Shown: positions 1 to 39,269, counted from the stretch's first letter. The stretch: DNA of 39,269 bases from Actinoplanes sp. (GCA_036557765.1 DATBGW010000139.1:1-39269), one strand, 5' to 3'. Notes: generated from the letters alone by a model not told the origin. Numbers and translations are program-made.

Positions 1-201
1 GCCCGGCCCGGCGCGCGGCTGGACGCCGGCCGGTCGTTCGGGATGACGCTGCACGGCAGCTACCACGACGCCAACCCGCTGCCGCTCACGTTCGCTCTGG
101 ACGGCCACGCCTGCGTGACCGAGGTGATCGGCGCGACCACGGCACGCGTACGGCACACTGCCGACGACCGGCCGGTGGCGGCGCAGCGGGGCGCCCGATG
201 A
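1..201 (+). CDS. 3' end of a gene starting before the window; C-terminus resembles a CBM2 (cellulose-binding)-like domain
   Basis: Frame 1 is open to TGA 199-201; translation ...SFGMTLHGSYHDANPLPLTFALDGHAC... resembles the end of CBM2 domains (GSY-x-x-x-NPxPxxFxLxGxxC). Not in the ORF track because it has no start. Confidence 0.55.
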   Translation, partial: ARPGARLDAGRSFGMTLHGSYHDANPLPLTFALDGHACVTEVIGATTARVRHTADDRPVAAQRGAR

Positions 202-202
202 T

Positions 203-284
203 CCTCCGCGATCTTGGAGTTGTGGTTGGCACGAATGCGGACAGAGTCTGCATAAGGGCAACCACAACTCCAAGATCGCGGAGG
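203..284. repeat. Palindromic REP/REPIN-like element copy 1 (core 210-277)
   Basis: Perfect 26-bp inverted repeat CCTCCGCGATCTTGGAGTTGTGGTTG (203-228) / 259-284 around a 30-nt spacer GCACGAATGCGGACAGAGTCTGCATAAGGG; lies between convergent genes. Confidence 0.95.
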
Positions 285-294
285 GTTTTGGGAG

Positions 295-693
295 TCATCC
301 CGCGCCGCCGGTGAACCGGCCCTCGCCGGCCCGGTTCGTACGGAACCGCAACGCCGACCAGTGATCGTCGATCGCCACCTGGCTGTTCGGCCGCATGTCG
401 AAGTCCGCGACGATCGGCCACAACGAGTCCCGGTTGATGTCGGCCCTGTTGCCCTTGGGATAGGCGATCCACAGCACCCCGGGCTTACCGAGGTCGGCGG
501 CGTGTTCGGACAGCAGCGCACGGGCGTTCTCGGCGCTCTCGACGAACAGCACCGCGGTGCTGGCGGTCGCCATCGCGTCCGCTTCCCGTACGCCGTCGGG
601 CATCGGCGTGAGCAGCGGCAACCGCGCCGGATCCGACAGCCAGACCGTCGTGTTCGGCTTGATCTGCAGCTTGTCCGCAATCGTCTTCGTCAT
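295..693 (-). CDS. Conserved hypothetical protein (DUF3052-like, WIAYPK/DINRD/WSALRF motifs)
   Basis: MTKTIADKLQIKP...LWIAYPKGNRADINRDSLW...QVAIDDHWSALRFR is a recognisable small conserved family; start re-assigned to ATG at 693. Confidence 0.75.
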   Translation of the reverse strand: MTKTIADKLQIKPNTTVWLSDPARLPLLTPMPDGVREADAMATASTAVLFVESAENARALLSEHAADLGKPGVLWIAYPKGNRADINRDSLWPIVADFDMRPNSQVAIDDHWSALRFRTNRAGEGRFTGGAG

Positions 694-772
694 GGATCCC
701 ACGCTGCCACAGCCCTCTCGGGTTTGGTCGATTCTCCGCGCCGACCGGAGGTCCAGGCGCCGGCAGCAGCAC

Positions 773-794
773 TGTCGGGGGTGGCTGATAGACA
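773..794 (+). promoter_or_regulatory. PafBC/RecA-NDp-like DNA-damage promoter motif upstream of recQ
   Basis: TGTCGG(773-778)-N10-TA(789-790)-GAC-A; consensus TGTCGG-N10-TA-N3-T with only the last base mismatched; 6 nt before the GTG start. Confidence 0.55.
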
Positions 795-800
795 TGCCGC

Positions 801-2909
801 GTGGAACAAGTGCGGGACCGAGCCGAGGAGGTGCTGCGCCGGCTCGCCGGCGCGGGTGCCAGGCTGCGCGACGACCAGTGGCGGGCCGTGGCGGCCCTCG
901 TGGTCGACCGGCGCCGGGTGCTCTGCGTCCAGCGAACGGGCTGGGGCAAGTCGGCGGTCTACTTCGTCGCCACGGCGCTGCTGCGCGCCGGCGTCGCGGG
1001 GGAGCCGCCCGCCGGCCCGACGGTGATCGTGTCCCCGTTGCTCGCGCTGATGCGCAACCAGGTGGACGCGGCGGCGCGCGCCGGCATCCGCGCCCGCACG
1101 ATCAACTCGGCGAACCTCGACGAGTGGGACGAGATCACCGCCGAGATCCGCGCCGGTGCCGTGGACGTGCTGTTGATCAGCCCGGAGCGGCTCAACAATC
1201 CCGACTTCCGGGACCACGTGCTGCCCGGGCTCGCCGCGACGACCGGCCTGCTGGTGGTGGACGAGGCGCATTGCGTCTCCGATTGGGGACACGACTTCCG
1301 TCCCGACTACCGGCGGCTGCGGACGTTCCTGGCCGGACTGCCGGGCCGCACGCCGGTGCTGGCGACCACGGCCACCGCGAACGCCCGCGTCGCCGCGGAC
1401 GTGGCCGAGCAGCTGGGCGACGCCCTGGTCCTGCGCGGACCGCTGGACCGTGACTCGCTGCGGCTCGCCGTGGTACGCCTGCCCAGCCCCGCCCACCGGC
1501 TGGCGTGGCTCGCCGACCACCTGGAGCGCCTGCCCGGCTCCGGGATCATCTACACGCTGACGGTGGCCGGGGCCACCGAGATCGCGGACTTCCTCCGGTC
1601 CCGGGGGTTCACGGTCGCCGCCTACACCGGCCAGGCGGAGGACGCCGAGCGTCGGGCCGCCGAGCAGGGTCTGCTGGACAACAAGATCAAGGCGCTGGTC
1701 GCCACCTCGGCGCTGGGAATGGGCTTCGACAAACCGGATCTGGGCTTCGTCGTGCACGTGGGCGCCCCGCCGTCCCCGATCGCGTATTACCAGCAGGTCG
1801 GCCGGGCCGGCCGGGCGGTCGAGCACGCCGAGGTGGTGCTGCTGCCCGGGCCGGAGGATGCCGCGATCTGGCGGTACTTCGCGTCGCTGGCGTTCCCGCC
1901 CGAGGACCAGGTCCGCTCGGTGCTGGCCAACCTGTCGCCGGATCGCCCGCTCTCCACCCAGGCGCTCGAACCGCTTGTCGATCTGCGCCGGACCCGGCTC
2001 GAGATGATGCTCAAGGTGCTCGACGTGGACGGCGCCGTCCGGCGCCAGCGCGGCGGCTGGATCGCCACCGGACAGCCATGGACATACGACGCCGAGCGGT
2101 TGCGCCGGGTCGCCGAGGCCCGGATCGCCGAGCAGCAGTCCATGATCGAGTACGCCGAGACCACGGGTTGCCGGATCGAGTTCCTCCGCCGGTGCCTGGA
2201 CGACGCGGACGCCCGGCCGTGTGGCCGCTGCGATTCCTGTGCGGGGCCGATGTTCGACGCCGAGGTGGCGGCCGGGTCGTTGTCCGCCGCGAACATGTTC
2301 CTGGGCCGGCCCGGTGTCGAGATCTCGCCGAAGAAGCTCTGGCCGACCGGCATGGAAGCGGTCGGTGTGCCGCTGAAGGGCCGCATCGCGCCGGCCGAGC
2401 AGATCCGGCCCGGCCGCGCTGTCGGCCGCCTCGCCGACCTCGGCTGGGGTGCGCGTCTGCGAACCGTGGTGTCGTCCGACGGGGCCATCCCGGCCGACCT
2501 CGCGGCCGCGGTGATCGAAGTGCTCAGGTCCTGGGCGCACGGTGACGACCGCTGGGAGCAGCGTCCGGTCGCCGTCGTCGCGGTCGGCTCCCAACGGCGT
2601 CCCGAGCTCGTGCAGAGCCTCGCGTCGCACGTCGCCGCCGTCGGCCGCCTTCCCCTCCTCGGCACTGTCACGTCGGCACATGCCGGCGAGACCGGGCAGC
2701 GTGGCAACAGTGCGCAGCGCGTCCGCGCGTTGCACGATGCGTTCGGGCTACCGGCCGGATTGGCGGACGCGGTGTCCATGCTCGACGGTCCGGTGCTCCT
2801 GGTCGACGACCTGGTGGAGTCGGGGTGGACGATGACGCTGGCCGGGCGCGTGCTGCGGCAGGCCGGTGCGCCGGCGGTGCTGCCACTCGCGTTGGCGGTG
2901 TCCACATGA
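801..2909 (+). CDS. recQ: RecQ-family ATP-dependent DNA helicase with C-terminal PRTase-like domain
   Basis: Walker A TGWGKS, DEAHCVSDWGHDFRPDY, ATSALGMGFDKPD, YYQQVGRAGR, Zn-binding CR...CGRCDSC; C-terminal VLLVDD..SGWT PRPP-binding-like motif. Confidence 0.93.
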   Translation: MEQVRDRAEEVLRRLAGAGARLRDDQWRAVAALVVDRRRVLCVQRTGWGKSAVYFVATALLRAGVAGEPPAGPTVIVSPLLALMRNQVDAAARAGIRARTINSANLDEWDEITAEIRAGAVDVLLISPERLNNPDFRDHVLPGLAATTGLLVVDEAHCVSDWGHDFRPDYRRLRTFLAGLPGRTPVLATTATANARVAADVAEQLGDALVLRGPLDRDSLRLAVVRLPSPAHRLAWLADHLERLPGSGIIYTLTVAGATEIADFLRSRGFTVAAYTGQAEDAERRAAEQGLLDNKIKALVATSALGMGFDKPDLGFVVHVGAPPSPIAYYQQVGRAGRAVEHAEVVLLPGPEDAAIWRYFASLAFPPEDQVRSVLANLSPDRPLSTQALEPLVDLRRTRLEMMLKVLDVDGAVRRQRGGWIATGQPWTYDAERLRRVAEARIAEQQSMIEYAETTGCRIEFLRRCLDDADARPCGRCDSCAGPMFDAEVAAGSLSAANMFLGRPGVEISPKKLWPTGMEAVGVPLKGRIAPAEQIRPGRAVGRLADLGWGARLRTVVSSDGAIPADLAAAVIEVLRSWAHGDDRWEQRPVAVVAVGSQRRPELVQSLASHVAAVGRLPLLGTVTSAHAGETGQRGNSAQRVRALHDAFGLPAGLADAVSMLDGPVLLVDDLVESGWTMTLAGRVLRQAGAPAVLPLALAVST

Positions 2910-2916
2910 CGGTTCG

Positions 2917-2936
2917 ATACGGGTGGGGGGTATGCT
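2917..2936 (+). promoter_or_regulatory. CsoR operator overlapping a leaderless -10 element
   Basis: ATACGGGTGGGGGGTAT (2917-2933), TAC-N9 G-tract-GTA as in CsoR type-1 sites; TATGCT -10 at 2931-2936, 6 nt before csoR ATG. Confidence 0.7.
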
Positions 2937-2942
2937 TCAAGC

Positions 2943-3251
2943 ATGCCCGACGAAGAGATCGCCGTGGGTCACGGCCCGCACGGTTACTCCGGCGACAAGC
3001 GTGCGCTGCTCGGCCGCCTCCGCCGGATCGAGGGACAGATCCGCGGCCTGCAACGGATGGTCGAGGAGGACACGTACTGCATCGACGTCCTGACCCAGAT
3101 CTCCGCCGCGAAGAGCGCCCTGCACGCCGTCGCGGTCGGGCTGCTCGAGGATCACCTGGCCCACTGCGTCGTGGACGCGGCACGGCAGGGCGACCCGTCG
3201 GCGAAGGTGAAAGAGGCCTCCGACGCGATCGCCCGCCTGGTTCGCTCCTGA
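2943..3251 (+). CDS. csoR: CsoR/RcnR-family copper-sensing repressor
   Basis: RLRRIEGQIRGLQRMVEEDTYCIDVLTQISA...HLAHC with the Cys/His/Cys Cu(I) ligands. Confidence 0.93.
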   Translation: MPDEEIAVGHGPHGYSGDKRALLGRLRRIEGQIRGLQRMVEEDTYCIDVLTQISAAKSALHAVAVGLLEDHLAHCVVDAARQGDPSAKVKEASDAIARLVRS

Positions 3252-3276
3252 CCATCGAAACGATCGAAGGAACCAC

Positions 3277-3489
3277 ATGGCCGTCACCAACACCTACACC
3301 GTCACCGGGATGACCTGCGAGCACTGCGTCACCGCCGTCACCGGCGAGCTGTCCGCGCTTCCCGGTGTCGCCGACATCAGGGTCGACCTCGGTACCGGGA
3401 CGGTCACCGTGTCCAGCGACGCACCCCTACCGGACGACGCGGTCCGGACGGCCGTGGACGAGGCGGGGTACGAGCTCGCCGATGCCTGA
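3277..3489 (+). CDS. copZ: Copper chaperone CopZ (HMA domain)
   Basis: 70 aa, GMTCEHC motif, C-terminal EAGY; RBS AAGGA upstream. Confidence 0.93.
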   Translation: MAVTNTYTVTGMTCEHCVTAVTGELSALPGVADIRVDLGTGTVTVSSDAPLPDDAVRTAVDEAGYELADA

Positions 3490-4411
3490 GACGCTCCACG
3501 AGGCGCCCGCTCCGGCGCCGCCGCGGGGCACGGCCGGTGACCACGTCGGCTTCCGGCTCGTGGTGTTCGCCACGCTGCTGGTCGTGACGCTCCTCGCCGG
3601 ATACGGGCTGGGTTGGATCACCGGCCGGCCGACGGCCGCGGATCCGGCCCGTTCCGCCCCGGGCATGACCGCTCACGAGATCCCACCGCATGCGCATACC
3701 GCCGCCCCCGCCGCCGCGGCGGGTGCCGGCGGTCTCGCCATCAGCGCCGACGGCCTCACGCTGGTGCCGGAGAGCACCACGTTCCCGGCTCAGCGATTCG
3801 CCTTCCGGATCACCGCGGGCGGCATACCCGTCACCACGTACGCGGTCGTGCACGACAAGCCGCTGCATCTGGTGGTGATCCGCCGCGACCTGTCCGGCTT
3901 CCAGCACCTGCATCCGACCATGGCGCCGGACGGCACCTGGAGCACCGATCTCACCCTTCCGGCGGCGGGCAGTTACCGGGCGATCGCCGATTTCACCGCG
4001 ATCCTCGGGGGCCGGCCGGTCGCGACCACGCTCGGCGCCGACCTGACCGTCACCGGGAGCTACGTGCCGGTCGTGCTGCCGACGCCGGCTCGGCGGGCGA
4101 CCACCGACGGCTTCTCCGTGTCGTACGACGGGACGCCACGGACAGGGTCCACCCAGCCGATCGTGGTGAACGTGACCGGCGCGGGCGGCCGGCCCGCGGT
4201 GCTGCAGCCGTACCTGGGCGCCTTCGGTCACCTGGTCGTGCTGCGGCAGGGCGATCTCGGATACGTACACGTGCACCCGGAGCCGCAACTGGCCGACGGT
4301 GGGGTCAGGTTCTGGCTCGCCGCGCCCAGCGCCGGCTCGTACCGGATGTTCTTCGACTTCCGCGTCGGCGGGCGGGTCCACACGGCCGCGTGGACAGTCA
4401 CCGTGAACTGA
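3482..4411 (+). CDS. Membrane-anchored His-motif protein of the actinobacterial copZ neighbourhood (putative metal-binding)
   Basis: ATG 3482 overlaps the copZ stop; N-terminal TM segment, then two related domains with HDKPLHLVV/FQHLHP and GAFGHLVV/YVHVHP motifs. Confidence 0.75.
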   Translation: MPETLHEAPAPAPPRGTAGDHVGFRLVVFATLLVVTLLAGYGLGWITGRPTAADPARSAPGMTAHEIPPHAHTAAPAAAAGAGGLAISADGLTLVPESTTFPAQRFAFRITAGGIPVTTYAVVHDKPLHLVVIRRDLSGFQHLHPTMAPDGTWSTDLTLPAAGSYRAIADFTAILGGRPVATTLGADLTVTGSYVPVVLPTPARRATTDGFSVSYDGTPRTGSTQPIVVNVTGAGGRPAVLQPYLGAFGHLVVLRQGDLGYVHVHPEPQLADGGVRFWLAAPSAGSYRMFFDFRVGGRVHTAAWTVTVN

Positions 4412-5549
4412 GCAGCCGCTCCAGCGCGGGCGTCACACCCCACTGCGCGGTCAGCGCGTCGTACTCGGCCCGCGCGTTCCCGTCCGCCCGGCCGGTCCGC
4501 CGTGCCCGGAGCAGCAGATTCCGCGGGGTGTGCGCGGAGTCCACGAACTCGACCACGTCAACCTTGTAGCCGCTAAGCCGCAGCAACGCGGCCCGCAACG
4601 TGTCGGTCAGCACGTCCGCGAAGCGTTCCCGCAGAATGCCGTGCCGGACGATCTCCCCGTACGGCTCGGGCGCGGGCCGTCCCTTGAGCTGGGCCGCGAT
4701 GTCGTGATGGCAGCACGGCGCCGCCAGCACCCAGCTCGCGTCCCAGGCGATCGCGCGCGCGAGCGCCTGATCGGTGGCCGTGTCGCAGGCGTGCAGCGCC
4801 AGCACCAGATCCGGCGCGGCGTCGACCACCGCGTCCTCGATCGTGCCGGCCACGAACGACACCGCGTCGGAGCAGCCTAGTTCGCCGGCCAGCGCGGTGT
4901 TGCGTACCCGCTGATCCTCACGGACATCCACGCCCACGACCTGGACCTTCGCGCCGAGATCGGCCAGATATCGATACGCCGCGAACGTCAGGTACGCGTT
5001 GCCGCAGCCGAGATCGACGACACGAAGCGGCGACGGCAGAGCGGCCGGGTCGGCGGGCAGCGTCGCGGCCAGCGCACGCAGGAACGCGTCGACCTGGCGC
5101 CGCTTCGGCCCGGTGCCGCCGACCACGGTGAACAGCGGATCACCGGGGTCGAGCAGCCACTCCTTGGCGCGATCATGATCCTGCGAGACGGCCACCGGCG
5201 CCGCGGCGGTCGCTCGATGGACCTGTGCGTCGCCCTTCTTCGTGACGCGGACCTGCACGGTCGCGGACGTGGTCTCGACGTGCCAGTTTCCGAACGGTTC
5301 CGCCAGTAGGGCGTCGACCGCCGCGGCGGCCTCCGCACCCGGTGCGGCGTTGCGGGTGAACGGCCGGGTGCCGTCGTCCGTGACGATCTGCAGGTGCGGG
5401 CCGGCCTTGAGCGTCACCGGCCGTAGTTCCACCCGTGCGATCGACGGCGGCTGACCCCGGCGCCGGCCGGACGCGACCGCACGCCGCAGCGTCGGGTCGA
5501 GAAGCAACCCGCGCAGTTCGGTCAGGACGGCGTCCAGGGATTCCGGCAT
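4398..5549 (-). CDS. Class I SAM-dependent methyltransferase (Methyltransf_32-like)
   Basis: VVDLGCGNAYLTF SAM motif, ALHACDTATD, APCCHH, HTPRNLLL. Confidence 0.88.
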   Translation of the reverse strand: MPESLDAVLTELRGLLLDPTLRRAVASGRRRGQPPSIARVELRPVTLKAGPHLQIVTDDGTRPFTRNAAPGAEAAAAVDALLAEPFGNWHVETTSATVQVRVTKKGDAQVHRATAAAPVAVSQDHDRAKEWLLDPGDPLFTVVGGTGPKRRQVDAFLRALAATLPADPAALPSPLRVVDLGCGNAYLTFAAYRYLADLGAKVQVVGVDVREDQRVRNTALAGELGCSDAVSFVAGTIEDAVVDAAPDLVLALHACDTATDQALARAIAWDASWVLAAPCCHHDIAAQLKGRPAPEPYGEIVRHGILRERFADVLTDTLRAALLRLSGYKVDVVEFVDSAHTPRNLLLRARRTGRADGNARAEYDALTAQWGVTPALERLLSSR

Positions 5550-5609
5550 CTCCCCATTCTGCCTACTCCGTCGGACCCGACGCAGACCACATAGGGTAAA
5601 GGTAGGGAC

Positions 5610-6340
5610 ATGAGAGTTCTCCTCACATCGGCCGGTATCAAGAACAGCAGCATCCGCGACGCGCTGGTCGACCTACTGGGCAAACCGATAGCCGAGGCCG
5701 ACGCCCTCTTCATCCCCACCGCCATCTACCCGTTCCCCGGCGGGCCCGGCATGGCGTGGCGGGCGATCAGCGGCAAGACGTCATCGCCGTTGTGCGACCT
5801 GGGATGGAAGTCGTTGGGGATTCTGGAGCTGACGGCGCTGCCGAGCATCGAGGAGGCTGCTTGGGTGCCGACGGTCCGGGACGCCGACGCACTGCTGGTA
5901 TGGGGCGGAGACCCTCTGTTCCTCGCCAACTGGATGCGGCGATCCGGGCTGACCGATCTGCTGCCGACGCTGCGTTCCGAGGCGGTCTACGTGGGGGTGA
6001 GCGCCGGCAGCATCGCTGCCACCTCCACGTTCGTCGAGACCTACATCGAACCGCCCCGCGGGGCGGATGGCCCGCTGAAGTCGGAGGACATCGTCTTCAC
6101 CACGGCCGAGGGTGACGTCGACAGGATCCTGGTCACCGGCCAGGGTGCGGGACTCGTCGACTTCGCGGTGATTCCGCACCTGGAGCACGCGGACCACCCG
6201 GACGCTTCGTTGGTCAACGCGGAACGATGGGCGGCGCACATTCCCGCGCCGACGTACGCGATCGACGACGAGACCGCCATCGAGGTGGTCGACGGCGCCG
6301 CCCGGGTCGTCTCCGAGGGGCAGTGGAGACTGTTCCAGCC

Positions 6341-6344
<4 letters not shown>
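5610..6344 (+). CDS. Peptidase E-like (family S51, class I GATase-like fold)
   Basis: LLTSAG, FIPTA, VWGGD, nucleophile elbow GVSAGS, IPHL, YAIDD, VSEG. Confidence 0.88.
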
Positions 6345-8011
<1,667 letters not shown>

Positions 8012-8194
8012 GAAGTTTTACGGGTGCCTCTCGCTGTGCGCCCGTCAAGTCCTGGGCGCGGTGTGGGTATCGCGGGCCACACGCGAATGGGAACTCGCGG
8101 GCCGCACGCGCGTCACCGGCGTGGGATCGGAAACGATCGACCTCGGCGGCAACGTCGTCCAGTCTACCCGACCGCGGAAACCAGCACGTCAAAG

Positions 8195-8227
8195 CCGGAA
8201 AGGCCGAGAAAGTCTCGGCCTTTCCGG
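8195..8227 (-). terminator. Strong hairpin, probable terminator of the TetR-DUF3107 transcript
   Basis: CCGGAAAGGCCGAGA-aag-TCTCGGCCTTTCCGG, 15-bp perfect stem just 3' of the DUF3107 stop on the minus strand. Confidence 0.7.
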
Positions 8228-8235
8228 TAGCAGCG

Positions 8236-8460
8236 TCAGCGCGTGGTGAAGCCGAACGGCCGGTTCGACGTCTCGGCGATCTCCACGTAGGCCACCTTGT
8301 CGATCGGAACGATCACCCGGCGGCCCTTCTCGTCCGTGAGCGTCAGCACACTGTCCTTGGCCATGGCCTCGGCCACGGCCTGCTCGACCTCCGCCGGGGT
8401 CTGAGCGCTTTCCAGCGTCAGCTCACGCGGCGCATGCTGCACGCCGATCTTGACCTCCAC
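8236..8460 (-). CDS. DUF3107 family small protein
   Basis: (M)EVKIGVQHAPRELTLES...LTDEKGRRVIVPIDKVAYVEI; GGAGG RBS before GTG at 8460; conserved synteny with the DEAD helicase and TetR. Confidence 0.9.
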   Translation of the reverse strand: MEVKIGVQHAPRELTLESAQTPAEVEQAVAEAMAKDSVLTLTDEKGRRVIVPIDKVAYVEIAETSNRPFGFTTR

Positions 8461-8495
8461 GGGGTCCTCCCTCTTGTCCTCTTCCACCAAAAAGG

Positions 8496-9155
8496 CTAGC
8501 CGATGTCCGGCGTCGCTCCGGGTGATGACCCACCTTGCAGCGGAAAGCTCGCAATGCCCCGCCAGATCAACGTCGCGACCAGCGCCTCCGCCTCGGCCTT
8601 GGCGGTGCGGCGGCCGTTCGCCAGCCAGAACTGCGCGGTCTGGCCGGCCGCACCGACGATGCCGGAGGCGAGCAGCTCGGCCTGCGCCGTGTCGAGGCCG
8701 GTGTCCGAGATGATGGTGTCCGTCACGGCCGCGATGCAGCCCTGCTCGACCCGTTCCACCCGTTGCCGTACCGCCGGGTCGTTGCGCAGGTCCGACTCGA
8801 AGACCAGCCGGAACGCCTCGCTCTCGTGGTCGACGAAGTCGAAGTACGCACGGACCGCGCCGTTGACCCGTTCCTTGTTGTCCGGCGTCTCCAGCATGGC
8901 GGTCTGTACCTTGGCGATGATCGCGTCGCAGTGTGTGTCCAGCAGCGCGAGGTAGAGCTCCAGCTTTCCGGGGAAGTGCTGGTACAGCACCGGCTTGGAC
9001 ACACCGGCCCGCTCGGCGATGTCGTCCATGGCGGCGGCGTGGTACCCGTGCGCCACGAAGATCTGCTGCGCGGCGGCGAGGAGTTGCTTTCGGCGTGCGG
9101 AACGTGGCAGGCGCGTCGGACGCGCTGTCTGTGCCCCACCGGATGCGGCGGTCAT
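8496..9155 (-). CDS. TetR/AcrR-family transcriptional regulator
   Basis: HTH MDDIAERAGVSKPVLYQHFPGKLELY; GGAGG RBS before ATG at 9155. Confidence 0.92.
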   Translation of the reverse strand: MTAASGGAQTARPTRLPRSARRKQLLAAAQQIFVAHGYHAAAMDDIAERAGVSKPVLYQHFPGKLELYLALLDTHCDAIIAKVQTAMLETPDNKERVNGAVRAYFDFVDHESEAFRLVFESDLRNDPAVRQRVERVEQGCIAAVTDTIISDTGLDTAQAELLASGIVGAAGQTAQFWLANGRRTAKAEAEALVATLIWRGIASFPLQGGSSPGATPDIG

Positions 9156-9313
9156 CGTTGTTTCAACCTCCGAGGCATCGGTCCCCGCAATTGTCGGTGC
9201 CAACTGCCCGGAACGCCGTGTGTCGCGGCCGGACGGGTAATTCTCGCGCGGCAGCAACTTATCGCCACTCGAACCACACGGTAGCCTCAGCGGGGGCGAG
9301 CGAGGAGCGCGCG

Positions 9314-11551
9314 GTGGATGAAACAGGGCATTCCGGGGACTCTGGGCCCGCATCGGGCGGTGCTGACAGCGATTCGCGTGATCGCACCCCGGTCAACGGC
9401 TGGGCCACGTCCGACAGCCCGTGGTCCAACGCCGGTGCCGCCCTGGACCCCGAGGATGAGGATCTGCCGGCTTGGCGTCGCGCGTCCGCCGAGATCCGGC
9501 CGTTCACCCGGCAGCACCATTTTGACGAGGTACGCCCATCGGGTACGTCCCGTGGCCTCGCGGCAGCGCCGCCCGACCCGGTCGGGCCGCAGACCGGCTC
9601 CGGCTTTGAAGCGTCCGGCTTTGAAGCGTCCGGCTTTGAAGCGTCCGGCTTTGAAGCGTCCGGCGAGATCCGGCCGCTGACCGAAATCGGCCGCGAGGAC
9701 TCCGGTGGCTCCGGTTTCGGCGATGCCGACGGGTCCGGTGAGCTCGGTGTGCCCCTGGCGCCGCGGCCCAACGACGCCGGACCACGCTGGTCCACCGGAC
9801 GGAGTCGCTTCGCTGATCTTCTTTCGCATCTGCCGCACGGCGCCGGGGCGGCGGCCGCGGAGCTCGACGAGCCGGTGGCGCCGCGGCCGGACCCGTTGCA
9901 GCCGGGCGCCCTGCGGTCGGCCACCCAGCGACCGGACACGCTCGGGTCGGCCGACGAACAGCGGGCACTCGGTGGCCGGGCGATCGACGCCCCGCCGCCG
10001 AGCAGCGCACCCCCGTATCCGTACGAGGGGGATCTCGATGACGCCCGGCGGCAGACGTCACGACCGCCCGGCACCCCGCATCGCGGCTCGGTTCCGCTGT
10101 CCCGGGTCTTTCCGGCGGTACGGCCGGCCGCGCCCGGCGGGCGCCGCGCCGACTGGATCGGCGCCGAGTCCGCCCGGCACGCGGTGGACCCCGGTGCGCC
10201 CCCGGACAGCGTGCCGCCGGCCGGCGAACCACCGCTGACCGGCGAGACCAGCGGGGCCCGTGCGGCTTACGATCCGGCCACGTTTCCGCGGCGCCTGCCG
10301 TACGAGCCGACGTCGCCGGCCGGCCCGGAGACCGACTACCCGATGACCGACGACCCGGAGCCGCCTGCGTTGTCGGGGTCGCCTGGGTTGTCGGGGTCGC
10401 CTGGGTTGTCGGGGTCGCCTGGGTTGACGGGGTCGCCCGCATTCCCGGGGTCGCCCCCGTTCCCGGGGCCGCTCCCGGGCGAGTCGGTGTCCGGGGCGCT
10501 GCCGCAACGCGTGCCGGCCGAGCCGGACGTTCCCACCGTCCCGGAGCCGCCGTCGGTCGAACCGGCCGCCGAGACGCCCGCCCTAGCCCGCATCGCCACG
10601 CATCTGCGCCGCGGCAACCTGATTCCGCCGGGTGAACGCCAGGAGGGCTTCGACGTGCAGGCGATCCTCGCCGCCGTCCAGGAGGTGGCGGGTGTCCGCG
10701 ATGCGTCGCTGCGCACGACCCCGCAGGGCGCGCACAGCCTCCGGCTGGACCTGGCCGAGGGTGCCGATCCGGCGGAGGTGAGCCGCCAGGTGGCGCGGTT
10801 GCTGCAGGACCGGATGGGCCTGGACGCGGCAATGCAGGGCACGCCGGCGCCGGCCGCCGCGCTCCCGGCGACCGGTTCGGCGGCGGTCCCGTTCGTTCCC
10901 ACCCAACCCATCCCGACCGGGCGGGCGTCGGTCATTCCCGCGGCGCGCCCGCCGCAGGAGTTTCCCGACACGCTGTCCACCGCCGCGTCGGCCCCGGTCA
11001 GCGCGCCACCCGCCGACACGCCGCCGGTGTCGCCGGCCGGCCCCGCGTACGTGGCCGGCCCGTCCACGACGGCCGGGACCACCGACAGCGCGCTGCCGGA
11101 GGCGGAGTGCGGGCCGGCGCGGCCGCTCGCCGTCGGCGAACGGCCCGGACAGCGGGTCGTCATCGAGAACGTGCAGGTCAACACGTTCGGCACCGAGGCG
11201 ACCGTGGAGGTACGGCTGGCGGTGGGCGGTCAGGTGGCCGCCGGCACCGCGACCGGGCCGGCCGTCGACGGGTATCTGCTCCGGCTGTGTGCCATGGCCA
11301 CCGCGCACGCCGTCGACGAGCTCCTCTCCGGCGCCGACCATGCCGCCGGGCCGGCCCGGTGCTTTGTCGAGCACGCGGCGTCCGTACCGTTCGGGCCGTT
11401 GCAGGTCGCGGTCGTCGTCCTGTTGCTGTCCTGCGGTACGTGGGTCGAGCAGCTCGCCGGATCCGCCGTGGTCACCGGTGACGATCGGCACGCCGTGGTC
11501 CGCGCCACGCTCGCGGCCGTCAACCGGCGTCTCGAGGCTCTGCTCTCATGA
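9314..11551 (+). CDS. Large Pro-rich hypothetical protein: disordered N-terminal part with tandem repeats and two compact C-terminal domains
   Basis: GAGGAG RBS at 9302-9307 before GTG 9314; folded-looking segments FDVQAILAAVQEVAGVRDA...QVARLLQDRMGL and RVVIENVQV...AVVRATLAAVNRRLEALLS. Confidence 0.7.
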   Translation: MDETGHSGDSGPASGGADSDSRDRTPVNGWATSDSPWSNAGAALDPEDEDLPAWRRASAEIRPFTRQHHFDEVRPSGTSRGLAAAPPDPVGPQTGSGFEASGFEASGFEASGFEASGEIRPLTEIGREDSGGSGFGDADGSGELGVPLAPRPNDAGPRWSTGRSRFADLLSHLPHGAGAAAAELDEPVAPRPDPLQPGALRSATQRPDTLGSADEQRALGGRAIDAPPPSSAPPYPYEGDLDDARRQTSRPPGTPHRGSVPLSRVFPAVRPAAPGGRRADWIGAESARHAVDPGAPPDSVPPAGEPPLTGETSGARAAYDPATFPRRLPYEPTSPAGPETDYPMTDDPEPPALSGSPGLSGSPGLSGSPGLTGSPAFPGSPPFPGPLPGESVSGALPQRVPAEPDVPTVPEPPSVEPAAETPALARIATHLRRGNLIPPGERQEGFDVQAILAAVQEVAGVRDASLRTTPQGAHSLRLDLAEGADPAEVSRQVARLLQDRMGLDAAMQGTPAPAAALPATGSAAVPFVPTQPIPTGRASVIPAARPPQEFPDTLSTAASAPVSAPPADTPPVSPAGPAYVAGPSTTAGTTDSALPEAECGPARPLAVGERPGQRVVIENVQVNTFGTEATVEVRLAVGGQVAAGTATGPAVDGYLLRLCAMATAHAVDELLSGADHAAGPARCFVEHAASVPFGPLQVAVVVLLLSCGTWVEQLAGSAVVTGDDRHAVVRATLAAVNRRLEALLS
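9599..9664 (+). repeat. In-frame 15-bp tandem repeat (SGFEA x4)
   Basis: TCCGGCTTTGAAGCG four perfect copies plus a partial copy. Confidence 0.95.
10369..10476 (+). repeat. In-frame 18-bp tandem repeat (LSGSPG-type x6, degenerating 3')
   Basis: GTTGTCGGGGTCGCCTGG three perfect copies followed by three diverged copies. Confidence 0.9.
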
Positions 11552-11567
11552 ACCGCCTGCTGTCCGG

Positions 11568-12533
11568 ATGAAGGGCGCCGTCCTCGCCCGCGACGACGAA
11601 CTGCCGCGCGGCGACGCACCACCGCCATGGCCCGCGCGCCGAATCCGGATCGACGGCGCCATGCTGCAGGTCCGCGACACGGCCGCTACGTCGCCGAACG
11701 CCGAGCCGGCCCTGTACCTGCACGGGCTGGGCGGCTCGTCGCAGAATTACACCGATCTCGCCGGGCTGCTCGCCGGCCGTTTCGACGGCCAGGCCCTGGA
11801 CCTTCCCGGATTCGGTTACAGCGATCCGACGCTCCGGTACTCCCTGCCCGCGCTCGCCGACATCGTCATCGCATACCTGGACCATGCCGATCGCGGACCG
11901 GTCCACCTGGTCGGCAACTCGCTTGGCGGCTCGATCGCGGTACGCGTGGCCGGGTTGCGTCCCGACCTCATCCGTACGCTCACGCTGATCTCCCCGGCGA
12001 TGCCGTTCCTCGATCCGCGCCGGACCGCGCAGGGACCGGTGCTGCCCCTGCTGGGCCTGCCACGGGCGGAACGGTTGATCGCGTGGGGGATGGCCCGGCT
12101 GACCGTCGAGGAGATGGCCGAGCAGGTGCTTGCTGCGTGCTTCGGGGACACGTCGAAGGTGTTGCCACAACGGCGGGCCGAGGCGATCGAGGAGATCAAG
12201 CTGCGGTACACGGTCGCGCACTACCCCAAGGCATACCTTGCGACGATGCGTGGACTGGTGTCCAGCTTCGTGCGTGCGTACCTGCCCGGCGGGGACTCGC
12301 AATGGCGGATCGCCGCCCGGATCCAGGCGCCGACGCTGGTGATCGGTGGGCTCAGGGACAAGCTGGTCGATCCCCGGGTGCCGGCCAAGGTCGCCAAGGT
12401 GATTCCGGACAGCCGCCTGCTGATCCTGCCGGGCGTCGGGCATGTCGCGCAGATGGAGGTGCCGCGGATCGTGGCGCAGGCCATCGTCGGCATGCTCAAC
12501 GAGGTGGCAGCACCGGTCACAACGGTCGCCTGA
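11568..12533 (+). CDS. Alpha/beta fold hydrolase
   Basis: LHGLGG oxyanion motif, DLPGFGYS, GNSLGG nucleophile, GLRDKLV, GVGH; start re-assigned to ATG 11568. Confidence 0.9.
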   Translation: MKGAVLARDDELPRGDAPPPWPARRIRIDGAMLQVRDTAATSPNAEPALYLHGLGGSSQNYTDLAGLLAGRFDGQALDLPGFGYSDPTLRYSLPALADIVIAYLDHADRGPVHLVGNSLGGSIAVRVAGLRPDLIRTLTLISPAMPFLDPRRTAQGPVLPLLGLPRAERLIAWGMARLTVEEMAEQVLAACFGDTSKVLPQRRAEAIEEIKLRYTVAHYPKAYLATMRGLVSSFVRAYLPGGDSQWRIAARIQAPTLVIGGLRDKLVDPRVPAKVAKVIPDSRLLILPGVGHVAQMEVPRIVAQAIVGMLNEVAAPVTTVA

Positions 12534-12551
12534 GCGACCCCACACCCTTCC

Positions 12552-12623
12552 GCGATCTTGGAGTTGTGGTTGCCCTTACGCGGCATTGCGCCCGTTTCGT
12601 TGCAACCACAACTCCAAGATCGC
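12552..12623. repeat. Palindromic element copy 2 (core 12554-12621, reverse orientation)
   Basis: 21-bp perfect IR around the 30-nt spacer CCCTTACGCGGCATTGCGCCCGTTTCGTTG. Confidence 0.95.
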
Positions 12624-12712
12624 TGGGACTGGCGTAGGAGGCCCCGTGCTGGGCTGCGGACCTGGAGAAACGCCTGTGACAGGCCGTCGCTCATGGCACT
12701 CTGGCGTATGTC

Positions 12713-14998
12713 ATGGCAAAGGCGACAAAAGGCCCCGCAGACCCTCGGACCGCCGCTGGGGATCTGTCCACCCGGGACCAGACGACGGCGATCCCCCGGA
12801 GTGCCGCGCAGGAGTCGACGCCGGTCGACGCTGCTGATCCGTACGGAGCCGCGGCGCGAAGGCCCGCGACGGTGTCCCGGGCGCCGAACGGCCGGTTCGT
12901 ATCCGCCGGACGTCGTGGCGATGCCCCGGCCGTAAGTCAGGCCGCACGTCGTGGCGATGCCCCGGCGACAGTTTCGGGCACGCGCCTGGGCAACGCCTCG
13001 GCGTCCAGGACGGCAGTATCGGCTGGCGAGCCCAAGGTCACCGTCGCCGCGAACCAGACGCGGCCACGGAAGGCGACCGCCACCAGCCGGACGGGTTCGA
13101 CCGCCAAGGGGTCGACTCCGCCGGCGCGTCCCGCCGCTGCCAAGAGCGCGTCGGGAGGACGCTCGGCCGCCCCGGCCAAGGCACCCGCCGCCGCGACCTC
13201 CGCCAAGGGCACCGCATCGAAACCCGCAGGCGGCCCGGACGCGACGAAGGCGAAAACCACGCGTTCCACGGCGAAGCCGGCCGACGACGCGGCGAAGCCG
13301 GCACGCACCGCGTCCACGCGGACCAGGGCCGCCAAAGCGGGCGAAGCGCCGGTCAAGGCATCGCGGTCCCGGGCCACGACGGGCAGCGCGGAGTCGACCG
13401 GTCGGGCCAAGCCGGCTGGGACGAAGGCCGACAGTGCCGCAACGCCCGCGTCCAAACGGCGTCCGGCGCAGCCGAAGGGCGAGACCGCGGAGAAGAAGAC
13501 CGGGACCACGGCGCGACGTGCACCAGTGAAGGCCGCAGCGACCGGAGAAGACGCACCGGTGAAGGCCGCGTCAGCCGGAGCGAGCGCACCGACGAAGGCC
13601 GCGTCCGCTGGTGAAGGCGCACCGGTGAAGGCCGGGTCGGCCGGAGCGAGCGCACCGGCGAATGCCGTGTCCGCTGGTGAAGACGCACCGGTGAAGGCCG
13701 CTGCGGCCGGGGAAGGGGCTTCGGTCACGGTCGCGTCCGCCGGAACGGACGCACCGGTGAAGGCCGCGGCCGCCGGAGAGAACGCGGCTCGGCAGGAGCC
13801 GGCGGCGGCGCCGAAGGCCCGATCCACCAGGCAGCCGAAGGCCCAGGCGGATCCGGCCACCGCGACTCAAGCGACCGAGTCCGTCGCGACGTCCGGGCCC
13901 TCAGAGATCACGACGGAAACCACCGAAACCGTCGACCTGCGCGCGCCCGAGGCGCCAGAGCCGGAGACCGCAGCCATCGCCGTACGACCCGCGACGGACC
14001 GCGCGACTTCCGCCGAGGCCGACCGCACGTCGCACCGGCCGCCGACCCGCACCGGCGGCGTCGTATCACCCACGCGGGCGCCGGGCCACGGCCCGGCCGG
14101 TACCCACCCCGCGTCCACCGGCCCGGCCGCCACCCGGCCACCGGCCCGGCCCACCGAGGACCTACGGCCGGCCGGCGCCCGTACGGTCGAAACCGCGGAC
14201 AACCCCACCACGCAGGCCCGGCGGCGCCGCACGATGCTGTTGGTGTTCGTGGTCGTTGCGATCGTGGTCGTGGGTGTGTCGCTGTTCGTCCGGCAGCACC
14301 GCGCGACGCCGCCGACCGTCGTGCCGGCCGGGTCGCAGTTGCCACCGGTTCCGCCGACCGGCATCGCACCGACCGGCGCGGCCCCGAACGCCAAGGCGGC
14401 GCCGCCCGCGGACGCGGCCACCACCGGCCCTAGCACGGTGAGCGGAAAATTCACCTACGTCACTGGGTACGGTCCGCTGATGGGCACCACTGGAACGCTG
14501 CGCCGGTTCAAGGTCGCGGTCGAGTCGACGATCGGCCAGGGCAGCGGCGGCGACGTCGCCGACGAGATCGACAGTACGCTCGGTGATCCGCGCAGCTGGA
14601 TCGCCAGCCGGCAGGTACGGCTGCAGCGAGTGCCGCAGCAGGTGAACGCCGAGTTCACCATCTATCTGGCGTCGGCGCGGACGTCGGAGCGGATGTGCGG
14701 CGAAGGCGGTCTCGTGACCAAGGGCTACACGTCGTGCCGGCTGCCCGGTCAGGTGATCCTCAACGAGGCCCGCTGGGAGGACGCCGTGCCGGGATACGGC
14801 GCCCCGATCGCGACGTACCGTGCGTACGCCGTCAATCACGAGGTGGGCCACGAGCTCGGCCACAGCCACGAGGCGTGCCCAGGCGGCGGCCGGCTGGCCC
14901 CGGTCATGCAGCAACAGACGTACGGCCTGAACGGCTGCGTCGCGAACGCCTGGCCGTACATCGACGGCCGACGCTATTCAGGCCCACCCGCAGGCTGA
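12713..14998 (+). CDS. DUF3152 zincin-like membrane protein with a long Ala/Lys/Thr-rich N-terminal region
   Basis: TM helix after RRRR (MLLVFVVVAIVVVGVSLFV); C-terminal TLGDPRSW...YAVNHEVGHELGHSH...APVMQQQT...NAWP (HExxHxxGxxH). Start codon uncertain. Confidence 0.82.
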   Translation: MAKATKGPADPRTAAGDLSTRDQTTAIPRSAAQESTPVDAADPYGAAARRPATVSRAPNGRFVSAGRRGDAPAVSQAARRGDAPATVSGTRLGNASASRTAVSAGEPKVTVAANQTRPRKATATSRTGSTAKGSTPPARPAAAKSASGGRSAAPAKAPAAATSAKGTASKPAGGPDATKAKTTRSTAKPADDAAKPARTASTRTRAAKAGEAPVKASRSRATTGSAESTGRAKPAGTKADSAATPASKRRPAQPKGETAEKKTGTTARRAPVKAAATGEDAPVKAASAGASAPTKAASAGEGAPVKAGSAGASAPANAVSAGEDAPVKAAAAGEGASVTVASAGTDAPVKAAAAGENAARQEPAAAPKARSTRQPKAQADPATATQATESVATSGPSEITTETTETVDLRAPEAPEPETAAIAVRPATDRATSAEADRTSHRPPTRTGGVVSPTRAPGHGPAGTHPASTGPAATRPPARPTEDLRPAGARTVETADNPTTQARRRRTMLLVFVVVAIVVVGVSLFVRQHRATPPTVVPAGSQLPPVPPTGIAPTGAAPNAKAAPPADAATTGPSTVSGKFTYVTGYGPLMGTTGTLRRFKVAVESTIGQGSGGDVADEIDSTLGDPRSWIASRQVRLQRVPQQVNAEFTIYLASARTSERMCGEGGLVTKGYTSCRLPGQVILNEARWEDAVPGYGAPIATYRAYAVNHEVGHELGHSHEACPGGGRLAPVMQQQTYGLNGCVANAWPYIDGRRYSGPPAG
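13520..13783 (+). repeat. In-frame 33-bp tandem repeat, 8 copies (APVKAA(S/A)AGE(D/G)-like)
   Basis: Units begin every 33 nt from 13520 to 13751 (APVKAAATGED, APVKAASAGAS, APTKAASAGEG...). Confidence 0.9.
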
Positions 14999-15010
14999 TC
15001 GCGTTCCCCG

Positions 15011-15070
15011 CGCGATCTGTTCCATCCCCGCGCGATCTGTTCCCATCCCCCGCGATCTGTTCCCATCCCC
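15011..15070. repeat. 20-bp tandem repeat x3 abutting element copy 3
   Basis: CGCGATCTGTTCC(C)ATCCCC(G) x3; each unit starts with the element's outer-end sequence CGCGATCT. Confidence 0.9.
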
Positions 15071-15146
15071 CGCGAACTTGGAGTTGTGGTTGGCACAAAT
15101 ATGGGCGAAGCCCGCAGAAAGGCAACCATAACTCCAAGATCGCGGG
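15069..15146. repeat. Palindromic element copy 3 (core 15074-15141)
   Basis: One substitution per arm (GAACTT, CAACCATAAC); 30-nt spacer GCACAAATATGGGCGAAGCCCGCAGAAAGG. Confidence 0.93.
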
Positions 15147-15266
15147 AGGTGGGTCCGGACCACCGCACGGGGGCGCACGGAGAAGCGTGGTACACGTCAT
15201 GCGCGACGGCGGAGGAAGCGCGCAACAATGGGTGCCGCACGTTACCGCCGACCCCCGGGAGTCACC

Positions 15267-16448
15267 GTGTCATTGGCCCCGCTCGTCGAGCCGGCTTCCG
15301 AGCTGACTGTCGACGAGATCCGCCGCTACTCGCGCCACCTCATCATTCCCGACGTGGGGATGGACGGGCAGAAGCGGCTGAAGAACGCCAAGGTGCTCGT
15401 GGTCGGTGCCGGCGGTCTCGGCTCGCCGGCGTTGCTGTACCTGGCCGCGGCGGGCGTCGGCACGCTCGGCATCGTGGACTTCGACACGGTTGACGAGTCG
15501 AACCTGCAGCGCCAGGTCATTCACGGCGTCTCGGACGTCGGCCGGCCGAAGGCAGAGTCCGCTGCGGCGAGCATCCGGGAGATCAACCCGCTGGTCAACG
15601 TGGTGATCCACGACTTCGCGCTGGACCGCGACAACGTCCGTGATCTGTTCAGCCAGTACGACCTGATCGTCGACGGCACCGACAACTTCGCCACGCGCTA
15701 CATGGTGAACGACGCGGCGGTGCTCCTCGGCAAGCCGTACGTCTGGGGATCGATCTACCGGTTCGACGGGCAGGCCTCGGTGTTCTGGGCGGAGCACGGG
15801 CCGTGCTACCGCTGCCTCTACCCGGAGCCGCCACCGCCCGGCATGGTGCCGTCCTGCGCCGAGGGCGGCGTCCTCGGCGTGCTGTGCGCGTCCGTCGGAT
15901 CGATCCAGGTCAATGAGGCGATCAAGCTGATCACCGGCATCGGTGAGCCGCTCGTCGGGCGGCTCATGGTGTACGACGCACTGGAGATGGAGTACCGCAA
16001 GATCAAGGTCCGTAAGGATCCGTATTGCGTGCTCTGCGGCGAGAACGCGACCCAGACCGACCTGCTCGAGGACTACGACGACTTCTGCGGCGCGGTGTCC
16101 CCCGAGGCGCAGCAGGCCACGGTGGATGCCACGATCACCGCGCGGGAGCTGAAGGACTGGCAGGACGCCGGCAAGGACCTGTTCCTGGTGGACGTCCGGG
16201 AGCCGGCCGAATACGAGATCGTCAACATCCCGGGAGCCACGCTGATCCCGAAGGGCGACATCCTGTCCGGCGAGGCGCTGTCGCGGTTCCCGCAGGACCG
16301 GCAGATCGTGCTGCACTGCAAGACGGGCGTGCGATCGGCCGAGGCGCTCGCGGCGCTCAAGGCCGCCGGCTTCAAGGACGCCGTCCACGTTCAGGGCGGC
16401 ATCGTCTCCTGGGTCAACACGGTCAATCCGTCCCTGCCCTCCTACTGA
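15267..16448 (+). CDS. moeZ: Adenylyltransferase/sulfurtransferase MoeZ (MoeB + rhodanese)
   Basis: RYSRHL, GAGGLG, SNLQRQ, DGTDNF, CYRC, PSCAEGGVLG; C-terminal rhodanese DVRE...HCKTGVRS; GGGAG RBS before GTG 15267. Confidence 0.93.
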   Translation: MSLAPLVEPASELTVDEIRRYSRHLIIPDVGMDGQKRLKNAKVLVVGAGGLGSPALLYLAAAGVGTLGIVDFDTVDESNLQRQVIHGVSDVGRPKAESAAASIREINPLVNVVIHDFALDRDNVRDLFSQYDLIVDGTDNFATRYMVNDAAVLLGKPYVWGSIYRFDGQASVFWAEHGPCYRCLYPEPPPPGMVPSCAEGGVLGVLCASVGSIQVNEAIKLITGIGEPLVGRLMVYDALEMEYRKIKVRKDPYCVLCGENATQTDLLEDYDDFCGAVSPEAQQATVDATITARELKDWQDAGKDLFLVDVREPAEYEIVNIPGATLIPKGDILSGEALSRFPQDRQIVLHCKTGVRSAEALAALKAAGFKDAVHVQGGIVSWVNTVNPSLPSY

Positions 16449-16491
16449 GACGCTACGGCGGAAGTCGCGGCCTGGCGGTAGCGTTCCGGTC

Positions 16492-17301
16492 GTGGTGGAC
16501 ATCGATGCCGCGATCGGATACGTCGTGGCGCACGGTGATCCGGTGGAACGGGCGCGGCTCGCCCATCTGCGGACCGGCGCCCCGCCCCCACCACATGTCA
16601 TCGAACGCATCACCGAGGGACAGCGGCCGAGCGGTGGCTGGCCGCCGTCCGGCGAAGCGGTGGTGGCGTCGGTGGACGCGACCTGCTTTCGGCTGGGCGA
16701 GCTCGACGATCTCGGCGGCCTGCGCGGCCCGGCAGTCGATCGGGCCCTAACCTGGCTGGCCCGCCAGCAACGGGACGACGGCACCTGGGAGGAGGACCCG
16801 TCGCTGGCCGCCGAGGCGCCGCCGTGGGCCGTGCCAGGCGATCCCGAGGCGAGGCTCTACCTCACGTCGTTGGCCGGGTTCTGGCTGACCGTCGCCGAGG
16901 TGGAGGCGCATCCGTACCACGACGTGCCGGGCCGGTTCGAGTCCACGCTGGCCGCCGCCGCGCGGTACGTGGTCGAGCGGTTGCGCCCGGACGGCACCTG
17001 GCCGTCGTTCCTGGCCGCCGGTTGGCACGCCGCCGGCCTGCTGCACGAGCAGCTGTTCTTCTACGAGTCGGCGCGCGTGCAGCTGGTGCTCGGTGACCGG
17101 TTGAACGACATGACGCCGGCGGACGTCGCGTCGATGGTCGCCGCACTACGCCGGGTCAAGCTCGGCGAAGACTGGCTGCTGCAGAACGCGCGCAAACGCC
17201 TGAGCGAGACACAACGCAGCGACGGCGGCTGGGACAGCGACGAGGGCCCGATCTTCGACGTCAACACAACCTTGATCGCCCTGCGAGCCCTGCTGCCTTA
17301 A
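16492..17301 (+). CDS. Prenyltransferase/squalene-oxidase (QW-like) repeat protein
   Basis: Repeated QRPSGGW, QQRDDGTW, LRPDGTW, QRSDGGW motifs; TAGCGT -10 seven nt upstream. Confidence 0.8.
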   Translation: MVDIDAAIGYVVAHGDPVERARLAHLRTGAPPPPHVIERITEGQRPSGGWPPSGEAVVASVDATCFRLGELDDLGGLRGPAVDRALTWLARQQRDDGTWEEDPSLAAEAPPWAVPGDPEARLYLTSLAGFWLTVAEVEAHPYHDVPGRFESTLAAAARYVVERLRPDGTWPSFLAAGWHAAGLLHEQLFFYESARVQLVLGDRLNDMTPADVASMVAALRRVKLGEDWLLQNARKRLSETQRSDGGWDSDEGPIFDVNTTLIALRALLP

Positions 17302-17322
17302 GCCGCCAGCCCCTCCCCACAA

Positions 17323-17404
17323 CCTCGCCGATCTTGGAGTTGTGGTTGCCTTTTTGCGGCTTTGCTCCCTCTCTGTGCCAACCACAACTCCAAGATCGGC
17401 GAGG
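17323..17404. repeat. Palindromic element copy 4 (core 17330-17397, reverse orientation)
   Basis: Perfect 26-bp IR CCTCGCCGATCTTGGAGTTGTGGTTG; 30-nt spacer CCTTTTTGCGGCTTTGCTCCCTCTCTGTGC; between convergent genes. Confidence 0.95.
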
Positions 17405-17414
17405 ATTTGGGCGG

Positions 17415-18656
17415 TCAGCGGGTGTGGCCGTTTCCGGTCACCACGTACTTCGTGCTGGTGAGCTCGGGCAGGCCCATGGGACCGCGAGCGTGCAGCTTCT
17501 GCGTTGAGATGCCGATCTCGGCGCCGAAGCCGAACTCGCCGCCGTCGGTGAAGCGCGTCGACGCGTTGATCATCACGGCGGCTGCGTCCACCCGGGCGGC
17601 GAACCGTCGCGCCGCGGTGACCGACTCGCTGACGATCGCCTCGGTGTGCCCGGTGCCGTACCGCCGGATGTGATCGAGCGCGTCGTCCATCGAGTCCACG
17701 ACGGCGGCCGAGATGTCCGCGGACAGGTATTCGGTGCCCCAGTCGGCCGACGTCGCCGGCACCACGTCGTCGCTGTACGCCACCACCCGCGGATCGCCGT
17801 GCACGGTGACGCCGGCCATCGCCAGCTCCTCCAGGACCAGCGGCAGGAACGAGTCGGCGATGTCCGCGTGCACCAGCAGCGACTCAGCGGTGTTGCACGT
17901 CGACAGCCGCTGCGTCTTGGAGTTCATCACCACGGCGAGCGCCTTCTCCAGATCGGCGGACTCGTCGACGTACACGTGGCAGTTGCCGACGCCGGTCTCG
18001 ATCACCGGCACCGTCGACTCCTCGACCACCGTCTTGATCAGCGACGCGCCGCCGCGCGGGATGAGCACGTCGACCAGTCCGCGGGCCCGCATCAGCTCCT
18101 TGACGGAATCGCGCGAACTCGCGTCGAGCAGCTGGATGGCGTCGGGCGGTAGGCCCGCGTCGCCGATCGCTTTGCGCAGCACCGACACGATCGCCGCGTT
18201 CGAGCTCATTGCTGATGATGAGCCGCGCAGCACTGCCGCGTTGCCGGACTTCAGGCAGATGCCCGCGGCGTCGGCGGTGACGTTGGGCCGGCCCTCGTAG
18301 ATGATGCCGACCACGCCGAACGGCACCCGGACCTGGCGCAGCTCCAGGCCGTTCGCGAGCGTCGACCCGCGGACCACGTCGCCGACCGGATCCGGCAGCC
18401 CGGCCAGCTCACGCAGGCCGGCGGCCATCGCCGCCACGCGGTCCGCGGTGAGCGTCAGGCGGTCGATCATGGCGTCGGACGTCCCAGACGTACGCGCTTT
18501 GTCGACGTCCGCGGCGTTCGCGGCCACGATGTCATCGGAACGCTCCACCAGGCGTTCCGCCATCAGCAGCAACGCCGCATTCTTTTCGGCGCTGGTGGCC
18601 GCGGCCAGGTCGATCGACGCGGCCCGGGCCTGGGCGGCCTGCTCCCTGACTGGCAT
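17415..18656 (-). CDS. proA: Gamma-glutamyl phosphate reductase
   Basis: [66 protein letters not shown]. Confidence 0.97.
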
Positions 18657-18665
18657 CGTGACCTC

Positions 18666-19778
18666 CTACAGCAGGACGAGATCGTCTCGGTGGACGACCT
18701 CTCGTTCATAGCCGGGGCCGAGCGTCGCGGCCAACTCCGGGGTGGTACGCCCCAGCAACGCCGGCAGTTCCACCGCGTCATAGTTCACCAGACCGCGGGC
18801 CACTGCAGTACCGGAGTCCGCGTCCACGAGATCGACCGGATCGCCGGCCGCGAACGAGCCGTCGACCGCCGTGATGCCGGCCGGCAGCAGCGACTTGCGC
18901 CGTGCCACCACGGCCGCGACGGCGCCCGGATCGAGGTGCAGCCGGCCGCGCGGCGCGGTGGCGTGCGCCAACCAGAACAGCCGGGCGGCCGGGCGGTGCG
19001 CCACCGGGTAGAAGTACGTGCCGACCTCCTCGCCCGCCAACACCGAACCGGCGAGGTGGGCGGCGGTCAGCACCACCGGAATGCCGAAGCCGGTGGCGAT
19101 GCGTGCCGCCTCGACCTTCGTGACCATGCCGCCGGTGCCGACCCCGGCCTTGCCGGCTCGGCCGATGGCGACATTGGACAGTTCCGACTCGTCGCGGACC
19201 ACCGCGATCCGCTGAGCCGCGGGAGACGCCGGGTTCCCGGTGTACAACGCGTCCACATCGGACAGCAGTACGAGAAGGTCGGCATGAACGAGCGCCGCCA
19301 CGAGCGCCGCCAGCCGGTCGTTGTCGCCGAACCGGATCTCTTCGGTGGCGACCGTGTCGTTCTCGTTGACGATCGGCAGCGCCCCGAAGTCGAGAAGCTT
19401 GCGCAGGGTCCGGTACGCGTTCCGGTAGTGCGCGCGCCGGGTCACGTCGTCGACGGTCAGCAGCACCTGGCCCACGGTAAGACCATGCCGGGCGAAGCCC
19501 GTCGCGTACCGCCCGATCAACAATCCCTGCCCGACGCTGGCCGCGGCCTGCTGGGTGGCCAGGTCGCGCGGACGCCGGGGCAGCCGGAGCGGGGCAAGGC
19601 CGGCGGCGATGGCGCCGCTGGACACCAGCACCACTTCCCGGCCGGACGTGGCGAGCACACCGAGGACGTCGACGAGGGCGTCCACACGTTGCTCGTCGAT
19701 CCCGCCGTCCGCGGTGGTCAGCGAGGACGACCCCACCTTCACCACGACCCGGCGCGCACCGGTCACCACATCCCGCAC
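18666..19778 (-). CDS. proB: Glutamate 5-kinase with PUA domain
   Basis: VVVKVGSSSL, VSSGAIAAG, NENDTV, FGDNDRL, GTGGMVTK, C-terminal PUA (HRDDLVLL); start re-assigned to GTG 19778. Confidence 0.96.
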   Translation of the reverse strand: MRDVVTGARRVVVKVGSSSLTTADGGIDEQRVDALVDVLGVLATSGREVVLVSSGAIAAGLAPLRLPRRPRDLATQQAAASVGQGLLIGRYATGFARHGLTVGQVLLTVDDVTRRAHYRNAYRTLRKLLDFGALPIVNENDTVATEEIRFGDNDRLAALVAALVHADLLVLLSDVDALYTGNPASPAAQRIAVVRDESELSNVAIGRAGKAGVGTGGMVTKVEAARIATGFGIPVVLTAAHLAGSVLAGEEVGTYFYPVAHRPAARLFWLAHATAPRGRLHLDPGAVAAVVARRKSLLPAGITAVDGSFAAGDPVDLVDADSGTAVARGLVNYDAVELPALLGRTTPELAATLGPGYEREVVHRDDLVLL

Positions 19779-19838
19779 GCGACCATTCTGCTCGCCGGCG
19801 TTTCCATGATCCTCCGGAGATCTCATATCGTGGCGTCG

Positions 19839-20141
19839 GTGACACCCGACGAGTACGTGGAAGAGGTGCTCGCGCTGGTCGAGCGCATCCCCGAGGGCAA
19901 GGTCATGTCCTACGGGGCGATCGCCGACGCGCTGTCCGAGCGCTCCGGGCGCAACTCCGCCCGCCAGGTCGGCACGATCATGGCCCGGCATGGCGGCGCG
20001 GTGCCGTGGCACCGGGTGGTGACCAGCTCCGGGCGGCTGGTGCCCGGCTCCGAGCAGGAGGCACGGCAACGTCTGCTCGCCGACGGTGTGCCGTTGAAGG
20101 GCGATCACGTCGACATGTCCCGCGCCGCCTGGTCGCCGTAG
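19839..20141 (+). CDS. Alkyltransferase-like protein (ATL/MGMT family, Trp replacing the catalytic Cys)
   Basis: IPEGKVMSYGAIA, ARQVG, PWHRVV; TATCGT -10 seven nt before GTG 19839. Confidence 0.9.
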   Translation: MTPDEYVEEVLALVERIPEGKVMSYGAIADALSERSGRNSARQVGTIMARHGGAVPWHRVVTSSGRLVPGSEQEARQRLLADGVPLKGDHVDMSRAAWSP

Positions 20142-20165
20142 GTAACCCGCGTATGAGCGGAGCGC

Positions 20166-21575
20166 TCAGAGCAGCATGCCTACTCCGCCGCGCCGGGGAT
20201 CGCCGGCCGCGCCGCCGGCGCCCACCGCCGTCACCCCGCCGAAGTAGTGGTCGAGGGTCGGCCACATGTTGATGGTCCAGCCCGCGCCGGCCAGTGCCGC
20301 CAGCTCCTCCTCGGGATAGCCGGCCTCGGCGTGCACGGTGTCCTCGACGATGTGGAACCGTGGGCGGTGCACCGATCCGGGGACGTCGAGGCCGTCGACC
20401 AGCACGCCGAGCAGCGTGTCGACCAGAGCGCTGCGGATCCGCGACGCACCGGCCGAACCGGCCGCCACGATGAGCTCGCCGGCCGGGTCGATCACCACCA
20501 GCGGGCACATGTTCGACGACATCCGCCGCCCCGGAGCAAGATCGTCGGTGATCAGCTCGCCCTCGCCGAGCATCGAGTTCATGTTCACGCCAAGCCCGGG
20601 TAGCCACACCGCGGCGCCCAGCCCGAGGGTCGTGGTGATCACGCAGGCGTTGCCCTCCGGATCCACCACCGAGACGTTGGTGGTGTCGCCGATCTTCTGC
20701 CGCCCGCGGTCGCGGAGCGCGGTGGCAACCGCCACGGCCCGGTCACCGCGGGCCATCCCGGCGATGTCGGGTGGCAGCGCCGCCAGCGTGTCCACCGTGC
20801 GGTTCAGATCGTGCCGCGCCCGGACGCGGTACCCGTTCAGCGTCGCGTGGTCGACGTGTGTCTCCTGCACCCGATACGAGGCCAGATCCAGCAGACCGAG
20901 ACAGCCGCCGCCGGCCCGCACCGCGTCGACCATCACGTGCGCGAACGCCCCGGTGTAGAACGCCGCCGGCCCCTCGGCGGCCAGGCCCTCCATGGCGGTC
21001 GCGAGGCCCGGATGGAACAGCAGGTCCCCGCCGGAGAGCAGCTTCCCGTTCGGGGTGTAGCAGGACGCGCCCTCGCCGTACGCCAGCGCCGGCGCGCAGG
21101 TGGCCAGCGTGCGCGCCTGGGCGGCCGGCAGCACGACACCGGTACGGGCCAGCCCGGCCGCCGGTGCCACCACGTCGGTCCACGGCAGCCGGCCCCACCG
21201 CCGGTGCACCTCACCCATGCCCGCCGGTACGCCCGGAACCGCCACGCTGGCGGCGCCTATCGAGTACACCTGCGGCATCCCGCCGAAGAACACGTCCACC
21301 GCGATCATCGGCCCGGGCTGCCGGTCGCCGTCCGTGCCGGGCACCGCGACGAAGAAATCGAGGCACGTCACCTCGCCGGTGGCCGCGTCGAAGTAGGTCG
21401 CGAACCCGCCGCCGCCCAGGCCCGTGTAGATGGTCTCGGCCACGCAGCAGGTCAGAACCGCGGCCACCGCCGCGTCCGCCGCCGTCCCGCCGGCGCGCAG
21501 CACCTGCACACCGACCTCGGCGGTCATGGGATGGCTCGCCGCCACACCGGCCGCGACGCCCCTTTGCCGTTCCAT
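20166..21575 (-). CDS. ggt: Gamma-glutamyltransferase family Ntn hydrolase (no signal peptide seen)
   Basis: GGTAADAAVA, GLGGGGF, VAVPG, catalytic Thr in DTTNVSVVD, SSNMCP, GSAGASRI, AGDPRRGG; start re-assigned to ATG 21575. Confidence 0.88.
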   Translation of the reverse strand: MERQRGVAAGVAASHPMTAEVGVQVLRAGGTAADAAVAAVLTCCVAETIYTGLGGGGFATYFDAATGEVTCLDFFVAVPGTDGDRQPGPMIAVDVFFGGMPQVYSIGAASVAVPGVPAGMGEVHRRWGRLPWTDVVAPAAGLARTGVVLPAAQARTLATCAPALAYGEGASCYTPNGKLLSGGDLLFHPGLATAMEGLAAEGPAAFYTGAFAHVMVDAVRAGGGCLGLLDLASYRVQETHVDHATLNGYRVRARHDLNRTVDTLAALPPDIAGMARGDRAVAVATALRDRGRQKIGDTTNVSVVDPEGNACVITTTLGLGAAVWLPGLGVNMNSMLGEGELITDDLAPGRRMSSNMCPLVVIDPAGELIVAAGSAGASRIRSALVDTLLGVLVDGLDVPGSVHRPRFHIVEDTVHAEAGYPEEELAALAGAGWTINMWPTLDHYFGGVTAVGAGGAAGDPRRGGVGMLL

Positions 21576-21624
21576 TCGGCGAAGCGTAGGCCCCGCGCTC
21601 GCCGGTTGGTTAACATCCGCTGGC

Positions 21625-22989
21625 ATGACGGCCGCCGGTCCCTCCGCCGACGTACGGGCGCCTACCGCCCTGCCGCGCCGGGTGCTGGCCGGGTACGCGC
21701 TCGGTTCGCTGGTCACGGGCGCGTTCGGCACCGTGCCGGGCCTGCTGCTCCTGCCGTACCTCACGGACACGCTGGGGGTCGCCGCGGGTGTGGCCGGACT
21801 GCTGGTGCTGGTGCCGAAGGCGTGGGACGTGGTGGCGAATCCGGTGGCCGGCCGGTTGTCCGACCGCCGCGGTGTCCGCCGGCCGTTCCTGCTCGGCGGT
21901 GGCCTGGCGGTGGCCGTGCTGTTCGCGGCCATGTTCGCCGGTCCGTTTCGGCCGGGCGCGGCAGCCGGGATGTACGTCGCCGTGGCCTTCCTGGCCACCG
22001 CCACGGCGTACGCCCTGTTCCAGGTGCCGTACGTCGCCATGCCCGCCGAGCTGACCCCGGACTACGCGGAGCGGACCCGCGTCATGAGCTGGCGTATCGC
22101 CGTGCTCGCGCTGGCCATCCTGGTCTCCGGCGCGCTGGCGCCGCTGGTGGTGAACGCGACCGGCGGCGGCCGGACCGGCCACCGATGGGCCGGTGCGTTC
22201 GTCGCCGGGCTGATCGTCGTGGGCACGCTCGCCACGTACTTCGGCACGCGCCGCGCCGAGTCCCGGATCGCGCCGGAGTCCGAACCCACCCTGCGGGCGC
22301 AGCTCGCGGTGGCGGCCGGAAACCGGCCGTTCCGGGCACTGCTGATCGCGTTCGTGGTCCAGGCCGCGGGCATCGGGACGATGCTGGCCGGCGTCCAGTT
22401 CTTCGCCGCACACGTCATCGGCGATGCGACCGGCGCCACTTATCTGTTCGCCGCGTTCGTCGGCCCGGCGCTGCTGGTCATGCCGTTGTGGACGCGCGCC
22501 GGCCGGAAGCTCGGCAAACTGCGCTCGCTCGTCGTGGCGTCGCTGCTCTTCGCGGCCGGCGGGCTCGCGCTGCTGACGGCGCCGGTGGTGCCGGCCGTCC
22601 TCGTGTACGTGACCACGGCCGTCATCGGCGTCGGGTACGCCGGTCAGCAGGTGTTCGCGCTGGCCATGCTGGCGGACTGCATCGGGCTGGACACCGAGCG
22701 GACCGGCCGCCGCCAGGCCGGGGTCTTCACCGGCCTGTGGACCGCCGGGGAGACGCTCGGACTGGCGCTGGGCCCCGGTATCTACGCGCTGATCCTGCAA
22801 CTCTTCGGATACGTGTCGTCGTCGACCGGCACGGCGGCCGCCCAGGACGCCACGGCCCGCCTCGGCGTGCTGCTGGGCTTCAGCGTGGTCCCGGCCGTGC
22901 TGGTCGGCGCCGCGGTCGGTCTGCTCGGGCCGTACCGTGACGCTGGCCCGCGCTCTGATGCCGTTCATGTGCCCCCGTCCGTCGGATGA
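21625..22989 (+). CDS. MFS transporter, GPH/MelB-like (MFS_2) family
   Basis: About 12 TM; KAWDVVANPVAGRLSD, RRPFLL, QVPYVAMPAELT..YAERT, GRRQAGVFTG; start re-assigned to ATG 21625. Confidence 0.88.
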   Translation: MTAAGPSADVRAPTALPRRVLAGYALGSLVTGAFGTVPGLLLLPYLTDTLGVAAGVAGLLVLVPKAWDVVANPVAGRLSDRRGVRRPFLLGGGLAVAVLFAAMFAGPFRPGAAAGMYVAVAFLATATAYALFQVPYVAMPAELTPDYAERTRVMSWRIAVLALAILVSGALAPLVVNATGGGRTGHRWAGAFVAGLIVVGTLATYFGTRRAESRIAPESEPTLRAQLAVAAGNRPFRALLIAFVVQAAGIGTMLAGVQFFAAHVIGDATGATYLFAAFVGPALLVMPLWTRAGRKLGKLRSLVVASLLFAAGGLALLTAPVVPAVLVYVTTAVIGVGYAGQQVFALAMLADCIGLDTERTGRRQAGVFTGLWTAGETLGLALGPGIYALILQLFGYVSSSTGTAAAQDATARLGVLLGFSVVPAVLVGAAVGLLGPYRDAGPRSDAVHVPPSVG

Positions 22990-23033
22990 CGTTCCGGTCG
23001 CCCATGGTGCCAGTGCCGGAACGGGCGCCATGA

Positions 23034-23061
23034 GTTATCCACAGCCGAGGGTTATCCACAG
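23034..23061 (+). promoter_or_regulatory. Two perfect DnaA boxes in direct repeat
   Basis: TTATCCACA at 23035-23043 and 23052-23060 (GTTATCCACAG repeated with 17-bp period). Confidence 0.7.
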
Positions 23062-23102
23062 GCGACCGGACGCCACCGACGTCGGACCGCTACCGTCGCC
23101 AC

Positions 23103-24518
23103 ATGATCGACGCGTTGCCGGACGAGGGTGTTCCGGCCGAGCAGGTGCTCGCCGAGCTGCGTGAGCTACGTGCCGCCGACCTGCCCACCCATGGCGGGCG
23201 GCTGTTCGCGTATGTGTACGACCCGGGATTGAGAGGCCTCGACGAGCTGGCCGGAGCCGCACACGCGATCTCCGCCGCGGTGAACGGACTGGACCCGACC
23301 GCGTTCCCGTCGCTGCTCGCCATGGAGAACGCTCTGGTCGCGGCGGCCGCCCGGCTGCTCGGTGGGGGACCTGGCACGGTGGGCAGCGTGACCGGCGGTG
23401 GCACCGAGTCGCTTCTGCTGGCGGTCAAGGCTGCCCGCGACGGCCGGCCCGACGTGGTGCTTCCGCGGATGGTCGTCCCGGCCACCGCCCATGCCGCGTT
23501 CGCCAAGGCGGCGCACTACCTGCGGGTGGCACTCGACGTCGTCAATGTCGGGCCGGACCTGCGCGCCGACCCGGCCGCGATGGCGGTCGCCATCGGCCCG
23601 GACACGGTGCTGATGGCCGCATCGGCGCCGTCCTACCCGCACGGCGTGGTCGACCCGATCCCGGCCCTCGCGGCGGTCGCCGAGGCGCGCGGTGTCCGGT
23701 TCCACGTGGACGCCTGCTTCGGCGGATGGGTCCTGCCGTACCTGCGCCGGCTCGGCGCCGACCTGCCGCCGTTCGATCTCTCCGTGGCCGGCGTCACGAG
23801 CATCTCCGTCGACCTGCACAAGTACGCGTACGCGCCGAAGGGCGTCTCGGTGCTGCTGCACCGCGATGAGGCGCTGCGGATGCCGCAGTACTTCGCGTAC
23901 GCGGACTGGCCCGGCTACACGATGGTCAACCCGGTGGTCGCGTCCACCCGGTCCGGCGGCCCGATCGCTGCGGCCCTGGCCACCGTCCGGCACATCGGCG
24001 ACGCCGGGTATCTCGCGCTCGCCGAGACCACGCGGACCGCGGTGGCGACGCTCGCCGCCGCCGTGGACGCCGTCGACGGCGTAGAGATGTTCGCACCACC
24101 GGAGACCAGCGTCGTGTGCTTCGCCGCCACCGATGTGGATCTCTTCCAGCTGGCGGACGAGCTGGCCGTTCGAGGTTGGCACACCCAGCCGCAGCTGGCG
24201 TGCGGACACTTTCCGCCGACGATTCACCTCACCGTGACCGCGGCGGTCGGCCCGACCGCGGGGGATTTCGCGGCGGACCTGTCCCTCGCCGTCGCGGCGG
24301 CGCGTGCTCAACGTCCGGTCGAGCCGCCCTTGATGTCGTTGACCCCGCAAGACGTCACGCCGGAGCTGGTGGCCGACCTCGCGGACCGGCTCGGACTCAG
24401 CGGCGGCGACTTCGGCCGGATGGCCCCGGTCAACACGCTGCTCAACGCCGCACCGCCGGCTCTGCGCGAAGCGTTGCTCACCGGCTTCCTCAGCCTGTTG
24501 CAGCGGCCGTCGGAATGA
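23103..24518 (+). CDS. Group II PLP-dependent enzyme, sphingosine-1-phosphate lyase-like
   Basis: GSVTGGGTES, AHAAFAKA, SAPSYPHGVVDPI, HVDACFGG, SVDLHKYAYAPKG (PLP Lys), WPGY...STRSGG. Confidence 0.85.
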   Translation: MIDALPDEGVPAEQVLAELRELRAADLPTHGGRLFAYVYDPGLRGLDELAGAAHAISAAVNGLDPTAFPSLLAMENALVAAAARLLGGGPGTVGSVTGGGTESLLLAVKAARDGRPDVVLPRMVVPATAHAAFAKAAHYLRVALDVVNVGPDLRADPAAMAVAIGPDTVLMAASAPSYPHGVVDPIPALAAVAEARGVRFHVDACFGGWVLPYLRRLGADLPPFDLSVAGVTSISVDLHKYAYAPKGVSVLLHRDEALRMPQYFAYADWPGYTMVNPVVASTRSGGPIAAALATVRHIGDAGYLALAETTRTAVATLAAAVDAVDGVEMFAPPETSVVCFAATDVDLFQLADELAVRGWHTQPQLACGHFPPTIHLTVTAAVGPTAGDFAADLSLAVAAARAQRPVEPPLMSLTPQDVTPELVADLADRLGLSGGDFGRMAPVNTLLNAAPPALREALLTGFLSLLQRPSE

Positions 24519-24535
24519 CGAAGTAGGTTGGCGGC

Positions 24536-25075
24536 GTGGTCGCATTGCCAGGAGTGCTCGGAGAGCCGATCCGGTTCGTACTGAACTGGGGGCGCCGGTA
24601 TTCGCTCTGGGTCTTCAACTTCGGGCTGGCGTGCTGCGCGATCGAGTTCATCGCATCCAGCATGGGACGGCACGACTTCATCCGGTTGGGTGTCATCCCG
24701 TTCGCGCACGGTCCCCGCCAGGCGGACCTCATGGTCGTGTCCGGCACGGTCACGGACAAGATGGCGCCCGCCATCCGCCGGCTGTACGACCAGATGCCCG
24801 AGCCGAAGTACGTGATCTCGTTCGGGTCCTGTTCGAACTGCGGCGGCCCGTACTGGGACTCGTACTCGGTCACCAAGGGCGTCGATCAGCTCATTCCGGT
24901 CGACGTGTACGTGCCCGGGTGCCCGCCACGGCCGGAGGCGCTGCTGCACGGGATCATGCGGCTCCAGGAGAAGATCGCCGGGGAACAGTCCGGACCTGGT
25001 GGCGTGGCTCGTCCGGACCCGCTCGCGCGGGATGCCGCCTCGTTGACGGCACCCCTGGTGGCACCACCCCGATAG
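24536..25075 (+). CDS. nuoB: NADH-quinone oxidoreductase subunit B
   Basis: [55 protein letters not shown]. Confidence 0.96.
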
Positions 25076-25086
25076 CCTTCCCGTTC

Positions 25087-26388
25087 ATGGGCGCACAATC
25101 GCGGGCGGACTTCATCATCGATGTTCTGAGCCGGGAGTTCGGCGAGCTCATGGCGCTCGACCCAGCCGCGTTCCGGCGCAAGTTCCGCAAGATGGCCGCC
25201 TCGCCGTTCGCCTTCTACCGCGGCAGCGCGTCACTGTTCTACGCCGACATGACCGGCGCGTACGCCGATTCGAGCTTCCTGACCGACCGGACCAGCCGGG
25301 TGTGGATACACGGTGACCTGCACGCGGAGAACTTCGGCACGTACATGAACTCGTCCGGGCGGCTGGTGTTCAACGTCAACGACTTTGACGAGGCGTACGT
25401 CGGACCGTTCTCCTGGGACCTCAAGCGGTTCGCGGCCAGCGTGGCGCTCATCGGGTACGCCAAAGCGCTGTCCGACGACAGCATCTCCGCGCTGGTGACC
25501 GCGTTCGCCCGGTCGTACCTGATCGAGCTGAGGGCCATCGCAGCCGGCGGCGACGACGCGATCGGCTCGATCACGCTGGAGAACGCGACCGGTGTGCTGC
25601 GGCGGGTGTTGCAGCAGGCACGACTCAACACCCGCGTCGACCTGCTCGCGGCGCAGACCACGATCGACGAGTACGAGCGCCGATTCTCGCTGGGCGACGG
25701 TACCTTCGAAGTCGATAAGGACGTGCACGAAACGGTGTGCGAGGCGTTCGACCGGTATCTCGCGACGCTGCCGGCACACCGGTCCGTCGCCACCAACATC
25801 AAGGACATCGTGCTCCGCAAGGGCGTGGGGATCGGCTCCGCGGGGCTGCCGTCATACAACCTGCTGCTTGAGGGCAACACCCAGGCGCTCGAGAACGACG
25901 TGATCATCTACATGAAGCAGGCGCAGGTCCCGGCGGTCGCGCGCTGGATCGACGACGAACGGGTCCGTGCTTACTTCCGGCATCAGGGCCACCGGACCGC
26001 CGAGTCGCAGCGGGCGCTGCAGGCACACGCCGATCCGTGGCTCGGCTTCACCGAGTTGAACGATGTGGGGCAGCTGGTCGCCGAAGTGTCCCCGTACGCC
26101 GCCGACCTGGACTGGTCCGACGTCAACGAACCGGAAGAGCTGACCGGGGTGGTCGCGGACCTGGGCCGTGCGGTGGCCCGGATGCACTCGGTCGCCGACG
26201 ACGAGTCCAGCCACGACCTCGTGGACTTCTCCACCGAAGAGGCGATCGTGGCCGAGGTCGACAAGGACGAGGCCGGGTTCGTCGCGCATCTGGTGGACTT
26301 CGCGCACCGCTACGGAGATCAGGCCCGCGAGGACCACCAGGACTTCGTCGACCTCTTCCGCAACAACCGCCTCCCCGCCCTGGCCTGA
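25087..26388 (+). CDS. DUF2252 family protein (kinase-like fold)
   Basis: KMAASPFAFYRGSA, HGDLHAENFG, NDFDEA, WDLKR, GIGSAG, MKQAQ; start re-assigned to ATG 25087. Confidence 0.88.
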   Translation: MGAQSRADFIIDVLSREFGELMALDPAAFRRKFRKMAASPFAFYRGSASLFYADMTGAYADSSFLTDRTSRVWIHGDLHAENFGTYMNSSGRLVFNVNDFDEAYVGPFSWDLKRFAASVALIGYAKALSDDSISALVTAFARSYLIELRAIAAGGDDAIGSITLENATGVLRRVLQQARLNTRVDLLAAQTTIDEYERRFSLGDGTFEVDKDVHETVCEAFDRYLATLPAHRSVATNIKDIVLRKGVGIGSAGLPSYNLLLEGNTQALENDVIIYMKQAQVPAVARWIDDERVRAYFRHQGHRTAESQRALQAHADPWLGFTELNDVGQLVAEVSPYAADLDWSDVNEPEELTGVVADLGRAVARMHSVADDESSHDLVDFSTEEAIVAEVDKDEAGFVAHLVDFAHRYGDQAREDHQDFVDLFRNNRLPALA

Positions 26389-26415
26389 GCAAAGCCGCCG
26401 CCCGCCCCTTCCCCG

Positions 26416-26485
26416 CGATCTTGGAGTTGTGGTTGCCCTTATGGGTGCCTCGTCCGCTTTTGCGCCAACCACAACTCCAAGATCG
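26416..26485. repeat. Palindromic element copy 5 (core 26417-26484, reverse orientation)
   Basis: Perfect arms around the 30-nt spacer CCCTTATGGGTGCCTCGTCCGCTTTTGCGC; followed by re-iterated GATCGGCGGG units to about 26532. Confidence 0.95.
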
Positions 26486-26592
26486 GCGGGGGAAGGCGGG
26501 ATCGGCGGGAGGGCTAGGCGGGATCGGCGGGAAGAAAGTGAGCGGCGGACGTGCGCCCACGGCGGGTGCGGCGGGACTCTAGGATCTCCCGC

Positions 26593-27510
26593 ATGACGCC
26601 CGAAGAGGTCGGCGAGCGGATGATCACGCTGCTCGCGAGCGGCGGCGACGCCGTCCCGCCGATCGCGGGTGTGTCCGGCGGCGGGCCGGGACACGAACGC
26701 GCCGTCGTCGACGTGCCGGTGGCGGCCTGGCGGGCCGCGATTGTGGCGGCTCGGGAGCCGGGCGGGCTGGGCTGCGACTTCTTCGACTGGCTCTCGGCCG
26801 TGGACGAGCTCGACGAGGGCTTCACCGTCGTGGCACATCTGTGGTCGACGGCCGCCAAGCACGGCGTCCTGATCCGCTGCCGGGTGCCGCGGGACAACCC
26901 GGCTGTGGAGTCGATCGTGGACCTGTTCCCCGGTGCCGCATGGCATGAGCGGGAGACGTTCGAGATGTTCGGCATCACGTTCGCCGCGCACCCGGACCTG
27001 CGGCCGCTGCTGCTGCCGCCGGCGTTCGAGGGCCACCCGCTGCGCAAGGAGTTCGTGCTCGCGTCCCGCGTCGCGAAGGCGTGGCCGGGCGCCAAGGAAC
27101 CGGGCGAGTCGGAGTCCGGGGCAGCCAAGCGCGCCCCGATGCGTCCGCCCGGCGTCCCCGACCCGAACGAATGGGGACCGCTGAAGGGCAAGGTGCCGCC
27201 ACCGGAGACCCCGGCCCGGCGCGCACCCGGCGAACGCCCGGGCCGCCCGGCGGGGGGCGAAAGGCCTGAGCGCCCTGCGCATAGGCAACGATCCGAGCGT
27301 CCCGCCCCGCCGGCTGCCGGAGAGCGGCCGGAGCGTCCGGCAAGGCCGGAGCGGTCGGAGCGGCCAGCGAGGCCGGCCACAGGAGAGCGCCCGGCGAGGC
27401 CGACCACAGGAGAGCCCCCGGCGAGACCGACCGCTGAAGAACGGCCGGAGCGACCCGACCGGTCCGCCCCCCAGCCCCCGGCGACGCCGCTCGACGGGGA
27501 GGGCGACTGA
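26593..27510 (+). CDS. nuoC: NADH-quinone oxidoreductase subunit C with ERP-repeat C-terminal tail
   Basis: FFDWLSAVD, GAAWHERETFEMFGITF, GHPLRKEF; start re-assigned to ATG 26593 (TAGGAT -10 upstream). Confidence 0.92.
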   Translation: MTPEEVGERMITLLASGGDAVPPIAGVSGGGPGHERAVVDVPVAAWRAAIVAAREPGGLGCDFFDWLSAVDELDEGFTVVAHLWSTAAKHGVLIRCRVPRDNPAVESIVDLFPGAAWHERETFEMFGITFAAHPDLRPLLLPPAFEGHPLRKEFVLASRVAKAWPGAKEPGESESGAAKRAPMRPPGVPDPNEWGPLKGKVPPPETPARRAPGERPGRPAGGERPERPAHRQRSERPAPPAAGERPERPARPERSERPARPATGERPARPTTGEPPARPTAEERPERPDRSAPQPPATPLDGEGD

Positions 27511-28469
27511 TGCCGCTCTGGCTGGACCTGGCCATCCGGGTCATCGCGGTCGTCGCCGGCTTCCTCCTCCTACCGTTGGTCGTCGGCCAGGTCGAACACA
27601 AGGTGATGGCGCACATGCAGGGCCGCCTCGGCCCCATGTACGCCGGCGCGTACCACGGCTGGGCGCAGCTCATCGCCGACGGCGTTAAGTTCGTGCAGAA
27701 GGAGGACATCACCCCGGGCCAGGCGGATCGGAGCGTGTTCCGGCTCGCGCCGCTCGTCGCGCTGTTCCCGTACCTGCTGATCCTGGTCGCCATTCCGCTC
27801 GGACCCGGTGGCCTGGTCGCCCAGGCCCTGGACGTCGGGCTGTTCTTCGTGCTCGCAGTGCTCGGCGTCGGCGTGGTCGCCGTGCTCATGTCGGCGTGGG
27901 CGTCGGCCAACAAGTACAGCCTGCTCGGCGGCCTGCGCGGGGCGGCACAGCTGCTGGCGTACGAGCTGCCGCTGGTGCTCGCCGCGGCCAGCGTCGCGAT
28001 GGCCGCCGGCACGCTGAGTCTGCCCGGCATCGTGGCGGCGTGGTCGCCGTGGTGGCTGCTCTGGCAGCTGCCCGCCGCGGTGGTGTTCTTCGTCGCCGGG
28101 GTGGCGGAGATCCGGCGGCCGCCGTTCGACATGCCGATCGCCGACTCCGAGCTGGTGTTCGGCTACATGACCGAGTACACCGGTCTGCGCTTCGCGTTCT
28201 TCCTGCTAGCCGAGTACGTCGGCATCGTGGTGATCGCCGCGCTCACCACCGTGCTGTTCCTGGGCGGCTGGCACGGCCCGTTCGCCGAACAGCTCGGCTG
28301 GCTCTGGACGCTGATCAAGGTGTTCGCGGTGTCGTTCCTGATCATCTGGCTGCGGGTCACCTACCCGCGGCTGCGCGAGGACCAGCTGCAACGTCTGTGC
28401 TGGCTGGTGCTGGTCCCGGTAGCGCTGGCTCAGCTCGTGTTGACCGCGGTCGTAAAGGTGCTGACCTAG
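27510..28469 (+). CDS. nuoH: NADH-quinone oxidoreductase subunit H
   Basis: EHKVMAHMQGRLGP, QLIADGVKFVQKE, NKYSLLGGLR, PFDMP..DSEL..GYMTEY, YPRLREDQL. Confidence 0.96.
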   Translation: MPLWLDLAIRVIAVVAGFLLLPLVVGQVEHKVMAHMQGRLGPMYAGAYHGWAQLIADGVKFVQKEDITPGQADRSVFRLAPLVALFPYLLILVAIPLGPGGLVAQALDVGLFFVLAVLGVGVVAVLMSAWASANKYSLLGGLRGAAQLLAYELPLVLAAASVAMAAGTLSLPGIVAAWSPWWLLWQLPAAVVFFVAGVAEIRRPPFDMPIADSELVFGYMTEYTGLRFAFFLLAEYVGIVVIAALTTVLFLGGWHGPFAEQLGWLWTLIKVFAVSFLIIWLRVTYPRLREDQLQRLCWLVLVPVALAQLVLTAVVKVLT

Positions 28470-29035
28470 AAGTAGCGAGGGGTCAGCGCGCTGATCGGGA
28501 TCTCGATCGGCCACGGCTCCGGCGTACCGATGATCTCGCCGAATGCCCCGACGGGCTCGTACACCTCGTGCGCAGGATCGATCTTGTGAGCGTGCACCAC
28601 GATGCCGCCGTCGGTCTCGATCCGCCAGTAGTACGGGATGCCCGCCCGGGCGTAGAGCGCCGGCTTGGTGATCCGGTCCATGCTCTGTGAGGTCGGCGAG
28701 ACGATCTCCACGGCGAGGACGACCTCGTGTGGCGCGAAGCGATGCAGGGCCCGCTGGGCCGCCTCGTCGGTGACCACCAGCACGTCGGGGATGAACGACC
28801 GCCGCGGGCTGATCCGCACCTCGACGGCCTGCGTCACTTCATACGCCCGCGGGCAGCTCTGCTCCAGCGCCACCATCAGGCGCATAGCGATGATCTGGTG
28901 GACCGATGTGGGCGACGGGGACACGAGCAGCGCGCCGTCGAGCAACTCGCGGCGCACGCCGTCCTCGGGCAGAGAGTCGAGATCATCGGTGCTCCAGACG
29001 TGCCCCGGTGGTCTGTACGGCAGCGCAGCGGTCAT
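28466..29035 (-). CDS. Uma2 family PD-(D/E)XK endonuclease
   Basis: RELLDGALLVSPSP..H, IPDVLV, LAVEIVSP, DRITK..LYARAGIPYYW; start re-assigned to ATG 29035. Confidence 0.9.
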   Translation of the reverse strand: MTAALPYRPPGHVWSTDDLDSLPEDGVRRELLDGALLVSPSPTSVHQIIAMRLMVALEQSCPRAYEVTQAVEVRISPRRSFIPDVLVVTDEAAQRALHRFAPHEVVLAVEIVSPTSQSMDRITKPALYARAGIPYYWRIETDGGIVVHAHKIDPAHEVYEPVGAFGEIIGTPEPWPIEIPISALTPRYF

Positions 29036-29119
29036 CGCGAGCCTGCGAACGTCACGGTACTGCAAGATCTGAGGGGGTGTGTTCCCGCACCGTGGACGGA
29101 CGGGGCAGGATAGGGCCTT

Positions 29120-29788
29120 GTGACTGACAACGGGGAGCGGCACGGGCAGGGCAAGGGTCTGCTCAACGGGCTCGCGGTCACCTTCCGGACGATGACCAGG
29201 CGCTCGACCACCCGCCAGTACCCGGACGTCGAGCCGGACCTCCCGCCCCGCTCCCGCGGCGTCATCGCGCTGCTCGAGGAGAACTGCACGGTCTGCATGC
29301 TGTGCGCCCGCGAGTGCCCGGACTGGTGCATCTACATCGACTCGCACAAGGAGGAGGTCGTTGTCCCCGGCGCGGCGCGGCCCCGGCAGCGCAACGTGCT
29401 CGACCGGTTCGACATCGACTTCTCCCTCTGCATGTACTGCGGCATCTGCATCGAGGCCTGCCCGTTCGACGCGCTCTATTGGACCCCCGAATTCGAGTAC
29501 GCCGAGTACGACATCCGTAACCTGCTGCACGACAAGGACCGCCTCGGCGACTGGATGCCGTCCGTTCCGCCGCCGCCGCCGCACGACCCGATCGGCGAGC
29601 CGTCGAAAGAGGAGGCCACCGCCGCGCGCAAGGCCGCCGGCCCGGGCACGCCAACCGCCGCCAAGACCGCCGCGGGGGTACGGGCGCCGGTGCGCCCAAC
29701 CGCAGAGCAGGGTGTACCGCCTTCCCGGCCGGCGTCCGAACCTCCCGAGGCCGCTGCGCCGCCGCCGGGCGAGGAGCCGGAGACGTGA
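29120..29788 (+). CDS. nuoI: NADH-quinone oxidoreductase subunit I (2x[4Fe-4S])
   Basis: [12 protein letters not shown] and [12 protein letters not shown]; Pro/Ala-rich tail. Confidence 0.95.
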
Positions 29789-30324
29789 CCATCGCCAACA
29801 TGACCGTCGCGGACGCGCTGCTGCTCGCGCTCGGCGTCATCGCGGTCGGCTCCGGCGCCCTCGTCGTGACCAGCACGCATCTGGTCCGCGCCGGCCTGTA
29901 CCTGGTGGTGAGCCTGGGTTCGGTCGCCGGCCTCTACCTCGTGCTCGGCGCCGAGCTGGTGGCCTGGGTCCAGGTGCTGGTGTACGTCGGCGCGGTGGTG
30001 GTGCTGCTGCTGTTCGCGGTGATGCTGACCCGCGCCCCGATCGGCCCGTCGGGAGATCTCGACCGGCCGGCCTGGGCGGCCGCGATCATCGGCGCCGGCG
30101 TGGGTCTCGGTCTCGCCGCGCTGCTGGTCGGCGCGTTCCACTGGACCCTGTATCCGCTGCCGGTGCCCGGCACGGCCGCCCAGATGGGCGGGGAGATCTT
30201 CGGCGCCTGGGTGCTGCCGTTCGAGGTGCTGTCGATCCTGCTGCTGGCGGCCCTGGTCGGCGCGATCGTGCTGTCCCGGCCGGACATCGGGGCGCGTCGG
30301 AACGCGGAGGCGGACACCCACTGA
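29785..30324 (+). CDS. nuoJ: NADH-quinone oxidoreductase subunit J
   Basis: [44 protein letters not shown]; start may be ATG 29800. Confidence 0.94.
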
Positions 30325-30644
30325 TGCATGCCGTCATCCCGTATCTCACGGGCGCCCTGCTCTTCGGGCTGGGCGTCTACGGCGTGCTGCGGCGCCGCAA
30401 CGCGATCCTCGTGCTCATGGCGGTCGAGCTGATGCTCAACGCGGTAAACGTCATCTTCGTGACCGCCGACGTCACCGTCCGCGGCACCGGCGCGCACGCG
30501 GGCGCGGTCTTCGCCCTGTTCGTCATCGTGCTGGCCGCCGCCGAGGTGGGGGTCGGGCTCGCCATCGTGCTGCAGTACTACCGGGTGCGGCACGCGGTCG
30601 CGGTCGACGAGGTGCGGCTGGATGACGAAAAGGTCCCGCAATGA
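30324..30644 (+). CDS. nuoK: NADH-quinone oxidoreductase subunit K
   Basis: GVLRRRNAILVLMAVELMLNAVN, AAAEVGVGLAI; ATG overlaps the nuoJ stop. Confidence 0.94.
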   Translation: MHAVIPYLTGALLFGLGVYGVLRRRNAILVLMAVELMLNAVNVIFVTADVTVRGTGAHAGAVFALFVIVLAAAEVGVGLAIVLQYYRVRHAVAVDEVRLDDEKVPQ

Positions 30645-32488
30645 GTGCGGGCGCGCTGCTGCCGGGCGTACCGCTGGCATTGGGTCTGATCGGGCTGCTG
30701 CTGACGCCCGGCGACGGCGACCGGAGGGTACGGCGCGCGGCCGCCGCGCTCGGCGTGGCCGGCGCCGCCATCGTCCTCGCCGTCGCGGTGATCCTGCTGT
30801 TCGCGGAGAACGGCATTGTGGAGTCGAGCCGGATCTGGGTGCGGTTCGGCGACATCACCGTGACCCTCGGCACGTCGCTCGGGCCGGCGGCGTTGTATGT
30901 GGCGATCGCCGTCGCGGTGGTCGCGCTGGCCGTGCAGGTCTACTCGATCGGGTACCTGCACGACGATCCCCGGTACGCCCCGTACGCCGCGCAGGTGAGC
31001 CTGTTCACCGGCGCGATGCTGCTGGTCGTCACGTCCGGGGACCTCCTGTTGCTGCTGATCGGCTGGGAGGTGATGGGCGCCTGCTCATACCTCCTGATCG
31101 GGCACGACCGGCGCCTGCCGGACGCGCCGGCCGCCGCGGTCAAGGCGTTCCTGGTGACCCGCGTCGGTGACGTCGGATTTCTGCTCGGTGTCGTGGTGCT
31201 CGCCGTCGGGGCCGGCACCACGCGGATCTCAACCGTGCTCGCGCACGACTATCCCTCCGGGACACTCACTGCGGCGGTGCTCCTGCTGCTGGCCGGCGTC
31301 GCCGGTAAGAGCGCCCAGTTCCCGTTGCACACGTGGCTCCCGGACGCGATGGCCGGCCCCACCCCGATCTCCGCGCTGATCCACGCCGCGACCATGGTGG
31401 CGGCCGGCGTCTACGTCGTGTTCCGGTTGTACCCGCTGTTCGAACACGCTCCGGCGGCGCTCGCCGTGCTCGGCGTGATGGCGGCCGTGACGCTGTTGCT
31501 TGGTGCGTTGGCGGCCACCGCCGAGGACGACATCAAACGTGTGCTGGCCTGGTCCACAGTGTCCCAGCTCAGCTACATGACCGGTGCGCTCGCCGTCGGA
31601 TCGCCCGGCGCCGCGCTGTTCCACCTCCTGACCCACGCCGCGTTCAAAGCGCTGCTGTTCCTTGCTGCCGGCGCGGTCATCCACGCCGTCGGCACGAACT
31701 CGATGTCCCGGATGGGTGGCCTGCGCAAGGACATGCCGGTGACGTTCTGGTCGATGGCGATCGGCCTGGGCGCCCTGGCCGGGGTACCGCCGCTGTCCGG
31801 CTTCTGGTCCAAGGAGAACGTCCTGGTGGCGGCAGCGCACGCCACCGAGGGTGGCGGCCCGGCGCCCGCCTGGGTGGGCTGGATGGTGTGGATCGCCGCG
31901 CTCGCCGGTGTCGCGATCACCGCCTGGTACGCGACGCGGCTGCTGCTCAGGACGTTCTTCGGCGTGGCCCGGACCGCCGTCACGGCGCACGACCCGCCCG
32001 CGGTGATGCTGTGGCCGGTGATGCTGCTCGCGGTCGCCGCCGCGGTGCGGGGGCTTGCGGCGTTCCTGCCCGCGTTCCGGACGGCACTGGAGCTGGAGGC
32101 GCCGCACCTCGGTGTGTCGATCGTGCTTCCGCTCGTGCTGCTGGTGCTCGGCGCGGGGACGGCATGGTGGCTCTGGCGGGCCGCGCCCGCCGCCGACCCG
32201 GCCAGAGCGCTCGGTCCGTTGCGTCCGGTGTTCGCGAACGGTTTCTACCTCGACGCCGTGCAGGATCGCCTGGTCGTCCGGCCGGTGTACGCGCTCGCCG
32301 GTCTGGTCCGCAGCGTGGACGAAACAGTGGTCGACGGCGCGGTCGACGGCACCGGCGCGTCCACGACGCAGCTCGGAGCGCGGGTCGCCGCCGTCCACCG
32401 CGCCGCGTTGCCGTGGGCGACCACGGCGGTGTTCACCGGCGCGCTGCTGCTCGGCGTGGCCGCCGCGATCTACGGGGCCGCGACATGA
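30641..32488 (+). CDS. nuoL: NADH-quinone oxidoreductase subunit L
   Basis: GWEVMGACSYLLIG, RVGDVG, GKSAQFPLHTWLPDAMAGPTPISALIHAATMV, HAAFKALLFL, SGFWSKE. Confidence 0.96.
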   Translation: MSAGALLPGVPLALGLIGLLLTPGDGDRRVRRAAAALGVAGAAIVLAVAVILLFAENGIVESSRIWVRFGDITVTLGTSLGPAALYVAIAVAVVALAVQVYSIGYLHDDPRYAPYAAQVSLFTGAMLLVVTSGDLLLLLIGWEVMGACSYLLIGHDRRLPDAPAAAVKAFLVTRVGDVGFLLGVVVLAVGAGTTRISTVLAHDYPSGTLTAAVLLLLAGVAGKSAQFPLHTWLPDAMAGPTPISALIHAATMVAAGVYVVFRLYPLFEHAPAALAVLGVMAAVTLLLGALAATAEDDIKRVLAWSTVSQLSYMTGALAVGSPGAALFHLLTHAAFKALLFLAAGAVIHAVGTNSMSRMGGLRKDMPVTFWSMAIGLGALAGVPPLSGFWSKENVLVAAAHATEGGGPAPAWVGWMVWIAALAGVAITAWYATRLLLRTFFGVARTAVTAHDPPAVMLWPVMLLAVAAAVRGLAAFLPAFRTALELEAPHLGVSIVLPLVLLVLGAGTAWWLWRAAPAADPARALGPLRPVFANGFYLDAVQDRLVVRPVYALAGLVRSVDETVVDGAVDGTGASTTQLGARVAAVHRAALPWATTAVFTGALLLGVAAAIYGAAT

Positions 32489-33996
32489 ACGGCGTCCTGC
32501 TCGTGTCCGTGCTGGCCGTGCCGGCGGTCGGCGCGCTCGTGGTCGCGCTGTTCCCGGCGCACCGGGACCGGACCGCGCGCCAGGTGGCCGCGGCAATCGC
32601 CGCGGTGACGTTCGTCCTGACCGTCCTGCTGGGGGTGAGCCGCAACGCCACCTGGTTCTCGTACGGCGCGGGCGTGCCGTCCATCCGGCCGTGGGCCGAA
32701 CTCAACGTCGCCTGGGTGCCCGCCCTGACCATCGACTTCCACCTCGGCGTGGACGGCCTCTCGTACCCGCTGATCGTGCTGACCGGGCTGCTGACGCTGC
32801 TCTGCTGCCTGTACACGGTCCGCACCGTCCCCGACGGCGGCCCGGGTCGGGTGCTTGCGGCGCTGCTGCTGGTCCTCGAGGTCGGCATCGTCGGCACGTT
32901 CCTGGCGCTCGACCTGGTGTTGTTCTTCATCTTCTTCGAGGTCGTACTGCTGCCGATGTACGCGGTGATCGCCGGCTGGGGTGGGCTGGAGCGCCGGCGG
33001 GCGGCCCGCAAGTTCGTGCTCTACACGCTGTTCGGCTCGGTCCTGCTGCTGCTCGGCGTGCTGACCGTGGTGGTGGCGGCCGGCACCGGCGACATGATGG
33101 CGCTGGCCGGCGGTCTGGGATTGTCCACGCGTACCCAGTACGCCGCCTTCGCGCTGTTCGCTGTCGCGTTCGCGGTCAAGGCGCCGCTGTGGCCACTGCA
33201 TACCTGGCTGCCGGACGCGCACACCGAGGCGCCGACGGTCGGGTCCGTGATCCTGGCCGGCGTGCTGCTCAAGATGGGCACGTACGGCCTGATCCGGGTG
33301 GGCGTGGGTGTGGCGCCGCTCGGCGCGGCGTGGGCGGCGCCGGTGATCGGCGTGCTGGCGGTGGCGGCGATCGTCGTCGGATCCCTGGTGTGCCTGCGCC
33401 TGACCGAGCTGAAACGGCTGATCGCGTACTCCAGCGTCAGCCACATGGGATTCGTCCTGCTCGGCATCGCGACGCTGACGGTGACCGGTGTGCAGGCGGC
33501 GCTGATCGGCAACGTGGCACACGGCGTGATCACCGGACTGCTGTTCTTCCTGGCCGGGGCCATCAAGGACCGCGCGCACACCGGCCACCTGGCCGCGCTG
33601 GGCGGGCTGCGGGAGACCGCTCCGCGGCTGGCCGGGCTGCTCGGATTCGCCGCGATCGCCTCCCTTGGCCTGCCCGGTCTGGCCGGGTTCTGGGGCGAGG
33701 CGTTCGCCGTGCTGGCGTCCGTGCGGCGGGGCGGCGACCTGTGGATCGCGCTGGCCGTGATCGCCGCCCTCGGCGGGGCGCTCACCGCGGCGTACTTCCT
33801 GCGCCTCCTGCGACGGGTCACCCACGGACCGGCCGGCCCCGCGGTCCGCGACCTCCCGCAGCCACGGGTGTCCGGGGTGGAATGGGCGGCCTGGGCACCG
33901 CTCGTCGGGCTGGCCCTGGCGATCGGGCTGGCGCCGGCGCTGGTGCTGGCCGCGACGGCCGATCCGATCGCCGCGCTCACCGAGGTGGTGCGGTGA
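32485..33996 (+). CDS. nuoM: NADH-quinone oxidoreductase subunit M
   Basis: GVDGLS, FFEVVLLPMY, AVKAPLWPLHTWLPDAHTEAPT, LLKMGTYG, KRLIAYSSVSHMG; ATG 32485 overlaps the nuoL stop. Confidence 0.96.
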   Translation: MNGVLLVSVLAVPAVGALVVALFPAHRDRTARQVAAAIAAVTFVLTVLLGVSRNATWFSYGAGVPSIRPWAELNVAWVPALTIDFHLGVDGLSYPLIVLTGLLTLLCCLYTVRTVPDGGPGRVLAALLLVLEVGIVGTFLALDLVLFFIFFEVVLLPMYAVIAGWGGLERRRAARKFVLYTLFGSVLLLLGVLTVVVAAGTGDMMALAGGLGLSTRTQYAAFALFAVAFAVKAPLWPLHTWLPDAHTEAPTVGSVILAGVLLKMGTYGLIRVGVGVAPLGAAWAAPVIGVLAVAAIVVGSLVCLRLTELKRLIAYSSVSHMGFVLLGIATLTVTGVQAALIGNVAHGVITGLLFFLAGAIKDRAHTGHLAALGGLRETAPRLAGLLGFAAIASLGLPGLAGFWGEAFAVLASVRRGGDLWIALAVIAALGGALTAAYFLRLLRRVTHGPAGPAVRDLPQPRVSGVEWAAWAPLVGLALAIGLAPALVLAATADPIAALTEVVR

Positions 33997-35423
33997 CCCA
34001 GCCCATCGACCACGCCGCGTTGCTGCCGCTCTACGCGGCCGCCGCCGCCGCCCTGCTGGTGCTGATCGCGGACCTGGTCACCGGCCGGCGGGGCCCGGTC
34101 ATCGGCACCGCGGCGGTGGGCGCGACCGTGACCGCGGTGGCCGCGGCCGTCAGCGCGAGCCGGCCTGCAACGTTCTGTGTGGGGACGGCGTGCTCGTGGG
34201 TGCCCGCCCCGCGGGCCGCGACCGTGGCGGTGCTGTTCGCGGGGCTGACGCTCGGGGTGCTGGCGCTGTCCGTGCCCGCGCTCCGCGCGGGCACGGCCCC
34301 CGCCGGCGAGGTGTGCTTCCTGCTGGTGAGCTCGATGACCGGTGGCGTGGTGATCGGGTACGCGGGCGACCTGATCACGCTGATCGTCGGGCTGGAAACG
34401 CTCACGCTGCCGCTGTACGTGCTGGTCGGCCTGCGCCGGTTCGCGCCGCGGGAGCGGCCGACGACGGCCGGCGCGTCCGCCGCCGTCACATTCCTGCTTG
34501 TAAGCGTCATCTCGACGGCGATCGCCCTGCTCGGCGCGGCGTTGCTGTACGCGTCCACCGGCGCGTTGCACCTGGCACTGTTGCACCAGGCGACCGGCCC
34601 GCTGGCGCCGCTCGGCACGGTCGGCATGTCGCTGGTGGTGATCGGCTTCGCGTTCAAGGTTGCAGCGGTCCCGTTGCACGCGTGGGCGCCGCCGACGTAC
34701 GACGGCGCGCCGCTGCCGATCGCCGCCTATCTGTCGACCGCGTCCAAGCTCGGCGGCGTCCTGGCACTGGTGGCGGTCGTGCCGCGGGTGGACACCGGTC
34801 CGCTGCTCGCGGTACTGGCGGTGCTGACCATGACGGTCGGGAACCTCGTGGCGCTGCGGCAGACCCGGATGGTCCGTTTGCTGGCGTGGTCGTCGGTGGC
34901 CCAGGCGGGGTACATCCTCGCGCCGCTGGTGGCCGGCGGAAGCGGCGTGGTGGCCGCGATCGCGTACGCGGGGTTCTTCGTGGTGCTGGAACTGCTGGCG
35001 TTCGGTGTCGTGGTGGCGCTGCGCCCACCCGGGGCCGATGGTGGCGAGATCGTGGCCTATCGCGGCGCGGCCCGGCGGTCGCCGTGGCTGGGCGCCGCGT
35101 TCGTGTTGGCGCTGGCCGGCCTGGCCGGGCTGCCGCCCGGCCTGGCCGGCCTGTTCGCGAAGGTCACGATCGTGGACTCGCTCATCGACACCGGCTGGGG
35201 CTGGCTGGCCGGGGTGGTGGCGGTGAACGCCGTGATCGCCCTCGCCTACTACATCCGGGTGGCGGCCGTCCCGTACGCGGGCCCGGTCGGCCTGGCGGTG
35301 GCCGATCTGCGCCCCCCGAAGCTGCCGGTCACTTGGCCGGTGGCGGCTGCTTTGGTAGCCGCGGCCGGCGTGGCCGTGGTCCTGGGCTTCGCCCCCCAGC
35401 TCCTCTTCAACGCCCTGAGCTGA
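33993..35423 (+). CDS. nuoN: NADH-quinone oxidoreductase subunit N
   Basis: GLETLTLPLYVL, FKVAAVPLHAWAPPTYDGAP, STASK, GNLVAL.Q, RLLAWSS, LAGLPP; GTG 33993 overlaps the nuoM stop. Confidence 0.94.
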   Translation: MTQPIDHAALLPLYAAAAAALLVLIADLVTGRRGPVIGTAAVGATVTAVAAAVSASRPATFCVGTACSWVPAPRAATVAVLFAGLTLGVLALSVPALRAGTAPAGEVCFLLVSSMTGGVVIGYAGDLITLIVGLETLTLPLYVLVGLRRFAPRERPTTAGASAAVTFLLVSVISTAIALLGAALLYASTGALHLALLHQATGPLAPLGTVGMSLVVIGFAFKVAAVPLHAWAPPTYDGAPLPIAAYLSTASKLGGVLALVAVVPRVDTGPLLAVLAVLTMTVGNLVALRQTRMVRLLAWSSVAQAGYILAPLVAGGSGVVAAIAYAGFFVVLELLAFGVVVALRPPGADGGEIVAYRGAARRSPWLGAAFVLALAGLAGLPPGLAGLFAKVTIVDSLIDTGWGWLAGVVAVNAVIALAYYIRVAAVPYAGPVGLAVADLRPPKLPVTWPVAAALVAAAGVAVVLGFAPQLLFNALS

Positions 35424-35441
35424 AGACGCCGCTCCAAAGAA

Positions 35442-35524
35442 CCTCCGCGATCTTGGAGCTGTGGTTGCCCTTTTGCGGCTTTCGGGCCCATTCGTGCCAA
35501 CCACAACTCCAAGATCGGCGGAGG
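35442..35524. repeat. Palindromic element copy 6 (core 35449-35516, reverse orientation)
   Basis: One substitution in the left arm (GAGCTGTGG); 30-nt spacer CCCTTTTGCGGCTTTCGGGCCCATTCGTGC. Confidence 0.95.
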
Positions 35525-35531
35525 GAGCTGC

Positions 35532-35559
35532 GTTCAGCGAGCGCACAGGCATCTCACAG
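35532..35559 (+). promoter_or_regulatory. Possible OmpR/MprA-type direct-repeat operator upstream of htpX
   Basis: GTTCAG, GCACAG, TCACAG with an exact 11-bp period. Confidence 0.35.
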
Positions 35560-35637
35560 TCAACGGTGGATGAATTCCAAGCGGATCGACGTTCACTGGG
35601 ATGTGGGCTCACCGGCCCGCATGCTGAAGGAGACAAC

Positions 35638-36525
35638 GTGCATCGCCATCACAACGGCCTCAAGACGGCCGCTTTGTTGGGTCTGCTCACCGCCATGATT
35701 CTCGCCGTCGGCTACTGGCTCGGCGGCACCGGCGGACTGGTGTTCGCCGTCATGATCTCGCTGGCTCTGAACGTCGGCAGCTACTTCTTCTCCGACAAGA
35801 TCGCGCTGCGGGCCATGCGGGCGCGGCCGGTCAGCGAGGCGGAGTTTCCCGCGTTCTACCAGATCGTCCGCGAACTCGCGACCGAGGCCGGCCAGCCGAT
35901 GCCGCGGCTATATGTGAGCCCGTCGATGCAGCCGAACGCGTTCGCGACCGGCCGCAACCCGCAGAACGCCGCGGTCGCCGTGACCCTGGGCATCACCCAG
36001 CTGCTGGATCGGCGCGAGCTGCGCGGCGTCATCGGGCACGAGCTGTCCCATGTGTACAACCGGGACATCCTCATCTCGAGCGTCGCCGCGGCGCTTGCCG
36101 GCATCATCACGATGCTGGCCCAGCTGGCGATCTTCCTGCCGCTCGGCGGCGGTGACGACGAGGACTCGCCGAACCCTGTCTCGCTGCTGCTCATGCTGAT
36201 CCTGGGCCCGTTGGCCGCGAGCGTCATCCAGCTCGCCATCAGCCGTAACCGCGAGTACCAGGCGGACGCGTCCGGCGCGACGCTGACCCGCGACCCGCTG
36301 GCACTGGCCAGTGCGCTACAGAAGATCCAGTACGGTACCCAGCGCCTGCCGTTGCCGGCCGAGGGCCAGCTGACCAGCTCGGCGCACCTGATGATCGCCA
36401 ACCCGTTCCGGGGCGGCGGGATGGCGTCGCTGTTCTCGACGCACCCGCCGATGGAGGAGCGGATCCGCCGGCTGCACGAGCTGGCCGCCGTGACCGGCAC
36501 CGGCCCGGTGCGATACGCCCGCTGA
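35638..36525 (+). CDS. htpX: Zinc metalloprotease HtpX (M48)
   Basis: PNAFATGRNP, GVIGHELSHV.NRD, SRNREYQAD, LFSTHPP..ERI; AAGGAG RBS before GTG 35638. Confidence 0.96.
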   Translation: MHRHHNGLKTAALLGLLTAMILAVGYWLGGTGGLVFAVMISLALNVGSYFFSDKIALRAMRARPVSEAEFPAFYQIVRELATEAGQPMPRLYVSPSMQPNAFATGRNPQNAAVAVTLGITQLLDRRELRGVIGHELSHVYNRDILISSVAAALAGIITMLAQLAIFLPLGGGDDEDSPNPVSLLLMLILGPLAASVIQLAISRNREYQADASGATLTRDPLALASALQKIQYGTQRLPLPAEGQLTSSAHLMIANPFRGGGMASLFSTHPPMEERIRRLHELAAVTGTGPVRYAR

Positions 36526-36543
36526 CCCCCATCCCCTTCCCCG

Positions 36544-36613
36544 CGATCTTGGAGTTGTGGTTGCCTTTTTGTCCGATGAGGACATATTCGATCCAACCAC
36601 AACTCCAAGATCG
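36544..36613. repeat. Palindromic element copy 7 (core 36545-36612, reverse orientation)
   Basis: Perfect arms around the 30-nt spacer CCTTTTTGTCCGATGAGGACATATTCGATC. Confidence 0.95.
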
Positions 36614-36626
36614 GCAAGAGCTCGAT

Positions 36627-36658
36627 GGCCTGTCATGGGGTGACCTCCATGACAGGCC
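36627..36658. terminator. 12-bp stem hairpin (terminator or operator) between htpX and MFS
   Basis: GGCCTGTCATGG-N8-CCATGACAGGCC. Confidence 0.5.
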
Positions 36659-36745
36659 GCTCTATTTCGGATGAGTCCCGCACCTCCACGGCGTTAGGTT
36701 CAGCAGGCCTTTTCGCCCGTTACCGATGATCGTGGAGGTGGACCC

Positions 36746-38011
36746 GTGACCGCGTTGCGTCAATACCTTGGTGTGTGGACGATGCCCGGTGCCCGGGTCC
36801 TGTTGATCGTCGGCGTGATCGCCCGGCTCGGCATCGGCATGACGCCGCTCGCACTGTTGCTGCTGGTTCAGCAGGCCACCGGCCGGTACGCGGCAGCCGG
36901 TCTCGCCGGCGGCATCTTCGCGCTGGCCGGCGCCGCGCTCAGTCCGGTGGCGGGCCGGCTCGCCGACCGCATCGGCGCGAGCCCGATCCTGCTGGCCACG
37001 GCCGTGCTCCACCCGCTCGGGCTGATCGGCCTGCTGTTCGCCGTCCAAGGCGGCGCGGCGGCACTTCCGCTGATCTTCATCGCCTCCGCGTTCGCCGGCG
37101 GAACGTACCCGCCGCTCACCGCAGCGATCCGGCGGGCCTGGACGGACACCACCGCACCGGGCACCGGCAGCAGTCACCTCCGAGCGGCCGCCATGGCCGC
37201 CGAGACCTCGCTCTTCGAGCTGGTCTTCGTCCTCGGTCCGATGCTGGTGGCGGCGTTCGTCGTGCTGACCGGCGACCCCGCCGCCGCGCTGGTGTTCGCC
37301 GCCGTGGTCACCTTGATCGGTACGGGCTGGATCGCCCGCCTGCCGATCATGCGGCGTGGAGTTCGGCACGACCTCACCGCCGTGGCCCGCGGCCTCGGCC
37401 CGCTCCGGGTCGGCGGCTTTCCGGCGCTGATGGTGTGCGTGGCGGCCCTCGGCACCGCGTTCGGCGCGGCCGGTGTGATCATCCCGGCCTACGCGGCGCA
37501 TCACGGCGGCGGCAACGGGCTCGGCGGCGTGCTGCTGGGCATCTGGGGTGTGGGCAGCGCGATCGGCGGCATCTGGTTCGGCACCCGGCGGCCGGCGATG
37601 TCGCTGCCGCGCCAGTTCGCCTGGCTGCTGTCCGCGGTCGCCGGGAGCTTCCTGGTGCTCGCGTTCATGCCGACCCCGCTGTCGCTGGGTGCCGCGCTCG
37701 TGATCGGTGGTGCCACCATCGCACCCGCGCTGACCGTGGAGAACAACCTGGTCGGCCGGATCGCTCCGGCGGCGATGTTGAACGAGGCATACACCTGGGT
37801 GGTGACCGTCTCGGTCGCCGGCAGCGCGGCCGGCGGAGCGATCGCCGGGACGATCGTCGATCACCCCGGCGGGTTGCCGTGGGCGTTCGCGTTCGCGTCC
37901 GCCGTGCTGGCCGTCGCCGCGCTGGTGGCCGCGATCCCGGCCGGGCCGATGGCCCGTGCCGACCGCCGCGCCGCGGACCGGTTGCGTCAAGCCGAGCTCG
38001 CTGTCGGATAA
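36746..38011 (+). CDS. MFS transporter
   Basis: About 12 TM, motif [10 protein letters not shown]...VLGP, EAYTW; GGAGG RBS upstream. Confidence 0.9.
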
Positions 38012-38095
38012 GCGTCCGTATTCCGGCCGTACCCCGGTCCACTCCTTGCCCATAGGCCCTGTACAGGGACGGGCACGGGACGGGCGGTGGAGGGG

Positions 38096-39269
38096 ATGGG
38101 CCGGTATCGAGCGGTGTGGCTGGTACCGAGCGCCCCGACCCTTCTGGGGGTGGGGGTGCTCGCCCGGCTCGGCATCGGGATGACGCCGATCGCGCTGCTC
38201 CTGCTGGTCGCGGACGCCACCGGCCGGTACGCCGCCGGCGGGCTGGCGGCGGGAACGTACGCGCTGGCCGGGGCGGTTGCCAACCCGCTCGTGGCGCGGC
38301 TCTCCGACCGGATCGGTCCGGCCCGCATCCTGCTCCGTACCGCGCCGGCACACGCCGTGGCGCTGGCCGGCGCGGCGCTGGCCCGCCCACTCGGGCTGGT
38401 CCTGCTGCTGTCCACGGTGGCCGGTGCCACGTACCCGCCACTGACCGGTGCGATCCGCGGCGCCTGGGCGCATCTCACTCCCGAGGGTCACCCGATCCGG
38501 TCGGCCGCGCTGGCCGCGGAGACGTCGCTGTTCGAGATCGTCCATGTGGCCGGGCCGTTGCTGGTGGCCGCGCTGGCCGTGCTGACCGGCGGGCACGCGG
38601 CGGCGCTGGGCGTGGCAGCCGCCGTCACCGCGGCCGGCGCGGCCCGGATCGCGTGGCTGCCGGTCATGCGGACGCGCCGGTCGCCGTCGCGTCCGAGTGC
38701 GCTTCGCGCGCCCGGCTTTCTGACCCTGCTGTCATGCATCGGCCTGCTGGGCGCCGGCTTCGGGATCGTGACGGTCGGCGTTCCCGCCGCCACCGGCGGT
38801 ACGCCCGGTGCCGTTCTGCTCGGCCTGTGGAGCGCCGGCAGCATCGCCGGTGGGGTGTGGTTCGGCACGCGCCGGCCGGCCCGGCTGGCCAGCCGGCGGT
38901 ACGCCGCTCTGCTCGCGGCGATCGGCGCGGGCTTTCTGGCGCTGTCCGTGATGCCGGGACCGGCCGCACTGGCCGTCGCTCTGATCGCCGGGGGAGTGGC
39001 CATGGCTCCGGCTCTGACGTGCGAGAACGATCTGGTGAGCCGGATCGCGCCGGCCGCGGCCCGCAACGAGGCGTACACGTGGGCGATCACGGTCGCGATG
39101 GGGTGCAGTGCCGTGGGCGGTGCGGTCGCCGGCGTCATCGTCGATCAACCGGGCGGAACACGCTGGGCGTTCCTCGGCGCCGCCCTGACGGTGGCGCTGG
39201 CCGCCGGTGTCGCCGCAATGCCCGGCGGACCACTGAACCGCACCACCCCCACCCACCCCGTACACCCCC
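38096..39269 (+). CDS. MFS transporter, tandem paralog of the preceding gene; runs off the window end
   Basis: GGAGG then ATG 38096; [38 protein letters not shown]...ARLSDRIG aligns by eye with 36746-38011; no stop before 39269, so it is absent from the ORF track. Confidence 0.85.
   Translation, partial: MGRYRAVWLVPSAPTLLGVGVLARLGIGMTPIALLLLVADATGRYAAGGLAAGTYALAGAVANPLVARLSDRIGPARILLRTAPAHAVALAGAALARPLGLVLLLSTVAGATYPPLTGAIRGAWAHLTPEGHPIRSAALAAETSLFEIVHVAGPLLVAALAVLTGGHAAALGVAAAVTAAGAARIAWLPVMRTRRSPSRPSALRAPGFLTLLSCIGLLGAGFGIVTVGVPAATGGTPGAVLLGLWSAGSIAGGVWFGTRRPARLASRRYAALLAAIGAGFLALSVMPGPAALAVALIAGGVAMAPALTCENDLVSRIAPAAARNEAYTWAITVAMGCSAVGGAVAGVIVDQPGGTRWAFLGAALTVALAAGVAAMPGGPLNRTTPTHPVHP

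Follow-up and report, generated by a model that had tools for sequence, protein, structure and literature searches.

Seven copies of a 68-bp palindrome are scattered over the window, the stretch of 39,269 nucleotides from Actinoplanes sp. (GCA_036557765.1 DATBGW010000139.1:1-39269) that was analysed here, and they raise the question of what spreads and maintains such a family. A sequence-only reading of the window had described the copies as two 19-bp arms around an oriented, variable spacer of exactly 30 nt. Judging from sequence comparisons, they are best seen as a non-autonomous REP-like family that probably depends on a cognate AbiEi-DUF559 nuclease both for its spread and for the rewriting of copies in place. 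The partner enzyme is well supported, and we infer its chemistry.

Palindromes in the window

All 14 arms were found as described, with exactly three substitutions, against none expected from 100 shuffles. The seven spacers are all 30 nt long and agree with the earlier description in sequence and polarity (copies 1 and 3 forward, the other five reverse).

210..277, + strand: element 1; 19-bp arm, 30-nt oriented spacer (internal-hairpin subfamily), 19-bp arm
12554..12621, - strand: element 2; stop of an alpha/beta-hydrolase gene 20 bp before
14999..15073, + strand: left-hand tail of element 3, with flank and arm start in three partial tandem copies (..CGCGATCT..)
15074..15141, + strand: element 3; DUF3152 gene on one side, ThiF/rhodanese gene on the other
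17330..17397, - strand: element 4; convergent gene pair around it
26417..26484, - strand: element 5; junction of a DUF2252 gene and the NADH dehydrogenase cluster
35449..35516, - strand: element 6; behind the last NADH dehydrogenase subunit gene
36545..36612, - strand: element 7; stop of an M48 (HtpX-like) protease gene 19 bp before

A G/CGG extension is conserved on each side of element 1, and the pair spans ~203-284. The tandem partial copies at 14999..15073 are a slippage or repair footprint. The M48 protease (35517-36544), the sole protein bracketed on both sides within the window, was rejected as a partner and is a bystander. A search of the window against Rfam, as the sequence-only reading had proposed, gave 0 hits.

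We also compared the sites with those of relatives. No element was found at the orthologous site of element 3 in G021, G064, G094 and G096, in the orthologous gap of element 5 (30-91 bp in G096, G123 and G021) or in that of element 6 (26-39 bp in G064 and G021). The approximate site of element 4 holds an unrelated palindrome in G096 and G123 and tandem repeats in G021, while the site of element 7 holds a terminator-like hairpin in G096 and G123 and nothing in G094 and G064. Comparison of four sequencing runs with window positions 11500-27500 at 85% likeness yielded noise from other organisms, and among the pieces listed none crosses an element. Only one related locus, a distant one, was found in the genome contigs.

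A family of nearly constant length

A genome-wide arm search was performed in G000, the partial genome of a soil actinomycete (54% complete). In total, 1164 arm matches with at most three mismatches were identified, of which 948 were exact, and 529 arm pairs were counted, as expected from the predicted many hundreds per genome. The density of 30-nt elements is ~153 per Mb. Spacer length is tight, with 524 of the 529 pairs at 29-31 nt (30 nt in 504, 29 nt in 16, 31 nt in four and other lengths in five). Another 106 arms are unpaired, and among those listed many lie at contig ends or within partial tandem duplications; partial extra arms occur in 43 of 948 flanks, against a background of ~1%. 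A sister family in G101 consists of related repeats of variable length, 50-76 nt. The proposal that a protein measures the arm distance fits length classes of ~48, 57, 68 and 78 nt, and the cognate protein may do so.

A correction to the earlier description concerns the GATC ends, beyond which conservation runs ~4 nt farther outward. In 99-100% of 488 elements a G stands just outside GATC, with CGG, GCG or ACG next to it, and the outward tetramers at the left/right ends of these elements are GCGG (284/312), GGCG (77/72) and GACG (46/58). The GACG end reads CGTC inward, and a CGTC-like end is present only at ~1 in 10 ends; a GTAG tag is absent from the eight commonest outward tetramers of the 488 elements. 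Outward bases 2-4 of the two ends are weakly concordant (z 6.1). Beyond the conserved end, a purine-rich tail extends outward for ~10-25 nt. The tails are unique to each site and no more alike than under a Markov null, which leaves co-transposition of tails unsupported.

The spacers are variable, as described, yet they are not random: they form ~3 recombining subfamilies with A peaks ~10 nt apart. Of the 504 spacers of 30 nt, 496 are distinct, as compared to an arm deviation of ~1%, and the nearest-neighbour distance is 4.4 versus 6.2 after shuffling. The four gametes are present in 209 of 210 spacer site pairs, which could stem from recurrent mutation, and r2 drops from 0.10 to 0.007 with distance. 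The contigs C44/C250, C352/C378 and C320 were left out of the spacer-recombination and tail analyses; the first two pairs have only one flank in common, are located at the ends of contigs and could be products of misassembly or rearrangement, and they are not used as evidence. A CRISPR array is ruled out by the inverted arms, dispersed copies and mutually related spacers.

One site, filled and empty

Polymorphic occupancy, the mark of mobility in the earlier reading, was observed at one site, which is filled in contig C87 and empty in contig C265 of the population; this is the sole filled/empty pair behind the evidence for mobility. The flanks are 99% identical and enclose 29 bp in the empty allele and 105 bp in the filled one, the latter composed of an 18-bp tail, the 68-bp core and a 19-bp tail. 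Both neighbouring stop codons differ (TAG/TAA and TGA/TAA). The repeat stands in place of target DNA, a replacement without duplication. Two of the four runs contain the empty allele with an identical sequence, while the filled allele is found in the MAG contig C87 only, with no contig from the four runs bridging the site. In the matches in relatives, the two genes are not adjacent and their C-termini vary, and the direction of change may be gain or loss.

The absence of a target-site duplication (TSD) was borne out, both in this pair and in a direct-repeat statistic of 5.08 versus 5.10 in shuffled sequences (n=474). Inverted target duplications longer than 4 nt were not in excess over the null.

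A nuclease gene between two repeats

The cognate enzyme had been placed outside the window, with DUF559/Vsr-like nucleases among the candidates, and a well-supported partner of this kind was identified at G000:C71:254-1084. The gene encodes a protein of 277 aa, which is predicted to contain an AbiEi-like DNA-binding region and a Vsr/DUF559 nuclease. It is the single gene between two repeats in opposite orientations, located 25 bp downstream and 193 bp upstream, and the called neighbours lie outside them; no adjacent nucleotidyltransferase toxin gene, as in type IV AbiE systems, was found between these repeats.

In the predicted structure (pLDDT 94), residues 1-173 resemble AbiEi 6y8q (Z 11.7, rmsd 4.3, 169 aligned), and residues 178-277 resemble both I-Bth0305I 3r3p (Z 12.5, rmsd 1.9, 91 aligned) and Vsr 1cw0 (Z 10.0, rmsd 2.1, 95 aligned). 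The protein has the Vsr fold, the conserved acidic residues and an EYDGxxH motif, and none of 120 sequences deviates at E181, D214, E225 or H231. Matches to the Pfam families AbiEi_1 and MTES_1575 are weak. The gene on C320 was rejected as a second, paralogous copy, being an allele of the C71 locus, and C244 and C178 contain weak or broken relatives only. Ku is encoded in the genome.

Gene and repeat in relatives

A GATC-ended palindrome adjoins the gene in 28 of the 29 family homologue loci (50-58% identity), on both sides in 22, as compared to only 2 of 56 control windows. All nine metagenome loci have at least one such palindrome. Their arms are those of G000 at 84-91% protein identity, the repeat length is 68-69 nt in five of six loci at 51-70% identity, and it is 56 nt in three loci at 42-51%. 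These comparisons show co-variation across Micromonosporaceae, in which the repeat appears to drift with the protein.

A close homologue is present in 35 of 47 repeat-rich family genomes versus 33 of 253 others, counts in which kin are dependent. Within the genus, 8 of 131 genomes have at least 13 copies, and the two closest homologues (66% and 48%) are found in two of these eight. Three observations count against the enzyme link: G064 contains 46 similar repeats with a best protein-profile match of only 6.8e-7, 12 of the 47 repeat-rich genomes are without a hit at 1e-45 among the eight candidates scored in each, and fewer than eight strict-pattern matches are present in 33 genomes that encode the protein. 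Several of these 33 genomes have GATCATG or GATCAAG ends instead. The unpublished genome G031 underlies none of the claims and enters two tallies only.

G021 lacks the cassette of gene and repeats at the orthologous site, and in L140 the cassette is inverted. Among orthologues, 14-16 of 30 sites vary between the cassette's upstream spacers, against 0-1 of 38 in the arms, and the L139 spacer has 3 changes relative to a G000 paralogue and 16 relative to its own orthologue. Counting against rewriting, the orthologous spacer divergence of 37-53% is little above that of the neighbouring gene's third positions (28-29%), and the alleles C71 and C320 differ at 2 of 38 arm positions and 1 of 30 spacer positions.

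Genomic position and RNA structure

Gene positions were taken from a custom codon-model caller (3075 genes), not a standard annotation. Convergent junctions account for 167 of 424 element gaps, versus 222 of 1275 gaps of at least 70 bp (OR 9.4), and at tandem junctions the orientation is biased (124 vs. 72, p 2.5e-4). Seven elements were called inside genes. TAA stops are found at 95 of 424 gene ends adjoining elements versus 83 of 753 comparable free ends (p 7e-8), which could reflect gene class. The hairpins are stable (z -6.5 to -12.9), and internal spacer pairing slightly exceeds the column expectation (0.369 vs. 0.328, best diagonal).

AbiEi proteins are autoregulators that bind inverted repeats. 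Together with the junction and orientation biases, the hairpin stability and the location of element 7 where G096 and G123 have a terminator-like hairpin, this favours an explanation by host-selected sites (terminators, mRNA stabilisers or nucleoid-protein sites) that are homogenised by ordinary recombination and only bound by the AbiEi-DUF559 protein, for example at its own operator. RNA selected for its structure would gather compensatory arm changes, whereas 191 one-sided changes and no compensatory ones were seen; there is thus no compensatory covariation in the arms, and arm-to-arm conversion is likewise unsupported at these positions. The abundant form is confined to few lineages (the 8 of 131 genus genomes) and is missing from orthologous sites of close relatives, and host selection leaves unexplained the conserved nuclease site, the additional downstream copy and the replacement-type allele pair. 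We consider this explanation unlikely.

Other enzymes and other roles

A different mobiliser could reside in the absent part of the 54%-complete genome, and G064 keeps its repeats without a close nuclease homologue, as might be expected if the repeats were MITEs mobilised by a conventional transposase (of the RAYT/IS200, IS110 or another type) encoded in unassembled sequence and the nuclease gene had been captured. We searched G000, at this completeness, for Y1_Tnp/RAYT (PF01797) without a match, and IS110 was rejected as mobiliser with a single hit on a contig without arms. No DDE transposase was recognised among the 82 genes flanked on both sides, as judged by eye from their N-termini in the same partial genome. 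The lack of a TSD signal and the replacement, not duplication, of target DNA argue against a transposase, and chance capture cannot give 28 of 29 homologues bracketed by co-drifting repeats. A nuclease gene on C333, Uma2-like by reading, is also bracketed, and was rejected: an arm lies within 100 bp of just one of three paralogues, where it is confined to a single side, and none of six homologue loci in repeat-rich genomes is bracketed. Capture by a conventional transposase system is quite improbable.

It is more improbable still that the nuclease is a caretaker or resolvase that removes cruciforms, with C265 a derived excision and copies arising by slippage or template switching, since the partial arm-and-flank tandem duplications (those 43 of 948 flanks, and window 14999-15073) and the two possible directions of the C87/C265 change, which it would accommodate, are set against a tendency towards high copy number in the presence of the gene, an empty allele without arm or tail trace facing a filled allele with typical tails and TAA stops, and the inability of slippage to reach distant sites, same-contig spacers being no closer than others (12.70 vs. 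12.67).

A possible cut-and-patch mechanism

Under the preferred reading, spread and rewriting by the AbiEi-DUF559 nuclease, the winged-helix/AbiEi-like N-terminal region would recognise the sequences of both arms when these are set apart by a constant ~6.5 helical turns, counted from end to end, and the Vsr-type domain would nick or cut at or just outside the arms, and also at new targets. Host repair would then resect a few tens of bp and patch in a core copied from another element, joined via newly made purine-rich tails by slippage and/or Ku-dependent end joining. The same process at existing copies would swap spacer segments and keep the arms at consensus. Surviving events would mainly spare coding sequence or leave a stop codon, which would explain the position just behind 3' ends, and the cassette may occasionally move or invert.

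To our knowledge, the multiplication of short palindromic repeats is understood only with the RAYT transposase. In the present case, a single partner gene from another enzyme class can be identified for a repeat family with ~150 copies per Mb. The filled and empty alleles, a natural comparison of before and after, show what the product looks like: target DNA is replaced and not duplicated, the tails are new and the stop codons have changed. One 277-aa protein and one 68-bp substrate suffice to test the question directly. If the reading is true, widespread actinomycete genes annotated with DUF559/AbiEi domains would gain a function, gene 3' ends and terminator regions would be altered at hundreds of loci, and the fragmented assemblies of the lineage might be explained in part; cutting and overwriting, if true, might also offer a targeted DNA-writing tool.

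Comparison with known systems

MITEs have terminal inverted repeats and are moved by DDE transposases. The palindromes resemble them as short, non-coding elements with terminal inverted repeats, high copy number and polymorphic occupancy, but differ in the lack of a TSD, in that no DDE partner was found in the partial genome, and in their mosaic interior of fixed length.

In the available parts of the accounts of REP/REPIN-RAYT, REPtrons and TIRtrons (PMC3733652; 10.1101/2021.07.10.451892), short palindromes likewise number in the hundreds and occupy intergenic sites, chiefly downstream of 3' ends and in the gaps of convergent or tandem gene pairs, and a low-copy enzyme gene has repeats of its own family on its flanks. 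The ends of GTAG REPs often supply stop codons, a further likeness, and CGTC repeats lack a dedicated transposase; Actinobacteria are without mention in that same available text (PMC3733652). In contrast to REP/RAYT, the predicted enzyme is an AbiEi-like protein with a Vsr/PD-(D/E)XK nuclease and not an HUH tyrosine transposase, there is no GTAG tag, the single arms do not form small hairpins of their own, the element takes the place of target DNA and each site has unique tails. Myt-1, an actinobacterial stem-loop family (72 bp, 75 copies), is similar by description in size and as an intergenic-type structured repeat with no enzyme named, and Micromonosporaceae are not listed in the survey table, as far as the accessible portion of the source goes (PMC2267715). 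In the mostly open-access main texts that were searched, no paper linking DUF559, AbiEi or MTES_1575 genes to dispersed palindromes was found.

The N-terminal 170 residues of the C71 protein share the fold of AbiEi antitoxins and Rv2827c (PDB 6Y8Q, 1ZEL), but are here fused to a nuclease, tied to a genome-wide repeat family and without a toxin gene between the repeats. The protein weakly matches the Vsr-REase MTES_1575 domain (PMC3710099). The catalytic fold and EYDGxxH are held in common with Vsr (PDB 1CW0) and Vsr-like/EDxHD homing endonucleases (I-Bth0305I, PDB 3R3P), and spread by cut and repair is plausible in both the C71-type nuclease and the homing endonucleases; in contrast to the latter, it is a dispersed non-coding repeat that appears to be mainly copied, to non-allelic sites, and not an intron or the gene itself. 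We tentatively suggest, as a possibility somewhat short of even, a separate class of selfish DNA, in which an AbiEi-reader/Vsr-like nuclease with replication-linked expression via TT(A/G)TCCACA boxes would spread fixed-length palindromes by cut-and-overwrite (target deleted, new tails, re-templated spacers, arm spacing in helical phase at ~48, 57, 68 and 78 nt) without transposase chemistry, as an independently arisen actinobacterial counterpart of REP/RAYT.

A high-copy palindrome family with near-constant spacing

All seven copies of the 68-bp GATC-ended palindrome (19-bp arm, 30-nt spacer, 19-bp arm) that the sequence-only reading had listed in the window were recovered, with 14 of 14 arms at the claimed positions, three substitutions in total and 0 expected by chance, and with matching spacers and orientations. 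The host genome assembly, G000, in which the window is contig C139, comprises 3.29 Mb (70.7% GC, 54% complete) and contains 1164 arms, 948 of them exact, which form 529 pairs, in agreement with the predicted many hundreds of copies per genome. Arms were selected with at most three mismatches, and since their numbers fall steeply with mismatch count (948, 167, 34 and 15), truncation by this selection is minor. The fixed spacer length also held genome-wide, with 504 of the 529 pairs spaced by 30 nt, 16 by 29 nt and 4 by 31 nt; the 504 spacers include 496 different sequences, and orientation could be assigned for all. An Rfam search of the window gave no match, and near-identical sequence is present in soil metagenomes. 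The proteins of G000 have named relatives in Micromonospora and Verrucosispora, which places the genome in the Micromonosporaceae.

The per-column deviation was 1.2% and 0.8% in the two arms and 32% in the spacer. Changes in the arms were one-sided in 191 cases, two-sided in one and compensatory in none, which argues that the arms are constrained as sequence and not merely for pairing. Outward of the arms, a conserved G and CGG, GCG or ACG are followed by a purine-rich tail.

The G000 assembly is a mixture of strains, with about 30 overlaps at 93-99% identity between contig ends, including overlaps between allelic contigs. Many unpaired arms are located at contig ends, and the repeats have therefore probably contributed to the fragmentation of the assembly. 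Two other repeats were seen in this genome. One is dispersed and structured, with 20 matches of a 16-mer core (e.g., C65:1993, C343:513, C22:3213) flanked by GAGCGAAGCGAG-like words, and is unrelated to the GATC family; the other, with 27 matches of a 16-mer, is arranged in tandem, with one unit about every 71 bp (e.g., C26:5810-6040, C52:7364-8040, C311:9471-9840).

Using our own gene caller, both neighbouring genes were called for 424 elements, of which 167 lie between convergent, 196 between tandem and 61 between divergent genes; a further 7 are inside called genes and 73 at contig edges. At the tandem junctions, the two orientations were represented by 124 and 72 elements. TAA accounted for 95 of 424 stop codons within 60 bp of an element; the figure was 83 of 753 at comparable gene ends away from elements, and 180 of 2027 for all gene ends together. 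In the window, elements 5 and 6 lie at the borders of a cluster of NADH dehydrogenase subunit genes (26551-35423).

A nuclease gene bracketed by two elements

The cognate enzyme had been expected outside the window, with DUF559/Vsr-like nucleases among the candidates, and such a gene was found among the 82 genes in G000 that have an element on both sides:

C71:254-1084, gene for a 277-aa DUF559 protein
25 bp downstream of this gene, an element
193 bp upstream of this gene, an element in the opposite orientation to the downstream copy
C71:1145-1170, two TTATCCACA boxes between the upstream element and the gene start

In the structural model of the C71 protein (pLDDT 94), residues 1-173 match AbiEi, while residues 176-277 match I-Bth0305I, NGO0050 and Vsr. 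Residues E181, D214, E225 and H231 are invariant across 120 sequences and, by analogy with the Vsr-type motif, are putative catalytic residues. No Y1 transposase was matched in the 54% of the genome represented in G000, and the single IS110 match is on a contig without arms. Another bracketed nuclease gene in G000, taken as a control, was bracketed at none of six homologue loci.

Between one and three boxes of the TT(A/G)TCCACA type separate the upstream repeat from the nuclease start at C71 and at 27 of 29 homologue loci in the family (L177-L205). Genome-wide, only 7 of 504 elements have such a box nearby, and the boxes are thus part of the cassette. We take them to be DnaA-box-like, and they may tie expression of the cassette to replication. 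The nuclease gene also has broken or distant relatives, at C244:2840-3062 and C178:3702-4532, which are preceded by a TCCACA- or TGTGGACAA-type box and have no GATC-family repeats close by.

Co-occurrence of gene and repeat in relatives

The exact arm is all but missing from 40 relatives, with at most two matches in each. By a looser end pattern, 8 of 131 genus genomes have 13 or more copies. The two closest homologues of the C71 protein in the genus (66% in G094 and 48% in G021) are both from these eight repeat-rich genomes, where 67-69-nt relatives of the element stand on either side of the gene. Among 300 family genomes, which as kin are not independent, a close homologue was present in 35 of 47 repeat-rich genomes as compared to 33 of 253 others; the strict-threshold search gave no match in 12 of the 47, and in G064, 46 repeats occur without a close homologue. 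A GATC-ended palindrome adjoins the gene at 28 of the 29 best family loci, on both sides at 22, as compared to 2 of 56 control windows. At least one was likewise present at 9 of 9 metagenome loci, where the repeat sequence drifts along with the protein. The more distantly related homologues mostly lie between palindromes of their own, which are unrelated.

Palindromes at homologue loci (n = 83) have lengths of 47-50 nt (9), 54-59 nt (16) and 66-70 nt (55), and 6 of 43 copies in G094 have 77-78 nt. These classes suggest a helical-phase spacing; against it, repeats in G101 vary from 50 to 76 nt, and the 77-mers in G099 are a 48-mer with an extra arm. The 48-nt sister family in G099 (L155, L156, L159), usually extended to 77 nt by the third arm, adjoins a distant nuclease subfamily, and the sister family in G101 contains internal tandem repeats.

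Occupied and empty sites

Orthologous sites were compared for window elements 2-7. The element was absent from relatives at five of the six sites, where the neighbours are conserved, so that occupancy differs between relatives as proposed; at the site of element 2, the neighbouring genes are not conserved. In some relatives, the place is taken by another palindrome or by a hairpin resembling a terminator. Two loci orthologous to window 17301-17415 (L114 and L116, from G096 and G123) have an unrelated long palindrome at about the element 4 junction, which suggests that different repeat families share hot spots. Two loci from the same genomes (L117 and L127), orthologous to window 36525-36746, have a terminator-like GC hairpin after the M48 protease gene, and element 7 may have overwritten a terminator there. 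The cassette is absent from the orthologous site in G021 (a 76-bp gap) and inverted in L140.

A filled and an empty allele of one site were recovered from G000. Contig C87 has 18+68+19 bp at the position of 29 unrelated bp in C265, and the flanks are 99% identical. The left stop codon is TAA in C87 and TAG in C265, and the right protein ends in FRS-TAA and FRSP-TGA, respectively. In accordance with the sequence-only reading, no target-site duplication was found in this pair, nor any signal of one at the elements genome-wide. The 29-bp empty allele was found letter for letter in contigs of two of four sequencing runs (X1, possibly the source sample, and X2), and the filled allele is known from C87 alone. 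The latter looks like other occupied sites; the change may have been a gain or a loss. Short GC-rich tandem repeats, possibly repair scars, often lie between repeat and neighbouring gene (downstream in L073, L009 1185-1260, L126), both beside cassettes and where orthologous sites are empty.

Evolution of spacers and tails

The spacers fall into about three subfamilies, which look recombined. All four gametes were observed at 209 of 210 common spacer site pairs, and r2 decays with distance. Nearest-neighbour elements differ at 14.8% of spacer sites as compared to 2.0% of arm sites. A-rich positions (6-7, 17-18 and 26-27) gave a profile similarity at lag 10 (permutation p = 0.0035), a lag picked after the profile had been viewed; the value at lag 19 is high too.

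In the upstream element of the cassette, orthologous spacers have 14-16 differences over 30 sites and the arms 0-1 over 38. Fast drift alone is a possible explanation, since third positions of the neighbouring gene differ by 28-29%; one of these spacers has 3 differences to a G000 paralogue versus 16 to its orthologue. Tails are independent of spacer relatedness and no more alike than under a Markov null. Between C71 and C320, the two alleles of the cassette locus, the right tail is wholly different as far as the neighbouring stop codon.

A proposed mechanism

The repeat family is real, high-copy and polymorphic, and its cognate nuclease gene is well supported. That the C71 protein is this partner is very probable, and it is likely, with less assurance, that it drives the spread and rewriting of the repeats. 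We propose that its reader domain would bind both arms at their fixed spacing and that its nuclease domain would then nick or cut the DNA. Host repair would resect the break and fill it with a copy of another element's core, with new tails added by slippage or end joining, in support of which we cite the presence of Ku in G000 and partial tandem arm duplications at 43 of 948 flanks. Repeated patching would shuffle the spacers, and selection would leave the events that spare genes. The chemistry of overwriting in this detail is tentative, and somewhat more doubtful than probable.

Comparison with known systems

A search of largely open-access literature found no description of an AbiEi-DUF559 gene paired with a dispersed palindrome. 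In the available text of one study, the MTES_1575 Vsr-REase is described solely as a fusion-partner domain of HEPN proteins (PMC3710099). Stem-loop families without explanation, such as Myt-1 (PMC2267715), resemble the GATC family by description. The GATC family differs from MITEs in that no signal of target-site duplications was seen. Its workings are like those of REPIN-RAYT systems and REPtrons as outlined in the portions available (PMC3733652; 10.1101/2021.07.10.451892), while its enzyme class and end tags differ from those described there. We regard the family as a REP-like repeat with a dedicated enzyme, and there is a fair chance that its mechanism is new.
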